From positions 100,152 through 164,151 of the forward strand of contig JAKLGL010000001.1 in NCBI GenBank assembly GCA_022710645.1: a stretch of 64,000 nucleotides of DNA, written 5' to 3'. The notes below the pieces were generated by a model, which was not told the DNA's origin, made no database searches, and was given only the letters and a program-made list of their open reading frames with translations. Made by a program: the position numbers and the translations under genes. The stretch's first letter is position 1. The number at the start of each line of letters is the position of its first letter. The DNA comes from Patescibacteria group bacterium. GTDB taxonomy: Bacteria; Patescibacteriota; Patescibacteriia; Magasanikbacterales; GWA2-37-8. Shown here one piece after another: positions 1 through 64,000 of the stretch.

Positions 1-2
1 TG

Positions 3-41
3 CAAGAAAGCGGTTTTAGCTTGCCGGGAATGGGTAACTAA
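3..41 (+). CDS. C-terminal tail of a YbaB/EbfC-like nucleoid-associated protein (partial, begins outside the window)
   Basis: Frame 3 reads ...QESGFSLPGMGN* and ends 10 nt before recR. A Gly/Met-rich LPGM-type tail and ybaB-recR synteny are typical. Confidence 0.3.
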   Translation, partial: QESGFSLPGMGN

Positions 42-51
42 AATCTATCTT

Positions 52-651
52 ATGTATTCCTCTTCAATAAATAATCTTATTGAAGCTCTCAAAAAACTAC
101 CTTCCGTGGGACAACGCACCGCGGAAAGGTTTGTTTTTTATTGGTTAAAATCCGGCAAAAAAGAAGTGAACGAACTGCGCGAAGCTCTCAACAATCTTTT
201 ACAAAACACCAAAAGCTGCGAAGTCTGTTGGAATTTTGACGATATCTCCCCTTGTCGTATTTGCGAAGATATAAAAAGGCAAAAAGAAACCGTTTGCGTA
301 GTGTCTGAAACACAAGATTTGGCAGCTATAGAAAACACTCGCGAATATTCCGGTCTATACCATGTTTTGCGCGGCAATATCAACGCCGACGATACTGAAA
401 CGGAAATAAAAAATTTAAAAATAGAAGAATTAAAAAACAGAATCAAACAGCATCCGGAAATAAAAGAAATAATTTTGGCTCTTTCTCCGGATCTTGCCGG
501 CGAAACGACAATGATGTATCTCAAAAAAGAACTTTTACAAATCAGACCGGATTTGAAAATTACCAGATTAGCTCGTGGTTTACCTCTGGGCTCGGATCTG
601 CAATATGCGGATGAAATAACCCTTATCAGCGCATTGAAAAACAGAAATTAA
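52..651 (+). CDS. recR: Recombination protein RecR
   Basis: N-terminal HhH region (LPSVGQRTAERFVFY), C4 zinc finger CEVCWNFDDISPCRIC and a Toprim-like C-terminus. 199 aa. Confidence 0.9.
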   Translation: MYSSSINNLIEALKKLPSVGQRTAERFVFYWLKSGKKEVNELREALNNLLQNTKSCEVCWNFDDISPCRICEDIKRQKETVCVVSETQDLAAIENTREYSGLYHVLRGNINADDTETEIKNLKIEELKNRIKQHPEIKEIILALSPDLAGETTMMYLKKELLQIRPDLKITRLARGLPLGSDLQYADEITLISALKNRN

Positions 652-678
652 AAAATCCGCCTTACAGCGGATTTTTTG
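651..678. terminator. Bidirectional intrinsic terminator between convergent recR and the nucleotidyltransferase gene
   Basis: aaaaATCCGCcttacaGCGGATtttttt: a stem flanked by an A-run and a T-run. Confidence 0.6.
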
Positions 679-700
679 TCATTCTGAGTGTTAACGAAGA

Positions 701-722
701 ACCTGCCTGCCGGCAGGCAGGT
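701..722. repeat. Perfect 22-bp palindrome ACCTGCCTGCCGGCAGGCAGGT
   Basis: Read directly from the sequence. It is GC-rich, lies in the convergent intergenic region, and is a second hairpin after the terminator. Confidence 0.7.
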
Positions 723-797
723 CTGTAACAAGCAAAGACTTTAATTCAAAATTTTCCTTACTTACAGATCCTTCACTATGTTCAGGATGACAACCAA

Positions 798-1892
798 TTA
801 CACCTCTATCACCGTCTGCTCACCGATAATCATTCTACGACATTCATCGGTACGTTTTTTGATAACTTCAGCTTTTTCACCGACTATACTTTCGGTAAAC
901 TTAAGAGGGCAATCCAAAGTGCAATTTTTCAATATTATAGAATTGCTAACTTGAGCGTTTTTGATAATACAACCCGAACCTATAGTGGCATAAGGCCCTA
1001 TGATACAGTTTTCCAAAACACAATTTTCGCCGATGGTAACTGGCCCGATAATTTGAACATCGTTTCGAACCGTTGTCCCGGCCCCGATATGAACTTTTCC
1101 GGAAATTTTTGCCCCCTCTTCAATTTGCCCTTGAACACTAAACTCTTCTTCTTTTAATTCGTCGAGTAACAACTTATTGGCCAAAATCAAATCGTGAGGT
1201 TGTCCGGTATCTTTCCACCAGCCGGTTATTTCTTTATATCCGACTTTATAATTATTTTTCAAAAAATGAGAGTGAACACTGCTAATTTCATATTCACCGC
1301 GAGAACTTTTTTCTATATTATCAAAGGCTTTGAAAAAAACTTCCGGCCCGTAAATATATATACCGGTCACTGCAAAACTATTCGGCGGATTTTCCGGCTT
1401 TTCCAAGACATCCACCAATTCGTTTTTTTCATTAAACACAGGAACACCAAAAGCTTTCGGATTTGGCACTGATGACAAAGCCAACATGCAATCATATTTA
1501 TTTTCCATAAATTCCGCCACCATAGGCTTCAAATCCCCCAAAACGACATTATCGGACAGAAAAAAAATAAAAGGATCTTTACCAATAAATTTTTCCGCTT
1601 GTTTCACCACATGAGCCACACCCTGTGGTCCGCCTTCCTGTTCAAAATAAGTTATTTTCACTCCCCAGTGTCCCCCGTCGCCGATATATTTTTGCAATTC
1701 CGTATCTCCGGGATTCACGTTTATAAATATTTCTTCCACACCGGCATCTACCACTTTTTGGATAGCATGAAAAATCATCGGTTTATTGGCCAAAGGAATC
1801 AAGTGTTTGTTGATGGTAGAAGTAATCGGACGCAATCTGGTTGCTCTTCCCCCGCCGGTTAAAATGGCTTTACGAACTCTTTTTATAGACAT
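798..1892 (-). CDS. Sugar-1-phosphate nucleotidyltransferase, long form (glucose-1-phosphate thymidylyltransferase-like with a C-terminal left-handed beta-helix)
   Basis: ILTGGGRATRLRPITSTINKHLIPLANKPMI nucleotidyltransferase motif, and hexapeptide-repeat (LbH) C-terminal half. Start set at the ATG at 1892 (MSIKRV...); the track start at 1928 is a TTG. Confidence 0.8.
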   Translation of the reverse strand: MSIKRVRKAILTGGGRATRLRPITSTINKHLIPLANKPMIFHAIQKVVDAGVEEIFINVNPGDTELQKYIGDGGHWGVKITYFEQEGGPQGVAHVVKQAEKFIGKDPFIFFLSDNVVLGDLKPMVAEFMENKYDCMLALSSVPNPKAFGVPVFNEKNELVDVLEKPENPPNSFAVTGIYIYGPEVFFKAFDNIEKSSRGEYEISSVHSHFLKNNYKVGYKEITGWWKDTGQPHDLILANKLLLDELKEEEFSVQGQIEEGAKISGKVHIGAGTTVRNDVQIIGPVTIGENCVLENCIIGPYATIGSGCIIKNAQVSNSIILKNCTLDCPLKFTESIVGEKAEVIKKRTDECRRMIIGEQTVIEV

Positions 1893-1894
1893 AC

Positions 1895-2998
1895 TTACCA
1901 AAAAATTATTCTTTTTACAACCTGCCAATAAGCGTTCATCAACGGATTGCCAACGTTTTTCAAAAGCGGACTATCCGTGCTTTTATCTTCAAATACTACT
2001 TTACCGGTGACTGTTTTTAACAATTCTCCATCTTTAATTTTACGTATATTTTGAACGTAACGACGTTTTTTCAACCACAATCGCCAATGAGACGGATAGA
2101 ACCAATATTTATAAGCTAAAAACTTTTCTTTTAACCAGCCGTTTTTCCAAGCGAATATTAGCAATCCGCCTTCCAAAATCAAAGCCATTGGTAAAAACAA
2201 CAACAGTGTCGGTATTTTGAAAAAAGTCATCATTAATCCATAACGATTTCTTTCTATAAAATAGAATTTTTCTTTGTTTCGGGAAAAAGCGTATTTATGA
2301 TAAAAGATAGAATCGGGCACGACAATTACTTTATAACCGGCCATTTTCAAACGAAAAGAATATTCTATATCCTCGTGATAAAGAAAATAATCTTCATCCC
2401 ACAATCCGTATTCTTTTAATAAATCGGTTCGGATAAGCATGGCCGCCCCGCTGGCATAAGTAATTTCTTTGTTTTCTTTCAAATCCGTATCAACTCTGCG
2501 TTTTCGAAAATCATTACAAAAACCTATACCGAGATATTGAAAGGCATTACCGGAAGTGTTTATAAGTTCCGTTTCCGGAAACATCATAATCAAAGATTGA
2601 GCTATAGCTATATTTTTGTCTTTTTCCATCGCTTCAATCAAAGGTTCAAAAGCATTAACAGTGACAAAGCCGTCATTATTGTGAATATAAGTATAATCAA
2701 AACCATTTTCCATTGCCCATTTTATTCCGACATTATTACCGCCGGCAAAACCCAAATTTTCTTTTTGTGGCAAAATTGTCACATGCGGGAAATCGCTTCC
2801 GCCGATTAAAGGTGAAAACACTTCATTCAAAAAAGGAACCGAGGAACCGAATTTTGGATGCGGATTGTCAACAATAACTAACTCCAACTTATCTTTGGGA
2901 TAAGTTACTTTTTTCAAAGCCGAAATCACGTCGTCGATATATGGCTCGCAATGAAAAGATAGATAAATTATAGCTATTTTGGGATAATTAGAGAGCAT
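1895..2998 (-). CDS. Glycosyltransferase family 2
   Basis: GT-A N-terminal domain (IAIIYLSFHCEPYIDDVISALKK, LELVIVDNP.). First of four consecutive co-oriented GT2 genes. Confidence 0.8.
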   Translation of the reverse strand: MLSNYPKIAIIYLSFHCEPYIDDVISALKKVTYPKDKLELVIVDNPHPKFGSSVPFLNEVFSPLIGGSDFPHVTILPQKENLGFAGGNNVGIKWAMENGFDYTYIHNNDGFVTVNAFEPLIEAMEKDKNIAIAQSLIMMFPETELINTSGNAFQYLGIGFCNDFRKRRVDTDLKENKEITYASGAAMLIRTDLLKEYGLWDEDYFLYHEDIEYSFRLKMAGYKVIVVPDSIFYHKYAFSRNKEKFYFIERNRYGLMMTFFKIPTLLLFLPMALILEGGLLIFAWKNGWLKEKFLAYKYWFYPSHWRLWLKKRRYVQNIRKIKDGELLKTVTGKVVFEDKSTDSPLLKNVGNPLMNAYWQVVKRIIFW

Positions 2999-3827
2999 AA
3001 TATTTATTTTTACCGCGCCATTTCCACAAATATTTAAACCAACTGGCCAAATGGTAACGGGAAGTTTTATTTTTTAACAAGGCTTTGAAAATACCCGGAA
3101 TCTTGGCCGATTGACGCTCATGGCGATGTAATATCACTATATCATGGACATAGTAAACCGGCCAACCATGCTCCCACATATTATGACACCAGTCGCAATC
3201 TTCCAAATACATAAAATAACGCGGATCAAACCAGCCGATTTGGTCCACTACTTCTTTTCTTACTACCATGGCCGCGCCCAATACCCAATCCACCGGTCGG
3301 GTTTCGTTATGATCAAAATCTTTCATTATCAAATAATCGGAATATTTCTTCACCCATTCGTATTTTTTATCGAAATTTATTTGTTTGAGAGGTTTGATAA
3401 AAATAGCGCGAAAATCAAAACGATAACAAGTATATTGTAAAGTTCCGTCCATATTGAGCAGCTTCGGACCGATACAGCCGATTTTCGGATGTTCATCCAT
3501 AAATTTTACCAATCTTTCTATCGTATTGCTATTTTCCGGAATTATAGTATCACGATTGATAGCGAAATAATAACGAGCCGGAGTCGCTTCAAAACCGGCT
3601 TTATTACCGGCGCCAAAACCGATATTGCCGCCATTATCAATATATTTCACCTGTGGAAATTTTTCCGCCAAAGCTTCTTTGATATTATCTTTGTTTTGCG
3701 AATTGTCCGTAACTGTAATTTGAACTGTATAAGGACAAGAAGCGACATCTTTAACCAAAGAATCGACAGCACCTACAATGTCGTCTTTCATCAAATAATT
3801 TACAAATACTATTGTGATGTCTTTCAT
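2988..3827 (-). CDS. Glycosyltransferase family 2
   Basis: ITIVFVNY...VTDNSQNKD GT-A fold with DxD-type motifs. Overlaps the previous gene by 11 nt, so operon-like. Confidence 0.8.
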   Translation of the reverse strand: MKDITIVFVNYLMKDDIVGAVDSLVKDVASCPYTVQITVTDNSQNKDNIKEALAEKFPQVKYIDNGGNIGFGAGNKAGFEATPARYYFAINRDTIIPENSNTIERLVKFMDEHPKIGCIGPKLLNMDGTLQYTCYRFDFRAIFIKPLKQINFDKKYEWVKKYSDYLIMKDFDHNETRPVDWVLGAAMVVRKEVVDQIGWFDPRYFMYLEDCDWCHNMWEHGWPVYYVHDIVILHRHERQSAKIPGIFKALLKNKTSRYHLASWFKYLWKWRGKNKYYAL

Positions 3828-3830
3828 ATT

Positions 3831-4874
3831 TTATTTCCACCATTTTCTTAAATCTTTTGAAGAGGTCTTTCTTATTTTTTTGATTTCTTTTCTTTTGTTT
3901 CTTAAATCTTTTCTCATTAACCAAACATCTCCCAAACCTTTCAGAATTTTCAAATCAAAGATGGCAAAATAAACCAACTTCTTCAATTCATACCACGCAA
4001 TAAAAATAAAATCAAGCCAAAAATTTTTACTATCTTCATTTTTATATAAAGTCATCAAATGATTGCGGTAGCTGTAATATTTCACCCACGGACTGTGTTT
4101 TTTCTTATTTTGCATTGCCGCCCAATCGTTTTTTTCTTTCGGACCGGCTCCGGCTCTGTCGTGGTAAGCAACGATATTTAACATTACAAAAGAGGAATAT
4201 CCGGCAAGGCGTAAACGCCAAGCCAAATCTACATCTTCTTTGTAGGAATGATAGCTTTCATCAAGCACCTGTCCATTACTGAATAAAACATTTTTTATAG
4301 CTTCGCGACGATACATTGGAAAAGCTCCGGACACACCAAATACTTCCAAAACATTATTATTGCCAAAATTGCTTTTTATCTCTTCCCAATTTTCTCCCGT
4401 ATATTGTTCTATTACGCGACGATTACGAAAAACTTTCAATCCCAGTGCATCCACCATAGAGGAAAAAGTCGCTTGTAAACCTTTTTCCATTTCACAAAAA
4501 TTCCAACGCATTAATCGCGGAGAAACTCCGGCTACGGTAGAATTTTTATCCAAAAAATCAACCATCTTTTCTAAAACTGTATTTTCTAAATACATATCTT
4601 GGTTGAGAAGTAAAAAATATTCGGTTTCATTTTCTCTAAACAAGATATTATGTCCTTTGGCAAAACCATGGTTTTCTTTCTCTTTAAAAAACTTTACCGG
4701 CACGGGAAAATTTGTAATTTCTTTTTCAATAACTTCCACGGTGTTATCGGTAGAATTATTATCCAAAATTTGCAATTCCCAATCAAAAAAAGTTTGTTTA
4801 CGCAGTGAATCAAAAAGATAAGGCAGATATTTCGCCCCGTTCCAAGTAACCAAATTGACAGCAAGTTTACTCAT
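3831..4874 (-). CDS. Glycosyltransferase family 2
   Basis: VNLVTWNGAKYLPYLFDSLRKQTF.DWELQILDNNSTDNT. Confidence 0.8.
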   Translation of the reverse strand: MSKLAVNLVTWNGAKYLPYLFDSLRKQTFFDWELQILDNNSTDNTVEVIEKEITNFPVPVKFFKEKENHGFAKGHNILFRENETEYFLLLNQDMYLENTVLEKMVDFLDKNSTVAGVSPRLMRWNFCEMEKGLQATFSSMVDALGLKVFRNRRVIEQYTGENWEEIKSNFGNNNVLEVFGVSGAFPMYRREAIKNVLFSNGQVLDESYHSYKEDVDLAWRLRLAGYSSFVMLNIVAYHDRAGAGPKEKNDWAAMQNKKKHSPWVKYYSYRNHLMTLYKNEDSKNFWLDFIFIAWYELKKLVYFAIFDLKILKGLGDVWLMRKDLRNKRKEIKKIRKTSSKDLRKWWK

Positions 4875-4875
4875 A

Positions 4876-5754
4876 CTATAAATACGGTTTTATCTTTTCT
4901 TTTTCTTTCTTTTTCAAAACAATTTTCAACCAAACCAAAAATATGGCTACTGGCCTAAAAATTGCAATCCAAATCCATTTATACCAGGGCTCCCATTTTT
5001 GAAAATACTTTAACATACTGGCGGTAAAAATTTTCTGCTTCCACAAATTATTTTGCTGTTTAAAACTTTGCCCGACCAGATCCACACAAGAAGCTGCCGG
5101 GGTATAAAAAATCTTCAAACCCATTTTTTTTATTTCCCGGCACAAATCAATATCTTCAAACCAAATAAAATAACGAGGATCAAAACCCCACCCCAATTTA
5201 TCCAAAGTGGTTTTGCGCAACAACATAAAAGCGCCACGAACCGTTTCCACCTCTTGTTCAACTTCCGGATTAAAATCTTTCATTAAATATTTATCCAAAA
5301 CTTTCGGAAATAAGTGTGGAATTTTGAGTAACAAAGCTAGTTGATCCATTAACCCCGGATAACGTCTGGGTTTGGCCCCTTCGTTAAAAAGGCCATCTTG
5401 AGTGGTCAGTTTGCAACTCAATAACCCAATATCACGGCGCTGATCCATCATTTCACAGAGCTTTAACAAAGAACCCGGTTCCACTTCATTGTCCGGATTC
5501 AAAAACAAAACATAACCGCCGGTGGCGATTTGATAGCCTTGATTATTAGCCGCGCTAAAACCTAAATTTTCTTTATTTAAAATCAATTTAACTTGCGGAT
5601 ATTTTTTGACAATTTCTATCGTATTATCCGTCGAACCGTTATCTACTATAATTTGTTCCGATTCCAAATCCACTGCGCCTTTTTGAACGCTTTCTATCTG
5701 TTTTACAATTGAAGATGCATTATTCCAAGTAACTGTGATTACAGAAATTTTCAT
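4876..5754 (-). CDS. Glycosyltransferase family 2
   Basis: ISVITVTWNNASSIVKQIESVQKG...IIVDNGSTDNT. Confidence 0.8.
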   Translation of the reverse strand: MKISVITVTWNNASSIVKQIESVQKGAVDLESEQIIVDNGSTDNTIEIVKKYPQVKLILNKENLGFSAANNQGYQIATGGYVLFLNPDNEVEPGSLLKLCEMMDQRRDIGLLSCKLTTQDGLFNEGAKPRRYPGLMDQLALLLKIPHLFPKVLDKYLMKDFNPEVEQEVETVRGAFMLLRKTTLDKLGWGFDPRYFIWFEDIDLCREIKKMGLKIFYTPAASCVDLVGQSFKQQNNLWKQKIFTASMLKYFQKWEPWYKWIWIAIFRPVAIFLVWLKIVLKKKEKEKIKPYL

Positions 5755-5755
5755 A

Positions 5756-6814
5756 TTATTTCAATTTCTTCTTCAAAAAATCAACAAAAGGTATGGCGGT
5801 CGGATCAATATCTTCCACTATGGCGGAATAAAAACTCAGATAAGAGCTTACTAATAAAATTTCCATTGCTTGGGCCAAAGCGGATTTTTCGTGTGTTTTG
5901 ATTGTGACAAAATTTATTTTATTCATTTTCAAAACTTCTTTGGTCAAAGATATGCGTTGTTTTATCTTGTCCGAATACAAATCTGATTCCAAAAATATGA
6001 ACAACAGATTATTTTTATTGCTTTTCGGATTTATCATCCCTTCGAGCAAATGATGGTTGAGCTCGGGAAGTAAAAAATATCCGCCAAAACGTTTAGCATT
6101 TTCATTCATTTGATTGGCGGCGATATGCGCGGAACCTCCCAAATGAGAAGAACCGATAAACCACACGGATTTGTCTTTGGTCTTTTCGGCAACATCTTTT
6201 ACAAGATTTTTTGTTTTAACCCCGAATTTTTTATTTAATCCCCCTATCAACTTCGGAATTCTTTTCAAATCCTCTGTTTTTGTTTTTAATAAACCCAATT
6301 TAGCAAACAAATAAATTTGTCCGACTATTGAATACCCTAACCCCATTCGCGGTGAGCCGCATGGATTGTTGTTGGTGGTAAAAATCAAAGCCGGATATTT
6401 TTCTTTTTTGGCAAGAGCCTCAAGTTTTCCTCCGGCGGAAATCACGGTGATTTTACATTTTTTCTTTTTGGCCTCAGTGGCGCAAGATAAAACTTCTTCC
6501 GTATTGCCGGAATAACTGCTAAGTATCACCAAAGTGTTTTTATTCGCAAATCCGGGCAACTGATAACCGTTAACAATACTGAGCGGAATTTTCAAATCGT
6601 TTTTATATACACTTTTTATCAGATGCGCGCCCAGAGCTGATCCACCCATCCCGCAGACAACCACATTTTCAAATTTTTTATAATTTTTCGGGATTTTAAT
6701 ATTTTTTACCGCTTTCCCGACTTCTTTTATTTGTTCGCCCAAAAGTTCAATACTACCGAGCATGTTTTTACTGTCTAGTTGTTTGATTTTAGCTAAATTA
6801 TCTAATATTTTCAT
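5756..6814 (-). CDS. Bifunctional phosphoglucose/phosphomannose isomerase (SIS-domain, archaeal-type)
   Basis: Two SIS domains (VVCGMGGSALGAHL and FIGSSHLGGSAHIAANQMNENAKR). About 350 aa, typical of the PGI/PMI family. Confidence 0.7.
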   Translation of the reverse strand: MKILDNLAKIKQLDSKNMLGSIELLGEQIKEVGKAVKNIKIPKNYKKFENVVVCGMGGSALGAHLIKSVYKNDLKIPLSIVNGYQLPGFANKNTLVILSSYSGNTEEVLSCATEAKKKKCKITVISAGGKLEALAKKEKYPALIFTTNNNPCGSPRMGLGYSIVGQIYLFAKLGLLKTKTEDLKRIPKLIGGLNKKFGVKTKNLVKDVAEKTKDKSVWFIGSSHLGGSAHIAANQMNENAKRFGGYFLLPELNHHLLEGMINPKSNKNNLLFIFLESDLYSDKIKQRISLTKEVLKMNKINFVTIKTHEKSALAQAMEILLVSSYLSFYSAIVEDIDPTAIPFVDFLKKKLK

Positions 6815-6871
6815 AAATTTTTTGGTTAAAAAGGTTAATCTGATTTTAACACCAAAAAACGGTTTTGTAAA

Positions 6872-6900
6872 TAAAAAAACCGCCCACCTGAAGTGAGCGG
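6872..6900 (-). terminator. Hairpin plus T-run terminator downstream of the 152-aa cassette gene
   Basis: Minus strand: ACCGCTCACttcagGTGGGCGGTttttttt, with one mismatch in the stem. Confidence 0.5.
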
Positions 6901-6926
6901 TAAACCCCTATGAAAGAGGCTTAGGA

Positions 6927-7385
6927 TTAGGAACAGAGAAGCTGAGAAAGGTCGGCCAGTTCGAGGATCTTGACCTTTTCGGGCTGAACCGGGGAAAGGT
7001 ACGCATCGTAATTGATGATGCGGTTTCGATCCTTTTGGAACAAGGTGACGATCCACCAGACCTCGTTATCGATCTGGATCGAACCATCGGCATTGACCTC
7101 GATCTTAATGCCTTTTTTCTCGGCATTGGTCAACGAGAACCTCTTACCATCGGAGCAGATGATTCCGGCGATTTTCTCGTCGGGCACCGCGGTCTCACCC
7201 TTGGCGTTGACATACGCCAAGTTGGTCGGGCACGGGAAAGCGCGATCGGGCTCGGCCACGATCAAGGGCTGTCCGTACTGACCCATGATGACCTCGTAGA
7301 ACTGTCTCTTCCCGTCCGGGGAAAGATTGGTAATACTGTACTTGCCTTCACCTGCATCCAGACCCCACTGAAGATAATGTTTCAT
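6927..7385 (-). CDS. Hypothetical 152-aa cytoplasmic protein, compositionally foreign (cassette a)
   Basis: No signal peptide. Markedly higher G+C with C/G-ending codons (gtc, atc, gac, aag, gag) unlike its neighbours. RBS GAGAGG lies before the ATG at 7385. It has the family promoter and its own terminator. Confidence 0.7.
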   Translation of the reverse strand: MKHYLQWGLDAGEGKYSITNLSPDGKRQFYEVIMGQYGQPLIVAEPDRAFPCPTNLAYVNAKGETAVPDEKIAGIICSDGKRFSLTNAEKKGIKIEVNADGSIQIDNEVWWIVTLFQKDRNRIINYDAYLSPVQPEKVKILELADLSQLLCS

Positions 7386-7435
7386 GTCTACCTCTCTTAA
7401 GAAAAGTTGATAAAACAGTTAAAGAACACGAAGTC

Positions 7436-7464
7436 AGAGTAGCACATTTTGACGATTTTGTCAA
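7436..7464 (-). promoter_or_regulatory. Family promoter module, copy a (TTGACA-17-TACTCT)
   Basis: Minus strand reads TTGACAAAATCGTCAAAATGTGCTACTCT. The -35 and spacer are identical to copies e and f; the -10 is degenerate here. Confidence 0.65.
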
Positions 7465-7508
7465 GATTAAAACAAAAAACAGCCCTGTTCGGGCCGTTTT
7501 TTCATTTA

Positions 7509-8363
7509 TTATTTCAAATATTCTCTCAAGGCTTCTTGCCAACTTCTCTGTGGCGACATTTTTGTATTCAAAAGCTCCGAATAAACCGGTCTTTTGGCTG
7601 GACGAGGAAATTTATCTCCACTTACAGGTGTAGTATCAATTTGTATATTTTTAATTTTAAAAGTTTCTAACGCTAATTCATACCAACTACAAACTCCGGT
7701 ATTGGCACCGTGATAAATGCCGTAAGATTTATTTTCTTCCAATAATTTTCGGGTAAAGATTGCTAAATCCGGGGCATAGGTCGGACAACTGATTTCCTCA
7801 TCCACCAAATCCAAGTGTGTTTTTCCACCTTCAGTTGCGAGCCAAATCATCATATCAACAAAACTTTTTTTGGCCCCTTCCGCAATTGCCGGCTTACCAA
7901 ATAATTTGGATAAACGGATTAAATAATATTTTTCTCCCTGTTCTTTCAATAATTTTTCTCCCACCGCTTTTGTTTCTCCGTATTTATCAACCGGATTTAA
8001 TTCACTATTTTCATCATAACCTTCTTTTTTATCTCCATAAAAAACATAGTCAGAAGAATAATGAACAAAAACTATATTTTGTTCTTTGCAAATTTTAGCC
8101 ATTTCCCCTACTGCTTCACTATTGATTTTTCGCGCCAATTCAAAAATCGTAGAATCTTCTTCTATTTTATCAACCGCATTTATGGCCGTAGCATTGATCA
8201 AAACATCCGGTTTTAATCCTTTTATTTTATCACTTAGCATTTCTAAATTTCCTACGTCAATATCTTCTTTATCCCAAAGTACGGTTTCATAACCGTGATT
8301 TTTAAACTCTTCCGTCAAAGCTTGACCGAGCATTCCTTTGTAACCCAAAATCAAAACTTTCAT
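7509..8363 (-). CDS. rmlD: dTDP-4-dehydrorhamnose reductase
   Basis: MKVLILGYKGMLGQALTEEF... Rossmann N-terminus, about 284 aa of RmlD architecture, within a dTDP-sugar cluster. Confidence 0.85.
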   Translation of the reverse strand: MKVLILGYKGMLGQALTEEFKNHGYETVLWDKEDIDVGNLEMLSDKIKGLKPDVLINATAINAVDKIEEDSTIFELARKINSEAVGEMAKICKEQNIVFVHYSSDYVFYGDKKEGYDENSELNPVDKYGETKAVGEKLLKEQGEKYYLIRLSKLFGKPAIAEGAKKSFVDMMIWLATEGGKTHLDLVDEEISCPTYAPDLAIFTRKLLEENKSYGIYHGANTGVCSWYELALETFKIKNIQIDTTPVSGDKFPRPAKRPVYSELLNTKMSPQRSWQEALREYLK

Positions 8364-8364
8364 A

Positions 8365-8781
8365 TTAAGCTTTTAATTTTTCATCTCTTATTTTCAAATA
8401 TTCTTCGTAATTTTCTATATAATCACTCCTATCAGGATTGTAATTTGTCGAAGAAATAGCCAAGAGAATGGCATCGGAACTAAAATTTTTGAAATGGTGC
8501 CACACGTAACCGGGTACATAAAGTGCGTCAGTCGGGCCTATCATCGAAATTTCTTCCAATCCGTTTCCTTTGTCTATCACCGCCGTGCAAGTACCGGACA
8601 ATAAAATAAACAACTCTTCCTCCACTTTATGACAATGTGCGCCGGTCGGAGCTTGAACATTGGTAATATAATAAACTCTTTTAACTTCAAAATCTACATA
8701 ATCTTTGAGTTCCACCGGACTCATGATAAATTTGCCCGGGACTTCTATTTTTTTTATGGAAAATTGTTGAAATTTTTGCAT
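8365..8781 (-). CDS. WxcM/FdtA-like cupin, probable dTDP-4-keto-6-deoxyhexose 3,4-ketoisomerase
   Basis: About 138-aa cupin with a VKRVYYITNV...HCHK..EELF motif pattern like FdtA/QdtA. It sits between rmlD and rmlB. Confidence 0.55.
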   Translation of the reverse strand: MQKFQQFSIKKIEVPGKFIMSPVELKDYVDFEVKRVYYITNVQAPTGAHCHKVEEELFILLSGTCTAVIDKGNGLEEISMIGPTDALYVPGYVWHHFKNFSSDAILLAISSTNYNPDRSDYIENYEEYLKIRDEKLKA

Positions 8782-8795
8782 AAGTAAATTATTAA

Positions 8796-9851
8796 TTATG
8801 TTGCAGATTGCATTTTCTCTTGCGATCTTTGCAAATCGTTTTGAAATTTATTCATTTCGTCTTTCTTTTTTTGCCAAAGATTTTCCACCCAAGGCTGATT
8901 TCCAAGATACCAATCAATCGTTTCTTTCAATCCTTGTTCAAATTTTTCTTTGGTATACTCCGGAGTCCAACCAAGCGCGGTTATTTTACTCGCATCAATG
9001 GCATAACGACGATCATGGCCCGGTCTGTCAGTAATATATTCGATCCTATCTTCACCCAAATTCATCAGTCGCAAAATCATTTTTGTAATTTCCAAATTAT
9101 TTCTCTCATTATCAACTCCGATATTATAAACTTCTCCGGGAATTCCTTTGTGTAAAAGCAAATCCAAAGCTCGAGCATGGTCAACCACATGAATCCAGTC
9201 ACGCACATTCAAACCATCGCCGTATACCGGTACTTTCTCGCCTTTTAATAATTTAAAAATAAAAAACGGAATCAATTTTTCCGGAAATTGATAAGGACCG
9301 TAATTATTGGAACAGTGTGTCACTACCACTGGAACTTTGTGGGTGGCAAAATAAGCGCGACACATCAAATCACCGCCGGCTTTGGCCGCCGCATAAGGCA
9401 TATTGGGCTCTATCGGAGTGTTTTCCGTAAAACGTTCCGGCTCGTCAAGTTCCAAAGAACCATAAACTTCGTCTGTGGAAACGTTAACGAATTTTTGCAA
9501 ACTGTTGTTTCTGACCGCATCTAAAATCATTTGCACACCCAAAGTATTGGTTAAAACAAAATCTTTGCATCCGCCATGAATAGATCTGTCTACGTGTGTT
9601 TCAGCCGCAAAATTTATAACATGAGTTATACCGTGTTCTTTGATAACTTTGCCCAAATGTTCCAAATCTACTATGTCGCCTTGTACAAAGGTATAATTTG
9701 GATTATTTTCCACGTCTTTCAAATTTTCCAGATTTCCGGCATAAGTCAATTTATCATAGTTGACAATTTTATAATCCGAATATTTACCGAGCATGTAACG
9801 AATGAAATTTGATCCGATAAAGCCGGCCCCGCCGCAAACAAGTAAATTCAT
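8796..9851 (-). CDS. rmlB: dTDP-glucose 4,6-dehydratase
   Basis: CGGAGFIGSNF, YAAAKAGGD (YxxxK) and an SDR extended-family fold. Confidence 0.9.
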   Translation of the reverse strand: MNLLVCGGAGFIGSNFIRYMLGKYSDYKIVNYDKLTYAGNLENLKDVENNPNYTFVQGDIVDLEHLGKVIKEHGITHVINFAAETHVDRSIHGGCKDFVLTNTLGVQMILDAVRNNSLQKFVNVSTDEVYGSLELDEPERFTENTPIEPNMPYAAAKAGGDLMCRAYFATHKVPVVVTHCSNNYGPYQFPEKLIPFFIFKLLKGEKVPVYGDGLNVRDWIHVVDHARALDLLLHKGIPGEVYNIGVDNERNNLEITKMILRLMNLGEDRIEYITDRPGHDRRYAIDASKITALGWTPEYTKEKFEQGLKETIDWYLGNQPWVENLWQKKKDEMNKFQNDLQRSQEKMQSAT

Positions 9852-9927
9852 AAATTATTATTTTATTTGATTTATTTATTTAATATTTGAATATTTTTAC
9901 CCTTTTGTCAACTCTTTTTTTTAAAAT

Positions 9928-11034
9928 CTATTCATTTTTACTCAAGTTTAAAATCATACCGACCGCCACAAGAGAGATTAACATTGCCGAACCGCCGTGA
10001 GAAACAAAAGGTAAAGGAACTCCGGTAAGTGGCATCAAACCAATCATGGCGCCTATATTGATAATGGATTGACAAAAAAACCAAGCAGTTACTCCGACTA
10101 CCGCATACTTATCAAATTCATCTTCGCAATTTTTGGCTATTTTCAAACCTCGAGTAGCAATGAGAAAAATCAAAAAAATCAAAGCAGTAGAAAAAATAAA
10201 ACCCATTTCTTCGGCAATTACCGCGTAAACCGAATCAGCATTAACTTCCGGAAGATACTGATATTTTTGACGAGAATGACCGAAACCCAAACCCCAAAAA
10301 CCTCCTGAACCGACAGCTAAAAAGGCTTGATTGACGTGATAACCTATTCCTTGCGGGTCAAGTTCCGGATGCATAAAAATGTTCAATCTTTCCATGCGAT
10401 AAGGTTTAACCGCTACCATAACTCCAAAAACAGTAATTCCTAACAATCCCATAATTATCAAATAACTCCAAGGTAGTTTAGCGACAAATAACATAAAAAA
10501 AGCGATAACACCCAAAATCAACATCGTTCCCAAATCCGGTTGTAACAAAACCATACCCAAAGGTATGGCGATAAAAATCAAAACCGGCAATAAACCGTTT
10601 TGCCAATCTTTGATATTTCGATGCGGATCCGAAAGCATGTCGGCCAAAAGCATGATTAAACCAAGCTTCATAAATTCTCCCGGTTGAAAACTAAAACCGA
10701 AAATTTGCACCCAGCTGCTGGCTCCGTTAATAACCAAGGATGTCGAAGGTAAAAAAGCCAATACTAACAAAAAAAGACCAAATCCGTAAGCCGGCCATGC
10801 AAAACGACGATACCATTCACTTTTAACTTTTAAAGCAATAAAAAAAAGAAGTAGACCCGGTAAAATCCCGTAAAACAATTGTCGTTTCAAATAAAAATAA
10901 GAATCGTTGAATTTGATATATCCAAGGGGCGCGGAAGCTGAAGCTAACATAGCTAAACCAAACAACATTAAAATAGTTACATAAATAAAATAATTCCAAT
11001 CGACACTCTTTTTATCAAATTCTCCGTTTTTCAT
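9928..11034 (-). CDS. FtsW/RodA/SpoVE-family peptidoglycan glycosyltransferase (SEDS)
   Basis: Polytopic protein ending PLPFVSHGGSAMLISLVAVGMILN, with the characteristic SEDS C-terminus. Confidence 0.85.
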   Translation of the reverse strand: MKNGEFDKKSVDWNYFIYVTILMLFGLAMLASASAPLGYIKFNDSYFYLKRQLFYGILPGLLLFFIALKVKSEWYRRFAWPAYGFGLFLLVLAFLPSTSLVINGASSWVQIFGFSFQPGEFMKLGLIMLLADMLSDPHRNIKDWQNGLLPVLIFIAIPLGMVLLQPDLGTMLILGVIAFFMLFVAKLPWSYLIIMGLLGITVFGVMVAVKPYRMERLNIFMHPELDPQGIGYHVNQAFLAVGSGGFWGLGFGHSRQKYQYLPEVNADSVYAVIAEEMGFIFSTALIFLIFLIATRGLKIAKNCEDEFDKYAVVGVTAWFFCQSIINIGAMIGLMPLTGVPLPFVSHGGSAMLISLVAVGMILNLSKNE

Positions 11035-11035
11035 A

Positions 11036-11389
11036 TCAACTATTTAAAGACACAATAAACGAAACAGCTATAAACATAAAAATTTGCCAAACACCGCCGA
11101 AAAACATTATTGTTCTGGAAAGCACTTTATCTTTTGTATACAAAAATAAAGAAAAGAAATAATTAAAAATAAAAACCCCGACAATTCCGGCAAAAAAATA
11201 CCATAAATCTTTCGTATCACCCAACCTGTCAACTCCAAAAATAATATTGTAGTGCAAAAATAATCTTTCCAGATTCCAATCTATCCGACCAAAAATATAA
11301 CCGGAAGCCAACGCGGCAAAAATAAAAGATATTACCAAACTATAAAAAATAAAACGATCTTTAAAATGAGATTTAATTAAAACAAACAT
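11036..11389 (-). CDS. Hypothetical small polytopic membrane protein
   Basis: 117 aa with three hydrophobic helices. Tightly packed between SEDS and the Clp-like gene. Confidence 0.45.
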   Translation of the reverse strand: MFVLIKSHFKDRFIFYSLVISFIFAALASGYIFGRIDWNLERLFLHYNIIFGVDRLGDTKDLWYFFAGIVGVFIFNYFFSLFLYTKDKVLSRTIMFFGGVWQIFMFIAVSFIVSLNS

Positions 11390-11392
11390 AAA

Positions 11393-14155
11393 TTATAAAA
11401 TTATCATTTCTCCTTTATGGGTTAACTTTATTTTACTGCCTCGAACTATTTTACCGCTCAAAATAAAATCTGCCAATTTATTTTCCACTTTTTCTTGAAC
11501 AGCGCGACGCATGGGTCTGGCGCCAAATTCGGGATCAAATCCGATTTCCGCCAAAAATTCCAAAGCAAACTCATCAAAAGAAAATTCTATACCTTTCACT
11601 TCCAAATCTTTGGCCAAACGAACAAGCATCAAACCGGCGATTTTTTTCAAATCTTCTTTTTGCAGCTCTTTAAACAATATTATACCGTCAAAGCGATTGA
11701 TAAATTCCGGACGAAAATATTGCTTCAATTCTCCACGAATTAATTTTTCTTTTATAATCTCCGAAGAAACTTTTTCTTTTTGGGCTTGAGAAACATAAGC
11801 TGTTCCAGCATTACTGGTGGCAATAATTATAGAATTGGTAAAATCAATTGTTTTACCCGTACTGTCGGTCAGACGTCCATCATCAAAAACTTGCAAAAAT
11901 AAATTTAATACATCCTTATCAGCTTTTTCTATCTCATCAAGCAAAATCAAAGAAAAAGGATTTCGTCTGACGTTTTCCGTCAAAATACCGGAACCTTTTT
12001 GTCCCGCTGCACCTATAAGCCTGACGATGCTTTGACTGTCTTGGTATTCACTCATATCCAAACGAATCATCTTTTTTTCTCCGCCGAAATAAACTTCCGC
12101 TATTGTTTTTGCCAATTCGGTTTTACCAACCCCCGTATTTCCCAAAAAAAGAAAAGCGGCAATCGGCCTGTTTTGCGAGCGAATTTCCGCACGAGCGCGA
12201 CGCAACGCAAACGCAATCGCTTCTACGGCTTCATCTTGCCCGATAACTCTTTTATGCATTTCCGTTTCCAATCTCATCAACCGTGCGCCTTCTTGAGCGC
12301 TCACCGAAGACACCGGAACTCCCGTCTTGTCGGAAATTATTTTAGCCACTTCTTCCGCTGTTACCAAAGAATTGACACCTTTGTTGTTTTTGGTAAAAGC
12401 AGCAGTTTCAACCACCACTTCCAGAGCACTGCCGGGTAATAACATATCATGTAAAAACCTATGGCTGTATTTCACAGCTTTTTCCAAAGCGTCATAAGAA
12501 AAAAATACAGCATGTTTATGTTCTATGAAACCTATTTTAGCTTCAATCACTTGTATGGCTTGATCTTCAGTCATTTCCGGAACATCAACTTTGGTAAAAA
12601 CGTTTCCCAAAGCCGTACCACTGAACGTTTTGGCGTATTCTTCCGGTGTTGTGGTGGCTATAGTCAAAAATCTGCTTTTGGACAAATTTTCAGCTAACGC
12701 TCCGGCCGCATCCAAACTGCTGGCATTGCCAGAACTAACACCAAAAAGTTCATGTATATTATGAATACATAATATAATATTGCCAGCCTTAGCTATTTCA
12801 TAAAAGATATTATTTATTCTTTCCACAGCTCCCGACGGTGTGGTTCCAGAAAGTAAAGATGATATCTTCAAACGAACCAATCTTTTATCTTGTAAAACTT
12901 TTGGTACATCGTCTCCCGACATTTTTTGCGCCAAACCTTCCAAAATACTCATTTTCCCGGTTCCGTTTTCACCGACCAAAACGGTATTTCCCTGTCCCCC
13001 TTCAACCACTCTAAATATTTCTTCCGTTTCTTTTTCACGCGCCAAACAAGGATCATAATGATTGTATCGAGCCAATATGGTCATGTCTTCGCTGAAATTA
13101 TTCAGATAAGGAGTGGCTACCGCAGTCATAGCTTTATCAAGTCCGTATTTTGATTTACCCGCGCCGACTTTGGCATATTTGATATATTGTCTATACAATC
13201 TTTCTCTTATACGCGCCCACATAATGACATTTTTTATTTTAGAAGCTTCAATACCCAAATCAAATAAAAATTCTTGGATTTTCGGAGTAAAGAAAATAGC
13301 GGCCGATAAAAGTTCCACTACACTGACATAATCTTGGTGATTTTCATAAGCTTCTTCGTAAGCTAAAAACAAAATTTGAAAAACATCTCTATCTGGTAGA
13401 GGAAATATTCCGGATTTTTCGCTTTTAAACAATAACTCGTCAGAAATTTTTTTACGCAAAAAATCCGCAGGGTATCCCAAACGAATAAACACATTTGCGA
13501 TACGATTGGAGGAAAGCAAGGTATAGAAAAGATGCAAAGGGGTCACTTCTCTGTGTCCTAAAACACGAGCTTCCTTAAATGTGTTTATCACTGACCATAC
13601 CGCTTCATCGGTAAATGTTTCTTCAATATTTAATTTTTGACGACGAGAAATCTTTATCATTTCCGACCAAGGTAACATAGAGGTGTTTTCAGACGATTCA
13701 AAATCTTGAATATAATCGTGTTTTTCCACATTTTTATAATGTTTTTTTTCTCTAATGACTCTGGACCAAAGATAAATAACTGTCAGAAATCCTAACCAAA
13801 AAAGTAATTTTTGAAAATCAGAAATTTGCGAAAAAAACAAAACGAAATAATCAGGACCCCGCAATAAATACGCAAATAATCCTTGTTGATAAACCGAGAG
13901 ACCGGCCCAAATCCAAAAATTCAACCATAACAAAATCAAAATCAACCTTCGTCCGCGATTCCACCATAAACGAGCTTGTAAAAGTGAAAGATGATAATAA
14001 GTCAAAGGAAATTTCCAAAACAGCAAAATTTTACGAGGTTTATGAGCCACACTCATACCTCTGCAAGCAAAACAGCGACGTTTACCGTTTTCTCCAGTTT
14101 GCGAACATTTATCGCAATAAGACAAAGGTAAAATTTTATTTTTTTTAAATTCCAT
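11393..14155 (-). CDS. Membrane-anchored Clp-family AAA+ ATPase (N-terminal zinc ribbon, TM block, Clp-N, degenerate D1, canonical D2)
   Basis: Zinc ribbon CDKC...CFAC, then hydrophobic helices, then a Clp-N repeat region. D1 Walker A is GENGTGKMS and Walker B is ILCIHNIHEL, so acidic residues are lacking. D2 has FLFLGNTGVGKT, LILLDEIEKA, ATSNAG and GARPMRRA. Confidence 0.8.
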   Translation of the reverse strand: MEFKKNKILPLSYCDKCSQTGENGKRRCFACRGMSVAHKPRKILLFWKFPLTYYHLSLLQARLWWNRGRRLILILLWLNFWIWAGLSVYQQGLFAYLLRGPDYFVLFFSQISDFQKLLFWLGFLTVIYLWSRVIREKKHYKNVEKHDYIQDFESSENTSMLPWSEMIKISRRQKLNIEETFTDEAVWSVINTFKEARVLGHREVTPLHLFYTLLSSNRIANVFIRLGYPADFLRKKISDELLFKSEKSGIFPLPDRDVFQILFLAYEEAYENHQDYVSVVELLSAAIFFTPKIQEFLFDLGIEASKIKNVIMWARIRERLYRQYIKYAKVGAGKSKYGLDKAMTAVATPYLNNFSEDMTILARYNHYDPCLAREKETEEIFRVVEGGQGNTVLVGENGTGKMSILEGLAQKMSGDDVPKVLQDKRLVRLKISSLLSGTTPSGAVERINNIFYEIAKAGNIILCIHNIHELFGVSSGNASSLDAAGALAENLSKSRFLTIATTTPEEYAKTFSGTALGNVFTKVDVPEMTEDQAIQVIEAKIGFIEHKHAVFFSYDALEKAVKYSHRFLHDMLLPGSALEVVVETAAFTKNNKGVNSLVTAEEVAKIISDKTGVPVSSVSAQEGARLMRLETEMHKRVIGQDEAVEAIAFALRRARAEIRSQNRPIAAFLFLGNTGVGKTELAKTIAEVYFGGEKKMIRLDMSEYQDSQSIVRLIGAAGQKGSGILTENVRRNPFSLILLDEIEKADKDVLNLFLQVFDDGRLTDSTGKTIDFTNSIIIATSNAGTAYVSQAQKEKVSSEIIKEKLIRGELKQYFRPEFINRFDGIILFKELQKEDLKKIAGLMLVRLAKDLEVKGIEFSFDEFALEFLAEIGFDPEFGARPMRRAVQEKVENKLADFILSGKIVRGSKIKLTHKGEMIIL

Positions 14156-14158
14156 AAA

Positions 14159-14605
14159 CTACGCTTTAATTGATAAAAAACCGTAAATAGTGAAAATCGG
14201 TAGAGCCAACCAAAATAAAAATAAACAAAAACAAATAATTATCCAAATAAATAAAGCTAAAAATCTCACAATCGTTTGAAGAAGACGCATAAAAAAACTG
14301 ATAATTCTGCCTTCCCAGTCATATTGTCCATACATGGGAACAAAAATATTCCTCAACCATAAACCCGGAGCCAGATAATCATTTCCTGTCGACATTTTTT
14401 CAAAACACCACAACCAAGAACGAAAAGCGCCTCGGGTATACCACCACAAAGGGAAATATAAAAAATCCAAAAATGTTTCCGCTAACAGTCTTGGTAAAAC
14501 CAAAATAAACATAGATTTAAAAAAATTAAGCCGAACTTTTATCGACTTATATTTTACCATAAAAACAAAGAAACCGCCAAACTCTTTGGCGGTCTTGAAA
14601 AACAA
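14159..14605 (-). CDS. Hypothetical membrane protein
   Basis: 148 aa, hydrophobic and Trp-rich. Confidence 0.45.
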   Translation of the reverse strand: MFFKTAKEFGGFFVFMVKYKSIKVRLNFFKSMFILVLPRLLAETFLDFLYFPLWWYTRGAFRSWLWCFEKMSTGNDYLAPGLWLRNIFVPMYGQYDWEGRIISFFMRLLQTIVRFLALFIWIIICFCLFLFWLALPIFTIYGFLSIKA

Positions 14606-14611
14606 AAGATT

Positions 14612-14995
14612 TTAACGAGAATTTACTGCTACGGACGTGACCGGAATGGCTAAATATTTCAATCGAGGAGTATTTACCATAGACAAACTTTCAACCCTGC
14701 TCTTTAACGAAGCCAAAGAATTCACCTCAGCTATTTGAGCTTCTATTTTTTGTTGTTCAAAACTGATTTCTTCTATGTTTCTTTCCAATTTTTTCAATTC
14801 ATAACCGGTACCGGAAGCGGCGGCAATTTGCAAAACAAAAGCTACAACAAGTATTAAGTTAACCGCCACCAAACACAAACGACCACGAACACCGAATAAC
14901 CAACCCGGCATACGTAGAAAAAAAACGGTTGATTCTCGGATTTCGTTAAGAAAATAATTTGTTTTGTTTTTAAAACCGACAATTTTATCGATCAT
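14612..14995 (-). CDS. ftsL: Cell division protein FtsL-like (single TM plus coiled coil)
   Basis: Immediately downstream of rsmH with a 4-nt overlap. One TM helix followed by a heptad-like segment (ELKKLERNIEEISFEQQKIEAQIAEVNSLASL). Confidence 0.55.
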   Translation of the reverse strand: MIDKIVGFKNKTNYFLNEIRESTVFFLRMPGWLFGVRGRLCLVAVNLILVVAFVLQIAAASGTGYELKKLERNIEEISFEQQKIEAQIAEVNSLASLKSRVESLSMVNTPRLKYLAIPVTSVAVNSR

Positions 14996-15915
14996 ATTTT
15001 TTCAATTACGCGCAATTTCGCGCTACGCGCTCTGGGGTTGATTTTGATTTCCTCCTCGGAAGCGCTAATGGGTTTTTTAGTGATTATTTTCGATTTGGCA
15101 TAAGGCAAACTCTGAAAAAATTGTTTGACTATCCTATCTTCCAAAGAATGAAAACTGATTACCGCCAGCCTTCCTCCTTTGTTCAATAATTCAAAAGCTA
15201 AAGGTAAGGTATTTTTCAAAATTTCCAATTCATTATTTACAGCAATCCGCAAGGCCTGAAAAACTTTGGTAGCCGGATGTATCCCGCCGATCCAAGGAAT
15301 TTCTTTATCAGTACGCAATTTTTTTCTATAAACTTTCAAGATTACTTCTGTCAATTCGCGGCTAGTTGCAATACGCTTGATTTTTCTTTCGGACAAAATT
15401 TCTTCGGCGATTTCTCTACTCAATTCTTCTTCGCCATAATTTTTAAAAATCCAAATCAAGTCTTCTAAACTGTATTCATTGATTATAAGTGAGGCGTCGA
15501 CACAATTTTCACTGCCAAAAACTTGACACCTGTTGTCATAACGCATATTTAGCGGTTCATCTTTATCAAAGCTAAAACCTCGGCTACGTTCGGCAAATTG
15601 CGGACTACTCCAACCGAGATCAAACAAAATGGCATCAACCGAAACAAAATCGTTTTCTTTGGCAATGTTTTCCAAATTGGAGAAATTTTCTCTGGCAAAT
15701 ACTATCTGGTCTTCAAAACGATATAAAAACCTTTTGGCACGTAAAATGGATTCCGGATCAGCATCAAGCCCGAGCAATTTTCCGCGCAAACCAATATGTT
15801 CCAAAATAGCTTCACTGTGTCCGCCATCTCCCAAAGTACAATCAATAACTTTAGCGCCTTTTTTCAAATTTAAATTTTCAATAACTTCGTTTAATAAAAC
15901 CGGAGTATGTCGCAT
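14992..15915 (-). CDS. rsmH: 16S rRNA (cytosine1402-N4)-methyltransferase RsmH/MraW
   Basis: MRHTPVLLNEV..DCTLGDGGHS..GLDADPE. Canonical mraZ-rsmH order. Confidence 0.9.
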   Translation of the reverse strand: MRHTPVLLNEVIENLNLKKGAKVIDCTLGDGGHSEAILEHIGLRGKLLGLDADPESILRAKRFLYRFEDQIVFARENFSNLENIAKENDFVSVDAILFDLGWSSPQFAERSRGFSFDKDEPLNMRYDNRCQVFGSENCVDASLIINEYSLEDLIWIFKNYGEEELSREIAEEILSERKIKRIATSRELTEVILKVYRKKLRTDKEIPWIGGIHPATKVFQALRIAVNNELEILKNTLPLAFELLNKGGRLAVISFHSLEDRIVKQFFQSLPYAKSKIITKKPISASEEEIKINPRARSAKLRVIEKI

Positions 15916-15916
15916 A

Positions 15917-16348
15917 TTAAACTCCTAAATCATTTAATTTTTCCGCTATTTCGTTGCTTTCTCTTTCAGTTTTGACTTTATAAGCATTCCAAGCATCCGC
16001 ATCCCAAATTTCAGCTCGATTATACAAACCGGCGATTATTAAACTTTTTTTCAAACCGGCAAAATTTCTCAAATACTCAGGGATAACCACGCGACCCTGT
16101 TTATCTATTTCAGCTTCAAAAGCCCCGGATAACATATGTCGAGCGAACGCACGGCTATTGGCTTGAGAAAATGGCAATGTCGCCAACTTTTCTGCCAGTT
16201 TATTCCATTCGTTTTTGGTATACAAAAACAAACAGTTATCCAAACCTTTGGTAATAACCGCTCCCTCCTCAAGTTCGCGTCGAAATTTTATCGGGATAGC
16301 TAAACGAAACTTGTCGTCTAAATTGTGGTTGTATTCGCCTACCATCAT
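15917..16348 (-). CDS. mraZ: Transcriptional regulator MraZ
   Basis: Two DxxxR SpoVT/AbrB-like halves (NLDDKFRLAIPIKFRREL and EIDKQGRVVIPEYLR). Confidence 0.9.
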   Translation of the reverse strand: MMVGEYNHNLDDKFRLAIPIKFRRELEEGAVITKGLDNCLFLYTKNEWNKLAEKLATLPFSQANSRAFARHMLSGAFEAEIDKQGRVVIPEYLRNFAGLKKSLIIAGLYNRAEIWDADAWNAYKVKTERESNEIAEKLNDLGV

Positions 16349-16570
16349 AAAAAAATGTTATTGAAAAAGACAAGCATCTTTTTCCAATTTACCACTTTTC
16401 CCCACTTGTTTCCATTTTACACCACTTTAAAACATACGTCAAATCAGCATAAACAAAAAATTAGCCATTATTTTGGCTAATTTAAGATAAAATAATAAAT
16501 AATAAATCCGACTTGTGGATAACTAATTCCCCACTTTAATAAATTAAATATCAAAAGAATTTATAAATAA

Positions 16571-16598
16571 TAAAGCGGCCCTATGGGAAGGCCGCGAC
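16571..16598 (-). terminator. Intrinsic terminator of cassette b
   Basis: Minus strand: GCGGCCttcccatagGGCCGCtttattattt. Confidence 0.6.
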
Positions 16599-16617
16599 GT
16601 GTTCATGGAGATAAAGA

Positions 16618-17145
16618 TTATGAAAAAAGACCATCAACATCATCCTGCGTCTCTTTCACAATTTTAAAAAGATCTATAAATTCACGGAAGCTTTCCGTGA
16701 TTAATTTATGAACTTTTTCCCCTTCTTTTATTAACGGTGTTTCCTGCAGAATTTTCAATTCTTCATTGGAAATCTTTTTCCTTTTAATGCTTTGCAACAT
16801 ATTTTCTTCAAATTGCAATTTGATTTCCGGAAAAGCAAGGAGGTTGGAAACATCTTTACCGGCAAAAGGATCCCTCATGATAACTACCGGACCCTCTTTT
16901 TTCAGCCTCTTGATTTTTGAAGGGTCTATGGGGCTCCCTTCTTCCCCGATGAGAGTTGGGACAGTTAAAAGAGGAACAACCGTCCTTTTTGATCCTTCTT
17001 TTTGAATTACGATATATCTCATATCAAGATATGGCGTCAGCTCAAAGTTCATAGGATCTACAGTTTTTCCCATAATTGCCCTAAGGGAAATACCCAGGTC
17101 GGAAAAAAGTGTAACAATTTCAACTACCTTAAACTTTTTCTTCAT
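16618..17145 (-). CDS. Hypothetical 175-aa cytoplasmic protein (cassette b)
   Basis: RBS GGAGAAA before the ATG at 17145. Family promoter about 50 nt upstream and own terminator. No recognisable domain. Confidence 0.65.
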   Translation of the reverse strand: MKKKFKVVEIVTLFSDLGISLRAIMGKTVDPMNFELTPYLDMRYIVIQKEGSKRTVVPLLTVPTLIGEEGSPIDPSKIKRLKKEGPVVIMRDPFAGKDVSNLLAFPEIKLQFEENMLQSIKRKKISNEELKILQETPLIKEGEKVHKLITESFREFIDLFKIVKETQDDVDGLFS

Positions 17146-17202
17146 CTTAATTTCTCCATTTTATTAAATTTGTAAAGAGCCTTTTTGTACACTAAACAGC
17201 AT

Positions 17203-17231
17203 ATTATAGCACATTTTAACACTTTTGTCAA
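17203..17231 (-). promoter_or_regulatory. Family promoter module, copy b (perfect TTGACA-17-TGcTATAAT)
   Basis: Minus strand reads TTGACAAAAGTGTTAAAATGTGCTATAAT. Confidence 0.75.
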
Positions 17232-17264
17232 GGCTTTTACCTTTTTTTAAGGCTAATTATAAGC

Positions 17265-17298
17265 AAACGACCACCGGACTTAAATCCAGTGGTCGTTT
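17265..17298 (-). terminator. Hairpin terminator downstream of the beta-CASP RNase gene
   Basis: Minus strand: AAACGACCACtggatttaagtccgGTGGTCGTTTgctt. Confidence 0.45.
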
Positions 17299-17318
17299 AT
17301 ACTTTTTATCAATTATAA

Positions 17319-18692
17319 TTATATTTCGTATTCCGTATGCGGAGCGGCTAATACCGGTTCAATACCAAATTCCTCATTTATTTTCTCGGCAAAAGCTCTG
17401 GTCACTTCTGTTTCTCCGTGATTTAGGAAAATATGTTTAGGCCATTTGCGGGCGCTTCCGAGCCAATGAATAAGCTTTTTTTGATCGCCATGCGCAGATA
17501 AAATATCCAAAGAATCGACATAACATTTTACCGGCAATCTTTCGCCAAGCACACGAACCGGAGATTCACCCAACAAAATTCTCCTTCCCAAAGTACCTTG
17601 CGCTTGAAAACCGACAAATAACAAAGTGCTTTTTTCATCAGTCAAATAACGTAGAGCATGATGAAGTATTCTACCACCGTTCATCATCCCCGCTCCGGCA
17701 ATGATAATCTTACTACCGGGAACCGCGTTAATTTTTTTGGAATCTTCTCTACTTTCGCATAAAGTCAAATTTGAAAATTCAAAAATATTTCTATCAGCGC
17801 TGAGATATTTAAAAGCTTCTTTATCGTAATATTGAGTATGACGTTGAAATACTCTGGTAGCACGAATAGATAAAGGACTGTCCAAAAATATCGGAATATT
17901 TTTGAATTTACCTTCCACATCCACCAATTCATTTAAGGCATAAAGCAATTCTTGGGTGCGTTCAATGGAAAAAGCCGGAATTAACAAAGTACCCCCGCGC
18001 ATCATCGCTTCTTTTATCTTTATCTCTATAGCCGTTTTACGATCAAGATTAGTCGGATGTAATCTGTTGCCGTAAGTAGATTCGCAAAGCAAAAAATCGA
18101 CTTTTTCCGGCAAGTCGGACGTGTCTTGCAAAATCGGCACATTGACATTTCCTATGTCTCCGGAAAAAATCAACTTTTTTCCTTCTGTGTTTATTTCCAC
18201 AAAAGCCGAACCGAAAATATGTCCGGCTTCATGAAAAGTCACATTTATTTTCTTACGATTAAAAAACCCTCTACCTAAATTAAAAGTATTTTCATAATGA
18301 TAAGTTTTCATCCTGGCGGTGACGGAATTGACATCTTCTAATCTGTAAAGAAGCGGCGTGCCGAATTTCTTATGGTTATATTCCATAATTTCGTAAGCAT
18401 CTTCAAGCACCAAACCGACCAAATCGGCGGTCGGCGGCGTAGCATAAATCAATCCTGAAAAACCGTTTTTGATAAGTTTTGGTAAACGCCCGATATGATC
18501 CAAATGGGCGTGAGTTAAAATCACAGCGCTTATTTCTTTGGGATTAAAAGAAAAATCTTCGAAATTTTTACCTTCCGCAAAATTACTGCCTTGAAACAAT
18601 CCGCAATCTATCAAAATCTTTTGGCCGTCCACTTCCAACATAGTGCAAGAACCAGTTACCTCCCCCACGGCGCCATGAAACGATACTTTCAT
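17319..18692 (-). CDS. MBL-fold beta-CASP ribonuclease (RNA-metabolising metallo-beta-lactamase, RNase J/CPSF-like)
   Basis: HGAVGEVTGSC..ILIDCGLFQG..ILTHAHLDHIGRLP. MBL motifs, beta-CASP middle and C-terminal RMMBL region. 457 aa. Confidence 0.75.
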   Translation of the reverse strand: MKVSFHGAVGEVTGSCTMLEVDGQKILIDCGLFQGSNFAEGKNFEDFSFNPKEISAVILTHAHLDHIGRLPKLIKNGFSGLIYATPPTADLVGLVLEDAYEIMEYNHKKFGTPLLYRLEDVNSVTARMKTYHYENTFNLGRGFFNRKKINVTFHEAGHIFGSAFVEINTEGKKLIFSGDIGNVNVPILQDTSDLPEKVDFLLCESTYGNRLHPTNLDRKTAIEIKIKEAMMRGGTLLIPAFSIERTQELLYALNELVDVEGKFKNIPIFLDSPLSIRATRVFQRHTQYYDKEAFKYLSADRNIFEFSNLTLCESREDSKKINAVPGSKIIIAGAGMMNGGRILHHALRYLTDEKSTLLFVGFQAQGTLGRRILLGESPVRVLGERLPVKCYVDSLDILSAHGDQKKLIHWLGSARKWPKHIFLNHGETEVTRAFAEKINEEFGIEPVLAAPHTEYEI

Positions 18693-18716
18693 ACTTTATA
18701 ACTTTATAACTTTATA
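18693..18716. repeat. Tandem repeat (ACTTTATA)x3
   Basis: actttataactttataactttata, directly downstream of the RNase gene start region. Confidence 0.6.
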
Positions 18717-18797
18717 AACTTTTAACTTGGTTTAATTGTATCACAGTTTACTCTATACAAAAAGCGAAAAACCTGATAAAATGTTGATAACAATTTA

Positions 18798-19478
18798 ATG
18801 CCATTTATGCGTCGAAAAGACCTTATAAAAGATGTCAAAATAGTAGAACCACCCATTCACGAACTCAACAAAGGCTCGCACGGATTGCGTAAGTCTTGTT
18901 TTTTCGGTTGCAGTTTTTTTCTTTTATTAATCATCGGTTTGCTTATAGGTGTTAAATTTTATATTGGTTCGGGACCGAAAACCGTTACTGTTTTACCTTT
19001 GAACTTTCCTCTTGAAGACATACCTATTTATAACAAGGACAAAGTTACAGACATGACCTTTATCTCCGGAGAATACAAGAGTCGCCGAGTTGAATTGGCG
19101 GCAATTTTCCCAAAAATAGTTTTATTACCTTTTTTGTTCGGCGGAGATAATTCGGAAATAGATCAAAATGAAAAAACCGATTTTAAAAATCTTTTTCAAA
19201 CCATCGCCGCTCCGGTAACCGACAAAAAAGACAACTTCAAATTGGAATGGCAAGATGTGGATAATAACTACAACACTTTTGTAAATTATTACAAAAACGA
19301 ATTGCAACGTCGCGGTTTTGTCATTGACGCTTCAAGTGATGGGGCGGAATACAAAAAAATCGATTTTTCTCGTCATGACGGTTATGCCGGAACCATTTAC
19401 GCGGAGAATAAAAGCGACCAAAGAAATAAAACAACTTACGCTTTTTTGATGTTAAACATGCCTCCGTTAAAAAAATAA
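18798..19478 (+). CDS. Hypothetical membrane-anchored protein
   Basis: One N-terminal TM helix (CFFGCSFFLLLIIGLLIGVKFYI) then a soluble domain. Immediately upstream of murJ. Confidence 0.5.
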   Translation: MPFMRRKDLIKDVKIVEPPIHELNKGSHGLRKSCFFGCSFFLLLIIGLLIGVKFYIGSGPKTVTVLPLNFPLEDIPIYNKDKVTDMTFISGEYKSRRVELAAIFPKIVLLPFLFGGDNSEIDQNEKTDFKNLFQTIAAPVTDKKDNFKLEWQDVDNNYNTFVNYYKNELQRRGFVIDASSDGAEYKKIDFSRHDGYAGTIYAENKSDQRNKTTYAFLMLNMPPLKK

Positions 19479-19484
19479 TCTTTC

Positions 19485-21122
19485 ATGTTTCAGAAAAAAA
19501 TTTTCAATTTAAACACAGAATTTAAAACCATAGCCGGATCGGCTTTGGTGATTTCCGGAGCTACTTTGTTATCGCGCGTAGTCGGTCTTTTTCGCGATCG
19601 TGTTTTGGCGCATTATTACGGCGCCGGTTCTACTCTGGACGCTTATTACGCTGCTTTCAAAATACCAGATCTCATTTATAATCTCTTGATAGTCGGGGCT
19701 TTGTCCGCCGGTTTTATTCCGGTTTTTACAAAACTTTTTTATCAAAATGAAAATGAGCATTCCGCAGCTTGGGAACTAACCAACAATATTATCAATATCA
19801 TGGCTTTACTGATGATCTTGTTGGGAATTTTCGGTTTTATATTCGCTCCAACATTGACATTGTTGATAGCTCCGGGATTTACGCCAGAAAATAAAGAAAC
19901 CGTGGTTTCTTTGATGCGTATAATGTTATTATCTCCTTTTTTGTTCGGTTTATCCATGGTCTTTGGCGGAGTATTACAATCTTTACGAAGATTTTTTCTT
20001 TTTTCTATAGCGCCTTTATTTTATAATCTCGGTATTATATTCGGCGCAGCTTATCTTACCAAAATATTCGGCATTAACGGTTTGGCTTTGGGTGTGGTTT
20101 TGGGAGCTTTTATTCATATGATCACCCAGTATTATGGGGCTCGTCAAATTGGTTTTCGTTTCAAAAAAATTCTTGATTTTAAAAATCCGGAAACACGCCT
20201 AATAGGCAAATTGATGCTACCGCGAACCGCCGGATTGGCCATAACTCAAATCGATTTATTGGTTGTGACTTTTTTGGCTTCTTTTTTACCGACCGGAAGT
20301 CTGGCCGTATATACTTTGGCCAACAACCTACAAGCCGTACCTGTCGGTCTTATCGGCATTCCTTTTGCTCTGGCTGTTTTCCCCGTACTTTCCAAATTGG
20401 CGGCAGAAGAAAATCGTGACGCTTTTGCGGATAGATATTTTACGACTTTGAAACAAATACTTTTTTTAATCACTCCGTTTCTTGTAATTTTTTTCACTTT
20501 AAATTTACAAATCGTCAGATTGGTTTTGGGCACAGGTTCTTTTGATTGGCACGCTACAACGACCACGGCGCAAACTTTGTTTTATTTTACTCTCGGAATG
20601 TCAGCTCAAAGTTTGATCCCTCTGATAGCTCGCGCTTTCTATTCCTTATCCGATACTAAAACTCCTTTTTTAATCGGTATATTTAGTGAAATAATAACCA
20701 TTGTCACGGCAATAATTTTGATGAAAAGATACGGAGTTTGCGGTTTGGCCATGGGTAGCGCCATAGGTGGAACTTTCAACATAATCTTGCTTTTCTTTTT
20801 CTTACAATCAAAACTCAAAAAAAACAAACTGACAGAATTGTTTTATTTTTTACTGCAACTTTTGGGCGCCGCGATCCCGGCTTATACGATTATTTATTAT
20901 TTTGAAGGACTTTTCCAAAAAGTCTTCGATCAAACAAGGTTTTACGGAGTATTTTTACAAGCGGTTCTGTGTTCTATCGCCGGCTTGACCGTATTCTATT
21001 TGGCCTGCTATCTTTTCAAACTACCCGAAATAAATTATTTATTCGCTTCTCTCAAAAAACAATGGCTCAAAATCCGTTCTATACCAAGCGAAGAAATCAT
21101 CAACCCTAAAGAATCAATATGA
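19485..21122 (+). CDS. murJ: Lipid II flippase MurJ/MviN
   Basis: 545-aa, 14-TM MOP-superfamily protein with the MurJ N-terminal pattern (LLSRVVGLFRDRVLAHYYGAG..DAYYAAFKIPD). Confidence 0.85.
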   Translation: MFQKKIFNLNTEFKTIAGSALVISGATLLSRVVGLFRDRVLAHYYGAGSTLDAYYAAFKIPDLIYNLLIVGALSAGFIPVFTKLFYQNENEHSAAWELTNNIINIMALLMILLGIFGFIFAPTLTLLIAPGFTPENKETVVSLMRIMLLSPFLFGLSMVFGGVLQSLRRFFLFSIAPLFYNLGIIFGAAYLTKIFGINGLALGVVLGAFIHMITQYYGARQIGFRFKKILDFKNPETRLIGKLMLPRTAGLAITQIDLLVVTFLASFLPTGSLAVYTLANNLQAVPVGLIGIPFALAVFPVLSKLAAEENRDAFADRYFTTLKQILFLITPFLVIFFTLNLQIVRLVLGTGSFDWHATTTTAQTLFYFTLGMSAQSLIPLIARAFYSLSDTKTPFLIGIFSEIITIVTAIILMKRYGVCGLAMGSAIGGTFNIILLFFFLQSKLKKNKLTELFYFLLQLLGAAIPAYTIIYYFEGLFQKVFDQTRFYGVFLQAVLCSIAGLTVFYLACYLFKLPEINYLFASLKKQWLKIRSIPSEEIINPKESI

Positions 21123-22927
21123 AAAAAAATATTCGCAACTTTTGCATTATCGCCCATATCGATCACGGTAAAAGCACTTTAGCCGATCGTTTCTTGGAAT
21201 TTACCAACACGGTGCAAAAAAGAGAAATGAAGGCTCAACTGCTGGATTCCATGGAATTGGAACGCGAACGCGGCATTACCATCAAACTCACACCGGTAAG
21301 AATGAAATACCATTTTGATAAACAAGATTATATTTTGAATTTAATAGACACTCCCGGACATGTAGATTTTACTTATGAAGTTTCTCGGTCTTTAGCCGCC
21401 GTAGAAGGAGCGATACTTTTGGTAGACGCTACCCAAGGCGTGCAAGCGCAAACTATAGGTAACCTGTATTTGGCTTTGGAACAAAACCTTCACATAATTC
21501 CCGTCATAAACAAGATAGACATGCCGATGGCCAATATTGAAAAAACCAAAGCGGAAATTATACATCTGATAGGTTGCGATGAAAATGAAATAATTTTGGC
21601 TTCGGGAAAAACCGGCGTGGGAGTGGAAGAAATTTTAAAACGCATCATTGAAAAAGTTCCACCGCCAAAAGATACCGCCGAACTTCCGCCGCGTGCTATG
21701 ATTTTTGATTCCAGTTTTAACGAATACAAAGGTGTAGTCGCTTCAGTCAGAATGATTGACGGAGAAATGAAAAAAGGCGATAAAATTTATTTGATGGGTA
21801 CACAAACTCCAGCAGACACTCTGGATGTCGGTTATTACACTCCGAAATTCGTCAGTAGTGAAAAAATCAATAACGGTGAAATTGGTTATGTAGTTACCGG
21901 TTTGAAAGAAGTTCGCGACTGTCGCGTCGGTGACACCATCACAACCAAAGAAGCGATTGAAAAAAATAAAACCCTGGAACAATTACCCGGATATAAAGAA
22001 GTAAAACCCATGGTGTTTGCCGGAATTTTTCCCAAAGAAGGAGACGAATACCAGTCACTCCGCGACGCTATAGAAAAATTGAAACTCAGCGATTCCGCCT
22101 TATTTTTTGAACCCGAACATTCCCAAGCTCTGGGTTTTGGTTTTCGTTGCGGATTCCTCGGAATGCTTCATTTGGATATTTTCCAAGAACGTCTCAAACG
22201 AGAATACGAAATAGAAATTATTATCACTGTCCCGAGCGTAGCTTATAAAATCACCAAAAGCGACGGAAAAGAAATAACCATTCATAGTCCTCAAGAAATG
22301 CCCGATCCGAGTCATATTTCTTCCGTTACCGAGCCGTGGATGAAACTGGATATTATCACCCCCAAAGATTATGTCGGAAATGTCATGGGTTTAATATCGG
22401 AACGAAAAGGCCGTTATATCAATACACAATATTTGAGTACAGGGACGGATCAACGCGCCATGCTTCATTATGAAGTACCACTTGCCTCCTTGATTACCGA
22501 TTTTTACGATAAATTGAAAACTGTAACTTCCGGTTATGCTTCCATGAACTATGAGTATATGGATTACGAAAAAACCGAAGTGGTAAAACTTGATATCATT
22601 ATCGCCGAAGATCCGGTTGAATCTTTGGCTACACTGGTTTGGAAAGAAGAGGCTTACAAAGTTGGTAAAAAAATCACCGAATCACTCAAAAATTCATTAC
22701 CCAGACAACAATTTGAAGTGAAAATACAAGCATCGGTCGGAGGAAAAATCATTGCTTCAGAACGATTATCGGCTTTACGCAAAGATGTTATCGAGACTAT
22801 GAGTGGCGGAGACTATACTCGCAAACTCAAACTTTTACAAAAACAAAAGAAAGGCAAAAAACGCATGGTGGCACACGGTAAAGTGGATATTCCGACAGAA
22901 ACTTATTTAGAAGTACTGAAAAGGTAA
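21119..22927 (+). CDS. lepA: Elongation factor 4 (LepA)
   Basis: IRNFCIIAHIDHGKSTLADR, DTPGHVDF, NKID, and a LepA-specific C-terminal domain. Confidence 0.95.
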   Translation: MKKNIRNFCIIAHIDHGKSTLADRFLEFTNTVQKREMKAQLLDSMELERERGITIKLTPVRMKYHFDKQDYILNLIDTPGHVDFTYEVSRSLAAVEGAILLVDATQGVQAQTIGNLYLALEQNLHIIPVINKIDMPMANIEKTKAEIIHLIGCDENEIILASGKTGVGVEEILKRIIEKVPPPKDTAELPPRAMIFDSSFNEYKGVVASVRMIDGEMKKGDKIYLMGTQTPADTLDVGYYTPKFVSSEKINNGEIGYVVTGLKEVRDCRVGDTITTKEAIEKNKTLEQLPGYKEVKPMVFAGIFPKEGDEYQSLRDAIEKLKLSDSALFFEPEHSQALGFGFRCGFLGMLHLDIFQERLKREYEIEIIITVPSVAYKITKSDGKEITIHSPQEMPDPSHISSVTEPWMKLDIITPKDYVGNVMGLISERKGRYINTQYLSTGTDQRAMLHYEVPLASLITDFYDKLKTVTSGYASMNYEYMDYEKTEVVKLDIIIAEDPVESLATLVWKEEAYKVGKKITESLKNSLPRQQFEVKIQASVGGKIIASERLSALRKDVIETMSGGDYTRKLKLLQKQKKGKKRMVAHGKVDIPTETYLEVLKR

Positions 22928-23072
22928 AATATTAATTATTAATTTAAAATTTAATCTTATAATTTTACTCTTATGAAACATAAAACCGCTAAAGCAGTAT
23001 GGATAATTATTTCCATAGTCGGAATTTTAGCCATGTTGCTTTTCACCATAGCTCCGGCATTTTACTAAAACT

Positions 23073-24851
23073 ATGAAAAAATGGATAGTTTTACCGCCAC
23101 CGTCAAAGGATTTTCTATCCTCACATCCAGAGTTACCGACTATTGTCAGTACTCTGCTTTGGAATAGACATTTACGCGATCAAAAACAAATAGATGAATT
23201 TTTGAATCCCGACTACGAAACCGATATTCACGATCCTTTTTTATTTTCACAAATGGGAAAAGCGGTAAAAATTATTTTGGACGCTATCGCGCAAAATAGA
23301 AACATCGTTGTTCATGGCGATTATGACGCAGATGGTGTCAGTGCGGCAACCATTCTCATCAATACACTCAAAAAAATCGGCGCCAAAAACGTTTCCGTGT
23401 TTATCCCCCATCGCGAAATTGACGGATATGGTTTGAATGAAAACACAGTTGAATATTTCAAAGAACAAAAAATTGATTTGATTATCACCTGTGATTGTGG
23501 AGTTAGTAATTTCAAAGAAATAGAGCTGGTCAAAAAATACGGTATGCAAGTAATAATAACCGATCATCATGTGGTTCCAGCAAATATTCCTCCGGCTGAT
23601 GCTATCATTCATCACTTGATGCCGGGTGAACCATATCCGGACAAGGGTCTTTGCGGCGCAGCCGTAGCTTTCAAATTGGTGCAAGGATTACTCAAAGAAC
23701 ACAAAAAAAGCAACGAATTGTTGCCCGACGGCCAAACACATGAAGCTTATGAAAAATGGATGCTGGATCTCGTGGCTATCGCCAGTATCGGCGATATGGT
23801 TCCTCTTATCGGTGAAAGTCGTACTCTTACCCGTTACGGTTTGACGGTCATCAATAAAACAAAAAATTTCGGTTTAAAAAAACTTTTTAAATACGCCGGA
23901 CTTTTGGATGATAATGACAAATTAAAAAACGCTTCGGGCTTGAGCTCGGAAAATATTTCTTATCAAATAGTCCCCCGCCTCAACGCCGCCGGACGCATGG
24001 ATCATGCCAACAGCGCTTTTGCCCTGCTTTCCACAAACGACGAAAGTGAAGCTGATACCTTGGCCGCGCAATTGAACAAAAACAATGTTGACCGCCAAAA
24101 ACTCACGGAAAAAATAGTCAACGAAGCTTTGGCGCAAATCAAAGAAGAGCACCAAGAAAATAAAAACATTTTACTTGTCGCCAAAGAAAATTGGCCGACC
24201 GGAATTTTGGGATTGGTGTCGGGAAAAATTCGCGAACAATTTTATAAACCGGCGTTGGTTATGGGAATAGCTCCTGATGAAATCACCGGTTCCGGACGCA
24301 GTATTCCCGAATTTAATCTTATCAAAGCTTTGCAAGATAATGCTGATTTGTTTGAAAAATTCGGCGGACATCCGCAAGCTTGCGGATTCACTTTGAAAAA
24401 TAAAGATATTTTGAACGAATTCAAAGAAAGGTTTTTCAAATATACGGAAGAAAAACTTAAAGGTTTGGAATTGACCCCGCAAATAACTATTGATGCGGAA
24501 GTTGATTTGGATGAAGTGGATTGGAAACTTTATGACTTGTTGCAAAAATTTGAACCTTTTGGTGTCGGTAACGAAGAGCCCAAATATTTGGCGCGCAATC
24601 TCACGGTATCATCCGTCGTGCCGGTAGGAAATGATGGCAAACATCTGCGTCTGATGGTCAAACACAATTCTCATCTCATCAAAAAAACCATCGGCTTTGG
24701 ACTTGGTGATTGTAATAAACATCCGCTCAATTGGAAAGAATGTCTCAAACCCGGAGATAAAATTGATCTGGTTTTTCGCATTAGTGTGAATCAATGGAAC
24801 GGAAACCGGGAGTTACAATTGACGATTGAAGATATTAGAAAAAGCCAATAA
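23073..24851 (+). CDS. recJ: Single-stranded-DNA-specific exonuclease RecJ
   Basis: DHH motifs (VVHGDYDADGVSA and ITDHH), DHHA1 (GGHPQACG) and a C-terminal OB-fold region. Confidence 0.9.
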   Translation: MKKWIVLPPPSKDFLSSHPELPTIVSTLLWNRHLRDQKQIDEFLNPDYETDIHDPFLFSQMGKAVKIILDAIAQNRNIVVHGDYDADGVSAATILINTLKKIGAKNVSVFIPHREIDGYGLNENTVEYFKEQKIDLIITCDCGVSNFKEIELVKKYGMQVIITDHHVVPANIPPADAIIHHLMPGEPYPDKGLCGAAVAFKLVQGLLKEHKKSNELLPDGQTHEAYEKWMLDLVAIASIGDMVPLIGESRTLTRYGLTVINKTKNFGLKKLFKYAGLLDDNDKLKNASGLSSENISYQIVPRLNAAGRMDHANSAFALLSTNDESEADTLAAQLNKNNVDRQKLTEKIVNEALAQIKEEHQENKNILLVAKENWPTGILGLVSGKIREQFYKPALVMGIAPDEITGSGRSIPEFNLIKALQDNADLFEKFGGHPQACGFTLKNKDILNEFKERFFKYTEEKLKGLELTPQITIDAEVDLDEVDWKLYDLLQKFEPFGVGNEEPKYLARNLTVSSVVPVGNDGKHLRLMVKHNSHLIKKTIGFGLGDCNKHPLNWKECLKPGDKIDLVFRISVNQWNGNRELQLTIEDIRKSQ

Positions 24852-24870
24852 GCAGTAAAGAAATATAAAA

Positions 24871-24893
24871 TTCGTCCGAGAGGACGAATTTTT
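24871..24893 (+). terminator. Intrinsic terminator of recJ
   Basis: TTCGTCCgagagGACGAAttttt. Confidence 0.65.
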
Positions 24894-24951
24894 AAAAAAA
24901 ATCCGCCAGAGGTCTTGCGACATGGCGGAATGATAATTTGGTGAAGGGTAG

Positions 24952-25416
24952 TTAATAACCCTCCACATCGGATATAAATTTATACTTGGTCAATGAGAAG
25001 GCATAGCCTCGAATTAAATCCCGCATTCCACGGTATTCTTCATTATAACCGGAGTTAAACGAGATTCGGTTAGCCCACCACCAATAGTAGAAACCCTCCA
25101 CCACTACGAATTCTCGCCATTCGCTCACTTTGAATTGCACGAGTTTACAGTTGAATCCCTTACCGGCAGTCGTCACACATACACGTACAGGTCGTGTATC
25201 AATCTTGGCGACTTTTACCCAAGGAGCAGTAAGATTCCATCCTTGAGTATCAGTATTCATCTCACCTGTGACAAAATTGCGCATTATGCCGACATGGGAC
25301 ACATCGGTGTGGTGAATGCAAAAGATGTAGGTCAGAAACATAATAGCCGCAAAAACAACGCCTGAGACAGCCAGTACATTCATCCCCAGGGGTATTCCCA
25401 ATCTTTTTATTTTCAT
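24952..25416 (-). CDS. Hypothetical membrane-anchored protein, paralog 2 (cassette c, distal gene)
   Basis: N-terminal TM helix. Shares with the upstream gene the pattern G-W..NPPF/APWV-K...DTRP....C.......NCKLV.F. RBS GGGAGAAAA. 11-nt gap to the upstream gene. Confidence 0.65.
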   Translation of the reverse strand: MKIKRLGIPLGMNVLAVSGVVFAAIMFLTYIFCIHHTDVSHVGIMRNFVTGEMNTDTQGWNLTAPWVKVAKIDTRPVRVCVTTAGKGFNCKLVQFKVSEWREFVVVEGFYYWWWANRISFNSGYNEEYRGMRDLIRGYAFSLTKYKFISDVEGY

Positions 25417-25427
25417 GAATTTTCTCC

Positions 25428-25979
25428 CTACGGTACTATAGGCATATTCTTAGCAGTCGCATCCACGGTCTGTTGAGGACCAACATTCAGCGGTATCTTC
25501 GTCGGTTCTGAAGTTGCAGTACTGTTTATGTTCACCATGTTCGCCGAACCCGGCATGAAGGTGAGAAAAGGGTAAGTAGTACCACTGCCGTCAAAGGCGT
25601 AGCTCTTCATAATATCCCGCAAACTTCCTGTTGCCTCACCAAAGATGTCATAATCTCCGCGACCATGCCATGACAAAAATGTCTGGAGTCCTTCGGGGTT
25701 GAACTTGACCAGCTTACAGTTCAGTGTCCTTTGATTGGCACTGATACAAAGCTGCATAGGCCGCAAGTCAATTGTGTGGATCTTGGTGACGAAAGGCGGA
25801 TTGCTGACCCACCCCGTGCGCTCAATGGGCTCAACCTTTCCGGTCAGGGTGTCGAACTTGTAGCCCAACTCGTAATTATCAATGTAGTTGAGCCAACCAA
25901 AGACCCAAACAATCAAGGAAAAAATAGTCAACACGACAACAATCCCGAAACCGATTCCGATTTTCTGCGATAAACTCAT
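25428..25979 (-). CDS. Hypothetical membrane-anchored protein, paralog 1 (cassette c, proximal gene)
   Basis: Start set at the ATG at 25979 (MSLSQK...), preceded by GGAGGG; the track start is a TTG. One TM helix, then a domain with a conserved Cx9C pair. Confidence 0.65.
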   Translation of the reverse strand: MSLSQKIGIGFGIVVVLTIFSLIVWVFGWLNYIDNYELGYKFDTLTGKVEPIERTGWVSNPPFVTKIHTIDLRPMQLCISANQRTLNCKLVKFNPEGLQTFLSWHGRGDYDIFGEATGSLRDIMKSYAFDGSGTTYPFLTFMPGSANMVNINSTATSEPTKIPLNVGPQQTVDATAKNMPIVP

Positions 25980-26112
25980 GATTCCCTCCTTCAAAAACCG
26001 TGAAACACCTCACGGCCAGGCATTGGACAACTTTGTCCTATAAAACTTCTACTATCTTGAAATATAATAATTTGTCTTTTAGTTTTAAAGAACTTTAAAC
26101 AACTAACAACAT

Positions 26113-26141
26113 ATTATAGCACATTTTGGCACTTTTGTCAA
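26113..26141 (-). promoter_or_regulatory. Family promoter module, copy c (perfect TTGACA-17-TGcTATAAT, plus extended upstream block)
   Basis: Minus strand reads TTGACAAAAGTGCCAAAATGTGCTATAAT. A further ~45 nt upstream (26142-26190: CCCTCCTTCG...GGGCAAGGTAGTC) is shared with copy f. Confidence 0.75.
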
Positions 26142-26186
26142 CCCTCCTTCGCCCATTCGGGCTACGAGCGGGCAAGGTAGTCAAAC

Positions 26187-26204
26187 TTGGCTAATATAAG
26201 CCAA
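26187..26204. promoter_or_regulatory. Imperfect palindrome TTGGCTAATATAAGCCAA upstream of promoter copy c
   Basis: Arms TTGGCT/AGCCAA. A perfect version of this palindrome occurs upstream of copy d. Confidence 0.4.
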
Positions 26205-26214
26205 AATCAAATTC

Positions 26215-26241
26215 AAAAACCGCCCAAAAAGGCGGTTTTTT
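26215..26241. terminator. Bidirectional terminator after the ytxH-like gene
   Basis: aaaaaCCGCCCaaaaaGGCGGtttttt. Confidence 0.6.
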
Positions 26242-26267
26242 GCTTTACTGCTTTACTGCTTTTAGGC

Positions 26268-26582
26268 TTATTTACTCTTTTTCAATTCTTTTTCCAACTT
26301 ACACCATCTTTTCTGCAATTCTTTGACAAGCATTATTTTCATTTCAGCAGCCATTTCTTTCTTGGCCGCGATTTCTTCCACCGCGCGCTCCACGAGCGCT
26401 TCGTACATTTCTTTGGTCGGACCTTCCAATTTTTTGATATTTTCCTTGAGTTCGTTGTACATCGGTTCGGCATAAGCCATCAATTTGGCTTTCATTTCTC
26501 TGCCTTTAGGTGTGACATTGAGCCACATGAGACCGGCGCCGAGTAAACCGCCCAAGAACAAACCTTTTTTGAAATTTCCCAT
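26268..26582 (-). CDS. YtxH-like (DUF948) membrane-associated protein
   Basis: Glycine-zipper N-terminus (GLFLGGLLGAGLMWL) followed by a charged coiled-coil; 104 aa. Confidence 0.6.
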   Translation of the reverse strand: MGNFKKGLFLGGLLGAGLMWLNVTPKGREMKAKLMAYAEPMYNELKENIKKLEGPTKEMYEALVERAVEEIAAKKEMAAEMKIMLVKELQKRWCKLEKELKKSK

Positions 26583-26654
26583 ACAATTTTTATTTAAGAA
26601 TTAAGATTTTAGATTTTTGATTTAATCTCGCATTCTATCAACTTTATAAACTTA

Positions 26655-27482
26655 TTAACTTCCACATTCCGCTGTTGTTCCTGTGCCTGTTCCTGCGCCA
26701 AAACTCGGAGCGGCCGAAGCGGTACTGAGCGTCTGTCCGCATTCTTCAGGTTGTTCTTCAAAAGACGCGCAAATAGCCTGTTTTACAGCTTCCGGACTGC
26801 GGGCTACTTGGACTTGGGAACCATTAATAACCAAAGTCGGAGAACCCTGCACACCATATTTTTCGTTCAGATCTTTATGAACATTGTATAAAGGATAATA
26901 TCCGGAAAGCCAAGAAGCTTTATCGTTGTAAGCGGCGGTAGTACCGAATTTTTTATCTGTTACAGCAATACAACTACTCAATTTACTTTCATTGACTTTA
27001 ACTTCTTTCAAACAGGAAGCCGAGTCCCCGCTCACAGTAAAACATTTCAAATACGGAATAAATTTATCTTCTTGTTCGTTTTCCAAGCAATATTGCAAAT
27101 TGTTTTCGTCAATTTCTTTTTTATCATGCATGATATAAGAAACGAACTTAATGCTGATATCGGCTTTTTTACCGAACAATTCCATGACCGGCAAAAGAGC
27201 TTTTTGCATTTGTAAACCGTAAGGACAATAAGACATCACGAACAATTCCACTGCCGGTTTGTCGGTTTTTACCACATCCGAATTTTGAACATTTTGTGTT
27301 TGATCCGTTTTTACAGCTTCCTTTTTCACCGGATTGTTGACATAAACTATTTTTCCTTGCGCGGCCAAAATAACAAAAATCAGACAAGCGGCAGCACATA
27401 AAACTCCGATACCTGACAAAACTCCGACCAAAACCGAAGTTCTCGGACTAAGTAATTCAAAAAAACTTTTTTGGTTTTCCAT
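26655..27482 (-). CDS. Membrane-anchored thioredoxin-fold protein (DsbA-like, with a CPYG motif rather than CxxC)
   Basis: N-terminal TM helix, VMSYCPYGLQMQKAL active-site-like motif, several further Cys, and a C-terminal Gly/Thr-rich tail (GAGTGTGTTAECGS). Confidence 0.45.
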   Translation of the reverse strand: MENQKSFFELLSPRTSVLVGVLSGIGVLCAAACLIFVILAAQGKIVYVNNPVKKEAVKTDQTQNVQNSDVVKTDKPAVELFVMSYCPYGLQMQKALLPVMELFGKKADISIKFVSYIMHDKKEIDENNLQYCLENEQEDKFIPYLKCFTVSGDSASCLKEVKVNESKLSSCIAVTDKKFGTTAAYNDKASWLSGYYPLYNVHKDLNEKYGVQGSPTLVINGSQVQVARSPEAVKQAICASFEEQPEECGQTLSTASAAPSFGAGTGTGTTAECGS

Positions 27483-27494
27483 AAAATATATAGA

Positions 27495-28136
27495 TTATTC
27501 TCCGTTTAATAAACGGTACAATTCTCCATACGCCAAAGCGTTTTCGATTTCCGGACCATTCTTTTCCGGTCCGCGGAATTGTCCCGCCAAAGACGGATTA
27601 TTTTCTTTAATAAAATTAATAAAATCGTTTATCGGCACAAACTTTTTTTCATCCCGAAGCAGAGAAAAACCGCCGCAGTCTTTGAAAACACGTTCATTTT
27701 CAGCGCAAACAAAATCAGCCAGGTTGAAAAGTTTACGTAAATACCAACTATTATACAGCCAAATAATTATAGTAAAAAAATCGACATATGGCAAGTTTTG
27801 ATACACTGTTATTACTATTTTCTTTTGAGGATTTTTTTCTTTATATACCGCTAGTTTTTTACCCATCCCCATAAACGGAACATGCAAATGGATGATGTCG
27901 GCTTCAGCCAATTTTTCATCAACATCTTCTTGGTTTTGTATTTTTTCAAAATTTATTTTTCCTTTGGTGATTTGATCAATTTCTGTTTCCAAACGTTTTC
28001 CGACAACACCGTATTGCAAAGTAAAAACGTAATTTTCAAAACCCAAATCCCCTAAATTTTCAACCAAAGCAAAAGCTTGTTTTCTGATATCACCAAAATA
28101 TTCAAAAGCCGAAGGGATAATATGTAAAATCTTCAT
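27495..28136 (-). CDS. GT4 N-terminal-domain-like protein (truncated glycosyltransferase fold)
   Basis: MKILHIIPSAF..FGD... begins like a GT4/GT-B N-domain. 213 aa and lacks the C-terminal sugar-donor domain. Confidence 0.4.
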   Translation of the reverse strand: MKILHIIPSAFEYFGDIRKQAFALVENLGDLGFENYVFTLQYGVVGKRLETEIDQITKGKINFEKIQNQEDVDEKLAEADIIHLHVPFMGMGKKLAVYKEKNPQKKIVITVYQNLPYVDFFTIIIWLYNSWYLRKLFNLADFVCAENERVFKDCGGFSLLRDEKKFVPINDFINFIKENNPSLAGQFRGPEKNGPEIENALAYGELYRLLNGE

Positions 28137-28145
28137 AAACAGATT

Positions 28146-28973
28146 TTAATCTAATTTTTTCTTCAACACGCAAAAAACGTTTGCCGATGGAAATTTCTGC
28201 CAAACCAAATCTTCCAAATTAATAAAAAAATTGGCGGTTTTACCCAAAGCCGACCAACCCATTCCCCGGCTTTCTTTGAGTTCACTCATACATGTTTCAT
28301 TATTATAAACAGTTGTTCCTTTTTTACGAGCCTGCATAGATGTCAGATAAAACGCCAAAACTCCGGCCATCTGTCCCAACAAATGATCTCCGTAATACAA
28401 TTTTTCCACTTTAAAACCGCATTTTTTCAATAGAATCAACAAATTTTTCCTCGACCAAAAATTGACATGACCGGCAAATTTTTTCGTTAAATCTTTTTTT
28501 AACCCGATTTTATCCAACCAAAACCAAAGAGATAAGAAATCCCCCTCGCAAGGAACTTGTAAAAAAATACTACCATCATTTTTTAAAATCCTTTTCAATT
28601 CTGTTAAAACCGCTTCCGGATTTTCGGCATGTTCCAAAACATCAAAAACAAAAATATTTTCAAAAAATTCCTCCGGATAACAAACTATTTTATCAGATTC
28701 TATCCGATCATAAATAACCCCGTCACGCTCCCCTTTAGCTTTTAAAATCGCTCTTTCACTTATATCGCAACCATAGATTTCCAAATCCGGACGTTGATTT
28801 CGAAAAGCTCTAGCAAATCTGCCGACGCCACAACCAAAATCCAATACCTTTTCTCCGGTTGAGGTTTTTTTCAAAATTTTTAAAGCTTTTTTCAAACGAA
28901 AATAAGTTGGAGAAACAAACGACAACGTCGCTTCTTCTTTTCCCCATACGTTTTGTTCATAATCAAAAATCAT
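28146..28973 (-). CDS. Class I SAM-dependent methyltransferase
   Basis: VLDFGCGVGRFA motif I, then ..DISE.., FDVLEHAENP. Confidence 0.75.
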   Translation of the reverse strand: MIFDYEQNVWGKEEATLSFVSPTYFRLKKALKILKKTSTGEKVLDFGCGVGRFARAFRNQRPDLEIYGCDISERAILKAKGERDGVIYDRIESDKIVCYPEEFFENIFVFDVLEHAENPEAVLTELKRILKNDGSIFLQVPCEGDFLSLWFWLDKIGLKKDLTKKFAGHVNFWSRKNLLILLKKCGFKVEKLYYGDHLLGQMAGVLAFYLTSMQARKKGTTVYNNETCMSELKESRGMGWSALGKTANFFINLEDLVWQKFPSANVFCVLKKKLD

Positions 28974-30091
28974 AAAATATTTTCGTAAATTCCGATTAAT
29001 TTATCTATGTGCATTTCAATACTATAGCCGAGCAATACTTTTTGTCTGGCTTTTTCCGCAATGATATTTCTTTGTTCGCCGGTATATTCAACTACACTGT
29101 TGATGGCGTCTTGCCATTTTTCTACAGTATTTTCAGGAAGAAGTATACCGTCAACACCGTTTGCAATCCGCCCTCTGATACCGGGAATATTATTGCCGAT
29201 AACCGGAATTCCGCAAGCCAACGCTTCTACCGCCGAAAGAGAAAAAGATTCATAAAAACTCGGCACACAAACAACCGTCGCTGCATTATAAATTTTTGAT
29301 AATTCCTCTTTATTTCTAACTTCTCCGTAAAAAAATACTCTATTTTGCAAATCGCTTTCTCGTACCATTTTTTTATATTTCTTTTCCGCGTATCCTCCGC
29401 CTATTATCAACAATATCGCTTCTTTACTTATTCCTTTCATAGCTCGTATCAGAACCTCTAAATTTTTGACCGGCAATAAATTTCCGACAAATAAAATTAT
29501 TTTGTTTTGCGCGTATTTTTCCAACAACGATTTGGTCAAATCGGTTTTTTCAGGTTTAAATATGTTTACATCCACGGCATTCGGCAAATATATTGATTTT
29601 AATTTGATTATTTCATTAAAAAAACGAAAACCGCGAAATCTTTCTTCATCAACATACAAAACCTTGTCTGCCACTTCAAATAATTTTTTCCCGTAAATAA
29701 AATCCAAAAAATCCCGCATTAACTTTTTTATTCCTTTTACTTGCGCATCCATGTGATAAGTAACCACCAATTTAAAACCGTATTTCTTTTTGGCATCAAT
29801 AACCGCTTTCTCCGCGCCGTAAAAAGGAAAATGAAAATGGACGATATCAAAACCTTCTAATTTTTCCGCCAAAGTACCAATCCAACCGGCGTCACCGAAT
29901 TTCAAAATCGCAGACAAACGTTCTACGCGAAAAGAAAAAAGTTCGTCGCGATATTGCATTTTTGGATAACGTAAAGAAAATACTGTCGTTTCAAATCCGC
30001 GTGATGATAAAGCGTCCGCTTCCAACAAGCAAACTTCTCCCATTCCGCCCAAATGCGGATAAAAAGTAGAGACTATATGCGCCACTTTCAT
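28970..30091 (-). CDS. Glycosyltransferase family 4
   Basis: MKVAHIVSTFYPHLGGMGE... and a C-terminal E..E GT-B donor domain. 373 aa. Confidence 0.8.
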   Translation of the reverse strand: MKVAHIVSTFYPHLGGMGEVCLLEADALSSRGFETTVFSLRYPKMQYRDELFSFRVERLSAILKFGDAGWIGTLAEKLEGFDIVHFHFPFYGAEKAVIDAKKKYGFKLVVTYHMDAQVKGIKKLMRDFLDFIYGKKLFEVADKVLYVDEERFRGFRFFNEIIKLKSIYLPNAVDVNIFKPEKTDLTKSLLEKYAQNKIILFVGNLLPVKNLEVLIRAMKGISKEAILLIIGGGYAEKKYKKMVRESDLQNRVFFYGEVRNKEELSKIYNAATVVCVPSFYESFSLSAVEALACGIPVIGNNIPGIRGRIANGVDGILLPENTVEKWQDAINSVVEYTGEQRNIIAEKARQKVLLGYSIEMHIDKLIGIYENIL

Positions 30092-30094
30092 AAA

Positions 30095-30421
30095 TTATTT
30101 ATTTTCTTCCAAGGTTTTTTCCCTGGTTATTTTGGTTATTTCGCGGTTTATTTTTTCTACTTTCACCATCAAACGAAATTGTAAATAAAATAAAGAAATG
30201 AGAGCTATGTAAATTGCCAAATCTATTCCTCGTCCGATACCTAAAATTTTAGCAAAATAAGATGCAGTATCGGGTTTTATAGCTAACATTAAACCCGCTA
30301 ACCACAACAACAGCCAACCACTCGTTTCAAAACCTGATAATTCTTTGCGTTGTCGTTTGAAATAAGTTTTTAAAATTAAAAAAATAAAAACCAAAATTAA
30401 AATTATTTGAGCAAAAATCAT
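30095..30421 (-). CDS. Small membrane protein (DUF2304-like, of the kind typically paired with DPM-synthase-like GT2)
   Basis: 108 aa, three TM helices, directly downstream of the GT2 gene. Confidence 0.4.
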   Translation of the reverse strand: MIFAQIILILVFIFLILKTYFKRQRKELSGFETSGWLLLWLAGLMLAIKPDTASYFAKILGIGRGIDLAIYIALISLFYLQFRLMVKVEKINREITKITREKTLEENK

Positions 30422-30425
30422 AAAA

Positions 30426-31088
30426 TTATTTTACAAAAAAATTAAACAACAAGTCTTTTAATATTTCCAATCCCCCTTTCCAACCCTGCCCATATCTCTC
30501 ATAACCGACCGTAACCGGAATTTCGGAAAATTTCAAATCAAATTTATTTATTTGAGCGATTATCTCCGTATTATGCGCCATCTTATCTTGAGTAATCGTT
30601 ATCTTTTCCAACCCTTCTCTTTTGAAAATACGAAAACCGTTGTGCGCATCGGTCAATTTCACTCCGGTAAAAAATCTGTTCACCAATCTGGCAAAAGGTA
30701 AAATAAAATATCTTTTGGAAAAAGGAATTTGCGGATTTTTTTTCAAAAATCTCGAACCAAGAACTACATCCAACTTTTCATCACGTAATTTTAACAGGGC
30801 TTTGGCTATGTCTTCAGGATCAAATTGTCCGTCAGCATCAAAGTCAACCACTTCTTGCGCCCCTTTTTTCAAAACAAATTCATGACCGGTTTGTAAGGCT
30901 GCCCCCTGACCGCGATTGACAGTATGTTTCAAAACCAAAACTCCGGCTTTTTTTGCTTGTTCCAAAGTATCATCTTGTGAACCATCGTCAACCACGACTA
31001 TATTTTGGTAGCCGCAATTTCGAAGTTCGGAAATTGTTTGCAAAATTTTTTTTCCTTCATTGTAAGCCGGAACAACAATCCAAATCAT
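30426..31088 (-). CDS. Glycosyltransferase family 2 (polyprenol-phosphate sugar synthase-like)
   Basis: IWIVVPAYNEGKKI..VVVDDGSQDDT..; short, 220 aa, DPM1-like. Confidence 0.8.
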   Translation of the reverse strand: MIWIVVPAYNEGKKILQTISELRNCGYQNIVVVDDGSQDDTLEQAKKAGVLVLKHTVNRGQGAALQTGHEFVLKKGAQEVVDFDADGQFDPEDIAKALLKLRDEKLDVVLGSRFLKKNPQIPFSKRYFILPFARLVNRFFTGVKLTDAHNGFRIFKREGLEKITITQDKMAHNTEIIAQINKFDLKFSEIPVTVGYERYGQGWKGGLEILKDLLFNFFVK

Positions 31089-31091
31089 AAA

Positions 31092-32114
31092 TTATTTTAT
31101 ATTACCGTAAAGCAACGCTTCTTTATTCGCTGCTACATATTCTATGGTTTTTTCCAAACCGTCCGGAAGCCGCACGAGCGGCATCCAGCCCAAAACCTTT
31201 TTCACATATTGCAAATCCGGCGCTCCTTTACGAGTCAAAAATAACAAAGGTTCCTCAAAAACTATTTTCGATTTGGAGCCGGTCATTTTAATTATCATTT
31301 TGGCAATATCTTCCACCAAATAAATTTCATCAGCTCCGAGATTTACCACGTTTATCCCCATCTCGCTAGACATCAAATCGCAAAGTCCGGTTATAATATC
31401 TGAAACATAACACAAAGAAGTGGAAAGTTTTTTATCTCCATAAATAACCAAATCTTTATCATCTAACGCATTAATAATAAAATCCGGAATCAACAAACCT
31501 TGAAATAAATGCATTTTGGGTCCGTAAGTGGTAAAAATCCTGGCAATCTTAGCATCCAGTCCGTAAAACTCGCGATATGTTTGAATACAGGTTTCGGCAA
31601 AACGCTTACCCTCGTCATAGCAAGCTCGTGGCGATAATTGATTCACCTCTCCCAAATCAGTTTCCTTAAACACGTTTTTTTTGTCCGTAGCTTCGCCATA
31701 GACTACCGAACTGCCGGCAAAAACATATTTAGCGCGATATTTGACGGCCAATTCCAAAGTATTTATAACCGCGGTTGAGTTGGCTTGCAAAGAATGAATT
31801 TTTAACTTTTCAAAATCTTTCGGACTGGTCGGACAAGCCAAATGATATATTTCTTGAATACCCTGATATTTCAATTTGAATTTATTCAACTCGTCAAAAT
31901 CTTCCAGGTTAATAGGTTGATTGATATCCCAATTTATAAATTCAAAATCCGGATATTGTAATAGATGATTGATATTTTGCGGATCGGAATTGGAAAAATC
32001 ATCCAAACAAATAACGTTGGCTTCTTTGAGTAAGCGTTCGCATAAATGCGAACCGATAAAACCGGCGCCGCCGGTCACTAAAATATTTTTCTTTTCAAAG
32101 ATAACATTTTCCAT
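31092..32114 (-). CDS. NAD-dependent epimerase/dehydratase (UDP-glucuronate decarboxylase/UDP-xylose synthase-like SDR)
   Basis: ILVTGGAGFIGSHLCERL, and YDEGKR (YxxxK). Confidence 0.8.
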   Translation of the reverse strand: MENVIFEKKNILVTGGAGFIGSHLCERLLKEANVICLDDFSNSDPQNINHLLQYPDFEFINWDINQPINLEDFDELNKFKLKYQGIQEIYHLACPTSPKDFEKLKIHSLQANSTAVINTLELAVKYRAKYVFAGSSVVYGEATDKKNVFKETDLGEVNQLSPRACYDEGKRFAETCIQTYREFYGLDAKIARIFTTYGPKMHLFQGLLIPDFIINALDDKDLVIYGDKKLSTSLCYVSDIITGLCDLMSSEMGINVVNLGADEIYLVEDIAKMIIKMTGSKSKIVFEEPLLFLTRKGAPDLQYVKKVLGWMPLVRLPDGLEKTIEYVAANKEALLYGNIK

Positions 32115-32123
32115 ATTTAATTT

Positions 32124-34097
32124 TTATTCAACCGTGCCGATAATATTCGGCAAGGAGTAATTTTTTAAATTTTTTCCTTGAGAATTTTTGACCGCATAAT
32201 CTCCTTTGGTCAGATTAAACCGAAAGATATTTTGAAACAAACTGTCCTGATATTTTCCCAACATCAGATACCATTTGCCGCTTTTTTTCTCCAGATTTTC
32301 TTTATAAAAACTCAAACTATTCCAATCTACCACATACATATTTGCTCCCGTTGTATTACGACTGACAAAAACCAACTGATCTCCTTGCAGACTGTCGACA
32401 TGTCCGACTTTAAAAGAGTCTAGAGTTGTAATATTGTTTAATTTTAATTCCGAAATAACATTTCCACCCCAATCTATCTCGCGCAACATCAAACTTTTTC
32501 CGGTTAATACGGCTACGTATAAAAATATATCATTGGTTTCCCAACCGGCGGCTTTACCAATCACACCGAATTCATTCAGATATTTACCATGCCAATTATA
32601 TTTTACGAATTTGGTAACTTTTTGAGAAGGATAATACTTACTCAAAACAAAATTGATTTGTTTATTTTCATCAACATCAAATTTAACCCCGGTAAATTCA
32701 TAATTTATCTTCCCTTTTTTAACTAAGGTAAAATCCCTGGCCAAAGCGCCGGTTCCGGTATAAACTTGCAAAGAATAAGTTTCGCCTTTTTGTAAAATTA
32801 TTACCAATTCACGCACACCATCATCATTCACATCGTAAGAAGAAAGGGTTATAACTTTGCCGACAAGCTTAACTACGGATTTTTGTTCCGCTTTTTCCAA
32901 ATCATAACGCAATATTTCGGCATTGTTATTTTTTCCATTTCGAAAGAAATAAAAACCATCCAGACTATCAAGGGCCATCCTACTGCCAAAAGCTATTTCC
33001 GCCGCTTTTCCGATATTCAATCTTTTATATAATTTTGCTCCTTTGCTATTGATATCAAAATACAAATCATCGGCGGTTTGAATCAGGTTATCTTTTATTT
33101 GTCGCGGTGTCCACTCGGGATGCAAACTTTTTATCAAAGCTGCGGCGCCGGAAATATATGCTGTGGAAAAAGACGTCCCTTGCCAAGGTCCGCCAAACTC
33201 TTCATAAAAACCGTATTGGGGAGCAAATCTTTGTAAGCTGTAAATTTTTTCTCCGGGAGCCAAAATATCCACACAAGATCCGTAAGCGGCAAAATAACTC
33301 AAAACGTCTTTTTCATTTACAGAAGAAACTCCCATAATCCAATTTTCTTCACCCATATCATAACAAGCCGGATAAGTTAAATTTTTATTTTCATCACTAT
33401 AAAATACTTGCCCGTTATTCCCGGCTGCAGCTACAATAAAAACACCTCGGCTGTAAGCGCGACGTAAAACTTCTTTGAAATTTTCATCCGGTTCACTGCC
33501 GACAAAACTGAGATTGATGATTTGTGCCCCGTTTTCAACGGCATAATTGATAGCTCTGGCTATATCACTGTAACTTCCGGTACCGTTACTATTTACGGCG
33601 CGAAGTGGCATAATACTGACGTTCCAATTCAAACCTGCACCATCTGATTTATTATCACTTACCGCACCGATGATACCGGCGATTATCGTACCGTGCGACA
33701 CTGCTTCTTTGTCTATATCTTTATCAAAAACGCTAACGCGCGGATCATTATTCTCTTCTACGAAATTCCAACCGTGTATATCGTCTACATAACCGTTTCC
33801 GTCATCATCAAAATTGTTATCCGGAATTTCATTGGTATTGGTCCAAATATTTTTTTCCAAATCAGGGTGCCAAGTATCCACACCGATATCTATAACCGCT
33901 ACGATAATTTTTTGGTTGCCAGTGGTGAAATCCCAAGCCCGCGGCGCGCCTATTTGTTGCCAAATAATTTTTTGTTTTTCATACAAAACATCATTTGGTT
34001 CTTTGGCTGATGATAGTTCGGGAATAAAAAACAAAACCGCAACCAAAAATACGGCCGCAATTGATTTTTTTGTTAAATTGGGATAAAATTCAAACAT
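32124..34097 (-). CDS. Secreted subtilisin-like serine protease (S8) with a C-terminal beta-rich domain
   Basis: Signal peptide; VAVIDIGVD (Asp), SHGTIIAGIIGA (His), GTSFSTAYISGAAALI (Ser). Confidence 0.85.
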   Translation of the reverse strand: MFEFYPNLTKKSIAAVFLVAVLFFIPELSSAKEPNDVLYEKQKIIWQQIGAPRAWDFTTGNQKIIVAVIDIGVDTWHPDLEKNIWTNTNEIPDNNFDDDGNGYVDDIHGWNFVEENNDPRVSVFDKDIDKEAVSHGTIIAGIIGAVSDNKSDGAGLNWNVSIMPLRAVNSNGTGSYSDIARAINYAVENGAQIINLSFVGSEPDENFKEVLRRAYSRGVFIVAAAGNNGQVFYSDENKNLTYPACYDMGEENWIMGVSSVNEKDVLSYFAAYGSCVDILAPGEKIYSLQRFAPQYGFYEEFGGPWQGTSFSTAYISGAAALIKSLHPEWTPRQIKDNLIQTADDLYFDINSKGAKLYKRLNIGKAAEIAFGSRMALDSLDGFYFFRNGKNNNAEILRYDLEKAEQKSVVKLVGKVITLSSYDVNDDGVRELVIILQKGETYSLQVYTGTGALARDFTLVKKGKINYEFTGVKFDVDENKQINFVLSKYYPSQKVTKFVKYNWHGKYLNEFGVIGKAAGWETNDIFLYVAVLTGKSLMLREIDWGGNVISELKLNNITTLDSFKVGHVDSLQGDQLVFVSRNTTGANMYVVDWNSLSFYKENLEKKSGKWYLMLGKYQDSLFQNIFRFNLTKGDYAVKNSQGKNLKNYSLPNIIGTVE

Positions 34098-34148
34098 ACT
34101 AAGGTCTTTTTTATTATATCAAAAAAATAAGGACAAAACAACTGTTTT

Positions 34149-35528
34149 ATGCTCTACCGCTTTAAACAATTTATTATTCTCTTTGGAGACTTGATTTTGC
34201 TTTATTTAAGCTTATTTTTAGCATTGTTGATTCGTTATCAACAACATCCTTGGAATCGCTTTTCAGAACTATTAAGCGATTTTTTACCTTTGTTTTTGAT
34301 CGGCGCGGTTATTTTTTATATCGCCAGCTTATACGATATAAGTAAAAAGCGTTCTTGGGGTGAGTTGTTACAAGCTTCTCTGTTATCCTGTCTGGCCTGG
34401 ATGTTTTTCGGCTTCGCTTACTTTTATTTTCAACAAAGTCCGGTCGGAAGCCCAAAAACGATACTTTTTTTAACCGCTGTTTTTTACGCTTTTTTAACCG
34501 CTTTATGGAGGCAGATACATTTGCATTATTTAGCTAAAAACGTTTTAAACACCAAAACAATAATCATAGGCATCACTCCGGCATCTTTGGAAACAGCCGA
34601 AATTTTACATCGCGAACCTGAACGCGGGTACGAACTTTGCGGATTTGTAGAAAACGATCCTGATAAAAAACTTTCTTCCGAACTTTCCGTTTATCCCGTA
34701 TTTTCCACTATTTCCGCTTTAAAAGAAAAATGCAAAAAAATAAATCTTATCGTTTTTTGTCCGGAAAATACAGGCAAAGAAGAATTGGCCGCGGAAATTT
34801 ACACGGAATTTTTTTCCGGAGCCGGGATTTCAAATCTTTCTGATTTTTATGAAAAACTTTTCGGCCGTCTACCGCCATTTGTTTTTTCACAAACTTGGTT
34901 TTTAAACAATCTGCCGGAACAAGAAAAGAAAATATATGATCGCGTGAAGATAATTTTGGATTATGGCGCGGCAGTTTTGATGGGTTTATTTTTTATAATC
35001 ACTTTTCCTATTGTCGCTTTTTTAATCAAAACCACTTCTCAAGGTCCCCTATTTTTTACCCAAACCAGAACCGGAATATTCGGTAAATCTTTCAAAATGT
35101 ATAAATACCGCACCATGCGAGCATTGAACTCCGACGGTAGCGCCGAAACATCCGGTCCGCAATACGCGCAAAAAAAAGATGTTCGCATTACAGCGGTCGG
35201 AAAATTTTTACGAGCCACCCGTATAGACGAAATTCCGCAATTTATCAATATTCTCAAAAACGAAATGTCTCTCATTGGTCCTCGACCAGAAAGACCGGAA
35301 TTTGTAGAAGAATTAATCAAGGCTCTGCCTTATTATCGTTTGCGTCATCTCACTAAACCCGGACTCACCGGCTGGGCGCAACTTCATAATTCTTATTACG
35401 GCAGTATTGAAGAAAACCTCAAAAAATTGGAATACGACTTATACTATATCAAACACCGCAGTCCGATGTTGGATCTCATGATTATACTCAAAACTGTGGC
35501 AGTGGTGCTCAAGATGATGGGGAGATAA
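34149..35528 (+). CDS. Polyprenyl-phosphate sugar phosphotransferase (WbaP/bacterial sugar transferase family)
   Basis: Four N-terminal TM helices and a C-terminal catalytic domain (KMYKYRTM, RIDEIPQFINILKNEMSLIGPRPERPEF). Confidence 0.85.
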   Translation: MLYRFKQFIILFGDLILLYLSLFLALLIRYQQHPWNRFSELLSDFLPLFLIGAVIFYIASLYDISKKRSWGELLQASLLSCLAWMFFGFAYFYFQQSPVGSPKTILFLTAVFYAFLTALWRQIHLHYLAKNVLNTKTIIIGITPASLETAEILHREPERGYELCGFVENDPDKKLSSELSVYPVFSTISALKEKCKKINLIVFCPENTGKEELAAEIYTEFFSGAGISNLSDFYEKLFGRLPPFVFSQTWFLNNLPEQEKKIYDRVKIILDYGAAVLMGLFFIITFPIVAFLIKTTSQGPLFFTQTRTGIFGKSFKMYKYRTMRALNSDGSAETSGPQYAQKKDVRITAVGKFLRATRIDEIPQFINILKNEMSLIGPRPERPEFVEELIKALPYYRLRHLTKPGLTGWAQLHNSYYGSIEENLKKLEYDLYYIKHRSPMLDLMIILKTVAVVLKMMGR

Positions 35529-35535
35529 AAAAATA

Positions 35536-35558
35536 ACTCGCGAAAGCGAGTATTTTTT
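35536..35558 (+). terminator. Intrinsic terminator of the sugar phosphotransferase gene
   Basis: ACTCGCgaaaGCGAGTattttttatttt, with a GNRA loop. Confidence 0.65.
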
Positions 35559-35565
35559 ATTTTAC

Positions 35566-36130
35566 TCTCATGTCTCCCCTAAATTATCCGACATCCTTCG
35601 CTTGTAATAGTATTATTTTTTTCTTTAATCCACTTTTTGTAACCAAAAACTGGAGGAAAAAGTTTCCTCGCGGTTGAACCAACTAAAGCAGAGTTGTCTT
35701 CTTCGCTGTCTCTTTTGTTCAAAACTCGACCTCCTGTCTACAACAGGAGGTCTCAAACAGTTGAACAAATTTTGCTATAAGGCAAAACCGCTCCAGCTCA
35801 TCGCAACTGCTAATTATTTGGTTCAAATGCGAGGACTTCCGAACCGTTGGCCAACGGTCACGAAGGCGAACATTTAAAAATACGAACAAATTTTGTTAAG
35901 GAGCGAAGCGTTAAGAAATTCTACTGTTTGATCCGCCTCAGGCGGAGAGTTTAGAATTTTAGCGTAGCGACCTTTACAAAATTGTGAGGATTTTTAACAG
36001 TGAGCGATTTTCTTTCTGTCCACTTTCTTATTAAAAAGAAAGTGGACGAAAACCGCGATAGCAGAATGAAAGTATTTAGAAAAGTTGAACGTTGGAATAA
36101 TTTGGAATAATAAAGGAGATATTTTAAAAT
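35566..36130. ncRNA. Candidate structured non-coding RNA or regulatory region (unclassified)
   Basis: About 560 nt with no credible ORF, enclosed by terminators on both sides. Several perfect hairpins: GACCTCCTGTctacaaACAGGAGGTC, GTCCACTTTCTTattaaaaAGAAAGTGGAC, GGAGGAAAaagTTTCCTC, TTTTGCtataagGCAAAA and CCGCCtcaGGCGG. GAACAAATTTTGnTAAGG occurs twice, and GTTGAAC/GTTCAAA elements recur. Confidence 0.3.
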
Positions 36131-36157
36131 AAAAAAAGACCGGCTGTGGTGCCGGTC
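36131..36157 (-). terminator. Intrinsic terminator of the 71-aa gene
   Basis: Minus strand: GACCGGCaccacaGCCGGTCtttttttatttt. Confidence 0.6.
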
Positions 36158-36173
36158 AGTATTAATACATCAT

Positions 36174-36389
36174 TCATTTTTCTTTTCTTCCACATATCTT
36201 CCTCCATTGCAAGTTAAAATTTTCAACAACCCTTCTTCTTTTTATTATTTTTCTAATCAACCTGATTAAAAGAACACTTTGTCCACTATTCCTAAGATAG
36301 ACTATGAAGTCCCTTTCTGATTTGAGATTTCCTTTTGCTATTTCATAGCATTTATTTAAAATCTCTTCAGCATATTTTTTACCTGTCAT
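36174..36389 (-). CDS. Hypothetical small basic protein (71 aa)
   Basis: Lys/Arg-rich C-terminus (IIKRRRVVENFNLQWRKICGRKEK). Own promoter-like TTGACAAAAG...TAGGTT and own terminator. AGA/AGG Arg codons are unusual for the neighbourhood. Confidence 0.4.
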   Translation of the reverse strand: MTGKKYAEEILNKCYEIAKGNLKSERDFIVYLRNSGQSVLLIRLIRKIIKRRRVVENFNLQWRKICGRKEK

Positions 36390-36467
36390 CTTTCAATCTC
36401 CTTCTTGAAATATTAATAAATTTGTAATGAACACCAAATTAACCTATCAGAAATAGAGGCTTTTGTC

Positions 36468-36493
36468 AATAAAACCACCCTTTCAGGTGGCTT
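36468..36493 (-). terminator. Intrinsic terminator of rlmN
   Basis: Minus strand: aaaaGCCACCtgaaagGGTGGttttatt. Confidence 0.6.
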
Positions 36494-36503
36494 TTACTGT
36501 TTA

Positions 36504-37541
36504 TTAGCTTATCTGATCGTTCCTCAACTGTCCACAAGCCGCGGCAATATCCTGTCCCTGCGACAAACGAATAGTTACTGTAAATCCACTATCCATCAAC
36601 TTCTTTTGCCATTTTTTTAAGATCTCCATATCCGAACCGACAAATATTCCAGTCGTGTCATTATACGGAATCAAGTTTATTCTTACTCGGCCGAGTTTGC
36701 TTGCCAATTTTATCAACGCTTTTAAATTTTTATCATCATCATTAATCCCGGATAAAAATGAATATTCCAAACCGATAAATTGAGTGCGACTGGTAAATTT
36801 TGCGTGATACTGTTTTGACCAATCTATCAAAAACTCAAAAAAATTATCCGCGTGGCTGGGCATCAGTTTTTTTCTTATTTCCGGTATTGCACTATGAAGC
36901 GATAGAGCAAATCGCACCGGCGGAAAATCCGAATCTTCAATCATTTTTTTCATTCCCGGGATTACCCCGCAAGTGGACATGGTGATTTTACTTTGGCCTA
37001 TTTTCCCGTATTTTATAAATAAATTTAACGCTTCTTTGACATTGTCATAATTAAGCAGAGGTTCGCCTTGTCCCATAAGCACGATATTATCCACTTCTCC
37101 CCCGTCTTTTTCAGCCAGATGTCTTTGCCAAAAACGATATTGATCTACCAATTCATCTACGGATAAATTTCTTTTGAAACCCATTTTACCGGTCGCGCAA
37201 AAAGCGCAATTCATCGGACAACCGACTTGAGTGGACAAACAAATCGTATAACGAAATTCATTTTCTCTGGTTTCTCTTTTATTAACCCTACCCATCAATA
37301 CGGTTTCTATGGTTTGCCCGTCGGATAATTCCAAAAGCGCTTTGACAGTATTTCCGTCTTTACTTTTTTGCAATAAAATCGGTTTTACGGATAACCAAGG
37401 AAAATCTTTTATCTTTTCTCGCAAATCTTTTGACAAAGTTGTTATTTGATCATACGAATTCAAATGCGAATCAAATTTTCCTTGCCAAATTTGATCTTGT
37501 TTATAACGAGGTTGATTTTGCAACAATTCTTTCAAGTTCAT
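36504..37541 (-). CDS. rlmN: 23S rRNA/tRNA (adenine-C2)-methyltransferase RlmN (radical SAM)
   Basis: CPMNCAFCATG cluster, the Cys in MSTCGV, and RlmN/Cfr-family length and motif order. Confidence 0.9.
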   Translation of the reverse strand: MNLKELLQNQPRYKQDQIWQGKFDSHLNSYDQITTLSKDLREKIKDFPWLSVKPILLQKSKDGNTVKALLELSDGQTIETVLMGRVNKRETRENEFRYTICLSTQVGCPMNCAFCATGKMGFKRNLSVDELVDQYRFWQRHLAEKDGGEVDNIVLMGQGEPLLNYDNVKEALNLFIKYGKIGQSKITMSTCGVIPGMKKMIEDSDFPPVRFALSLHSAIPEIRKKLMPSHADNFFEFLIDWSKQYHAKFTSRTQFIGLEYSFLSGINDDDKNLKALIKLASKLGRVRINLIPYNDTTGIFVGSDMEILKKWQKKLMDSGFTVTIRLSQGQDIAAACGQLRNDQIS

Positions 37542-37549
37542 AATTTTAT

Positions 37550-40057
37550 TTAAACGTTTTTACCTACCATGATTTTAGCCAACCAAGATGTCAAAAACGG
37601 ACCAACGAAAAGCAAAAAATACTGGGTTAAATTCAAAGGAGAAAAATGAAAAAATCTATTAGTCGCCGGAATGGCAATTATCAACAAAATAACCGCGACT
37701 GTTCCCAATGCTATGCCGGTCAATAATTTATTGCTTTTTATCTGATCCCATTCGCGCAAAAATAATATGAGCATAGCTTGAGAAATAACCATTGATCCAA
37801 AAGCCATCGTACGTCCCAGATCCAAATCGCCACCGCAAATACTGAAACAATAAAAATAAAACAAACTCACAATCAAAATTGAAATCCCTTTGATAACAAC
37901 ACTCTTCCATGACTTGGGATTAATTAACGATTCGTTGGCCGGTCTGGGCGGTTCGTCCATTATATTATTCGGAGCTTTCTCTCTTTCAAAGCCCAAAACT
38001 GAAGCCGGATCGCAAATCAGCTCTAAAAATAAAATATGCATTGGTAGAAAAACCAAAGGACTACCAAAAAATACCGGAATAACAGCTAAACCAACGATAG
38101 GTAAATGAAAAGCCATCAAAAAAACAAAAGCTTGACGAAGGTTTTTATAAATACGACGTCCTTCATGCACAGCTTTGACAATAGTGGCAAAATTATCATC
38201 CATCAAAACTATACCGGCGGCGGCGCGAGCAACTTCCGTCCCGCGCAAACCCATAGCTAAACCGATGTCGGCTTTTTTGAGAGCCGGAGCATCATTTACT
38301 CCATCTCCGGTCATTGCTACTATTTCCCCTTGTTCTTGCAAAGCTTGTACTATGGCGTATTTTTGTTCCGGTTTAACGCGACAAAAAATATTATAACGAC
38401 GCACAGCTTCTTTGAGAGCCGCAGGAGACATTTTCTGTAATTCTTCCCCACTTACCACATCATCGTTGTGTTTTAAATTTATACTTTCGGCTATAGTATG
38501 CGCGGTCAATTTATTATCTCCCGTAATCATAAAAATTTTTATCCCCGCACGTTGACAAGTTTCTATAGCTTCTTTGACTCCGGCTCGCGGCGGATCACTC
38601 ATAGCCAGCAGTCCGACAAATTCCATATTTTCAAAACAAACTTTATCTTTTTCTCCACATTTTCTTTTAGCTACTCCGATAACCCTATACCCTTCGCTTG
38701 CCAATTTTTCATAAGCTTCCATAGCTGTTTTTTTGGACGCTTCATCCAAAACGGAATACGAAATTATATTTTCCGGAGCGCCGGCACTATATTGCGCGCA
38801 CCCGTTTTGTTTATCTTTCCAAATATGATGAACTGTTTTGGTGCTGGAAGAAAAAGCTTGTTCGTCCAAAAGTTTTTTTCCGGAAAAAAACTTATCCGGA
38901 TCTATTCCTTGTTCTTTGGCAATTTTTTGCATTTCTATTTCTATCGGATCAACAGCCACCTGCTCCAACGCTAAAATTGAAGTTTCTATCAAATTATTAA
39001 ATTCTCCTTGTCTTTTTTGAAAATTATCTTTAGTTAAAATTTCTTGATTATAATAAATTTTTTCCAGAGCCATCCTGCCTTCAGTCAAAGTTCCGGTTTT
39101 ATCCGTACAAATCACAGTGGCACTACCGAGAGTTTCCACCATCGCCATTTCGCGAATCATGGCTTTATTTTTGGCCATACGCCAAACACCCATAATCAAA
39201 AATACGGAAAACACCACCGGAAATTCTTCGGGAATCAATGCCATAGCTATAGCCAAAGCTCCGAGTACTCCTTCCTTGAAACCAAACTTTAAAACCAAAC
39301 CCAAACCAACCAAAAAAGCTGAAGATATGGCAACTGTGGCCACGACTCTTATTAATCGCGCTATTTTCTTCTGTAACGGAGTTTTTTGCTTTTCAATACT
39401 TTGCAACAAATCACCCAAACGACCGTAAGCCGTATGCAAACCGGTAGCTTCAACCAACATTTCTCCGTCTCCTTGAACAACCAAAGTTCCTTGAAAAACT
39501 TTATGTTTATCTTCATTCAACAACTTTAGAACATCCGGAATTTGTTCTTTAACCACAGCTACGGACTCTCCGGTCAAAATAGACATATCCACCATCAATC
39601 CTTTGGTATTAAAAAGAAAACCGTCAGCCGCTATTTTATCTCCGGATGTCAGATAAACCAAATCTCCCGGGACTATTTGAGCGATATCTCTAGTAACCAA
39701 TTTTCCATCGCGGTAAACTTTACATTTTTCCACCATCATCTGATCGAGAGCCGCTATAGTATCGTCGGTTCTTTTTTCTTGAAAAAATTCCATCAAACCG
39801 ATGGGTATGATAGCTCCCAAAAAAACAACGGCTTCCACGGTATCGCCAACAAAAAAATAAACGGCCGCTGTCGCTATTATCAAAAACATCATGGGTTCGG
39901 TAAAAATATCCCAAGCCCTTTTCCAAACCGTTTTATTTTTCTTTTTTTGTCTCTCATTACGACCGTATTCAACCAATCTCTTTTCCGCTTCGTTAGATGA
40001 TAGTCCTTTATAATTTTCTTTTTTAGAAAAAACACTGTCGATTATTTCATTGCTCAT
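37550..40057 (-). CDS. P-type cation-transporting ATPase, P2-type (Ca2+-ATPase-like)
   Basis: ICTDKTGTLT, MITGDN, VAMTGDGVNDAPALKKADIG; 835 aa with 10 TM helices. Confidence 0.9.
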   Translation of the reverse strand: MSNEIIDSVFSKKENYKGLSSNEAEKRLVEYGRNERQKKKNKTVWKRAWDIFTEPMMFLIIATAAVYFFVGDTVEAVVFLGAIIPIGLMEFFQEKRTDDTIAALDQMMVEKCKVYRDGKLVTRDIAQIVPGDLVYLTSGDKIAADGFLFNTKGLMVDMSILTGESVAVVKEQIPDVLKLLNEDKHKVFQGTLVVQGDGEMLVEATGLHTAYGRLGDLLQSIEKQKTPLQKKIARLIRVVATVAISSAFLVGLGLVLKFGFKEGVLGALAIAMALIPEEFPVVFSVFLIMGVWRMAKNKAMIREMAMVETLGSATVICTDKTGTLTEGRMALEKIYYNQEILTKDNFQKRQGEFNNLIETSILALEQVAVDPIEIEMQKIAKEQGIDPDKFFSGKKLLDEQAFSSSTKTVHHIWKDKQNGCAQYSAGAPENIISYSVLDEASKKTAMEAYEKLASEGYRVIGVAKRKCGEKDKVCFENMEFVGLLAMSDPPRAGVKEAIETCQRAGIKIFMITGDNKLTAHTIAESINLKHNDDVVSGEELQKMSPAALKEAVRRYNIFCRVKPEQKYAIVQALQEQGEIVAMTGDGVNDAPALKKADIGLAMGLRGTEVARAAAGIVLMDDNFATIVKAVHEGRRIYKNLRQAFVFLMAFHLPIVGLAVIPVFFGSPLVFLPMHILFLELICDPASVLGFEREKAPNNIMDEPPRPANESLINPKSWKSVVIKGISILIVSLFYFYCFSICGGDLDLGRTMAFGSMVISQAMLILFLREWDQIKSNKLLTGIALGTVAVILLIIAIPATNRFFHFSPLNLTQYFLLFVGPFLTSWLAKIMVGKNV

Positions 40058-42306
40058 AAATAATTTTCTAAAATATTTTTTATTTTGGAGTAGAGTCCGC
40101 TAGCAGATAAACCGGCATATTCATACACTTCTTCCATAGTTCCGGATTTCAAATAATTTTTTATACCAATCATGCGTTGCGACAAATTTTCTCCGGATAG
40201 AAATTCACTCAAAAATTCCGGGTATCCGTTATTAATGGTTATCGCAATATCTCTCTCTTCTTCGGAAATAATTTTTTCGGCTTTTTCCGGGTTGTTTTGC
40301 AAGAGCTCGGCAAAAAGTTCGGGAGAAGTCGCTACTACCAATTTCGTCGCATAACCGTCTTTTTCCAATTTTATCGCCACTTCTTGGGTATTTAATAAAT
40401 TTTTCATACCGGAGACAACCAGTATCGCTTTTTTCTTTTTATTGCTTTTATAATCTTGAAATACATAAGCACCCAAACAAGCCTGTTTCGCTTGATTTTC
40501 ACTTTCTCTTTTCAAAACTTGAAAACTCGGACGAGCCAAAGACAAAACAATCGGATCGCCGTTTTCCAAAGCATAAAAAAGCATTTCCACGGTTTCATTG
40601 GCATCATTGGGTTTAAAAACTTTTATGCCGGGCATGCTTTTGAAAATACTCAAATTATCCAAACCTTGATGAGTCGGGCCGTCTTCTCCGGTATCTAAAC
40701 CGTCATGAGAAGAAACGGCGATAAAAAATCCGGAATTTTCTTTATGGACCGCATTGTTGATAGTGGAAAGACGAATACTATTAACACCCATATTCAAAAA
40801 CACCCCATAAGTGCCAAAAACGGTTATTGGTCGAAAACCACCGGGTAAAATATCAGCCGCCATTCCGCTCATCATCATAGACATATTATTTTCCGCTATT
40901 CCAAATCGCAAACCGCGACCGTAAGGATTTTTTGCAGAAATGATTCCGTAAATTTTTTCCGCTTCAGATGTCATTATGGAAGAGCTCAAATCACCGGCGC
41001 CGGCATAGACGAAAGCGCTATTTTGCATCAACCATTTTGCAAAAGCGCCAAAAGCTTGTCTGGTAGACACGGAGCTTCCAGGTTCAAAAATCAATTCCGC
41101 AGGCAATTGTTCAGGTCTTTTTAAATTTATAGCGGAAAAAAACGGCCGACCGGATAATTTACTTTTTATTTTTTCCACCAGTTTGTTTTCCGGCAAAATT
41201 TTCTGAACTCCCAAATCCAAAATTTTTAAAACATATTTTTCATCCTCTTCGGTCAAGGTCTTCAAAATATTTTCCAAATCTACAAAAGCATTATCCTTTT
41301 CACCGGAAATATCAAAACCGAGTTTGTTTTGAACGGAAATATATTCTTCGTGGGATAAAATTTTTCCATGAGAAAGTTCGCTATTTTCCAAAGGACCATA
41401 ATCTTTACCTTTGACAGTGTGCGCTATCACAACTATCGGTAAACTGTTATTAAAAACTTTTTCTTTGGCTAAACGATAGGCATAATACAATTCTTTGATA
41501 TTGTGACCATCCACTTCTATCACGTTCCAATTCAAAGAAAGCCAATGAGAAACGTAGTCGGAAGAAATTACTTCTTTTATCTCACCATCCAAACCGAAAC
41601 GGTTATAATCCAAACTCACTATCAAATTATCGGCTCCTGAAGAAGCCAACATATTGCGAGCCTCGTAAGTCATACCTTCTTCGCTTTCGGCATCCCCCAT
41701 CAAAACAAAAACCGAAGTGTCTAATCCGCAACTTTTATGTACCAAGGCCATACCTCCGCCGACCGAAAAACCGTGACCGGAAGGACCGGAAGAAAAATCA
41801 TTGTAAGGAATACTACTTTCAGCATGTCCCGACAAACCGTCAATACGACGAAAACGAGCCAAATCTTCAAAAAAAACATTTTTGGTGACAGCTTGAGAAA
41901 ACTGCCTGCCTGTTCGTCGTAAAACTTCATAATAAAGAGCTTGACCGGCATACAAAAGAGGTGTGCAATGACCGGCACTCCAAACAAGACGATCGCGGCC
42001 GGGATTTTTCGGATTAAGCGGATCAAAAGCCAGTAAACCCGTAAGCGTCAAAGCTAACCATTGTTCCACTTTGGAAGAACTACCACCAGGATGACCGTTT
42101 TGAGAATTTTCCAAAGTTGCAAAAATCATAGCTCGAATTATCTTGGTATATTTTTGCATCATTTCAAAATTTATTCCTTCGACATCTTCCAAATCCAATT
42201 TTTGCAAATTCAAATACCCTCCTCCGTTTAATTGATAAAAAAACCTTTCCGGTTCGCCAACCATCAATTCTTTGATTTTTTCCGCATTTATCGGCTGATA
42301 AGACAT
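40054..42306 (-). CDS. tkt: Transketolase-family thiamine-diphosphate enzyme
   Basis: GHPGGSSS and GDAESEEGMTYEA (GDG..EG) TPP motifs, and pyrimidine-binding and C-terminal domains. There is an N-terminal extension of about 60 aa. Confidence 0.65.
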   Translation of the reverse strand: MSYQPINAEKIKELMVGEPERFFYQLNGGGYLNLQKLDLEDVEGINFEMMQKYTKIIRAMIFATLENSQNGHPGGSSSKVEQWLALTLTGLLAFDPLNPKNPGRDRLVWSAGHCTPLLYAGQALYYEVLRRTGRQFSQAVTKNVFFEDLARFRRIDGLSGHAESSIPYNDFSSGPSGHGFSVGGGMALVHKSCGLDTSVFVLMGDAESEEGMTYEARNMLASSGADNLIVSLDYNRFGLDGEIKEVISSDYVSHWLSLNWNVIEVDGHNIKELYYAYRLAKEKVFNNSLPIVVIAHTVKGKDYGPLENSELSHGKILSHEEYISVQNKLGFDISGEKDNAFVDLENILKTLTEEDEKYVLKILDLGVQKILPENKLVEKIKSKLSGRPFFSAINLKRPEQLPAELIFEPGSSVSTRQAFGAFAKWLMQNSAFVYAGAGDLSSSIMTSEAEKIYGIISAKNPYGRGLRFGIAENNMSMMMSGMAADILPGGFRPITVFGTYGVFLNMGVNSIRLSTINNAVHKENSGFFIAVSSHDGLDTGEDGPTHQGLDNLSIFKSMPGIKVFKPNDANETVEMLFYALENGDPIVLSLARPSFQVLKRESENQAKQACLGAYVFQDYKSNKKKKAILVVSGMKNLLNTQEVAIKLEKDGYATKLVVATSPELFAELLQNNPEKAEKIISEEERDIAITINNGYPEFLSEFLSGENLSQRMIGIKNYLKSGTMEEVYEYAGLSASGLYSKIKNILENYL

Positions 42307-42357
42307 AATTTTTATTTTAGTTTTAGATAAAAATATTATAATATTTTTTAAACTTTT

Positions 42358-44616
42358 TTACCATAATCTTCCGGAAAGCAACATGTCTCTTTTCCAATCA
42401 TAATAAGTTTTCAATTCACATAAAGATAGACCTTGTTCTTTGGAATCGACAGGACAAACAGTGTCATTGGGTGCGGAAAAGCTTTCTTTTCTTTCATTGT
42501 CTTGCAACTGATTCAAATACAATCCAAATTCATGCATGCCGATCAAGTTCGGAAATTCTTTTCTTTTACCCAAAAGCGAATATCCTTCCAATTTCTTTGA
42601 CGCTTTTAAATCAAACAAATGTAAAATTGTCGGAGTTAAATCAATACCACTTCCGTAAGTATCGACTTCTTTGGGTAAAACCGTTTCCGGAACATACAAA
42701 GCAAAAAACAATTCATCGTAAAAACTCGTTTTGCCGTATAAATCGGGAAAATATTTTTTTTCATAAGCCGCCGGAAAAATAGCATGATCTGCCGTTACCA
42801 AAACCACCGTATTATCGGCGAATTCGCTGTTTTTGAATTTTTTCCAAAATTCCGCAAAGGCATCATCGGTAGTATGAAAAGTATTTAAAATCGGATTTTC
42901 ACCATCTCCATACAAAACCATATCTTGCGGTAAATCAAAAGGAGGGTGCGTATCTACGGTTTCGTAAATAAAAACAAACGGTTCGTTTTTTTCTTCTTTA
43001 GCCGCTTCCATTTTTTTGAATAAAAAGGGAAATAATTGGTGATCGGAATAACCCCAAGATTTCGGTTCTTCTTTCAATTCATCGCGTAATTCCTGGACAC
43101 CCCAAATTTTATCCAAACCCATACTTTGTAAGATAGTGTCTTTATTGGCAAATTCTTTGGCAATGGCGGTCACAAAAAAAGTTTTATCATAACCGTTTGC
43201 TTTGAGAATATTCGGTAAACAAGTCAAATGATGAGCTTTTAACTGCTTTTCTCTTTCTATTTCCTCATGTCCAGTCGGTGGTAAAAACGAGCACAAAGAT
43301 GAAAGTAGAGCCGTTATCGTCGGAGTCGAAGCGTTATAAACCTTGCGAAAAACCGTAGTATTTTTATCAGTAACAAACTCATTTAAACCTGGAGTCAAAT
43401 CTCGATACTTTTCATTATAAGGACCGGTTAAGCGCGCGGAAAAAGATTCCAAATATATTATGAGTAAATTCGGTTTTTTATCGCCTTTTAAAGACCAATT
43501 TAAACTTTTGTTTTCTTCGGGTTTTTCCGCATCCAAAACCGCAAATTTATTTTGATCGTAAAATAAACCAAATTTCTCCAATTTTATCGCGATTTTTTCA
43601 GGCAAAATTCTGTCTTCTCTGGTTTCGCGATAAGTATCGTAAAAATTTTTTATTATCAAAACTTCCGGAGTATTTCGTAAAGAACTTACGGAAAAACAAG
43701 CAAAAGTCGCCACTGCCAATAAAGCAAAATTATAAAAAAGCCAATGGCGAGGAGTTGTCTCGGCGTGAGCTTTTAATACTCGACGAAAAACTCGATAAGA
43801 AAAAAATATCAATAAAAAATAAATTATCAAAGCGCACATTACCGGTAAAAAATAAATTTTTAATCCGGATAAACCGATGTGAGAAAAAATTATCGGACTC
43901 AAATATAAACCGGCTTCATAAACCACTCCGGTATTGGCCATATTCAAGAATAAAGCGGCCCAAAAAAACACTAACCAAAAAAATAAAAACAATTGTTTGC
44001 TTTTTTTCAAATAAAAATAAAACAAACTGCATATTCCGAAACTGCCAAGCCAAAATAATGTCAAAGAAAAAACCCTAAACAAAACGATATTATAATATTT
44101 GGCATTATTGTCAAAAATAAAATAAAAATAGGCCGTATATTGAAAAAAAGCCAAAACGACAAAAATAAAACCGGCCAAAGCAAAGACCGCTCGATTCGTT
44201 TTTTGCCAACCAAGATCTTCTTTGTGTCTTCCCAAAACGATATCCAATCTGAAAAAAATAATCGCGCAAAGAGAAAGAACGTAAAACAAGCTTAATAGTT
44301 CGGAATTGGAAAATAAAACCAAAAAAACCAATGAACCGAGAAAGAAAAGTTCGTTCAAATAACCGATAAATTCTCTCAACCAAAAGGTGTGCCATTTTAA
44401 TTTGGACACCAGATAGCGAAACAAAAGTTTAAACAAAAAAAATAAAACGAAAATAATAGTAGTTGTTGATAAAACCTCCGACCAAAAATATTTTGTCAAT
44501 CTTTCAACTGACAAAACATGATACCAACGCCAACAAAAAGATATAATAAAAGGCCCGGCTAAAGAATATAAGCCGGGCGCGATTTTTCGAAAAATTTCTT
44601 TTGACTTTTCCAACAT
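42358..44616 (-). CDS. LTA-synthase/sulfatase-family membrane protein (alkaline-phosphatase superfamily)
   Basis: About 10 N-terminal TM helices and an extracytoplasmic sulfatase-like domain (LLIIYLESFSARL...VTADHA). Confidence 0.7.
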   Translation of the reverse strand: MLEKSKEIFRKIAPGLYSLAGPFIISFCWRWYHVLSVERLTKYFWSEVLSTTTIIFVLFFLFKLLFRYLVSKLKWHTFWLREFIGYLNELFFLGSLVFLVLFSNSELLSLFYVLSLCAIIFFRLDIVLGRHKEDLGWQKTNRAVFALAGFIFVVLAFFQYTAYFYFIFDNNAKYYNIVLFRVFSLTLFWLGSFGICSLFYFYLKKSKQLFLFFWLVFFWAALFLNMANTGVVYEAGLYLSPIIFSHIGLSGLKIYFLPVMCALIIYFLLIFFSYRVFRRVLKAHAETTPRHWLFYNFALLAVATFACFSVSSLRNTPEVLIIKNFYDTYRETREDRILPEKIAIKLEKFGLFYDQNKFAVLDAEKPEENKSLNWSLKGDKKPNLLIIYLESFSARLTGPYNEKYRDLTPGLNEFVTDKNTTVFRKVYNASTPTITALLSSLCSFLPPTGHEEIEREKQLKAHHLTCLPNILKANGYDKTFFVTAIAKEFANKDTILQSMGLDKIWGVQELRDELKEEPKSWGYSDHQLFPFLFKKMEAAKEEKNEPFVFIYETVDTHPPFDLPQDMVLYGDGENPILNTFHTTDDAFAEFWKKFKNSEFADNTVVLVTADHAIFPAAYEKKYFPDLYGKTSFYDELFFALYVPETVLPKEVDTYGSGIDLTPTILHLFDLKASKKLEGYSLLGKRKEFPNLIGMHEFGLYLNQLQDNERKESFSAPNDTVCPVDSKEQGLSLCELKTYYDWKRDMLLSGRLW

Positions 44617-44621
44617 AAAAA

Positions 44622-44984
44622 TTAACTCTCCTCTACCTGATATTGCTTGGTTTTGCGCACTTGGCGTTTTAATTTTTTTTCTTTTTCACGTTCTTTTACT
44701 TTGTGTTTTTTTAATTCCCCTTCCAAATAATCGCGAACTTTATCTATAGCTTTATACAAATCAGCTTCCTCTTTGAGGGCGAATAAATCATTTCCCGGAA
44801 CAACCAACTTACATTCGCAAATAAAATTTTTACCTTTGAGATGGTGACGACTTTCCAAACCAACCGTGACTTCCGCCCGTAAAATATTGTCGTAAAATTT
44901 ATCCAGAGAAGAAATCTTCTTTTCCGCATAATCTTTGATAGCTTGGGTTAATTCTAACCCTTTACCGGAAATGGTTACTTGCAT
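44622..44984 (-). CDS. hpf: Ribosome hibernation promoting factor (RaiA/HPF, short form)
   Basis: MQVTISGKGLELTQAIKDYAEKKI... is the S30AE family signature; 120 aa. Confidence 0.85.
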   Translation of the reverse strand: MQVTISGKGLELTQAIKDYAEKKISSLDKFYDNILRAEVTVGLESRHHLKGKNFICECKLVVPGNDLFALKEEADLYKAIDKVRDYLEGELKKHKVKEREKEKKLKRQVRKTKQYQVEES

Positions 44985-45004
44985 ATTTTTTATTTTACGA
45001 TTAA

Positions 45005-45949
45005 TTATCTTGAAGACACGATTTGCACTTCGGGCTCCAAGCTCACTCCATATTTATCATACACCTTTTTTTGAACTTCTTCAACAACCTGTAAAACTTG
45101 TTCTTGGGTAGCGGAACCGAAATTAACCAAAAAATTACCATGCTCTTGCGAAACTCCAGCATCTCCTATTCGAAAGCCTTTTAAACCGCAATTTTCAATA
45201 AGCCAACCTGCCGGAACCGTACCTCGAGAAATAAAAAGATCTGGTAATTTTTCTTTTTCTTGCGGCCAATTTTCCAATCTTATATTTTTAAAGAAACTAC
45301 CGGCTGAAGGCCATTTGGGGAAATTTTTACGATTTCCCAAATTTTTAGCGACAACAGAAGACACCTCTTGTCTGGAACTTTTCTCCAGTTTAAGAGTTGT
45401 TTTCAATACAACCATATTTTTATGCGATTTAAAAATACTTTCCCGATATCCAAAACCGCATTCTGCTTTGGAATATTCTTTAACTTCCCCATCAACCCAA
45501 ACGAATACTTTTTGTATACAATCAGCCATACTTTTCCCCATTGAACCGGCATTTCCACGAACAGCCCCACCTAAAGTACCGGGAATACCTACTGCCCATT
45601 CCAAACCGCTCAATTCATTTTTAACAGCTAAATTAACAACTAAAGACAACGGAACTCCGGCCTCAACTTCTACAAATTCTTCTTTTAACTTCAAGCCCGA
45701 CGTGGCTATTTTTATCACAACTCCGCTAAAATTCTGGTCTATCCATAGCAAATTCGATCCTCCGCCTAAAATAAAAAATTCAACACCTTCCGAATTTAAA
45801 AAATCCAAAAGTTGTATCAACAGTTCAGTTTCTTTAACTTCAATAAAAAATTCCGCCCATCCGCCGATTTGAAAAGTGGTGTGTTTTGATAAGGGTATTT
45901 TGGTCTTTACTTCCCCGTATTTTTTGAGCTCTTTATATAACTCGTTCAT
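45005..45949 (-). CDS. murB: UDP-N-acetylenolpyruvoylglucosamine reductase
   Basis: FAD-binding PCMH domain (TTFQIGGWAEF, GGGSNLL) and a MurB C-terminal domain. Start set at the internal ATG (MNELYK...), since the 37-codon extension in the track overlaps the divergent gene. Confidence 0.85.
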   Translation of the reverse strand: MNELYKELKKYGEVKTKIPLSKHTTFQIGGWAEFFIEVKETELLIQLLDFLNSEGVEFFILGGGSNLLWIDQNFSGVVIKIATSGLKLKEEFVEVEAGVPLSLVVNLAVKNELSGLEWAVGIPGTLGGAVRGNAGSMGKSMADCIQKVFVWVDGEVKEYSKAECGFGYRESIFKSHKNMVVLKTTLKLEKSSRQEVSSVVAKNLGNRKNFPKWPSAGSFFKNIRLENWPQEKEKLPDLFISRGTVPAGWLIENCGLKGFRIGDAGVSQEHGNFLVNFGSATQEQVLQVVEEVQKKVYDKYGVSLEPEVQIVSSR

Positions 45950-46001
45950 AACTTGAATTTTTTTTAAAATTAGCGTAATATAATCATTATAAAAGAAAAC
46001 T

Positions 46002-47228
46002 ATGGATAACGCAACAGAATACGTCAAAGCCGTAAAAAAAACAATCAAAACCGGCCGCATTTTTTATGTTTGCCGAGATTTGGAACGCGCAACCGCCGGG
46101 CTTGATTCTTTGATAAAAAATTATAAAATTATCACCAACTCCTCTCCTTTATCTCGCGAACTTCAAGATAAATACCCGCAAATTAAAGTTATCTCCGAAA
46201 AAGAACAATTGGACACTTTGGGTCTTTTAAATCACCCTTTGACACAGAAACTTATCAGTAAAAAAGATTTTGTTTTGGTTTTTAAAAATACTCCGCAAAT
46301 CGAATCTTTTTGTCATATTCGCGGTTGGAAATTAATCAACCCTCCGGCTGTTTCAGCTTCGACCGTGGAAGAAAAAATAAGCCAAGTTAAATTCTTGGGT
46401 AATTTGAAGAAATACTTGCCAAATACCAAAATAATTTTAGGCAAAGATTTACAATGGCAAGGAAAAAAATTCATTTTACAGTTTAATCGAGCGCACACCG
46501 GAAGTGGGACCTTTCTTATTCGTTCCAAAAAACAACTATCCGAAATAACCAAAAAATTTCCAAATCGCGAAATGCGCATCAGTGACTATATTGACGGACC
46601 TTTTTTTACCAACAACAATTGCGTTTGGGGTGATAAGATATTGATCGGAAACATCAATTTCCAAATTACCGGTTTACCTCCTTTTACCGACAACCCTTTT
46701 GCTACCGTGGGCAATGACTGGTCTTATCCGGGAAAAACATTAAACAAAACACAAATCGCTCAATACAAGAAAATCGCTCGAGCTGTCGGAAAAAAAATGA
46801 CCAATCTAAAATGGCGCGGCCTTTTCGGTATAGATACGGTTTTGGATAAAAAAACCGGTAAAATTTATTTGATAGAAATAAACGCCAGACAACCGGCCGG
46901 AACGACTTTTGAGTCTCAATTACAAAAAATGATCGGGGATAATCGCGGTTTGAGTGTTTTCGAAGCTCATATCGGCGCTTTATTAAAAATCAAAAACAAA
47001 AAATATCGATTATCCAAAATCACTTCCGGCGCACAAATAATACAAAGAATTACAAACAAAATTATCAATTTGCCGATTCCGCAAAAAAACAAAGATTTTA
47101 ATTTTATAAAATACGATAATACCAAAATCGGCGCTGATTTATTACGCATTCAATGTTTACACGGTATTATGAAGAGTGAAAAAAAATTAAACGAATTTGG
47201 AAAAAAAATATTAAAGCACATTTCTTAA
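46002..47228 (+). CDS. ATP-grasp fold ligase (uncharacterised; sits in the peptidoglycan precursor gene neighbourhood)
   Basis: C-terminal half has an ATP-grasp-like core (GSGTFLI..., LFGIDTVLDKKTGKIYLIEINARQPAG). Confidence 0.5.
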   Translation: MDNATEYVKAVKKTIKTGRIFYVCRDLERATAGLDSLIKNYKIITNSSPLSRELQDKYPQIKVISEKEQLDTLGLLNHPLTQKLISKKDFVLVFKNTPQIESFCHIRGWKLINPPAVSASTVEEKISQVKFLGNLKKYLPNTKIILGKDLQWQGKKFILQFNRAHTGSGTFLIRSKKQLSEITKKFPNREMRISDYIDGPFFTNNNCVWGDKILIGNINFQITGLPPFTDNPFATVGNDWSYPGKTLNKTQIAQYKKIARAVGKKMTNLKWRGLFGIDTVLDKKTGKIYLIEINARQPAGTTFESQLQKMIGDNRGLSVFEAHIGALLKIKNKKYRLSKITSGAQIIQRITNKIINLPIPQKNKDFNFIKYDNTKIGADLLRIQCLHGIMKSEKKLNEFGKKILKHIS

Positions 47229-47258
47229 TCGAAGTTTTGAAATAAAAAATAAATTTTT

Positions 47259-48065
47259 ATGCTTTCTCCCAAAGCCGAAAAACTGATAGAACAATACCTC
47301 CATCTACCTTTTGAAGATATCTTAAATGTGCGTTGTCCTTATTTTATCAATTCTCGCGCCAAACAAAGGGCTCAATTACGCGTACTTATCGGCAAAGGAC
47401 TGCCGCAAGAAATAGTGGAGGAAGCAAAAATCATTTCAATACAATATCACCACGGTTTATTTAACTGTGACGGAAAATGTTTGATTTCCGAATTAACAAA
47501 GACGGAGACTGACAATCCTCCGGAAGAATGCATCAAAAAATTCTTGGTTGATAACGGTCTTGGAATTGATTGTTCCGGTTTTGTCAGTCATGTACTACGC
47601 GAACATTTCCAAGAAACGAGAAAGATAGATATCGCCAATAAATTTTATTTTGTCCCATTGAAAAATTATTTTCGATATTTGATCTGCTGGCTCCGACCCA
47701 TAGAAAATATGTCAGTTAAAAAATATGCCTCCGATCAAAATACAAAAAAAATAGAATCTGTAAAAGAAATCTCTCCCGGAGATTTACTCATAATGCTCGA
47801 AACGGGTCCGCAAAAAAATCGCAATCATATCGTTTTGGTTACAGATAATGACGGTAAAATTATAAAATACGCTCACGCTCGCGCTTGGAGTATGGAAGGA
47901 AAATACGATCACGGCGTAGCTCGCGGCGAAATCCGTATAATCAACCCGACAGAATCTCTTCTAAAACAAGAATGGGTGGAATTTGGCACTGTTAATGAAA
48001 ACAACGAAACCTACTTGGAAGCCAAAAACGCCAAAATATTTGAAGTAAGAAGAATTAAATTCTAA
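47259..48065 (+). CDS. NlpC/P60-like papain-fold cysteine peptidase domain protein
   Basis: GIDCSGFVSHVL (catalytic Cys context) and NHIVLV (His). No signal peptide. Confidence 0.45.
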   Translation: MLSPKAEKLIEQYLHLPFEDILNVRCPYFINSRAKQRAQLRVLIGKGLPQEIVEEAKIISIQYHHGLFNCDGKCLISELTKTETDNPPEECIKKFLVDNGLGIDCSGFVSHVLREHFQETRKIDIANKFYFVPLKNYFRYLICWLRPIENMSVKKYASDQNTKKIESVKEISPGDLLIMLETGPQKNRNHIVLVTDNDGKIIKYAHARAWSMEGKYDHGVARGEIRIINPTESLLKQEWVEFGTVNENNETYLEAKNAKIFEVRRIKF

Positions 48066-48080
48066 TGCTTTTCAAATTTT

Positions 48081-48115
48081 AAATACTTAACACTAAATAC
48101 TAGATACTAAATACT
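48081..48115. repeat. Four spaced copies of (A)AATACT in the mraY upstream region
   Basis: aaatacttaacactaaatactagatactaaatact. Confidence 0.4.
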
Positions 48116-48118
48116 TTT

Positions 48119-49252
48119 ATGATGTCTTGTCTCCCTTTTTCTCCAAATCTATTACAACAAGCCCTGCTTTATATCATTGCTGCGGCCACCGGAGCTTTTT
48201 TATTGGCACCTATATTGGTGCGTTTACTTTTAAAAATGCAAATCACTCGCCGAGGAGAATTTGATTTCACTTTACGGGGAGGTGAAAGAATATTAAAAAT
48301 CGGTACACCTATCATGGGAGGATTATTGGTTATCGCAATAGTTACAGTAGTCACTTTACTATTTAACTGGGAGCGAAAATACACTTACGTTCCGATAGGT
48401 GTGATGGGAATTTCGGCTTTTTTGGGCGCAGCGGACGACCTATTGAATATATTCGGTAAAAAAAGACGCAGTCGAACTTTACCTATGACCCTAACACTGA
48501 TAAAAGTTCATAAAAAATGGTATATGCGCTTATGGTATATTCTGACTTTACCTTGGGTATTTTTTGAACGTAGTACGGCCGCCTTGGGATCTCATCCGGG
48601 TAAAGGCGTTTTAGTTCACGAAAAACTTCTTTTACAATTTTTGGCCGGAGCTATTACCGCTTGGTGGATTTATTTTAAACTTGGAGCGCAATGGCAAACT
48701 CTTTGGATACCTTTTGACGGCATCATTTCTTTGGGCTGGTGGATAATACCGCTTGTTATATTATTGGTTATGTTCACCGCCAACGCCGTCAATATTGCCG
48801 ACGGTTTAGACGGTTTAGCCGGAGGTTCCCTGTTGATCACTTTTGCCGGTTTAACCGTCATTTCTTGGATAGAAGGACGAGCGGCTTTCACTTTACTCAA
48901 CGCAACCGTAGTCGGAGCTTTGATATCTTATACTTATTTCAATGTCAAGCCGGCTCGCTTTCAGATGGGTGATGTGGGTACATTAGGTCTGGGAGCTCTT
49001 TTAGCTATAAACGTTATTGCTATAAACAAAACCGTTCTTTTACCTGTTTTGGGTTTTATTTTTTACATTGAAGCCATTTCCGTTATTTTACAAGTTTTCT
49101 TTCGCAGGTTTTTGGGAAAAAGATTACTCAAAATGTCTCCTCTTCACCATCATTTTGAATTTAAAGGATGGAGCGAAGAACGTATTGTAATGCGTTTTTG
49201 GCTTATTCATTTATTTTTTGTTATTGTCGCTATTTGGTTAGCTATGAACTAA
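48119..49252 (+). CDS. mraY: Phospho-N-acetylmuramoyl-pentapeptide transferase
   Basis: NAVNIADGLDGLAGG, HHHFE; a polytopic protein of 377 aa. Confidence 0.9.
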   Translation: MMSCLPFSPNLLQQALLYIIAAATGAFLLAPILVRLLLKMQITRRGEFDFTLRGGERILKIGTPIMGGLLVIAIVTVVTLLFNWERKYTYVPIGVMGISAFLGAADDLLNIFGKKRRSRTLPMTLTLIKVHKKWYMRLWYILTLPWVFFERSTAALGSHPGKGVLVHEKLLLQFLAGAITAWWIYFKLGAQWQTLWIPFDGIISLGWWIIPLVILLVMFTANAVNIADGLDGLAGGSLLITFAGLTVISWIEGRAAFTLLNATVVGALISYTYFNVKPARFQMGDVGTLGLGALLAINVIAINKTVLLPVLGFIFYIEAISVILQVFFRRFLGKRLLKMSPLHHHFEFKGWSEERIVMRFWLIHLFFVIVAIWLAMN

Positions 49253-49253
49253 T

Positions 49254-49907
49254 ATGAAAGAATATCTTTCTTGGCAAGAAAAAACAATTTCCGATTTTTC
49301 ACCTGAAAATATTTCCGCGCTTTATGGTGACGGTTTTGTTTTTACTCGCACAGGAAAAGGTGTATTAAATCAAACTCGCAGTGTCCGTATAAACTTATCT
49401 AAATTTGAACTTAATAGTGAAAATAAGAGAATAATGCGAAAAACCGAAGATATAAAATTTGATACCATCTCACTTCCCCACTCTGATTACGATTGGCATA
49501 TACACAAACTTGGCGTGGATTTTTATACCAAAAAATTCGGTGAAAAAACTTTTTCCGCCAATAAAATAAAAGAGCTTTTGACAAGCAAAGAAAGTAATTT
49601 TAATTTGTTGTTGGAATATAAATACAATAATATTGCCGTTGGCTATTGTATTTGCTATCAAGATAAAAACATCTTGCATTACGCCTATCCGTTTTATGAT
49701 TTGGAAACTGAAATAAACAATTTGGGCATAGGCATGATGACCAAAGCGATTGTATGGGCCAAAGAAAAAGGTTTGGAATATATTTATTTGGGAAGCGCAA
49801 AAGATTCCAAAGCGTTGTATAAATTTCAATTTGAAGGAGTAGAATGGTTTGATGGAAAAACCTGGAAACAAAATACGGACGAACTAAAAAATATTTTACA
49901 GCGATAA
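49254..49907 (+). CDS. ATE/Bpt-family aminoacyl-tRNA-dependent transferase-like protein (GNAT fold)
   Basis: C-terminal region (GIGMMTKAIVWAKEKGLEYIYLGSAKDSKALYKFQFEGVEW) resembles the ATE_C/Bpt signature. Wedged between mraY and murC. Confidence 0.45.
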   Translation: MKEYLSWQEKTISDFSPENISALYGDGFVFTRTGKGVLNQTRSVRINLSKFELNSENKRIMRKTEDIKFDTISLPHSDYDWHIHKLGVDFYTKKFGEKTFSANKIKELLTSKESNFNLLLEYKYNNIAVGYCICYQDKNILHYAYPFYDLETEINNLGIGMMTKAIVWAKEKGLEYIYLGSAKDSKALYKFQFEGVEWFDGKTWKQNTDELKNILQR

Positions 49908-49931
49908 TCTTTCAATCTTTTAAATTTTTAA

Positions 49932-51311
49932 ATGGTTATGTCACATATTCACTTTATCGGTATTTGCGGAGTGGGGATGAGTTCGCTCGCTATACTCTGG
50001 AAAAACAAAGGCTGGAAAGTCACCGGTTCCGACGTTGGATTTTATCCGCCGGTTTCCACGCATCTCGAAGAGCATAAAATAGATTTTTATCCCGGTTGGC
50101 ATCCCGAAAAAATGGGCACGCCTGATTTGGTAGTTGTCGGTAACGTGGCCGGCAGTGAAAATTCGGAATGGCAAAAGGTGCAAAATGAAAAAATCCCTTT
50201 TGTTTCTTATCCGGAACTTATCGCCAAAAATCTTATCAAAAAAACTTCTGTTGTTTGCGCCGGAACTTATGGTAAAACCAGTACTACCGCTTTGCTTTCT
50301 TTCATACTCAAAGACGCCGGATTCAAACCGACTTACATGTTTGGCGGCCTTTCCGATTCACTCGGAATCAGTGCCGATGAACCGGAAGGAAGTGAAATCA
50401 GTATAGTCGAAGGAGATGAATATAAAACCGCACGTTGGGATAATAAAGCAAAATTTTTTTCATACGCGCCAACCCATTTGCTTTTGACCGATGCCATTTG
50501 GGATCATCTGGATGTTTATCCAACCGAACAAAGTTATTTTGAAGCTTTCAATAAACTCGTCGCCAGCATTCCGCCAGGCGGGCTTATTTTGATTTCCGAA
50601 AAAATAAAAAATAAACCAATCAAAATTCCTTTTTGCAAAATCTACGGACAAGATAACGCTTGCGACTATATTTACAATAATATAACCCAAAACAAAGATG
50701 GTCTTCATTTTGAGATAACTCATGAAAAAAACACTTATCCGATAGATTCTCCGATGATCGGGATATACATGGCGGAAAATATTTGCGCCGCCTTCGCTAT
50801 GGCAAATGAACTCGGAGTTCCGACAAAAAAAATCATTTCTGCCGTTTCCAAATTTAACGGTATTAAAAGACGTTTAGAAAAAAGAGGGACAACCCCAAGA
50901 GGCGGTATAGTTTATGACGATATCGCTCACTCCCCGACCAAAGCCAAATCCATACTATCAACTCTGAAAGAAATCTATTCGGGAAAAATTTACGCGGTTT
51001 TTGAACCAAATTCAGGCAATAGACAAATAGATGCCATACCTCTTTATAAAGAAGCTTTCAAAGACGCCAATGAAGTAATAATTCCCCGTTTAACCAAAAT
51101 AAAAATCAAAGAGGGAGAGGAAGAACAAGTTATGGAAGGAAATCAATTAAAAGAAGTTATTTCAAAAACTCATTCTAACACCATTTATATGGAGGATGAT
51201 GCGGAATTGGTAAATTATTTAAAACAAAAAACCATCGCTAACGATGCGATAGTTTTTTTGGGAAGTCACGGTTTCCGCGGAATGATAGATTCATTAGTCA
51301 AAAGTCCATAA
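49932..51311 (+). CDS. UDP-N-acetylmuramate--L-alanine ligase (MurC/Mpl family)
   Basis: HFIGICGVGMSSLA, GTYGKTSTTALLS (P-loop), and Mur ligase middle and C-terminal domains. MurC versus Mpl cannot be distinguished. Confidence 0.8.
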   Translation: MVMSHIHFIGICGVGMSSLAILWKNKGWKVTGSDVGFYPPVSTHLEEHKIDFYPGWHPEKMGTPDLVVVGNVAGSENSEWQKVQNEKIPFVSYPELIAKNLIKKTSVVCAGTYGKTSTTALLSFILKDAGFKPTYMFGGLSDSLGISADEPEGSEISIVEGDEYKTARWDNKAKFFSYAPTHLLLTDAIWDHLDVYPTEQSYFEAFNKLVASIPPGGLILISEKIKNKPIKIPFCKIYGQDNACDYIYNNITQNKDGLHFEITHEKNTYPIDSPMIGIYMAENICAAFAMANELGVPTKKIISAVSKFNGIKRRLEKRGTTPRGGIVYDDIAHSPTKAKSILSTLKEIYSGKIYAVFEPNSGNRQIDAIPLYKEAFKDANEVIIPRLTKIKIKEGEEEQVMEGNQLKEVISKTHSNTIYMEDDAELVNYLKQKTIANDAIVFLGSHGFRGMIDSLVKSP

Positions 51312-51348
51312 TGTCTATCAAGTCCTTAAAGTCATTTTACTTTATTCC

Positions 51349-51384
51349 TTTACGGACCTTACAGACTTTACAGACTTTACGGGC
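51349..51384. repeat. Short tandem repeat TTTACRGRC, about 4 copies
   Basis: ctttacggaccttacagactttacagactttacgggc. Confidence 0.4.
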
Positions 51385-51389
51385 TGTCA

Positions 51390-51554
51390 TTATTTCCCTT
51401 CATCAACCACCTCGGCTTCGATTTTTCCTTCGGAAATGGATTTTACTTGCAAAGTAATGCCGCAAACATCACATTCGACGATATGACCGATATCCAAATT
51501 CGGATAGGAAGAAAGATTGACTTCGTTTTTGCACTCCGGACAAATTAATATCAT
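51390..51554 (-). CDS. LysW-like zinc-ribbon protein
   Basis: MILICPECKNEV...VECDVCGITLQV...EAEVVDEGK: two CxxC pairs and an acidic C-terminal tail, as in LysW/ArgW amino-group carrier proteins. Start set at the internal ATG. Confidence 0.45.
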   Translation of the reverse strand: MILICPECKNEVNLSSYPNLDIGHIVECDVCGITLQVKSISEGKIEAEVVDEGK

Positions 51555-51622
51555 ATTGTATTTCAATAAATAAATTACAAACTGGAACAATTATAACAGA
51601 TTTTATATAATTTTGCAAGCTT

Positions 51623-52537
51623 ATGATCACCCCTTTGGTAAATGCCGAAAATTTAGCCAAAAAACTAAATATTCCGGCTCTATATTTCAAACGCGAAGAT
51701 CTACACCCTTACGGTTCTCACAAAGGAAGATCTATCCCGAAAATGATAGAAAAATACGCTTTGGAAGGATGGAATGACTTTGTCATTTCTTCTTCAGGCA
51801 ACGCTGCGCTGGCGGCTTCTTTGTATATCAAAGAATATAATCTGCAAAATCCGCAAAATAAACTTCGCCTTAAAATATACATCGGTTACGGTATTGATAA
51901 AGAAAAAATGACAAAATTGTTGCAATTGGCAAAAACGGGAATTGCGGAAAAAATAAAAAATTTTTTCTTATTTCAAAAACCGGAAATAAAAATTCATCAA
52001 ACTTCAAATCCCAAACAAAACGCTTTTCTTTGTGAAAAATCCGGCAAAGGAAAAAACCTAAGACAATCAACCGACGATAACGCATTGCTCGGTTACGCGG
52101 ACTTGGCTCATGAATTGGCGGTAATAAAAAATCTTTCCGCTATTTTTATTCCCACCAGTTCGGGCACGACGGCGCAAGGAATATTTGAAGAATTCAACAA
52201 ACTAAAATCAAACCCGAAAATATATGTCGTGCAAACTACGGCTTGCCATGCTTTTTCCGATCAAATTATTTCAGACGAACCTTCTTTTGCCAAAGCCATA
52301 GTAGATAAAACGGCCAAAAGAAAAACGCAAATCACGGAATTGTTACGTCTATCCGGCGGCAAAGCTTTGATAATAAACAACAGTGAATTGTTGGAAGCGG
52401 AAAAAACTTATCATTCTCATTTTCCAAACGAAAAACCTTCTTATAATTCCCTACTCTCTTTGGCCGGTTTACAACAAGAATTGAAAAATGGCGCTATTTT
52501 CCCCGGCGCCGTAGTTTGCCTTTTTACCGGTAAATAA
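51623..52537 (+). CDS. Pyridoxal-phosphate-dependent enzyme, fold type II (TrpB/CysK/threonine-dehydratase superfamily), divergent
   Basis: HPYGSHKGRS (variant of the SFKDRG Lys motif), SSSGNAALAASL, and a Gly-rich loop PTSSGTTAQG. Confidence 0.5.
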   Translation: MITPLVNAENLAKKLNIPALYFKREDLHPYGSHKGRSIPKMIEKYALEGWNDFVISSSGNAALAASLYIKEYNLQNPQNKLRLKIYIGYGIDKEKMTKLLQLAKTGIAEKIKNFFLFQKPEIKIHQTSNPKQNAFLCEKSGKGKNLRQSTDDNALLGYADLAHELAVIKNLSAIFIPTSSGTTAQGIFEEFNKLKSNPKIYVVQTTACHAFSDQIISDEPSFAKAIVDKTAKRKTQITELLRLSGGKALIINNSELLEAEKTYHSHFPNEKPSYNSLLSLAGLQQELKNGAIFPGAVVCLFTGK

Positions 52538-52606
52538 ATATTATCAAAATCAAAAAAACACAAAAAAAACCGCCGATTAAAGGCGGATTTTTTATAAAAT
52601 AATTTA

Positions 52607-54592
52607 TTATAAATTGGTTACGGTAATTTCTTTCAATTTATCAAAATTTACATCCACAGAAAAAATCGCCGCGCCTTTACCAGAGGCGTTTTCTCCAACA
52701 ATTATTTCGTTTATCTTTTTTCCCGTTCCGGAAAAAACAAAGGCATTGATTTTTTTTCCTTTGGCGGGGACAGCCAAAATTTCTTCTTTCAAATCACCGT
52801 TAACATCCCCGGCGGAAATATTCACACCACTGGCATCTTTGACGGTAAACGGATAAAACCTTTTACTGATTTTGGTAAAATTTTGATTGAAAATTATCAC
52901 TTCGCTTTTTCCGGCATTGATTGTTCCCAAAATATTTTCACCGGAGCCGTTACCGTCAATATCGCCGATAGCTACGGAAAATCCCCCTTTATAAGTTTTA
53001 CCCAGCGGAAAAAAAGGTTTGATAAGTGTTTCTCCTTTATAATTCAAAACCGCGACTTGATTGGAAGTATCTCCGCCGATGATAATTTGTTTTTCTTTAC
53101 CCGGATAAATATTGCCGACGAAAAAATTCAAATTACCGCGGAACGTGGTGCCAAAAGGAAAATCATTATAAATTCTTTCTCCTTTTCCGTTGTAAACTTC
53201 CAATTTATTGAGATAAGCGGTGATTTTTTCTTCTTTATCATCACCATCAATATCGCCGCGATAAATTTTGACACCCCCGCGAAAATCCTTGTCATAAACA
53301 AAAAAACCATTACGAGATTTTTTACCTTCATAACTGAAAAATTTTACAAAATTACCATTGATAAAAACCGTTTCTTTCAACTCTTGAAAGGTTTTCAAAA
53401 GCAAAATCGCATTCAAAGCTCCCAAACGCAAACGACTGACAACATTTCCATCATTAACCGCAACATCTTGTTTGCCGGAAATTTTTTCATATTCCGCACC
53501 TAAATCTACTTCATAAGTTTTTTTCGTGGTGTTTATCAAAGCAATACCGTTGGTATAATCGCGACGCCAAACATCGTCCAAATATTTGGTTTTTCCGCCT
53601 ATAGCGTAAGGTTCATTTTGCGGCTCGCCCAATTTGATATCGTATTCATCATACCACCATATTTGTCCATGATTTTCCGTACCATGATCAAAACTATAAA
53701 AAACATTGTTTATCAATAAACTACTGGCTAAACCGAAACGAAACCGGCGATAGTTGGCGGCATTTCCCGTATTTTTGGAGGTTCCGTTGAAAACATAAAT
53801 TTGGGGTTTCAAATTAAATGTTTTGTTTTTTTCCAAACCTTTCATTATCGCGTTCCAAGTTCCGCCAAGTTCCCAAGGAGTCGGAAAATCTTCATACATG
53901 CGTCCGTTGATTTGCGACTGATAATCTTTATTGGAACTGCCGTTGATGACAATATATTTTGAACCCAATTCTTGACGACTTTTTCGCAAAAAATAAGCCA
54001 CGCGACGATTCCATTCTTCGTTGGCAAACTTCGCCGCATCTTTCACGCCGTCTCTGTTCAAATCTATATCTCCGCCGTTGTGAGAAGAAATTCCATCGTC
54101 CACCATATCCCAAAAAACCCCATCCCAATCTCCGGTGCTCAAAACATTATTTTTTACAAAACTTATCAAAGCATCGCTCCAACCTTCGCTCATGTCCGTA
54201 TTTCTGATACCGGTCCAGGTTGAAACTATGTTTCCGCGACTATCTCTCAGCCACCAAGCGTCGTTTACCGATAAATTTTTGAAAACCGCATCTTGCGGCC
54301 AATATTGATAATTGTAACTTTGACTCGGAACATACGCCAACAAAATGATAGACGGATTTATTTTTTTTATTTTATCCAAAACATCTTTTCTGGTCACGTA
54401 TTGGTCCGGACTCAATATCAACAGATTAAACCTGGCCATTTTATTTACCGAATCTTCATCCATCGGCAACGGACCTAAATAATAATTGGCTATTTGTGGA
54501 GATGCGGCGCAAACTTTCGCAATATCAAAAAATCCCGCGCTTAAAAAAGCGAAAGAAAAAAACAGAAATATTTTGATAAAACGACCGGACAT
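52607..54592 (-). CDS. Secreted protein with an N-terminal glycoside-hydrolase-like domain and C-terminal FG-GAP-type repeats
   Basis: Signal peptide, and repeated GDIDGDDKEE / GDIDGNGSGEN / GDVNGDLKEE calcium-binding FG-GAP-like loops. Confidence 0.5.
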   Translation of the reverse strand: MSGRFIKIFLFFSFAFLSAGFFDIAKVCAASPQIANYYLGPLPMDEDSVNKMARFNLLILSPDQYVTRKDVLDKIKKINPSIILLAYVPSQSYNYQYWPQDAVFKNLSVNDAWWLRDSRGNIVSTWTGIRNTDMSEGWSDALISFVKNNVLSTGDWDGVFWDMVDDGISSHNGGDIDLNRDGVKDAAKFANEEWNRRVAYFLRKSRQELGSKYIVINGSSNKDYQSQINGRMYEDFPTPWELGGTWNAIMKGLEKNKTFNLKPQIYVFNGTSKNTGNAANYRRFRFGLASSLLINNVFYSFDHGTENHGQIWWYDEYDIKLGEPQNEPYAIGGKTKYLDDVWRRDYTNGIALINTTKKTYEVDLGAEYEKISGKQDVAVNDGNVVSRLRLGALNAILLLKTFQELKETVFINGNFVKFFSYEGKKSRNGFFVYDKDFRGGVKIYRGDIDGDDKEEKITAYLNKLEVYNGKGERIYNDFPFGTTFRGNLNFFVGNIYPGKEKQIIIGGDTSNQVAVLNYKGETLIKPFFPLGKTYKGGFSVAIGDIDGNGSGENILGTINAGKSEVIIFNQNFTKISKRFYPFTVKDASGVNISAGDVNGDLKEEILAVPAKGKKINAFVFSGTGKKINEIIVGENASGKGAAIFSVDVNFDKLKEITVTNL

Positions 54593-54595
54593 AAT

Positions 54596-55594
54596 TTACT
54601 TTATTTTAAAACCGAAAATTTTATTTTTCAAAATCCAAAAAATCACTTTCAACGGATGTTTTCTAATGGCCGTACGTGCCGTGCAAATCATCCAAACCGG
54701 TATTTTCAAAGCATCTATATTTTCTCTTTTTTCATCCGCTTGTTTAGAGCACCAAAAATCGGTCAATTTATCAAGTTCGTTGATATTAGTCATCGGTACA
54801 TTATGAACCACAGATGGATATACCGTTCCATTGGGATCCAAAAAGAAAAAGTCGCGTCCCGGAGCATTATCCAAAACCGGAGTTTTGGAAGTTATGAAAT
54901 TGTACATTCCATGCGCGAAAAAAGCGCGCAACCATTTTTTGACATTCCAAGATTTTAATTCGGAATTTATCAAATATTCATATTCTTTTTTGAGCAAATC
55001 CGCTCGCGGATGAACTTCATTTTGTTTACCGCCAAAATAAAAATCAGATGATTGGGCAAAACTATGAGTAAATTCTATTCCCAATTTTTTGGTCAAATCG
55101 TAAACTTTTTCCATTTGATTGATATTTTTTTCCATAACCGTAAAACCGAGACGCAGATTGGTCATTCCGAGTTTTTTCAATTCCGATACCGTAGCCATGG
55201 CTTTTTGAAAACCGCCGGGTATCCCCCGCATTTCATCGTGTGTTGTTTCCAAACCGTCTATGGAAATCGCCACTCCGATATCAGGTTTTATTTTCAAAAT
55301 TTCTTTCATTTGTTTTACTATCAACTCGGTGGCGAAACCGTTGCTGGAAATTACCATTCTGGCTTTCGGACAACGACGATTCAAAATTTTGACAATCTCC
55401 GGCAAATCGCTTCGCAAAAACGGCTCTCCTCCGGAGAGATTTATATCCCGCAAAGAACTTGGTAATTTTTCAAATTGTTCCAAGGTCAATTCCGGATAAT
55501 CTTTGATTTTCCAAATATCGCACATCACGCAACGAGAATTGCAACGATATGTCAATCCAAGCACGCAATCAATTGGTAATTTACATTTTTTCAT
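54596..55594 (-). CDS. Radical SAM protein
   Basis: CNSRCVMC (CxxxCxxC) cluster near the N-terminus. Start set at the internal ATG (MKKCKLP...) to avoid a 56-nt overlap. Confidence 0.65.
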   Translation of the reverse strand: MKKCKLPIDCVLGLTYRCNSRCVMCDIWKIKDYPELTLEQFEKLPSSLRDINLSGGEPFLRSDLPEIVKILNRRCPKARMVISSNGFATELIVKQMKEILKIKPDIGVAISIDGLETTHDEMRGIPGGFQKAMATVSELKKLGMTNLRLGFTVMEKNINQMEKVYDLTKKLGIEFTHSFAQSSDFYFGGKQNEVHPRADLLKKEYEYLINSELKSWNVKKWLRAFFAHGMYNFITSKTPVLDNAPGRDFFFLDPNGTVYPSVVHNVPMTNINELDKLTDFWCSKQADEKRENIDALKIPVWMICTARTAIRKHPLKVIFWILKNKIFGFKIK

Positions 55595-55598
55595 ATGA

Positions 55599-57098
55599 TT
55601 AAAATAATTTTTTCCAAATTTTTGGAGTATAATTTGTGTCTTTGAGATAAACATTCATCAAAATACCGGCCATCAACCAAAAATAAAACATTAACGCGCG
55701 AAATTCAAAATAAGGACCGAAAAATCCGATCACGACTATGGCCGGAGAAAGCGCGCAAAAACCCAAACCGAGAGTTTGCGCGAAACCGTCGGAACCTCTT
55801 TTGTACAAAATATATCCCGCTCTGAAAATAACAATAAAAAAAGCCAACCAACAAATCAAACCCAGAGTCCCGGATTCTCCCCAAATACTGAACCAACTAT
55901 TGTCTATCTGCCCATAAATATTGGAAATACCAAAAGGCAAACTTAAACGATCGTAAAAATTATAATTCAACATAGCCGAAGCCACACCGCCGCCGTAATT
56001 CCCGAGACCGACACCAAACAAAGGATAATTTGCCACCACTTTCAGCGGAGTATTGATGATAAAAAATATACGACCGTATCCTTCGTAACTGTTTTGCCAA
56101 CTGCGCCAAGAAAAAGCTTCAAATACTCTTTCTTGAAAAGACATATTGGTTTTTTCCGTAATCTGAAAAGCGTTTTCCGTAATCGCGATAAAACCGAAAA
56201 AATAAATTATTACCATGACAAAAGAAGCCGCAAAAAAAGACCAGATACGACGATCTTTGACTACCAAAACTCCGGCGACAAAAATCCCGGCTGCCGCTCC
56301 TATCCAACTGGCGCGAGAAGAAGTCAAAAGTAAACCCACGCCGGCGGTAATCATAAAAAAATAATACCAAAAATCCCGATTAATATTTTTCAATTTATAA
56401 ATCAGAGGAAAAGTCATCGCCAAACCGAAAGCCAAAAAACTTCCCAGACGATCATAACGTCCCATAGTGGCAAAAACGCGTTTACCCGGAGCCCAAAATT
56501 GTTCTATTTCTCCGAGCATCGCTCCTCCGCCAAGATTAACCGATTGTGAAAAAAACAGATATTTATCCAAAAATCCGCCGGAAAGATATTGTATGACTCC
56601 GAGCAAGGCTTCCAAAAATACCATAGCCATAACAAGACGAAATATTTTTTTCATCGTAGCGCGATCGAAATTCTCAAACAACACCAAATAATAAACGGCT
56701 ACGAAACGTAAAACTTGACGCAATCCCAAAACAAAAATCAAAGGTCTGTATTGGTTAATAAAAAAAGATATTAACGTGATGACCAAAAATAAACCGAGCC
56801 AAATATTAAGCGGATTGGCCGGAAACAATTTTTTTTCTTTGAAAAAATAACGAACCCAACTCAGAAAAAAAGCCAAATATAAAACAACTTCGGGAAAATA
56901 TTTTACAAGAGAATAATAATTTATAGGAGTAAATCGCAGCACTACGCTTTCAAAAGGAAACCATAAAAGTAAAATTACCAACAAATATTCCATTTTCTCG
57001 GCGCGTAACAATAAAACCACAGCCAAGATCAAAATCAGACCGGCTAAAAACATACTGAAAAAATTGGCTGGCAAATATGCCAAAATCAAACTCATCAT
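55599..57098 (-). CDS. O-antigen ligase/polymerase-like polytopic membrane protein
   Basis: About 12 TM helices with a Wzy_C-like periplasmic loop region; 499 aa. Confidence 0.55.
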   Translation of the reverse strand: MMSLILAYLPANFFSMFLAGLILILAVVLLLRAEKMEYLLVILLLWFPFESVVLRFTPINYYSLVKYFPEVVLYLAFFLSWVRYFFKEKKLFPANPLNIWLGLFLVITLISFFINQYRPLIFVLGLRQVLRFVAVYYLVLFENFDRATMKKIFRLVMAMVFLEALLGVIQYLSGGFLDKYLFFSQSVNLGGGAMLGEIEQFWAPGKRVFATMGRYDRLGSFLAFGLAMTFPLIYKLKNINRDFWYYFFMITAGVGLLLTSSRASWIGAAAGIFVAGVLVVKDRRIWSFFAASFVMVIIYFFGFIAITENAFQITEKTNMSFQERVFEAFSWRSWQNSYEGYGRIFFIINTPLKVVANYPLFGVGLGNYGGGVASAMLNYNFYDRLSLPFGISNIYGQIDNSWFSIWGESGTLGLICWLAFFIVIFRAGYILYKRGSDGFAQTLGLGFCALSPAIVVIGFFGPYFEFRALMFYFWLMAGILMNVYLKDTNYTPKIWKKLF

Positions 57099-57204
57099 AT
57101 AAATTTTAAATGGTTTTTACCGTTTAAATATATCAAATTTTAATCTTTTGGTCAAAACAAATTTCCTTTTTAAATAGGCAAAATTTTTGTCTTTTTAAAA
57201 AGAA

Positions 57205-57229
57205 AGGTGAGGTTTTTTAGGCCTCACCT
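57205..57229 (-). terminator. Intrinsic terminator of cassette d
   Basis: Minus strand: AGGTGAGGcctaaaaaaCCTCACCTttcttttt. Confidence 0.6.
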
Positions 57230-57253
57230 ATGAGAAGAACTTGAGAAAGAATA

Positions 57254-58429
57254 TTAGTTGACGCATGATACGAGGTTGTGATCAACACACCGCACGTTCT
57301 CAACGTGTTTGCCGGCAGTCGAACCTTCGCCCTTGGCGTTCATCGGCAATGATGAAGTAATGGAACAGAACCCGATACTACGGTACCAGATTGTCATGCC
57401 GGTAGAATTGAAATAATCAAAACCGCGGTTATTCTGTCCGGCATTCCATCCTTCGATGTAATTGCCAGGAACAAGCTCGGTCAAGATCACTTTGTCCTTG
57501 CAGGACTCCGAAGTTATCGGATTCTGAATCGTCGGCACAACATCAATGTCAGTGTCGGGAGTTTCGTCGACATCCGCAAGGACATCGTCTTCACTCTCCA
57601 CCACCGAATCATTGTCGGACTCACTGATTTCATCAGTATCCGAAGCTTCATCAACTTCTTCAGCTGAATCGCTATCAGGAGTTTCATCAACAACCGGATT
57701 GTCGTTGATTTCGACATTGTCTACATCCGACGCTTCATCCACAACTACATCTTCATCATTGACCACATCTTGCGCGATCAAGCTAACGAAAATTTCTCCA
57801 TTTTCCTCGTCGAATGTGTATCCATCGCCAGGTAGAAGTGTGACAACAAGTGTCTTATCCTGCGACAGCATCTGAAGAACTTCGAATGTCAGAGGTACGG
57901 CGCTGACACCTTTGGGAATAACGAACTTATTCTGGCCACACGTCTCCGGCATGCTATTGATGGCATAATCGATTCCGAGATAAGCACCAGCTAACTTGTA
58001 AGATACACAGATGTCATTTTCCGATTTGCCGGAAATAACGCTAAAAAAGACGGAAATAAATTGATCACGCTTGGCCGAGGTCGGTTCGCCGAAGGCTAAT
58101 TCGATCTCGGGTAAGATCTCGTCGGCATCGGAAACCAGTTCATCATTCACGATATCATCAGTCACCTTTTCTTCGTCAACGAATATTTCATCGTTGATTT
58201 CGGAATCGGTTTCTGCTTCGTTTATGAGCAACTCATCACTGTCGTTTTCAGATTCATCAGTCACGACATTACTGTCATTTTCCGATTCATCAGTGAGTTC
58301 CTCATCAACGATACTGTTGTTGTCTCCCTTTTCCTCGACAGAGGAATTGGTTGACGCCAACGGAACGCAAGAAACGGCAAGCATGGAAACCATCGCGAAA
58401 ACGATCGCGAAAATAAAACCTTTTTTCAT
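57254..58429 (-). CDS. Acidic Calx-beta-like lipoprotein with a Cys-containing C-terminal domain (cassette d)
   Basis: RBS GGAGG and an ATG at 58429 (MKKGF...). Lipobox AVSC. Asp/Glu/Ser/Val low-complexity arms flank a Calx-beta-like core (...DYAINS...KFVIPKGVSAVPLTFEVL...TLLPGDGY). C-terminus has 5 Cys. GC-rich codons. Confidence 0.7.
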   Translation of the reverse strand: MKKGFIFAIVFAMVSMLAVSCVPLASTNSSVEEKGDNNSIVDEELTDESENDSNVVTDESENDSDELLINEAETDSEINDEIFVDEEKVTDDIVNDELVSDADEILPEIELAFGEPTSAKRDQFISVFFSVISGKSENDICVSYKLAGAYLGIDYAINSMPETCGQNKFVIPKGVSAVPLTFEVLQMLSQDKTLVVTLLPGDGYTFDEENGEIFVSLIAQDVVNDEDVVVDEASDVDNVEINDNPVVDETPDSDSAEEVDEASDTDEISESDNDSVVESEDDVLADVDETPDTDIDVVPTIQNPITSESCKDKVILTELVPGNYIEGWNAGQNNRGFDYFNSTGMTIWYRSIGFCSITSSLPMNAKGEGSTAGKHVENVRCVDHNLVSCVN

Positions 58430-58631
58430 GGTAGCCTCCAATGAAAAGTTATTGTTGGACTCTTTCTCTAAGTTTTAAGGAACTTTGGGATTATTACTCC
58501 CAGCTAAATTTTCAATTTCTTGAAAATCTACCTACGGGCAATAAAAAACTCTCTTTGAAATAAGAGAGTGCGGAAATTCGCTGTTTTTACCAATCCGCGC
58601 TCTCTCCAACGCTTTTTGATTTTAACGTGAT

Positions 58632-58660
58632 ATTATAGCACATTTTGGCACTTTTGTCAA
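58632..58660 (-). promoter_or_regulatory. Family promoter module, copy d (perfect TTGACA-17-TGcTATAAT)
   Basis: Minus strand reads TTGACAAAAGTGCCAAAATGTGCTATAAT. Confidence 0.75.
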
Positions 58661-58669
58661 TACCTTAAC

Positions 58670-58687
58670 TTGGCTAATATTAGCCAA
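58670..58687. promoter_or_regulatory. Perfect 18-bp palindrome TTGGCTAATATTAGCCAA, 10 nt upstream of the -35 of copy d
   Basis: Read directly from the sequence. Confidence 0.45.
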
Positions 58688-58734
58688 ATTTACTTTAGCT
58701 TATTTTAGCCAAAATAGCTAAAATTAAACAAAAA

Positions 58735-58754
58735 GGCGGCCCTGAAGGGCCGCC
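58735..58754 (-). terminator. Intrinsic terminator of cassette e
   Basis: Minus strand: GGCGGCCCttcaGGGCCGCCtttttgttt. Confidence 0.65.
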
Positions 58755-58775
58755 GGTTAAAGGTTTAGAAAGTTA

Positions 58776-61622
58776 TTAAAGTCCATCGTGAGTGCAAGTA
58801 TTCACATCGGGGTGGTAGAACCCCACACCCGTACAGACCGGGATAGTCTGCTGGACTGCGCTGGCATTGAAACACTGTGCACTGCACCAACCAGTACTTA
58901 CGAAAAACGCACTGGCCGCACCCTGGAAATTCTGCGGGTTTCCAAGGTGATCATAGAAGACACAGTGGTCGGCGCTTGATGATGTTTTGATGGTGAAGGA
59001 ATTACATACCGACGAGCTCGGTCCCTGGGGCGTATAAACGACCCTTTCGGAACACGAGTAAACGGTAGAGGTAATACTGTCGGGCAAACCATCCTGATTA
59101 GCATCGGGACCGCTCTCGATCCTTTTGCCACCGTGCTGACAATTTGCTCCGACCGGCTCATCAGTGATACGAACAGCTGTGGAAACTCCATCAGCTCCAT
59201 CGCTTCCATCCGTTCCATTAGTGCCATCCGTACCATCTTCACCGTCCTCACCGGGCACACCATTGCAGACATACTTGGTATTGAGAACTTCGACTGCATC
59301 AAGCGTGCCATTGCTGTTGAGGTCAAGGCCGGTTTCGATTTTCTGACCACTGTACTGACAGTTGAGACCAGCGGGTTCAAAGACCACATTCACGAGTGAA
59401 TTAAGGCCATTGGCGCCGTTTGTCCCATTCGTACCATTGGTGCCATCCGTGCCATCTTCTCCGTCTTCACCGTTGCAGACATAGGCAGTGGAATTTTCTT
59501 CACCAAGGTTCAGGATGTTGTCATCGTTGTAATCAACACCTGTCCTGGTACGCTGTCCACCGTTGCCATAAGCATCACAGTTTGTGCCGACCAGAATGTC
59601 GACTACCGTCAAACTGTTATGCCCATTAGCACCGTTTGTTCCATTGGTTCCGTCAGTTCCGTCCGCACCATTGCAGACGTAGGAAATGAACTGAACTTCT
59701 CCGGGGTTAAAATTCCCCGAATCATTCAGATCTATTCCCGCTCTGATACGAGTACCGCCGTTGCCATAAGCATCACAGTTGGTGCCAACCAGAGTGTCGA
59801 CTACTGTCAAGCTGTTATGCCCGTTAGCGCCGTCAATACCATCCGTACCATCGGTACCGTTAGTTCCATCGCTTCCATCAGTTCCATTTACGCCGTCGAT
59901 CCCAGGAGCACCGTCCGCACCGTTACAAAGGTAAACAGTGGAAGTTATCTCCGAATCTTCGAGCGTATTGGAATCATCCAGGTCAAGCCCGGAACGGAAA
60001 CGCAAACCGCCGTTGCCGAAGGTGTCACAGTTGGTGCCGACAGTTGAGTCCTGGATTGTCAGTGAGTTATGACCGTTCGTGCCATTGGTTCCGTTGGTAC
60101 CGTTTGTACCGTCAGTTCCATCTGTGCCGTCCGTGCCATCTTCTCCATCTTCACCATCTTCACCGGGAGCGCCGTCACAAACATAAGTTGTCGCGCTCAC
60201 TTCTCCAGCATCCAGAACACCGTTATCATCCAGGTCAAGCCCGGAACGGATCCTTTGGCCGGTACCGTTGAGGGCATCACAATTGACACCTACGACATTA
60301 TCATAGGCAGTCAGCGAATTGTGACCATTGGTTCCGTTGGTGCCGTTTGTACCGTCAGTTCCATCTGTGCCGTCCGTGCCATCTTCTCCGTCTTCCCCGT
60401 TACAAGAATACCCGACAGAAGTCACTTCAGTAGCATCGAGAATATTATCGTCGTTGATATCCACACCTGCGCGTGTGCGCTGTCCGCCATTAGCGCAGTT
60501 GGTTCCGACAACATCGTCAATAACTACCAGACCATTATGGCCGTTAGCACCATCTGCACCGTCAGTTCCATTGGTACCATCGGTACCGTTAGTTCCGTCA
60601 ATACCGTCCAGGCCATCAGCGCCGTTGCAAAGAAATTGGGTGGAGTCTATTTCACCCAATTCAAGCACATTATTGCGCGCCGTACTGCCGAGACCATCGC
60701 CGTTATCAAGTCCGGAACGGATCCTGATTCCGCCATTGCCATAAGCATCGCAATTGACACCTACGACATTGTCGTAAACAGTCAGAGGATTAAATCCGTC
60801 AGCACCGTCTTTGCCGTTACAGTTATAGGAAACTGAATCGACTTCGACCGCATCAAGCGTATTATCTCCGTCATCATCGACACCTACTCTGGTGCGCTGT
60901 CCACCGTTGCCGTATGCATCGCAATGAGTCCCTACGACATCATCTACGAGAACGAGACTGTTGTGACCATCCGCACCATCTGCGCCATTGCAGATGTATT
61001 TGGTGGAATCTACTTCCACCGCATCAAGCGTACCGTCAGCATCGTCATCAAGACCGGAACGGATTCGGAGTCCGCCATTGCCATACTTGTCACAGTTGGC
61101 TCCGACAACATCGTCGGTAATGGTCAAACTGTTCTTTCCGTTCGTACCGTCTTCACCATCTTGGCCATCCTCACCGTCCTGACCGTCTTCACCATCACAG
61201 ACATAATCCGTTTTGGTGACTTCATCGGAATCAAGGACATCATTGTTGTTCAGGTCAATGCCTGACTCAACTTTTTTCCCGCCGTTTGTGCAGTTGGTAC
61301 CTTTGGGTTCGTCAGTGATGTTAACCAGCGATTTACTGCCGGCTTCACCGTCGTCACCCTTTTCACCGTTGCAAACGAACTCGGTGGACTTGATCTCATT
61401 CTTGTCGAGCTTGCCGTCATCATCGACATCAACACCCGACTCCACTTTCTTGCCGCCGAACTCGCAATTGTCGCCTTCGGGTTCATCGCTGACGAGAACG
61501 AGCGAATCGTGCCCGTCATCACCCTTGGCGGTACTGTTGTCTTCAGCCATCGGAAGGGAACATCCGGCCGTGAACATGGCGAAAACTATCGCCACCACGA
61601 AAACGGTGTTAAAATACTTCTT
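58776..61622 (-). CDS. Giant repetitive lipoprotein: about 14 Cys-pair/DxDxDG calcium-binding-like units separated by collagen-like Gly-X-Y tracts, with a Cys-rich C-terminal domain (cassette e)
   Basis: RBS GGAGGA and an ATG at 61622 (MKKYF...). Lipobox FTAGC. Unit pattern: HNSLT..D..VG.NCD.YGNGG.R.R.G.D..DD..LD..EV.S..Y.CNG.DG.DG, then (GTD/GTN) 3-10 times. C-terminus has about 10 Cys. Confidence 0.8.
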   Translation of the reverse strand, partial: KKYFNTVFVVAIVFAMFTAGCSLPMAEDNSTAKGDDGHDSLVLVSDEPEGDNCEFGGKKVESGVDVDDDGKLDKNEIKSTEFVCNGEKGDDGEAGSKSLVNITDEPKGTNCTNGGKKVESGIDLNNNDVLDSDEVTKTDYVCDGEDGQDGEDGQDGEDGTNGKNSLTITDDVVGANCDKYGNGGLRIRSGLDDDADGTLDAVEVDSTKYICNGADGADGHNSLVLVDDVVGTHCDAYGNGGQRTRVGVDDDGDNTLDAVEVDSVSYNCNGKDGADGFNPLTVYDNVVGVNCDAYGNGGIRIRSGLDNGDGLGSTARNNVLELGEIDSTQFLCNGADGLDGIDGTNGTDGTNGTDGADGANGHNGLVVIDDVVGTNCANGGQRTRAGVDINDDNILDATEVTSVGYSCNGEDGEDGTDGTDGTDGTNGTNGTNGHNSLTAYDNVVGVNCDALNGTGQRIRSGLDLDDNGVLDAGEVSATTYVCDGAPGEDGEDGEDGTDGTDGTDGTNGTNGTNGTNGHNSLTIQDSTVGTNCDTFGNGGLRFRSGLDLDDSNTLEDSEITSTVYLCNGADGAPGIDGVNGTDGSDGTNGTDGTDGIDGANGHNSLTVVDTLVGTNCDAYGNGGTRIRAGIDLNDSGNFNPGEVQFISYVCNGADGTDGTNGTNGANGHNSLTVVDILVGTNCDAYGNGGQRTRTGVDYNDDNILNLGEENSTAYVCNGEDGEDGTDGTNGTNGTNGANGLNSLVNVVFEPAGLNCQYSGQKIETGLDLNSNGTLDAVEVLNTKYVCNGVPGEDGEDGTDGTNGTDGSDGADGVSTAVRITDEPVGANCQHGGKRIESGPDANQDGLPDSITSTVYSCSERVVYTPQGPSSSVCNSFTIKTSSSADHCVFYDHLGNPQNFQGAASAFFVSTGWCSAQCFNASAVQQTIPVCTGVGFYHPDVNTCTHDGL
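60084..60147. repeat. Intragenic near-identical 64-bp repeat, copy 1
   Basis: cattggttccgttggtaccgtttgtaccgtcagttccatctgtgccgtccgtgccatcttctcc. Confidence 0.8.
60326..60389. repeat. Intragenic near-identical 64-bp repeat, copy 2 (one mismatch versus copy 1)
   Basis: cattggttccgttggtgccgtttgtaccgtcagttccatctgtgccgtccgtgccatcttctcc. Confidence 0.8.
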
Positions 61623-61809
61623 CATCACATCCTCCACGCGACATCAGTCGCTTAAGCAGTTATTAATTCCCGAAATACCAAAAATATATTTTTCTAAACC
61701 TTATATTTTCAAAGAACTTTTGCTCTCCTTTAGTTCAAAATCAAGACAAATAAAAAATCGGCTCTCTCCTTGATTTTGAGCTAAAAAAGAACATAAAATT
61801 TAACATAGT

Positions 61810-61838
61810 AAAATAACACATTTTGACGATTTTGTCAA
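61810..61838 (-). promoter_or_regulatory. Family promoter module, copy e (TTGACA-17-TGtTATTTT)
   Basis: Minus strand reads TTGACAAAATCGTCAAAATGTGTTATTTT. Confidence 0.6.
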
Positions 61839-61894
61839 GGGTATTTAGGCACATATAAACATAGTACTTATTTATCTAAAATAAAATAAAAAAA

Positions 61895-61914
61895 GGCGGC
61901 CCCGAAGAGCCGCC
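61895..61914 (-). terminator. Intrinsic terminator of cassette f
   Basis: Minus strand: GGCGGCtcttcgggGCCGCCtttttttatttt. Confidence 0.65.
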
Positions 61915-61971
61915 GATAATATATATCAAAACGAAAATTTTTCCTTGTTTTACGCCCAGGTTAGGCGCATG

Positions 61972-63276
61972 CTATTGGCATTTGTTGGAGTTGTCTCCGT
62001 TCCATATAGCCAAGATACTGCATCCCAGCTTCTGGAACCAGTTGGTATTATTGCCGATGCCGGTGTGTTTTCCGCCAGCTTCAAATTGCGCCGAAGGATT
62101 ACCGTTGGCATCATAGCACATAACTGAGCACCAACCGGAGATCATGAACTTGGTGTAGCCATCGATATTATTCTCGATGATCCTTGTTCCTCCACCTTGT
62201 CCTTCACCCCAGCCAACACAGCTCTTTATTGTCGTGGTCGGCTTTACCCACCAGTCAGTACAGTAGTTGGTCGGACCTGAAGCGGTCTGAACCTCTTTTT
62301 CTGTACCACCATCATCGTCTTTGACGGTCAGGTTGAACTCTTTGTTCGAACCTATCGTGGTATATCCTGTAGGAGTTCTGAGTTTGAAATTGACCTTGAG
62401 CTCCGGCTGTGAAATATTGTCATTGTTTACCTTAACGGTAAATGTTTTGACGCTTTCACCATGCAGAAACTCTACTTCCTTTCCATTGAGATAATCGCCG
62501 GAAGGGTTGAAGGTCAAGCGAGAAAGATCTCCTGTCGCGACCACAGTCACTGCAACTTTGTCGGTCGAAACCGAACGCTTGACAGTAACAGTTGCCGTAT
62601 CCGAGGAGCTATTTTCCGTAATCGTTGCCGACACGGATTCAAAGTTGAACTCCCCGTTGAAGGTTCCGTCATCTTCCAGGATGGTGACGCGGGCTTCCTT
62701 GGTTTTGATCTCAAAATAATTACTCTGATCAATAGTTACCACGATCTCGCGGTTACCATTGTTCGTTTCATTGTTGATAGAGGTCAACTGGAACTTCGCC
62801 GATTTTTCGCCAGCGGAAATGTTCAGTTTATCTCCATTGAGACCTGACACCAGGTAATCCTTGTTGCGGATAGCATCACCGCTGAAACTAAGTGATGCGT
62901 AGATATCGTACTTTTCAGCGCGATTCAGCGTCACATAGATCTCGGCAATACCGCCGTTCTCGTTGATCTTTTCGGGAGCGGAAATGCTCGCCGTCAGATC
63001 TTCGTCGTCAGTATCAACATCCGAATCTGACGCAGTGTCAGTATCGACATTGTCGACATCATCTTCCGCAACATCCTCATCAACGGTTTCGTCCGCCTGA
63101 GTGTTGTCGTTGACGACATCGTCTTTCACGGTCTCGTCACTCACCGCGTCATCGTTGACGGGTTCATAGTCGTGACCATTGTTGTTGTTGAGCTCTTCGC
63201 CCGTTCCGGGTGTGACATAGCAACCTGCAAGAAACATCGTGGCAACCGCCACGAAAAAAACGCTAAGCTTCTTCAT
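61972..63276 (-). CDS. Calx-beta-domain lipoprotein with an acidic N-terminal arm and a Cys-rich C-terminal domain (cassette f)
   Basis: RBS GGAGGA and an ATG at 63276 (MKKLS...). Lipobox LAGC. Two Calx-beta-like modules (...YDIYASLSFSGDAIRNKDYL...VTILEDDG; ...VTVVATGDLSRLTFNPSGDYLNGKEVEFLHGESVKTFTV). C-terminus has 6 Cys. Confidence 0.7.
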   Translation of the reverse strand: MKKLSVFFVAVATMFLAGCYVTPGTGEELNNNNGHDYEPVNDDAVSDETVKDDVVNDNTQADETVDEDVAEDDVDNVDTDTASDSDVDTDDEDLTASISAPEKINENGGIAEIYVTLNRAEKYDIYASLSFSGDAIRNKDYLVSGLNGDKLNISAGEKSAKFQLTSINNETNNGNREIVVTIDQSNYFEIKTKEARVTILEDDGTFNGEFNFESVSATITENSSSDTATVTVKRSVSTDKVAVTVVATGDLSRLTFNPSGDYLNGKEVEFLHGESVKTFTVKVNNDNISQPELKVNFKLRTPTGYTTIGSNKEFNLTVKDDDGGTEKEVQTASGPTNYCTDWWVKPTTTIKSCVGWGEGQGGGTRIIENNIDGYTKFMISGWCSVMCYDANGNPSAQFEAGGKHTGIGNNTNWFQKLGCSILAIWNGDNSNKCQ

Positions 63277-63550
63277 GATGTCCTCCATCAGAAAAGTTAT
63301 TGTTGTACCTGTATATATTCTGAAACCTTATTTTCGTTGATATATTGTAAAGAACTAAATCTTTTCTATCTCCACCTGAAAAATCCGGTGGAAAATGAAA
63401 AAGATAAATATTTTCTATCATCCTGAATCCGAAGGGTGAAGGATCTGTAAATAAGGTAAATCTTTGTTTTAAGATTATTGCTTATTGCAGATTCTTCCCC
63501 GCCTAGGCGGGTCAGAATGACAATGTGATTATTGGTTATTTTGTTACATT

Positions 63551-63565
63551 TTGTTACTGTAACAA
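63551..63565. promoter_or_regulatory. Perfect palindrome TTGTTACTGTAACAA just downstream of the -10 of copy f
   Basis: Read directly; it overlaps the predicted transcription start region. Confidence 0.35.
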
Positions 63566-63571
63566 CGCTAT

Positions 63572-63600
63572 ATTATAGCACATTTTGACGATTTTGTCAA
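63572..63600 (-). promoter_or_regulatory. Family promoter module, copy f (perfect TTGACA-17-TGcTATAAT, plus extended upstream block shared with copy c)
   Basis: Minus strand reads TTGACAAAATCGTCAAAATGTGCTATAAT. Upstream CCCTCCTTCG...CGGGCAAGTAGTC (63601-63640) matches copy c. Confidence 0.75.
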
Positions 63601-63865
63601 CCCTCCTTCGCTAAAGCTACGGGCGGGCAAGTAGTCTTAATTTATCTAATCTTAGAGAAATTTTATCCGCAAAAAGTGACCTAAATCCCCTTTTGCGGAT
63701 GATTTCTCTTACAAAAAAACGCCAAAGGAGAGATTATGGCGATTTTTTGTCAGCGGATTTTCATCTGCCAACCTAAATTTCTCTCCGAAAATTCAAGTTG
63801 AAAGACCAATTTTAATTTACACTTCTCTGAACACTATTTGTATACGATAATGTTCAAGGAAATGT

Positions 63866-63887
63866 GGGGCGGATTTTAACCCGCCCC
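63866..63887 (-). terminator. GC-rich hairpin downstream of the partial gene at the window end
   Basis: GGGGCGGattttaaCCGCCCC. No clear T-run follows, so terminator function is uncertain. Confidence 0.35.
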
Positions 63888-63910
63888 GTGAAAGAAAGAG
63901 CTCTGCTGTG

Positions 63911-64000
63911 TTAAAGGGACGCACACCTGAACGGGTCGCAATCCCAAGCGCAGACCTGAGTAGTACCGTTTTCACCGCCGTTACAGGAGCCGCATTCAAC
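63911..64000 (-). CDS. 3' end of a further Cys-rich secreted-protein gene (partial, start beyond the window end)
   Basis: Minus-strand frame reads ...VECGSCNGGENGTTQVCAWDCDPFRCASL*. Six Cys in 29 residues, GC-rich codons, and a hairpin downstream, all matching the cassette lipoprotein C-termini. Confidence 0.45.
   Translation of the reverse strand, partial: VECGSCNGGENGTTQVCAWDCDPFRCASL

Follow-up and report, generated by a model that had tools for sequence, protein, structure and literature searches.

Why should genes without evident kinship, scattered between housekeeping genes, all carry the same promoter? In the window analysed here, a 64,000-nt stretch of a Patescibacteria genome, six complete minus-strand transcription units (a to f) and the end of a seventh (g) do so, and they could be foreign cassettes or genes that the lineage itself maintains. 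We favor the second answer and propose, with a probability of roughly 0.55, that the units belong to a class found across the clade, each member being a self-contained transcription unit with strong expression signals.

A shared promoter and its distribution

We scanned the window with the pattern TTGACAAAANNNNCAAAATGTGC, permitting up to two mismatches, and obtained six matches, none of them on the plus strand (Table 1), against 0.01 expected by chance; none of 100 shuffles reached six. This confirms the first-pass annotation, which had placed a near-identical promoter ahead of six minus-strand units. The motif common to units a-f and g is TTGACAAAA-N4/5-AAAATGTG(C/T)-TATAAT-like, and the textbook TTGACA/17-nt/TGnTATAAT architecture ascribed to it also holds: scored against TTGACA-17-TATAAT, promoters b, c, d and f reach 12/12, all with the TG extension, e reaches 10/12 and a, in our own reading of its -10 hexamer as TACTCT, 9/12. 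The -35 and -10 are 17 nt apart in every copy, within the 17 +/- 1 nt of sigma-70/sigma-A promoters, the TG/TRTG of an extended -10, one base upstream of the -10, is present as TGTGC or TGTGT in 7/7 copies, and a conserved GTT lies 6-7 nt past the -10. Two readings are amended here: the core of promoter b, given earlier as GTGCC, reads ...AAAAGTGTTAAAATG..., and copy e carries GTGT, not GTGC.

Extended -10 or "-16 region" promoters (TRTGnTATAAT) are reportedly a type of sigma-A promoter in Gram-positive bacteria, and the promoter described here resembles them in its TTGACA, its 17-nt A-rich spacer and its TGTGnTATAAT. Unlike in the Gram-positive case, the consensus form is reserved here for a minority of units, is coupled to Shine-Dalgarno (SD) sites and GC-rich codons that are both otherwise absent in the genome, and is accompanied in a subset of copies by a palindrome at a fixed distance. 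The earlier statement that no other gene in the window has this promoter is correct for the near-perfect form but not for degenerate versions of the architecture, which lie ahead of housekeeping operons of the window (57127-57155, 9882-9911 and 6843-6871) and of a relative.

Beyond the window, more than 113 stretches from MAGs of Magasanikbacteria and other Patescibacteria contain the motif, with several copies per genome, and the scan pattern also matched a few promoters of Bacilli and Clostridia. The motif represents the clade's own sigma-70/extended -10 promoter in near-perfect form. Because the family extends across many genera and its conserved positions are functional, most of the promoter similarity can be put down to selection for the consensus; conservation of the A-tract positions is partly ascertained, since the pattern that seeded the collection scan fixes the A-tracts. 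The palindrome core lies within 120 nt upstream of 28/101 motif copies versus 5/1901 random windows, and in 18/101 copies its end is exactly 11 nt from the -35. We presume this palindrome to be a transcription-factor site.

Highly similar promoter segments before non-homologous genes recall putative mobile promoters, for which a criterion of 50 nt and 80% similarity has been used (Matus-Garcia et al. 2012, PMC3488235); mobile promoters and promoter propagation are also treated in PMC3575422. Only two pairs pass this criterion: c-f, with 82 alignment columns at 82% identity, which bears out the extra upstream identity noted earlier for these copies, and b-g, with 56 columns at 82%. Unlike mobile promoters, most pairs share only the functional core, the alignments of the remaining 19 pairs among the seven copies spanning 23-49 nt. 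A search for terminal inverted repeats bracketing the promoter modules found none, the sole structures being the local hairpins of the terminators and of the palindrome, and a MITE-borne, Correia-like promoter was rejected for want of shared terminal repeats. The near-identity of copies within the genome is best explained if, in addition to selection for the consensus, promoter segments have been locally homogenized or copied.

Organization of the units

Table 1. Promoters, leaders, coding regions and terminators of the units in the window.
Feature	Positions	Strand	Description
Matches to TTGACAAAANNNNCAAAATGTGC	7442-7464, 17209-17231, 26119-26141, 58638-58660, 61816-61838, 63578-63600	-	
Promoter a	7436..7464	-	TTGACAAAATCGTCAAAATGTGC + TACTCT; -35, 17-nt spacer, TGTGC extension; weak -10
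5' UTR a	7386..7435	-	50 nt, GC 0.34
Coding region a	6927..7385	-	152 aa, GC3 0.70
Terminator a	6879..6901	-	intrinsic; hairpin and T-run
Promoter b	17203..17231	-	TTGACAAAAGTGTTAAAATGTGCTATAAT; 12/12 plus TG
Coding region b	16618..17145	-	175 aa, SD GGAGA, GC3 0.35
Terminator b	16575..16595	-	intrinsic; hairpin and T-run
Promoter c	26113..26141	-	12/12 plus TG
Palindrome upstream of promoter c	26188..26203	.	TGGCTAATATAAGCCA
Cassette c	24952..25979	-	two membrane-anchored paralogues, c1 and c2
c1	25428-25979	-	GC3 0.57, SD AGGAGG
c2	24952-25416	-	GC3 0.46, SD GGGAG
Terminator c	24893..24928	-	hairpin and T-run, read from sequence
Promoter d	58632..58660	-	12/12 plus TG
Palindrome near d	58671..58686	.	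perfect; TGGCTAATATTAGCCA
5' UTR d	58430..58631	-	202 nt, GC 0.37
Coding region d	57254..58429	-	391-aa acidic lipoprotein, Cys-containing C-terminus, GC3 0.49
Terminator d	about 57196..57229	-	hairpin and T-run, read from sequence
Promoter e	61810..61838	-	TTGACA-17-TATTTT with TGTGT
Coding region e	58776..61625	-	949-aa lipoprotein, GC3 0.50, SD GGAGG
Terminator e	58735..58754	-	intrinsic; hairpin and T-run
Promoter f	63572..63600	-	12/12 plus TG
5' UTR f	63277..63571	-	295 nt, GC 0.33; GTTCTTTACAA box, SD GGAGG
Coding region f	61972..63276	-	434-aa lipoprotein, GC3 0.56
Terminator f	61895..61914	-	intrinsic; hairpin and T-run
Unit g, 3' end and terminator	63866..64000	-	196-aa lipoprotein, GC3 0.64
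Possible degenerate member	36174..36470	-	TTGACAAAA, poor -10, GTTCATTACAA box, SD AAGGAGA, 71-aa ORF

The flanking genes are those described before (PGI/RmlD, MraZ/beta-CASP RNase, RecJ/YtxH and Wzy_C), and the hairpin terminator claimed for every unit is present in a-f. The seventh unit said to leave the window is also genuine, its shared promoter, TTGACAAAATCGTCAAAATGTGCTATCAT, sitting just past the window end (L116 7344). At the site of the possible degenerate member, the relative L078 has the full motif and a different 231-aa gene. Among the upstream regions, that of a has a GTTCTTTA box and the SD AGAGAGG, the latter 5 nt ahead of the ATG. Promoter c is preceded by a 35-nt GC-rich segment common to c and f, and this insertion has pushed palindrome TGGCTAATATAAGCCA away from the promoter, while the palindrome at d has a 14-nt core, GGCTAANNTTAGCC, whose end is 11 nt upstream of the -35. 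The leader of d holds a GTTCCTTAAAA box, the SD GGAGG and a conserved terminator-like hairpin (58548-58569), which is overlapped by an alternative pairing of 58563-58574 with 58594-58605.

The products are varied. Protein a is a cytoplasmic all-beta protein from a family of 21 members, all apparently Magasanikbacteria; its AF2 model has a pLDDT of 93.6, and a PDB fold search with this model gave no match. Protein b is a strict ORFan whose sole match among 5.8 billion proteins is itself. Protein e, whose ATG is at 61625-61623 rather than starting at 61622 as annotated, contains 12 DUF7151 repeats and collagen-like Gly-X-Y runs, and the C-terminal Cys-containing domain of f is weakly similar to that of e. 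The description of d and f as Calx-beta lipoproteins was not confirmed: a Pfam search of both found no Calx-beta domain at E<=0.01, and the sole support is a weak match of f to a Calx-beta protein. Overall, these data support a class of accessory genes that stands apart and is expressed separately; most encode envelope proteins, and each unit is insulated by a promoter and a terminator of its own between housekeeping blocks. This much of the earlier proposal of surface and accessory-gene cassettes is retained; its foreign origin and portability are not.

Shine-Dalgarno sites mark the cassette genes

The strongest discriminator of the cassette genes, missed by the first-pass annotation, is the SD site. 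All eight cassette genes have one 5-7 nt ahead of the start codon, with a duplex energy of -6.4 kcal/mol or lower. Over the window, anti-SD duplex energies average -9.1 kcal/mol in these eight genes versus -0.93 in 47 others, 3 of which reach -6 or lower (p=6e-6); a canonical SD is missing in the other 44. In related loci, where gene calls are mechanical, the share with a strong SD is 12% for ordinary ORFs and rises to 39% for motif genes and 56% for GC3-rich ones (odds ratio 8.1, p=4e-10). We found no SD at the relatives' EF-Tu, S10, EF-G, L3, L4, L1 and GroES/EL genes, and no 16S rRNA sequence in the window or in the relatives' loci examined. The cassette SD sites are probably used in translation.

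The anti-SD motif is reportedly absent in about half of Parcubacteria (Tsurumaki et al. 2022, PMC9297842), and Bacteroidetes-type translation reportedly proceeds without SD sites (Baez et al. 2019, PMC6847099). The ordinary genes here, with their SD-free A/T-rich starts, resemble both. Unlike either system, the genome described here has a defined minority of genes with strong, correctly spaced SD sites beside an SD-free majority. In the literature on Patescibacteria we found no description of such a minority class.

GC-rich codons are confined to coding regions

By the atypical composition that is used to flag foreign genes, five of the six units stand out, with GC3 of 0.46-0.70 versus 0.25-0.39 in the other large ORFs of the window, a ytxH-like gene (0.52) being the exception. 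The earlier claim that the cassettes are GC-richer than their surroundings is thus correct for a, c, d, e and f but fails for b, which has the promoter and the SD yet a background GC3. Unit a has the highest GC3 of the units despite the weakest -10. The excess goes no further than the start and stop codons, and the 5' UTRs, at GC 0.26-0.37, are genome-like.

The same trend is seen elsewhere. With mechanical gene calls, the gene downstream of the motif lies above local background GC3 in 79% of 66 cases (mean +0.14), and the deviation is almost always upward in hosts whose background GC3 runs from 0.2 to 0.7. GC3 outliers are enriched for motif genes (p=6e-6), and a significant three-way association links motif, SD and GC3 in independent genomes. 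This link holds statistically but not without exception: in other genomes roughly half of the genes driven by the motif show ordinary GC3, and roughly half of the GC3 outliers lack a motif inside 450 nt. In DAIOHD, the syntenic d-g cluster retains motif, SD and GC3 (0.51-0.61 versus 0.21-0.30). For cassette a, orthologues in the same synteny in L063 (78% protein identity) and L120 (65%) have GC3 of 0.82 and 0.85 over backgrounds of 0.30 and 0.41, and an orthologue in L118 (56%), in different synteny between tRNA genes, has 0.82 versus 0.35. The orthologue on a short contig, L121 (46%), is without the TGTG extended -10 and has a GC3 of 0.22 versus 0.40.

Highly expressed genes are said to acquire codon bias through translational selection, and the cassettes resemble such genes in preferring C-ending codons for Phe, Tyr, His, Asn and Ile. 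Unlike EF-Tu and S7 of the relatives, they also shift Lys, Glu and Gln to G, as well as 4-fold sites. If expression alone caused the GC3 excess, it should extend to the EF-Tu, ribosomal-protein and GroEL genes. It does not: the relatives' EF-Tu, S7 and EF-G, like the ytxH-like gene of the window, show the NNY-to-C shift only, and their GroEL and S10 show no codon shift. Classical translational selection is therefore a poor fit. The GC-rich codons may instead be held by selection on the translated region, through mRNA stability or elongation.

Alternative explanations

The first-pass annotation took the units for compositionally foreign, horizontally acquired DNA, each carrying a portable promoter-plus-terminator cassette. 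In this account the units came in, or are still moved about, in the manner of phage morons, and their GC richness is un-ameliorated donor composition. Phage morons are reportedly autonomous promoter-gene-terminator units between conserved genes, deviant in composition and variable in content among related genomes, and the likeness is considerable: each unit comprises one or a few genes set between conserved blocks and flanked by a promoter and a terminator of their own, atypical GC3 and SD sites occur inside an SD-free genome, the products are orphan or narrowly distributed, cassette a has another context in L118, and two unit sites differ in gene content between related species (the motif is followed by a 59-aa gene at the ytxH/recJ site of L036, and content also differs downstream of the 36504 orthologue in L078). 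Unlike morons, the units sit in a bacterial chromosome without phage context, and their composition shift is limited to coding regions, with native-like UTRs, nearly always points upward, even where the host's GC3 is already 0.6-0.7, and persists in orthologues. A moron within a phage or prophage genome was rejected because the neighbors are housekeeping genes and viral contigs almost never carry the motif (6 matches in 2.9 million); a PHROG search of the cassette proteins gave no signal except for the collagen repeats of e. Recent transfer also fails a composition-decay test, since the orthologues of a at 56-78% identity keep their GC3 while identity at the 4-fold sites of neighboring genes is only 37-56%. 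No donor outside the lineage can be named, because homologues of the searched cassette proteins are confined to Magasanikbacteria or absent, the families of a and f occurring on Magasanikbacteria-type contigs only. The promoter, moreover, is the clade's own, and no terminal inverted repeats flank it. We consider acquisition of portable cassettes unlikely, and the products are best read as lineage-restricted proteins in units that are not recent horizontal imports.

Common regulation, rather than expression strength, could instead define the class, with spacer, palindrome and UTR box as operators for regulators, a specialized sigma factor or a ribosome state. The fixed 11-nt distance of the palindrome, the presence of the UTR box in 6-7 of 8 cassette leaders (about 0.08 expected), the conservation of the attenuator-like leader of d in three species and the restriction of SD sites to the cassettes would all fit such a dedicated regulon. 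However, only 28% of copies have the palindrome, the central spacer varies freely among orthologous promoters, the box also precedes the S10 and GroES genes of relatives, and the -35 and -10 match those of the housekeeping sigma factor, the same promoter driving tmRNA elsewhere (motif about 50 nt upstream in L061); we regard a regulon as improbable. Still more doubtful is GC-biased gene conversion at recombination hot spots, which supposes frequent recombination of accessory loci, both inside the genome and with DNA of conspecifics, so that promoters are homogenized and coding regions driven to G/C. It would account for a shift in every codon class (NNY to C, Lys/Glu/Gln to G and 4-fold sites), and the two central-spacer types among the seven promoters of this genome, set beside orthologous promoters in DAIOHD that each differ, argue for conversion or copying. 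Conversion tracts, though, should not respect the boundaries of coding regions, as the GC excess does, and the excess is strongest in a, a single-copy conserved cytoplasmic gene. The assemblies of the source species that we found are all identical. Finally, it is very improbable that nothing here is special, the promoter being generic and the GC3 differences a matter of amino-acid composition or chance. Weaker promoter versions do precede housekeeping operons and the cassette proteins are unusually rich in Asp, Gly, Asn and Thr, but GC3 concerns synonymous positions and the shift is visible inside individual amino acids, the motif/SD/GC3 association recurs in independent genomes, and the near-perfect promoter is on only about 6-7 of some 21 transcription units in the window.

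A proposed expression class

Taken together, the clade-wide promoter, the SD sites and a coding-confined, upward GC shift argue for a conserved, insulated class and against recent imports. The elements co-occur in these units and across the clade, and high GC3 persists in orthologues. We propose that a unit of this class would be transcribed from a near-perfect version of the lineage's sigma-70-type promoter, with TTGACA, a 17-nt spacer with A-tracts and the extended -10 TGTGnTATAAT, to which some copies add the palindromic putative protein-binding site with its core ending 11 nt upstream of the -35. Such predicted promoters would be expected to fire. The transcript would begin with a 50-300-nt 5' UTR, rich in A and T, that often carries a GTTCTTTA box and in some units an attenuator hairpin, and a canonical SD 5-7 nt ahead of the start may then recruit translation to a coding region rich in G/C-ending codons of every degeneracy class, whereas the genome's ordinary genes initiate without an SD. 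An intrinsic terminator would close each unit, and a further terminator ahead of a, b and c may block read-through from the upstream gene. Jointly, these signals predict that lipoproteins, membrane-anchored proteins and small cytoplasmic proteins specific to the lineage are synthesized strongly and under independent control, and the units are probably highly expressed. The class looks like a long-maintained style of expression rather than recently imported foreign DNA. In this tiny, AT-rich bacterium of a candidate phylum, as in its relatives, a minority of genes, specific to the lineage and in many cases coding for envelope proteins, would thus form an expression class of their own.

Consensus promoter in the window

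Searching the window with TTGACAAAANNNNCAAAATGTGC and allowing at most two mismatches, we find six matches, all on the minus strand and each followed by a minus-strand ORF where the first-pass annotation had placed one. Only 0.01 matches are expected by chance and none of 100 shuffles reached six, so the near-identical promoter claimed for six minus-strand units (cassettes a to f, of which c encodes the paralogues c1 and c2) is borne out. Scored against TTGACA-17-TATAAT with a TG extension, b, c, d and f reach 12/12 and e reaches 10/12; the -10 hexamer of a is TACTCT. A seventh unit, g, lies beyond the window end on the continued contig (L116) and has the same promoter and a 196-aa lipoprotein. 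Two details needed correction: b and e have spacers slightly unlike the quoted ones, and the ATG of e lies at 61625 instead of 61622. The flanking genes carry the names assigned to them according to Pfam (PGI, RmlD, MraZ, beta-CASP RNase, RecJ, YtxH-like protein and Wzy_C ligase), and each unit does have its own terminator, a hairpin with a T-run. Given that a terminator is also found upstream of a, b and c, at least these three units are insulated on both sides.

We scanned one genome per species with TTGACAAAANNKYYAAAATGTGYTA and matched at least 113 stretches. Among the matches listed, most are from Magasanikbacteria or other Patescibacteria MAGs (some evidently mislabelled “Gammaproteobacteria”), about 14 are from Firmicutes, and copy numbers reach 5-9 or more in several genomes. 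One genome has the motif about 50 nt upstream of tmRNA. Weaker versions of the architecture precede housekeeping operons in the window, for example TTGACCaaaagattaaaatttgaTATATT before the Wzy operon, and the sister species has an equivalent site before the orthologous operon. The spread of the motif across the clade and its occurrence before tmRNA and housekeeping operons argue that it is the clade's own sigma-70-type consensus (-35, A-tract spacer, TRTGn extended -10) and no private signal of the cassette genes. What is special is the near-perfect form carried by a minority of units. No description of either the promoter or the gene class emerged from our literature search. As a separate observation, one Magasanikbacteria genome (PFBV01; L047, L071, L107, L109) has four consensus promoters each followed by the same ~40-nt conserved sequence (GGCAAGTTGTGAATAAATGGAAAA...), with no SD-led ORF detected downstream; this repeat may be a repeated small RNA or leader.

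Shine-Dalgarno sites on cassette genes

For each start codon we listed the preceding 20 nt and computed the duplex energy with the anti-Shine-Dalgarno (anti-SD) sequence. Ordinary genes of the window have A/T-rich start regions without SD sites, such as aaaataatttATG, while all cassette genes have GGAGG, AGGAGG, GAGAGG, GGGAG or GGAGA 5-7 nt before the start. The mean energy is -9.1 kcal/mol for the cassette genes (n = 8; all ≤ -6.4) versus -0.93 kcal/mol for the others (n = 47; three ≤ -6; p = 6e-6). In a set of 556 mechanically called ORFs from Patescibacteria loci, 12% of the ordinary ones have a strong SD site; the share rises to 39% for ORFs associated with the motif (odds ratio 4.0; p = 5e-6) and to 56% for those rich in GC3 (odds ratio 8.1; p = 4e-10). 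In relatives, no SD sites precede the genes for EF-Tu, S10, EF-G, L3, L4, L1 and GroES/EL. The SD sites are the decisive additional observation on this class.

The anti-SD motif is reported to be absent in about half of Parcubacteria (PMC9297842), and Bacteroidetes are described (PMC6847099) as translating without SD sites while retaining the anti-SD. Our literature search turned up no account of a minority class with SD sites in Patescibacteria, and no 16S rRNA was found in the fetched loci.

GC-rich coding regions

The first-pass annotation described the cassettes as GC-richer than their surroundings. In terms of GC3 this holds for a (0.70), c1 and c2 (0.57 and 0.46), d (0.49), e (0.50) and f (0.56) but not for b, whose value of 0.35 falls within the range of other large ORFs of the window (0.25-0.39, with the ytxH-like gene at 0.52). 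Across genomes, GC3 of the gene that follows the motif is above the local background in 79% of 66 cases (mean +0.14), even where that background is 0.6-0.7, and motif genes are enriched among GC3 outliers (p = 6e-6). The excess is limited to the translated region: in the window, 5' UTR GC is 0.26-0.37 versus a coding GC3 of 0.5-0.7, with sharp steps at start and stop codons, and for 26 GC3-rich motif genes elsewhere UTR GC is 0.41, locus GC 0.44 and coding GC3 0.74. As a side observation, an ORF in L114 reaches GC3 0.99 (genome median 0.44) without a consensus promoter within 450 nt, and is either an extreme case of the same phenomenon or an artefact.

The shift affects all codon classes in the cassettes. 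Relative to background, AAG (Lys) rises from 0.09 to 0.57, CAG (Gln) from 0.13 to 0.75 and TTC (Phe) from 0.16 to 0.62, Leu shifts from TTA/TTG towards CTN, and 4-fold GC reaches ~0.8-0.9 in the a family. By comparison, EF-Tu and S7 of relatives show only a T- to C-ending shift in two-fold codons (about 0.5 versus 0.25), with Lys, Glu, Gln and 4-fold sites unshifted, and GroEL, GroES and S10 show no shift. The YtxH-like gene has the EF-Tu pattern, its bias being confined to C-ending two-fold codons (TTC 1.0, ATC 0.67, AAG 0.21, GAG 0.07); its orthologues in L069 and L036 are 90-98% identical.

Weighing the origin of the class

The gene class described in the first-pass annotation is real and unusual; its reading as compositionally foreign, horizontally acquired DNA is not supported by these data. 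The GC3 deviation is almost always upward, confined to coding sequence and kept in orthologues, and for the cassette proteins that were searched, homologues are confined to the lineage, with none of any kind for b. Orthologues of a with 78% (L063), 65% (L120) and 56% (L118) protein identity have GC3 of 0.82, 0.85 and 0.82 over backgrounds of 0.30, 0.41 and 0.35, the first two in the same synteny and the third in a different one; 4-fold sites of the genes next to the L063 orthologue show only 37-56% identity. The exception, on a short contig (L121; 46% identity), has GC3 0.22 over a background of 0.40 and no TGTG extended -10. The sister species has a syntenic d-g cluster in which motif, SD and GC3 are retained. 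An old import undergoing slow amelioration is likewise unlikely, because an orthologue at 56% identity still has GC3 of 0.82. Neither does classical translational selection suffice as the sole cause, since EF-Tu and ribosomal-protein genes do not have the cassette shift; a change in all codon classes, as opposed to the NNY-type change of EF-Tu and S7, points to a different force. It may be selection acting within the translated region, on mRNA stability, mRNA structure or elongation, or else biased gene conversion. Other assemblies of the species, searched for polymorphism, are all 100% identical to the window.

Orthologous promoters of the sister species have differing central spacers (TCTCT, TAGTT, AGGCT, CCGCC) and keep the flanking A-tracts, -35 and extended -10, which led us to drop the idea that the spacer, with its GTG repeated at a distance of 10 nt, holds an MraZ-type operator. 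Among the seven promoters of the window genome there are only two spacer types (GTGCC/GTGTT three times, TCGTC four times), and the upstream regions of c and f align over 82 columns and those of b and g over 56, both at 82% identity. These similarities point to promoter segments copied locally or gene-converted, on top of selection for the consensus. Under the published definition of a putative mobile promoter (PMC3488235), only the pairs c-f and b-g would qualify. We looked for terminal inverted repeats around the promoter modules as signs of a MITE origin and found none, and a phage origin is disfavoured by just six motif matches in 2.9 million viral contigs. With a clade-native promoter and a composition conserved in orthologues, a portable cassette of foreign DNA is not the best-supported reading. 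The data best support a style of expression conserved in Magasanikbacteria and other Patescibacteria and serving lineage-specific proteins, many of the envelope; the style would combine consensus promoter, SD leader, GC-rich coding region and terminator.

Elements upstream and in leaders

Across 101 Patescibacteria copies, information content is high only in the 29-nt core and in a GTT 6-7 nt past the -10. A palindrome, GGCTAAnnTTAGCC, accompanies 28 of the 101 copies at a distance of up to 120 nt upstream, compared with 5 of 1901 random windows, and its end is exactly 11 nt from the -35 in 18 copies. In unit c it is displaced by a 35-nt GC-rich segment common to c and f.

A box, GTTCTTTA(A/C)AA, is found in 6-7 of 8 cassette leaders, where ~0.08 matches would be expected in ~1 kb of total leader sequence, and in relatives before S10 (L108, L087) and GroES (L099). 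It recurs 10-110 nt upstream of start codons, and in SD-free ribosomal-protein and chaperone genes it occupies the usual SD position. The “epsilon” enhancer of phage T7 gene 10 is UUAACUUUAA, to which the box is similar in sequence. The box may be a ribosome- or protein-binding element.

In the d leader, an alternative pairing overlaps a hairpin that resembles a terminator (ACTCTCTT...AAGAGAGT plus a U run). The available orthologous leaders, three from three species, conserve both structures, which suggests an attenuator of transcription or a riboswitch-like leader. Rfam does not match it, gives only sub-threshold chance matches in the leaders, and finds nothing at gathering thresholds in the window, where tRNAs were not found either.

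Coordinates of features in the window and in related loci
Feature	Locus	Position	Strand	Description
Matches to TTGACAAAANNNNCAAAATGTGC	window	7442, 17209, 26119, 58638, 61816, 63578	minus	
Protein a	window	6927-7385	minus	152 aa, cytoplasmic, all-beta
Protein e	window	58776-61625	minus	949 aa
DUF7151 gene	L129 (sister species)	12792-13394		200 aa, position syntenic to e
YtxH-like gene	window	26268-26582	minus	GC3 0.52, without SD site or consensus promoter
Small cassette-like unit	window	36174-36470	minus	TTGACAAAA with poor -10, GTTCATTACAA box, SD AAGGAGA, 71-aa basic ORF
Stretch of ~600 nt	window	35540-36130		no convincing ORF, several GC-rich hairpins; between a plus-strand gene and the 71-aa unit
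mraZ	window	15917-16348		
(A)AGTGG-type repeats	window	16380-16470	minus	upstream of mraZ, ~10 nt apart (taaagtggtg taaaatggaa acaagtgggg aaaagtggta)
Inverted repeat	window	16458-16483		TTAGCCA-N7-TGGCTAA, just upstream
Perfect palindrome, unit d	window	58671-58686		
Box GTTCTTTA(A/C)AA, examples	window	26083-26093, 58473-58483, 61707-61717, 63345-63355, 17170-17180		
d leader	window	58430-58631	minus	202 nt
d leader counterparts	L129; L083	13526-13729; 7269-7475		
d-leader hairpin	window	58548-58569		
d-leader alternative pairing	window	58563-58574 with 58594-58605		
ORF of GC3 0.99	L114 (OZ246400.1)	4354-5349		

Products and insertion sites

The products of d, e, f and g are predicted lipoproteins with a signal peptide and lipobox Cys, and the paralogues c1 and c2 are anchored in the membrane. 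Proteins e and f have in common a weak domain at the C-terminus that contains Cys (E = 2e-4), and e has 12 DUF7151 repeats and collagen-like runs. Calx-beta domains had been assigned to two of the lipoproteins; Pfam confirms none in d or f. At the position of e in the sister species, the called gene is much shorter, either because the repeats have expanded or contracted greatly or because the gene call is broken. Protein b is an ORFan. The family of a has 21 members, all apparently Magasanikbacteria, with a conserved ...LCS at the end in close homologues. Its AlphaFold model is all-beta and confident (pLDDT 93.6, pTM 0.86) and has no significant match among solved structures in the PDB, so a may have a fold not yet seen among them. 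Pfam, NCBIfam and PHROGs give nothing for 7 of the 8 cassette proteins, and Pfam matched none of eight motif-driven proteins from other genomes. In those genomes about half of motif-driven products have an N-terminal hydrophobic segment, and the median length is ~180 aa.

Related species differ in gene content, with the promoter type kept, at two sites: ytxH|recJ and the one following the 36504 orthologue. At the site of the 71-aa unit, L078 has the full consensus promoter together with another protein, a membrane protein of 231 aa. The adjoining ~600-nt stretch, for which Rfam gives nothing at gathering threshold, could hold a non-coding RNA or a decayed cassette. Elsewhere in the window, the (A)AGTGG-type repeats overlap the mraZ promoter (TTGACG-17-TAAAAT) and look like an MraZ operator array.

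Significance

From promoter, SD and codon usage together, the cassette class is probably highly expressed. We further propose, giving it about one chance in five, that two expression regimes operate within one small genome in Magasanikbacteria and other Patescibacteria. The default would use degenerate promoters, no SD and AT-rich codons; the second, conserved regime would use the consensus promoter, SD and GC-rich codons and serve fast-evolving, lineage-specific, often envelope proteins, which could mediate symbiont-host contact. Its mRNAs would have a fate of their own: a particular ribosome state might translate them, for example, or they might escape AU-directed RNA decay.

For translation initiation, the finding means that an almost SD-free genome keeps a strong SD on one gene class, in a radiation part of which is reported to have lost the anti-SD. 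It is also a caution for composition-based detection of horizontal transfer, given that cassette genes would be called foreign even though their atypical composition has persisted through long divergence. Most Patescibacteria are uncultured, and their lineage-specific proteins are for the most part without known function. The signature of consensus promoter, SD and GC-rich codons marks a conserved, probably strongly expressed subset of genes, is directly checkable against public metatranscriptomes, and would offer a principled way to shortlist candidate genes for host interaction and the envelope.

What the first reader, a model, noticed from the sequence alone, without database searches (positions are those of the whole stretch)
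11393..14155. Membrane-anchored Clp/Hsp100-type AAA+ ATPase with an N-terminal zinc ribbon and an apparently dead first nucleotide-binding domain
The 920-aa protein starts with a C4 zinc ribbon (CDKC...CFAC), followed by several hydrophobic helices, a Clp-N-like repeat domain, and two AAA+ modules. D1 has Walker A GENGTGKMS (Met replaces the Mg-coordinating Thr/Ser) and no acidic Walker B pair (ILCIHNIHEL). D2 is fully canonical (GNTGVGKT, LLDEIE, sensor-1 ATSNAG, sensor-2 GARPMRRA). No IGF/IGL ClpP-docking loop is apparent. Membrane tethering of a ClpB/ClpC-like unfoldase is unusual, and flanking small membrane proteins (11036-11389, 14159-14605) may be partners.
Basis: seen in the sequence. 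Interest (0 to 1): 0.6.

Follow-up and report, generated by a model that had tools for sequence, protein, structure and literature searches.

The report
Membrane-anchored, tyrosine-less Clp ATPase in division operon
A candidate-phyla-radiation bacterium (Magasanikbacteria) carries, inside its cell-division gene cluster, a membrane-tethered relative of the Clp/Hsp100 protein-unfolding machines that has lost most parts needed to thread proteins, is always paired with a small unknown membrane protein, and so probably does a different, undescribed job at the membrane.

Summary
ORF 11393-14155 (-) is an intact 920-aa protein. Its layout is Zn finger, two-helix membrane hairpin, Clp_N, degenerate D1 and D2, with no M-domain and no ClpP-docking loop. 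The fusion is not a mis-join: more than 100 full-length homologues share it, and 163 species-level genomes encode a relative.

- D2 keeps every ATPase motif but has a 4-residue deletion that removes the GYVG pore-loop tyrosine. D1 also lacks its KYR tyrosine and both arginine fingers. Neither ring has the aromatic paddles used for threading.
- The upstream small membrane protein (true start 14512, 117 aa) is an obligate partner, adjacent in 69 of 70 loci and also outside dcw clusters. The downstream 117-aa protein is subclade-specific and travels with ftsW.
- The pair sits in the order mraZ-rsmH-ftsL-partner-Clp-(mraY or ftsW) in most Magasanikbacteria-type genomes.

Best reading: a Patescibacteria-specific two-gene module. 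A Hsp100 has been converted into a ClpP-independent, probably non-threading, D2-driven ATPase switch or remodeller on the cytoplasmic face of the membrane, linked to division and cell-wall synthesis. The function is inferred, not shown. I class it as a new variant of a known kind; no description was found in the searched literature.

The parts
11393..14155 (-). Gene for the 920-aa membrane-anchored Clp/Hsp100-like protein (stop codon included)
   Evidence: ORF. Pfam and NCBIfam hits. ClpC alignment. Identical to the deposited protein P0001. AF2 mean pLDDT 81.9. Fold matches ClpC and ClpB.
14048..14122 (-). N-terminal C4 zinc module (residues 12-36, CDKC...CFAC), of the DnaJ-type CxxCxGxG kind in the family
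   Evidence: The four Cys are invariant. PF00684 DnaJ_CXXCXGXG matches 14 of 24 family N-termini, best E 3.3e-4. It is not detectable in the window protein itself.
13949..14035 (-). Conserved basic juxtamembrane helix (residues 41-69; family motif W.YPLTRY.LAL..GRRI.NKIR)
   Evidence: Alignment A1. AF2 helix from residue 53. Median K+R of 12 in residues 1-69.
13748..13948 (-). Two-helix membrane hairpin: TM1 about 70-90, a poorly conserved 24-residue outer loop, TM2 about 115-136
   Evidence: Hydropathy. Positive-inside count and mean Kyte-Doolittle hydropathy of 1.45 and 1.43. AF2 helices 53-90 and 113-136. Loop conservation 0.29, against 0.59-0.62 for the helices.
13157..13627 (-). Clp_N double-repeat domain (residues 177-333)
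   Evidence: Pfam Clp_N 24.9 bits against a cut-off of 20.7. Aligns to the ClpC N-domain from residue 192. Eight AF2 helices.
13061..13156 (-). Highly conserved N-to-D1 linker (residues 334-365; family motif G[ML]DKAMTAVATPYLN.FS.D.T)
   Evidence: Column conservation 0.81, second only to the D2 large domain (0.86). pLDDT below 50 at residues 338-346. Used as a family-specific search pattern.
12368..13060 (-). D1 AAA+ module (residues 366-596), degenerate: Walker A GENGTGKMS (12947-12973), pore loop SGTTPSGAVER without Tyr (12818-12850), Walker B ILCIHNIHEL (12746-12775), arginine fingers replaced (ALGNVF)
   Evidence: ClpC alignment. Family column counts. Coordinates checked by translation. 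Conservation 0.73.
11396..12358 (-). D2 AAA+ module and D2-small domain (residues 600-920): Walker A GNTGVGKT (12119-12142), shortened Tyr-less pore loop LIGAAGQKGSGILTE (11975-12019), Walker B LILLDEIE (11927-11950), Arg finger R821 (11693-11695), sensor-2 GARPMRR (11504-11524)
   Evidence: Aromatic residue in the D2 loop in 2 of 117 sequences, and in the D1 loop in 0 of 117.
14159..14512 (-). Partner gene: 117-aa membrane protein of unknown family (motif YFP.WWYT.G ... LAPGLWL.NIFVPMYGQYD.QGRIISF). The 148-aa TTG ORF reaching 14605 is probably an over-extension.
   Evidence: 56-57% identical in other loci. Adjacent upstream in 69 of 70 loci. Also present upstream in distant, non-dcw loci, E 1e-34 to 1e-37. 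388 clusters, all 'hypothetical', no Pfam match. AF2 pLDDT 91, two long helices.
14571..14595 (-). Stem-loop followed by a T-run in the ftsL-partner gap, then an extended -10-like TGgTAAAAT. Possible terminator or attenuator plus internal promoter.
   Evidence: These are consensus matches only.
11036..11389 (-). 117-aa three-helix membrane protein (motif FLHYNIIFGVD). Subclade-specific and travels with ftsW.
   Evidence: Hydropathy. 35% identical in L001. Present in 9 of 74 loci, always immediately before ftsW. No Pfam match.
9928..11034 (-). ftsW/rodA (SEDS) gene, immediately downstream
   Evidence: Pfam FTSW_RODA_SPOVE, E 2.9e-96.
14612..16348 (-). Upstream dcw genes: mraZ (15917-16348), rsmH (14992-15915), ftsL-like (14612-14995)
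   Evidence: ORFs. NCBIfam FtsL_Actino E 4.8e-8, 32.8 bits, below the 55-bit cut-off. Pfam MraZ and Methyltransf_5 on the orthologous genes in L001 and L002. Synteny in 59 of 64 loci.

Best explanation
The finding is one half of a Patescibacteria-specific two-gene module. The module pairs a 117-aa helical membrane protein with a Hsp100/Clp-derived double-ring AAA+ protein. A two-helix hairpin holds the Clp-like protein at the cytoplasmic face of the membrane, and it carries a cytoplasmic DnaJ-type zinc finger.

**Shown:**
- The architecture.
- Family-wide loss of D1 catalytic residues, of both pore-loop tyrosines, of the M-domain and of the ClpP loop.
- Strict retention of all D2 ATPase residues, including the trans-acting arginine finger.
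- Obligate adjacency of the partner gene.
- Placement between ftsL and mraY or ftsW in most species.

**Inferred:**
- The protein forms a hexamer whose N-domain/D1 face looks at the membrane.
- D1 is a structural ring that may bind nucleotide but does not hydrolyse it.
- D2 is the only motor.
- ATP turnover in D2 drives a conformational switch or local remodelling of membrane-proximal clients, rather than processive threading, degradation or disaggregation. Candidate clients are the partner and divisome or lipid-II-pathway proteins such as FtsL, FtsW and MraY.
For: **Architecture and motifs.**

**Pore loops.** There is no aromatic residue in the D1 loop (0 of 117) or the D2 loop (2 of 117), and a ClpP tripeptide occurs in 1 of 117. 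Tyrosines of the KYR and GYVG loops are critical for ClpA function (PMC8666677).

**D2 is kept as an ATPase.** D2 Walker A and B, sensor-1, Arg finger and sensor-2 are invariant.

**D1 is kept, though degenerate.** Its conservation is 0.73, which indicates purifying selection.

**Topology.** N-in/C-in.

**Breadth.**
- More than 100 full-length homologues.
- 182 clusters at 50% identity carry the N-terminal module.
- 163 species genomes encode a relative.

**Gene neighbourhood.**
- Partner adjacent in 69 of 70 loci.
- mraZ-rsmH-ftsL upstream in 59 of 64.
- mraY downstream in 60 of 74, or dn117 (the downstream 117-aa gene, 11036-11389) plus ftsW in 9 of 74.
- The partner is still adjacent in distant loci outside dcw.

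**Co-evolution hint.** Partner distances track the Clp N-terminal half best: r 0.68 and 0.67, partial r 0.50 and 0.48 after controlling for RsmH. For D2 the partial r is 0.25, and for MraZ 0.08.

**Graded decay.** Some distant members keep APPGY, APPGF or APPGH in D2 and GKT in D1.

**Gene spacing.** Gaps of 1-3 nt within partner-Clp-dn117-ftsW.
Against: - There is no experimental datum.
- Gene-order conservation within one clade may be partly inherited rather than functional. Three distant members show a weaker dcw link: 2 of 3 lie outside dcw.
- A hydrophobic residue (I/V/M/L at position 724, Tyr in distant members) sits at the base of the shortened D2 loop and might still contact a substrate. 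Threading is therefore not excluded.
- Hexamer formation and nucleotide binding by D1 are inferred from motifs only.
- I could not examine the rest of the genome for ClpP, ClpX, ClpB, FtsI, FtsQ or FtsB.
- The mirror-tree correlations have no significance test.
Confidence: 0.5

Rival explanations
1. It is a membrane-protein dislocase or unfoldase that still threads polypeptides through its pore, like FtsH without a protease or like Msp1. It would extract or unfold membrane or divisome proteins, with the partner as adaptor or substrate.
For: The N-terminal anchor places the N-domain/D1 entry face toward the membrane, as in FtsH (topology). D2 is a fully equipped ATPase. A Clp_N domain for client or adaptor binding is retained. 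A hydrophobic or Tyr residue lies at the base of the D2 loop. Less-decayed relatives keep APPGY.
Against: Both pore-1 loops lack aromatic residues family-wide, and the D2 loop is 4 residues shorter. Tyr-to-Ala changes in either ClpA ring eliminate or hinder degradation of all substrates tested (PMC8666677).
Confidence: 0.25
2. It is an essentially static scaffold or pseudo-enzyme. The AAA+ body only organises a membrane complex, and ATP hydrolysis is irrelevant.
For: D1 is dead. Genuine relatives of about 600 aa lacking D2 exist, for example the 606-aa gene next to mraY in L004.
Against: All D2 catalytic residues, including the inter-subunit arginine finger, are invariant in 117 sequences, and D2 is the most conserved domain at 0.86. 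The D2-less forms are a separate, divergent subfamily. The two complete genes whose contigs were read (P0151 in L004, P0160 in L005) have no partner homologue upstream.
Confidence: 0.1
3. It is a conventional ClpC/ClpA-type unfoldase that feeds ClpP, as the database name 'ATP-dependent Clp protease ATP-binding subunit' implies, and is merely tethered to the membrane.
For: Best sequence and fold matches are ClpC, with E 1.6e-131 by sequence and 7.5e-56 by fold.
Against: There is no [ILVM]G[FLM] docking loop, because the loop is deleted. There are no pore tyrosines, and D1 is dead. Scores are far below the ClpA and ClpB equivalog cut-offs: 490 against 993, and 535 against 1232.
Confidence: 0.03
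4. It is a ClpB/ClpG-like stand-alone disaggregase acting on aggregated membrane proteins.
For: The highest NCBIfam score is to ClpB, and ClpG and ClpK models also hit.
Against: There is no M-domain. There are no pore tyrosines. The ClpB, ClpG and ClpK matches come as two separate stretches, the best-scoring one being D2, with scores far below cut-off. The gene sits in a division operon, not a stress locus.
Confidence: 0.03

Closest known systems
ClpC / ClpA (class I Clp/Hsp100 unfoldases)
   Same: Clp_N double repeat, two AAA+ modules, AAA_lid_9 and the D2-small domain. Best sequence and fold matches are ClpC. It lacks a long M-domain, as ClpA does: a single-stretch match to the ClpA model covers 190-911.
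   Different: - Membrane hairpin and zinc finger at the N-terminus.
- D1 Walker A and B and arginine fingers are degenerate.
- The KYR and GYVG tyrosines are absent.
- The IGL/VGF ClpP loop is absent.
- The short ClpC M-domain is absent.
- It has an obligate small membrane partner and a dcw-operon context.
ClpE (and ClpX) zinc-finger-bearing Clp ATPases
   Same: An N-terminal C4 zinc module precedes the ATPase body. The ClpE structure 29hb matches D1 and D2 at E 1.5e-116.
   Different: The zinc module here is of the DnaJ CxxCxGxG type, with no match to the ClpX-type finger model even at E up to 10. Transmembrane helices and a Clp_N domain follow it. ClpE has an M-domain, active rings and a ClpP loop (established knowledge, not tested here).
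Torsin ATPases with LAP1/LULL1
   Same: A Clp/Hsp100-related AAA+ protein that is membrane-associated, lacks aromatic pore loops and works with membrane-anchored cofactors (PMC5425593). This is the nearest functional analogy for a non-threading, membrane-bound Clp relative.
   Different: Torsins are eukaryotic, single-ring and luminal. They lack their own arginine finger, which the cofactor supplies. Here D2 keeps R821, a dead D1 ring is fused in cis, and the partner is a small helical protein, not a degenerate AAA+ fold.
FtsH / Msp1 (membrane-anchored AAA+ machines)
   Same: An N-terminal transmembrane anchor that would place the ring's entry face against the cytoplasmic side of the membrane. 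FtsH is also tied historically to division phenotypes (established knowledge).
   Different: There is no peptidase domain. The protein is a double ring of the Clp type, with no aromatic pore loop.
Inactive-ring double AAA+ proteins (NSF D2, PEX1/PEX6 D1)
   Same: One ring is degenerate and presumably structural, and the other is the motor (established knowledge, an analogy only).
   Different: In those proteins the active ring keeps aromatic pore loops and threads substrate. Here the active ring has lost them too.

Membership tests
Clp/Hsp100 class I (double-ring) AAA+ superfamily | Clp_N domain followed by two AAA+ modules with AAA_lid_9 and ClpB_D2-small domains | tested here: met
   Pfam hits above cut-off. 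Full-length fold match to ClpC and ClpB, E as low as 7.5e-56.
ClpB (TIGR03346 equivalog) | Score at or above the curated equivalog cut-off | tested here: not met
   534.8 bits against a cut-off of 1232.1, matched in two separate stretches.
ClpB | Long coiled-coil M-domain inserted in the D1 small domain | tested here: not met
   ClpC residues about 402-453 are skipped in the alignment. AF2 shows a helix at 574-592 and the next at 600-611 with no insertion.
ClpA (TIGR02639 equivalog) | Score at or above the curated cut-off | tested here: not met
   490.5 bits against a cut-off of 993.15.
ClpA / ClpC / ClpE / ClpX (ClpP partners) | [ILV]G[FL] ClpP-docking loop between sensor-1 and the arginine finger of the last ring | tested here: not met
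   The loop is shortened relative to ClpC. The tripeptide is present in 1 of 117 family members and absent in the window protein.
Threading Clp/Hsp100 unfoldases in general | Aromatic pore-1 loops (KYR in D1, GYVG in D2) | tested here: not met
   D1 has GTTPSGAVE and D2 has GAAGQKGSG. Aromatic residues occur in 0 of 117 and 2 of 117 sequences. Motif definitions come from PMC8666677.
Threading Clp/Hsp100 unfoldases in general | Catalytically competent D1 (Walker A GK[TS], Walker B DE, arginine fingers) | tested here: not met
   GKM-S (GK[RK][ST] in the family), IHNIHE, and ALGNVF in place of ALERRF.
Active AAA+ ATPase ring (D2) | Walker A GKT, Walker B DE, sensor-1 N, trans arginine finger, sensor-2 GAR | tested here: met
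   All are invariant in 117 sequences. Activity itself is not testable with these tools.
ClpE/ClpX-type zinc-binding domain | Match to the ClpX C4 zinc-finger model | tested here: not met
   No such Pfam hit even at E up to 10. The family instead matches the DnaJ CXXCXGXG model in 14 of 24 members.
FtsH | M41 peptidase domain after the AAA module | tested here: not met
   No peptidase family among the Pfam hits.
Torsin-like (functional analogy only) | Lacks its own arginine finger and depends on a degenerate-AAA+ cofactor | tested here: not met
   R821 is invariant. The partner is a two-helix protein.
dcw (division and cell wall) gene cluster component | Conserved position within mraZ-rsmH-ftsL...mraY/ftsW across species | tested here: met
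   59 of 64 loci upstream, and 69 of 74 downstream (mraY 60, ftsW 9). This is weaker in distant relatives. A functional role in division is not testable here.
Anti-phage defence systems (PADLOC) | Specific match of the module's proteins to a defence-system model | tested here: not met
   Only generic D2 homology to PDC-M37B and DolB. The partner has no hit.

The most novel reading that the evidence does not exclude
In Magasanikbacteria-type Patescibacteria a Hsp100 unfoldase has been rebuilt into a dedicated, non-threading, membrane-anchored ATPase. Together with its 117-aa partner it is a lineage-specific core component of the divisome or lipid-II machinery. It occupies the operon slot where ftsI, murE and murF normally sit, and it couples ATP turnover to activation or turnover of FtsL-FtsW and/or MraY. 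This would be a new way of regulating bacterial cell division in ultra-small cells.
Probability: 0.3. Interest if true: 0.8.

Novelty: new variant of a known kind. Interest (0 to 1): 0.62.

Why it matters
**For AAA+ mechanism.** Clp/Hsp100 proteins are textbook polypeptide-threading motors. This is a large, strongly conserved bacterial family. It keeps one ring as a complete ATPase but has discarded the tyrosine pore loops of both rings, the ClpP loop, the M-domain and D1 catalysis, and it has gained a membrane anchor, a DnaJ-like zinc finger and an obligate membrane partner. That makes it a natural experiment on what a Clp ATPase can do without threading. It is the bacterial counterpart of the Torsin puzzle.

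**For CPR biology.** The module's fixed place in the mraZ-rsmH-ftsL-...-mraY/ftsW operon of many Patescibacteria offers a concrete, testable candidate for a lineage-specific division or cell-wall factor. The division machinery of these organisms is poorly understood.

**For annotation.** The current name, 'ATP-dependent Clp protease ATP-binding subunit', is probably misleading.

Tried and rejected
- **Mis-joined ORF or frameshift.** Rejected. The same 920-aa architecture occurs in more than 100 homologues, and the deposited protein is identical.
- **N-terminal alignment A1 as a genome-scan query.** I used the family-specific region 305-475 instead.
- **afdb50 fold search for the partner.** The library was not available. 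The PDB Foldseek search gave nothing significant. The top hit, Vipp1/PspA at E 3.5, is not evidence for an ESCRT-III relationship.
- **Pfam at E up to 10 on the N-terminal module, the partner and the downstream 117-aa protein.** No family was found.
- **Defence-system reading.** PADLOC gave only generic D2 homology.
- **tRNA and Rfam scans of the window.** Nothing was found.
- **Literature.** Six full-text searches combined Patescibacteria or CPR, dcw, Clp, membrane-anchored, zinc ribbon and pore loop. None found a description of this family. The dcw evolution paper PMC8871954 explicitly left CPR out.
- **Downstream 117-aa protein as a general partner.** Rejected. It occurs in 9 of 74 loci and always with ftsW.
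- **D2-less relatives as proof that ATPase activity is dispensable.** Not accepted. They are a divergent subfamily with variable P-loops, and the two complete genes whose contigs were read have no partner homologue upstream.
- **Census of ClpP, ClpX, ClpB and FtsI in the same genome.** I could not do this, because only 64 kb of the genome and flanks of 10 kb or less are reachable.
Full report
**1. Observation**

The window has 35-39% G+C over most of its length. Its proteins match Candidatus Magasanikbacteria (Patescibacteria/CPR). ORF 11393..14155 on the minus strand is an uninterrupted 920-aa reading frame with an ATG start. The identical 920-aa protein is deposited from a 562,946-bp Magasanikbacteria contig under the name 'ATP-dependent Clp protease ATP-binding subunit' (P0001).

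Pfam finds Clp_N (193-241), AAA_lid_9 (529-596), AAA_2 (663-823) and ClpB_D2-small (831-910). NCBIfam models for ClpB, ClpA, ClpG/K and ClpV all match, but far below their equivalog cut-offs: ClpB 535 against 1232, and ClpA 490 against 993. The ClpA match is one continuous stretch, 190-911.

The best solved relatives are B. subtilis and S. aureus ClpC, with phmmer E 1.6e-131 and Foldseek E 7.5e-56.

**2. Motif check**

- D1 Walker A is GENGTGKMS, against GEPGVGKTA in ClpC.
- D1 Walker B is ILCIHNIHEL, against ILFIDELHTL in ClpC.
- The ClpC M-domain (about 402-453) has no counterpart.
- The ClpP-docking VGF loop region is shortened, with no replacement tripeptide.

- The D1 pore loop is GTTPSGAVE where ClpC has GTKYRGEFE.
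- The D1 arginine fingers are replaced: ALGNVF against ALERRF.
- The D2 pore-1 loop is LIGAAGQKGSGILTE where ClpC has LVGSPPGYVGYDEGGQLTE. This is a four-residue deletion that removes the GYVG tyrosine.

Independently of any alignment, residues 712-727 and 436-446 contain no aromatic residue. D2 is therefore a complete ATPase, but it is not 'fully canonical'. The tyrosines of the KYR (D1) and GYVG (D2) loops are what ClpA uses to engage, unfold and translocate substrates, and Tyr-to-Ala changes in either ring eliminate or hinder degradation of all substrates tested (PMC8666677).

**3. N-terminal module**

- **Zinc site.** C14, C17, C28 and C31 are invariant in every homologue whose N-terminus is present.
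- **Zinc-finger type.** Fourteen of 24 family N-termini match the DnaJ CXXCXGXG zinc-finger model, best E 3.3e-4, with weaker hits to the related BSD2 and Anti-TRAP fingers. The window protein's own copy is too diverged to score.
- **Juxtamembrane helix.** A conserved basic helix follows (W.YPLTRY.LAL..GRRI.NKIR).
- **Membrane helices.** Two hydrophobic helices (about 70-90 and 115-136) are separated by a poorly conserved 24-residue loop.
- **Topology.** Median K+R counts of 12, 1 and 5 in the segments before, between and after the helices give an N-in/C-in hairpin. Both the zinc finger and the AAA+ body are therefore cytoplasmic, and there is no sizeable external domain.
- **Structure prediction.** AlphaFold2 with a 68-sequence alignment gives mean pLDDT 81.9. 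It models short strands in 12-47, helices at 53-90 and 113-136, an eight-helix Clp_N domain, and two AAA+ modules with no coiled-coil insertion.
- **Caveat.** Topology rests on hydropathy and the positive-inside rule. No dedicated predictor was available.

**4. The fusion and the decay are family properties**

A search with residues 1-593 returned at least 120 clusters, nearly all 880-960 aa, covering 92-100% of the query at 45-86% identity. Named members are Magasanikbacteria or Patescibacteria, apart from one record labelled Udaeobacter.

The motif pattern in 117 full-length sequences:

| Feature | Family pattern |
|---|---|
| D1 Walker A | G[DE]xGVGK[RK][ST] (Lys kept; the canonical Thr is replaced) |
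| D1 Walker B | I-[HN]-N-I-H-E |
| D1 pore loop | AGTTPAGAVER |
| D2 pore loop | RLIGAPGEKGTGILTE |

All four are conserved. D2 Walker A, Walker B, sensor-1 N782, arginine finger R821 and sensor-2 GARPMRR are invariant or nearly so.

Aromatic residues occur in the D1 loop in 0 of 117 sequences and in the D2 loop in 2 of 117. A ClpP-type tripeptide occurs in 1 of 117.

Mean column conservation is 0.86 for the D2 large domain, 0.73 for the 'dead' D1, 0.81 for the N-to-D1 linker and 0.64 for Clp_N. The degenerate D1 is therefore under purifying selection and is not decaying.

**5. Wider relatives**

A profile of the first 190 residues, searched against 1.84 billion representatives, found 182 proteins at E up to 1e-3 and 90 at E up to 1e-10. 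The match was at or near the N-terminus in nearly all of them.

Distant full-length members show graded states. Some keep GKT in D1 or an acidic residue in Walker B, and a few keep APPGY, APPGF or APPGH in the D2 loop. None has the D1 tyrosine. D1-tyrosine loss therefore looks ancestral to the membrane-anchored group, and D2-tyrosine loss looks later.

A separate class of about 590-630 aa ends after the D1 lid and lacks D2. At least two are complete genes: the 606-aa Falkowbacteria-type gene followed by mraY (L004) and a 631-aa gene (L005). Their P-loops are variable, and neither has a partner homologue upstream on the contigs read.

**6. Genomic context**

In the window the minus-strand order is:
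- mraZ (15917-16348)
- rsmH (14992-15915)
- ftsL-like (14612-14995)
- a small membrane protein (14159-14512)
- the Clp-like gene
- a 117-aa three-helix membrane protein (11036-11389)
- ftsW (9928-11034)

Gaps of 1-3 nt separate the last four genes.

A scan of one genome per GTDB species found 163 genomes encoding a relative, and 80 loci were analysed. The counts:

| Neighbourhood feature | Loci |
|---|---|
| Small upstream protein directly adjacent | 69 of 70 with room |
| mraZ-rsmH-ftsL upstream | 59 of 64 |
| mraY (usually plus DUF192) downstream | 60 of 74 (48 directly adjacent) |
| 117-aa protein plus ftsW downstream | 9 of 74 |

The downstream 117-aa protein occurs only in those nine loci.

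Large insertions occur at the ftsL/partner junction, for example a 2030-aa FG-GAP protein in L003. No comparable insertion separates the partner from the Clp gene; the largest partner-Clp gap is 219 nt. In the window that ftsL/partner junction carries a stem-loop with a T-run and a -10-like element.

In three distant members the partner is still immediately upstream (E 1e-34 to 1e-37). Two of these loci lie outside any dcw cluster, and one lies before mraY. The invariant unit is therefore the partner-Clp pair. The dcw placement characterises the Magasanikbacteria-type clade.

**7. The partner**

The likely start is the ATG at 14512. That gives 117 aa, matching homologues of 116-119 aa, so the 148-aa TTG ORF is an over-extension.

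It belongs to a family of 388 clusters. All that carry a name are called 'hypothetical', come from Patescibacteria or unclassified bacteria, and have no Pfam domain.

AlphaFold2 gives pLDDT 91 and two long helices (2-47 and 66-116). These are joined by the invariant loop LAPGLWL.NIFVPMYGQYD.QGR, and both ends are hydrophobic. No solved structure matches significantly.

Across 59 species, partner sequence distances correlate best with the Clp N-terminal module and Clp_N:

| Compared with | r | Partial r (controlling for RsmH) |
|---|---|---|
| Clp N-terminal module | 0.68 | 0.50 |
| Clp_N | 0.67 | 0.48 |
| D1 | 0.64 | 0.42 |
| D2 | 0.50 | 0.25 |
| FtsL | 0.56 | 0.27 |
| MraZ | 0.39 | 0.08 |

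This is suggestive of co-evolution but carries no significance test.

**8. Interpretation**

*Shown by sequence.* This is a Clp/Hsp100-fold double-ring protein that cannot be a ClpB (no M-domain), a ClpP partner (no docking loop) or a conventional threading unfoldase (no pore tyrosines, dead D1). It nevertheless retains a complete, oligomer-dependent ATPase site in D2 and is strongly conserved.

*Inferred.*
- A hexamer tethered by six hairpins, with its N-domain/D1 face toward the membrane.
- D1 as a structural ring that may bind nucleotide.
- D2 as the sole motor.
- ATP-driven switching or local remodelling of membrane-proximal clients rather than processive translocation.
- Given the operon, a role in division or peptidoglycan-precursor synthesis.

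The closest functional analogy is Torsin. It is a membrane-associated Clp relative without aromatic pore loops that works with membrane cofactors (PMC5425593). This protein is not a member of that family, because it keeps its own arginine finger and is a double ring.

The main rival is a still-threading membrane dislocase. I cannot exclude it, because a hydrophobic residue (Tyr in distant relatives) sits at the base of the shortened D2 loop.

**9. Novelty and limits**

Six full-text searches found no description of this family or of a Clp-like gene in CPR dcw clusters. The held library is incomplete, so this is absence of evidence only.

I could not inspect the rest of the genome for ClpP, ClpX, ClpB, FtsI or FtsQ/B. 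I could not model complexes, and I could not test any activity.

I class the finding as a new variant of a known kind. The identity and anatomy are well supported. The mechanism is inferred and of moderate confidence.

Noticed in passing
window 14513-14611 (-), stem-loop 14571-14595: The gap of about 100 nt between the ftsL stop and the likely partner start holds a GC-rich stem-loop followed by CTTTGTTTTT, then a TGgTAAAAT -10-like element. This could be a terminator or attenuator plus an internal promoter, splitting mraZ-rsmH-ftsL from partner-Clp-117aa-ftsW. Large insertions occur at this same junction in other species.
   Followed up: partly
window 14159-14605 (-): The mechanical 148-aa TTG ORF, and the 133-aa database call P0290, are probably over-extended. 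Homologues are 116-119 aa and align from the Met at 14512.
   Followed up: yes
L004:401-2221, L005:780-2675 (proteins P0151, P0160): Relatives of about 600 aa carry the same zinc-finger/TM/Clp_N/D1 layout but have no D2 ring at all. One lies directly before mraY in a Falkowbacteria-type contig. Their P-loops are variable, and no partner gene lies upstream.
   Followed up: partly
window 58776-61637 (-): A 953-aa GTG-start ORF has 12 DUF7151 repeats plus collagen triple-helix repeats. It lies in a 58-62 kb stretch of 47-48% G+C, against 35-39% for most of the window. This may be foreign or a compositionally distinct surface protein gene.
   Followed up: no
window 11036-11389 (-): A 117-aa three-helix membrane protein with the invariant motif FLHYNIIFGVD..GD and Y.KDK[VI][LI]SR. 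It has no Pfam family and is found only where ftsW follows the Clp gene (9 loci), so it may be an FtsW-associated factor.
   Followed up: partly
window residues 334-365 of the Clp-like protein (13061-13156): The linker between Clp_N and D1 (G[ML]DKAMTAVATPYLN.FS.D.T) is the most conserved segment outside the D2 large domain (0.81). AlphaFold2 nevertheless models it with pLDDT below 50, so it could be a docking or regulatory element.
   Followed up: no
loci L006-L085 (record titles): Many genome records that carry this Magasanikbacteria-type locus are titled 'uncultured Gammaproteobacteria', and one is titled 'Candidatus Udaeobacter'. The locus content and identity levels suggest these taxonomic labels are placeholders or errors.
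   Followed up: no
window 45005-49252: murB (45005-46060, -) and a second Glycos_transf_4 (MraY/WecA-like) gene (48119-49252, +) lie about 30 kb from the mini-dcw cluster. In this subclade mraY seems to have left the position after the Clp gene that it holds in most relatives.
   Followed up: no
window 16618-17145 (-), 18798-19478 (+), 24952-28136 (-): Several ORFs have no Pfam family (175, 226, 154, 188, 275 and 213 aa). The 226-aa ORF and its neighbours (beta-CASP RNase, MurJ) are syntenic with the dcw cluster in other Magasanikbacteria loci (L001).
   Followed up: no
protein P0204: A 2356-aa protein matched the zinc-finger part of the N-terminal profile in 19 separate stretches. It is a giant array of CxxC...CxxC fingers and is unrelated to the Clp family.
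   Followed up: no

Follow-up and report, generated by a model that had tools for sequence, protein, structure and literature searches.

The region at positions 35566–36130 of the window, that is, of the whole 64,000-nt stretch of Patescibacteria group bacterium DNA that was analyzed, is occupied by a member of a dispersed family of non-coding, palindromic repeats, which are bounded by terminal inverted repeats and whose single-strand secondary structure is under selection. The family is a repeat of ~530–590 bp dispersed in genomes of Candidatus Magasanikbacteria, of which we found 14 further copies in metagenome contigs, in at least eight gene contexts. Its presence varies from site to site, truncated and solo derivatives exist, and the left halves of its copies are near-identical within a sample. 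We favor, with slightly better than even confidence, the explanation that the element is a non-autonomous foldback repeat resembling MITEs, REPINs, or PATEs, with a single-stranded structure maintained by selection. The first-pass annotation had proposed an unclassified RNA or a protein-binding regulatory array; the non-coding character, the genuine structure, and the lack of an Rfam family all held up, and the sequence proved to be a copy of a dispersed repeat and not a unique RNA gene.

Locus, coding potential, and folding

The host was assigned to Candidatus Magasanikbacteria (Patescibacteria/CPR) by the relatives of its RlmN. The gap at 35566–36130 lies between a Bac_transf-type sugar transferase gene (34149–35528, plus strand) and a 71-aa ORF (36174–36389, minus strand), beyond which lies the RlmN gene (36504–37541, minus strand). 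On the left, the terminator scan identified the host terminator of the transferase gene at 35536–35565 on the plus strand, consisting of a hairpin (35536–35551) and a T-run ending in TTAC (35562–35565), and scored the hairpin as bidirectional. On the right, 36121–36157 comprises an A-rich flank and the minus-strand terminator (36157–36138) of the 71-aa ORF. Both segments are flanks outside the element, which sits between these two convergent terminators. Because the 71-aa ORF is an orphan, with no relative among 5.8 billion proteins, it offered no handle on the element. No turning point of GC skew was found at the position of the element.

None of the six small ORFs in the region, including the 67-aa ORF at 35674–35877, matched Pfam. 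The frame of the 67-aa ORF is broken by indels in relatives. Across the aligned copies, the 35-aa ORF does not keep its ATG, nor do the 67-aa and 56-aa ORFs keep their frames. A coding reading was rejected on both grounds. With no conserved ORF and with terminators at 35536–35551 and 36157–36138, the initial description of a non-coding region enclosed by terminators was confirmed.

A 576-nt stretch had a minimum free energy of −180.7 kcal/mol on the plus strand and −178.2 kcal/mol on the minus strand, compared with approximately −125 kcal/mol in dinucleotide shuffles (z = −8.76 and −8.62, respectively), and 0 of 100 shuffles folded as well. When the window was divided into 212 tiles of 300 nt, the tile at 35866–36165, which takes in the flanking terminator, ranked first (z = −8.95), and the tile at 35566–35865 ranked seventh (z = −4.84).

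We performed the Rfam covariance-model search proposed in the first-pass annotation, and it found no family. No match at the gathering score was obtained anywhere in the window, and at E ≤ 10 the window yielded only chance-level hairpin look-alikes of 12–26 bits. None of the 4227 families matched in 14 copies, for which a threshold of E ≤ 0.1 was used on the 13 non-window copies; the single find at these 13 other loci was a tRNA neighboring the L148 copy. The families covered by Rfam 15 include RNase P, tmRNA, SRP, 6S, ROOL, GOLLD, OLE, group I/II introns, and T-box. ARAGORN likewise detected no tRNA or tmRNA in the region.

Two inverted homologous modules

The alignment of 15 copies placed the whole element of the window copy at 35566–36120 (~555 bp), composed of module L (35566–35850), a central junction, and module R (35851 to ~36120); the family profile matched 35568–36134. 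Comparison of the region with its own reverse complement gave a match over ~500 nt (32 bits, E = 9e-10) centered at 35850/35851. The two modules, each of ~250–280 nt, are therefore homologous sequences in opposite orientation, and their local hairpins correspond one to one. Each module folds separately into a rod of nested helices with a terminal hairpin.

The correspondence is evident in two structural motifs. A hairpin with the stem TCCACTTT/AAAGTGGA is present in both halves, as H1 of module L (35629–35654, TCCACTTTTTG-TAAC-CAAAAACTGGA) and as H1' of module R (36018–36047, GTCCACTTTCTT-ATTAAA-AAGAAAGTGGAC). A GC-rich hairpin is inserted in the H1 loop in three other copies, and H1' shows double-sided changes at three of its 16 pairs. 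In addition, each half has a long helix around a stem-loop, H3 or H3', with the same asymmetric internal loop, which reads CTGTTTGA ... GAGTT on the plus strand of R and on the minus strand of L. The stems flanking this loop differ between the halves in a compensating manner, both on the outer side (TTGTTCAA/TTGAACAA in L vs. AAATTCTA/TAGAATTT in R) and on the inner side (GACCTCCTGT/ACAGGAGGTC vs. TCCGCC/GGCGGA). Exactly two occurrences of the loop motif with a gap the size of a hairpin were counted in the whole window, compared with an expectation of 0.03. Moreover, a covariance model built from R alone (seven copies) found the L module of the window on the minus strand (35816–35664, 31.4 bits, E = 0.003), and this match spanned the whole model. 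A kink-turn was considered for the internal loop, in which tandem G·A pairs are possible beside the inner stem, but was rejected because inspection showed that the strands cannot form the C-stem that it requires.

Within module L, H1 is followed by hairpin H2 (35653–35669, GAGGAAA-AAG-TTTCCTC) and by the long-range helix P (35665–35835), an inverted repeat with arms at approximately 35665–35698 and 35803–35835. Since the 3' arm of H2 overlaps the 5' arm of P, these two pairings compete. Helix P encloses H3 (35715–35768), in which the outer stem is followed by the invariant internal loop AACTC/TCAAACAG and a hypervariable inner stem (35728–35752), and H4 (35770–35787, TTTTGC/GCAAAA). The near-invariant block CGCTCCAGCTCATCGCAACTGCTAATTATTTGGTTCAAATGC (35789–35830) is identical or nearly identical in all 15 copies, including the truncated copy L132, and has no counterpart in module R. 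The central junction (35843–35858, ACCGTTGG joined to CCAACGGT) carries a TTGGCCAA core common to most copies. The palindrome at this position is not conserved: L142 and L148 have a deletion there, and in most copies it is imperfect.

Module R contains a rod domain on the plus strand (35864–36007) formed by nested helices around H3' (35916–35959), to which the covariance model R1 assigned 153 bits. The internal loop of H3' is that of H3 (CTGTTTGA/GAGTT on the plus strand) and surrounds a (T)CCGCC/GGCGG(A) stem at 35932–35946. All five stem-loops listed in the first-pass annotation were thus recovered (35728–35752, 36018–36047, 35653–35669, 35770–35787, and 35932–35946), as were its duplicated element, GAACAAATTTTGnTA at 35763–35777 and 35884–35898, and every recurring word that it had listed for the region.

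Ends and insertion positions

The copy alignment defined terminal inverted repeats of 27–28 nt, with the left end TCTYAYGTCTCCCCTRAAWTATCCRACATCCTTC, preceded by TTAC, and the right end GAAGGATGTYGGAATAACAAGGGAGAC. In the copies having both ends, GTCTCCCCTRAAWTATCCRACATCCTTC and GAAGGATGTYGGAATAACAAGGGAGAC are mutually inverted. The left repeat of the window copy (GTCTCCCCTAAATTATCCGACATCCTTC, 35572–35599, plus strand) is kept at the left end of 10 copies and corresponds to the right-end consensus read in inverted complement. The right repeat of the window copy (GTTGAACGTTGGAATAATTTGGAATAATAAAGGAGAT, 36084–36120) is degenerate; its decay is accompanied by an internal 10-nt duplication of TTGGAATAAT. 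H1 and H1' lie ~64 and ~75 nt from the element ends.

The window copy begins at 35566, immediately 3' of TTAC. The same tetranucleotide precedes the element in L136, L139, L146, and L144, giving five copies from three independent loci; TTTC is found in L134 and TTAG in L140. A host terminator hairpin with a T-run lies within ~20–35 nt in eight of the 10 intact left ends, and three of the right ends have an A-run and then a hairpin on their outer side. These arrangements place most copies in the gap between converging genes, mostly just past host terminators. Three copies have both of their ends on a single contig, and in none of them was a target-site duplication recognized. A possible TATTTTA repeat in the window copy is of low complexity and was not reproduced in other copies.

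A dispersed family with variable occupancy

The contig of L132, whose transferase is 78% identical to that of the window, ends with 40 nt almost identical to 35790–35828. This near-identity led us to scan metagenomes with a 20-mer from the near-invariant block. Sixteen contigs matched, of which 14 carried homologues of the whole element (190–320 bits; 260–550 bits by the family profile), and the remaining two were discarded as chance matches. Only L136 (on the transferase side) and L137 (on the RlmN side) share the window locus. Elsewhere, the neighbors are unrelated housekeeping genes: the element adjoins a lipoprotein gene (L139 and L146), MiaB-like and MiaA-like genes (L141 and L146), methyltransferase and pseudouridine synthase genes (L144), or an acidic repeat protein gene (L135/L145 and L138), and it lies near PriA/Fmt in L140 and near a tRNA in L148. 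Two copies are derivatives: L144 consists of module L alone and stops at the central TTGGCCAA, and L132 is truncated on its 5' side. In many copies the contig ends within the invariant block, as expected of a repeat in short-read assembly. Eight of the element-bearing contigs come from a single sample (Ga0172379), for which one or two source genomes are only assumed.

At several loci, the element is present in more than one species. It is absent at the window locus in three relatives, namely L007 and L008 (RlmN 87–88% identical to that of the window) and L133 (transferase 75% identical). At these empty sites, the converging transferase and RlmN genes are separated by spacers of 115 bp (L007), 390 bp (L008), and 26 bp (L133) that bear no resemblance to the element. 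At their empty sites, L007 and L133 have the transferase terminator with a T-run that ends in TTTAC or ATTAC. No second copy was found in the window or in 10 kb on each side, giving one copy in ~83 kb of host genome.

We also searched 80 RlmN loci from GTDB genomes. No copy was detected by nhmmer, and the covariance model added none; the family profile gave one diverged, truncated R-like match (L035), which was located immediately upstream of leuS in a MAG of Parcubacteria; the boundary of the retrieved locus runs through this match. Neither 50,697 phage records nor 72,556 plasmid records gave a blastn match. In a scan of viral contigs with the internal-loop motif, none of the 44 matches had the hairpin architecture, and a further scan gave one chance match. 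A phage or plasmid origin was rejected on these results, and an origin of replication on the multi-copy nature of the element and the lack of a turn in the GC skew. No transposase was found in the flanks of any copy, as judged from the ORFs read and the Pfam lists.

Covariation and unequal evolution of the two halves

Covariation was assessed on RNAalifold structures of R (eight sequences, 52 pairs) and L (11 sequences, 56 pairs), and the helices were found to be kept by compensatory changes across 8–11 homologues. Standard pairs made up 97.0% of the cells in R and 96.2% in L. In R, 18 of the 52 pairs had changed on both sides, compared with 8.3 ± 1.6 in column shuffles (0 of 500 reached 18); in L, the corresponding value was 8 of 56, compared with 5.4 ± 1.2 (15 of 500 reached 8). 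When the 3' partner was slid by 1–3 columns, only 1–4 (R) and 0–4 (L) double-sided pairs remained. The sequences are few and both controls leave phylogenetic non-independence in, but the low counts after sliding, together with how many pair types occur, make chance an unlikely source of these pair changes.

Whole helices were exchanged in R, for example from AAAAATA/GGATTTTT to TAATCG/CGATTA and from AATTTTGTTAAGG/CCTTTACAAAATT to AAATTTATAGACG/CGTCATAAATTT. In L, H4 changed on both sides to TTCCGC/GCGGAA in three copies, five of eight pairs of the inner stem of H3 were double-changed across copies, and one long-range pair of helix P, between positions ~150 nt apart, showed a compensatory G-C to A-U change in L139 and L134. 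The unpaired internal loops were invariant and the surrounding stems variable.

The two halves evolved unequally. L modules were 84–99% identical to one another and grouped by sample, and so probably by genome, not by locus. Those of L136 and L146, from the same sample and different loci, were 99% identical, compared with 94% (window/L136), 88% (L139/L146), and 90% (L135/L138) for same-locus pairs across samples. R modules were 58–92% identical and fell into three types, all of which occurred in one sample. The R module of the window was 86–87% identical to R modules of other loci and 68% identical to that of its own locus in L137. Different R types at one site argue for repeated insertion or conversion and not for simple vertical descent. 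Between the window and L136/L137, DNA identity was 71–76% in the flanking genes, 92% in L, and 71% in R. Judged from these identities, L is held or homogenized far more tightly than coding sequence, and R drifts at approximately the genome rate with its pairing kept.

Promoter-like site and favored strands

The promoter scan identified a site (CCGACA-17 nt-TATTAT, 35588–35616, plus strand) that points into the element. Across the family, this left-end site reads CCRACA-17-TATTAT; TATTAT and RACA are invariant in 10 copies and the spacer varies, and the first hexamer (−35) is weak and lacks TTG. The mirrored site at the right end has only TTTYAT. The sole conserved promoter-like site points inward.

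In contrast to this site, the better-folding strands run outward from the center. When the modules were folded separately, the minus strand of L was the more stable one, with a margin of up to 11.8 kcal/mol, in 10 of 11 copies, and for R it was the plus strand, with a margin of up to 21 kcal/mol, in seven of eight; these are the purine-rich strands. A central bidirectional promoter, which the outward strands suggested, was rejected, since the center has no conserved −10/−35 and is deleted in two copies. Wobble cells numbered 9 G-U vs. 4 A-C in R and 7 vs. 7 in L, which additionally has two invariant U-G pairs. These counts may lean slightly toward the plus strand for R and appear indecisive as to strand overall.

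Origin and function of the element

The occurrence of the element in several unrelated contexts and its absence at an orthologous site are easier to reconcile with a non-autonomous element that is mobile or dispersed than with one dedicated RNA gene. In the mechanism that we favor, an enzyme encoded elsewhere would copy the element, or would homogenize or convert its copies. Selection would act on the hairpins through a requirement for them in a single-stranded state, either as single-stranded DNA during mobilization or as RNA transcribed from the inward promoter-like site at the left end. Several points weigh against mobility. No target-site duplication was defined and no transposase was seen in the flanks of the copies, and ~83 kb of host genome contained a single copy. 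The occupation of several loci in more than one species indicates that the element is not very mobile. Furthermore, covariation throughout the interior exceeds the needs of a cut-and-paste DNA transposon and is typical of functional RNAs, and a length of 560 bp is large for a bacterial MITE and five times that of a REPIN.

A serious rival, which we regard as possible and distinctly less probable than the foldback repeat, is that the element is a gene, present in several copies, whose product is a large structured non-coding RNA with a role in the host. It could encode one plus-strand transcript of ~500 nt, with L as the constant 5' domain and R as the covarying 3' rod, or two RNAs, one per module. 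The terminal inverted repeats would then be the mirrored ends of the modules, and the dispersal would reflect gene duplication and concerted evolution. The covariation in the interior, the invariant internal-loop sequences, and a level of conservation in L above that of the neighboring protein genes are what such a gene would show. The TATTAT site, with conserved hexamer positions and a variable spacer, could drive it, and terminators insulate the element on both sides. The solo L module L144, the occupation of the same loci in different species, the slight excess of G-U over A-C cells in R for the plus strand, and the diverged R-like module upstream of leuS in the Parcubacteria MAG also agree with it. 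However, the modules are opposite in orientation, and no single strand contains both in the same sense. The favored strands run outward without a conserved promoter-like site of their own, and the only such site runs inward; an intrinsic terminator follows neither module. The lack of the element at the locus in three close relatives would be odd for a needed RNA, and 0 of 4227 Rfam families matched in 14 copies.

The mobile-element and RNA readings are not mutually exclusive, as PATEs carry omega-RNAs (PMC10055086). The element might be a mobile large structured RNA of CPR bacteria, with a constant L and a variable R, that is transcribed from its own end and works with a nuclease or recombinase encoded elsewhere, the RNA directing or biasing its spread into terminator-proximal TTAC sites. 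We consider this combination rather improbable. The omega-RNAs of PATEs and bridge RNAs offer models for it.

It is considerably more doubtful that the element is a DNA-level site, such as a palindromic array for protein binding, recombination, or chromosome organization that acts in double-stranded or cruciform form with neither RNA nor mobility. The overall dyad symmetry with the TTGGCCAA core at its center, the equal folding of the whole element on both strands, and the long invariant blocks in L would suit such a site. Double-stranded protein-binding sites, however, need no compensatory changes within local hairpins, and the palindrome on which the symmetry centers is not conserved, with deletions in L142 and L148 and imperfect pairing in most copies. 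The GC skew has no turning point there, and the dispersal over multiple loci and the near-identity within samples would be left unexplained.

A functionless neutral relic, that is, an old inverted duplication of a terminator-rich spacer with hairpins perfected by template-switch "quasipalindrome correction," would account for the equal folding of both strands, for the decayed right end of the window copy, and for an evolutionarily fluid spacer as indicated by the orphan 71-aa ORF, but is largely refuted by the pattern of conservation and is highly improbable, given L modules that are 84–99% identical vs. 71–76% in flanking genes, covarying pairs ~150 nt apart, a family in at least eight contexts, and invariant unpaired loops amid variable stems.

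Comparison with known systems

Genomes of CPR/Patescibacteria are ~1 Mb in size, densely packed, and poor in repeats, and a 560-bp non-coding element at multiple loci stands out in such a genome. One of its halves is conserved above the neighboring protein genes, and the other keeps ~50 base pairs by compensatory change. If the element is mobile, it would represent an unusually large and structurally constrained foldback type and would help explain assembly breaks; if it is an RNA, it would represent a new class of large RNAs open to structure probing. Further members can now be searched for with the 20-nt tag CGCAACTGCTAATTATTTGG, the covariance model, and the copy alignment. A literature search returned no relevant description of CPR repeats, small mobile elements, or structured RNAs.

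Among non-autonomous elements, MITEs such as the Correia elements of Neisseria, ERIC, and RUP share with the family a non-coding sequence, terminal inverted repeats, multiple intergenic copies that often lie beside terminators, a fold into a long hairpin, possible promoter-like sites, and a presence that differs between relatives. The terminal inverted repeats of the family conform to this class, the right end being degenerate in the window copy. The size of ~560 bp is at or above the usual upper limit and two to five times that of usual bacterial MITEs. The element further differs in that no target-site duplication was recognized and no transposase was found in the flanks of the copies, and in the extensive covariation of its interior, its two differently evolving halves, and its occupancy of the same loci across species.

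REPINs are doublets of REP sequences that form hairpins and are mobilized by RAYT transposases (PMC3116915; bioRxiv 10.1101/2021.07.10.451892). The family resembles them as an extragenic, non-autonomous doublet of inverted units that persists over the long term at orthologous positions, and copies from one genome, or probably so in the case of the family, make up a pool of near-identical sequences. The arrangement agrees, but a REPIN measures ~100 nt with REP units of ~25 nt, whereas the units of the element are 250–280 nt long and have a complex internal structure; few copies of the element were seen.

PATEs are protein-less derivatives of IS200/IS605 that often carry omega-RNA (PMC10055086). 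Like the element, they span hundreds of bp with no ORF and a structured interior and are mobilized in trans, which for the element would follow from the mechanism that we favor. The position of the left end directly 3' of TTAC (five left ends at three loci), the absence of a detected target-site duplication, and the similar stems TCCACTTT/AAAGTGGA near both ends on the same strand would also fit a PATE, although TTTC or TTAG stands in this position in L134 and L140. In contrast, the ends of IS200/IS605 elements are not terminal inverted repeats and their hairpins lie ~10–20 nt from the cleavage sites, whereas the element has inverted ends and hairpins 60–80 nt from them. Its halves are also inverted homologues, unlike in the IS200/IS605 family. 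No Rfam model of omega-RNA/HEARO matched in 14 copies (E ≤ 10 in the window and E ≤ 0.1 in the other 13), a result that concerns the modeled families only.

Finally, the large "ornate" non-coding RNAs of bacteria include ROOL, GOLLD, OLE, and raiA. The element is comparable to these RNAs in its length of several hundred nt, its many covarying helices, and its unknown function, and they are sometimes located on mobile DNA. None of these RNAs is known to form a palindrome of two inverted modules or to have terminal inverted repeats as its borders, and the element matched no Rfam family. The combination of features shared with MITEs, REPINs, and PATEs is best read as a foldback-type non-autonomous repeat belonging to a previously undescribed family.

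Neighborhood of the element

The palindromic element is bracketed by a perfect 12-nt inverted repeat, TTTTTTATTTTA/TAAAATAAAAAA, located just outside its two ends (window positions 35553-35564 and 36125-36136). These two arms probably correspond to the T-tail and the A-tail of the terminators on either side, one of which follows the sugar transferase gene; alternatively, the inverted repeat could be a piece of an insertion site. On the RlmN side, a 71-aa ORF is encoded on the minus strand (36174-36389), with a strong AAGGAG ribosome-binding site, a promoter-like site near 36440-36468 (TTGACA-17-TAGGTT), and a minus-strand terminator at 36157-36138. This ORF had no relatives among 5.8 billion proteins, gave only a sub-threshold match to Pfam, and is missing from all three related loci without the element (L007, L008, and L133).

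In two of these empty sites, the spacers occupying the place of the element (L007, 11060-11125; L008, 11330-11400) carry short tandem AAAGATT(T/A) motifs in several copies per spacer, and none of these tandem motifs was found in the window. The same two loci lack the P-type cation ATPase gene, which in the window lies on the minus strand between RlmN and DXP synthase (37550-40057) and which was also found in L133 and in L137, a copy of the window's own locus; in L007 and L008, RlmN directly adjoins DXP synthase. The presence or absence of this gene is a second indel near the element locus.

The closest relative of the window transferase (88%) is encoded on contig L131, which stops short of the transferase spacer. 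At L131 6420-6440, an in-frame TAATAA was observed versus TGGAATAC in the window transferase, and homology extends downstream of the stop; either the L131 gene is a pseudogene or the stop reflects an assembly error.

Other strongly folding regions

Within the window, the predicted folding ranks next after the element at 57166-58965 and 58776-61637 (minus strand), where fold z-scores run from -5.4 to -5.9. These regions overlap in part a 953-aa protein that contains 12 DUF7151 repeats as well as collagen triple-helix repeats, so the scores in the overlap are probably due to repetitive coding sequence. The adjoining 395-aa ORF with a TTG start (57254-58441) had no Pfam match.

Related and possibly nested repeats

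In a MAG of the Parcubacteria group (L035, 1-232), a diverged module resembling the right half of the element lies directly upstream of the start codon of a leuS gene. This module, incomplete as read since the locus edge cuts through it, contains the hairpin GCCACTTTTCTTTT/AAAAGAAAAGTGGC and the end GGGGAG, and lacks the CTGTTTGA/GAGTT loop.

Three metagenomic copies of the element (L142, L135/L145, and L148) carry a GC-rich palindromic mini-repeat of about 40-60 nt inside the loop of H1, a hairpin of the left module, as exemplified by GAGCTTGTCCGTCCGTAG...CTACGGACGGACAAGCTC and CCCCGCCTTC...ACGGACGGGCAGG. The mini-repeat also adjoins the element ends in two of the three (left flank of L142 and right flank of L135/L145). 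Its occurrence in the H1 loop looks like the nested insertion of a second small repeat family, distinct from the element.
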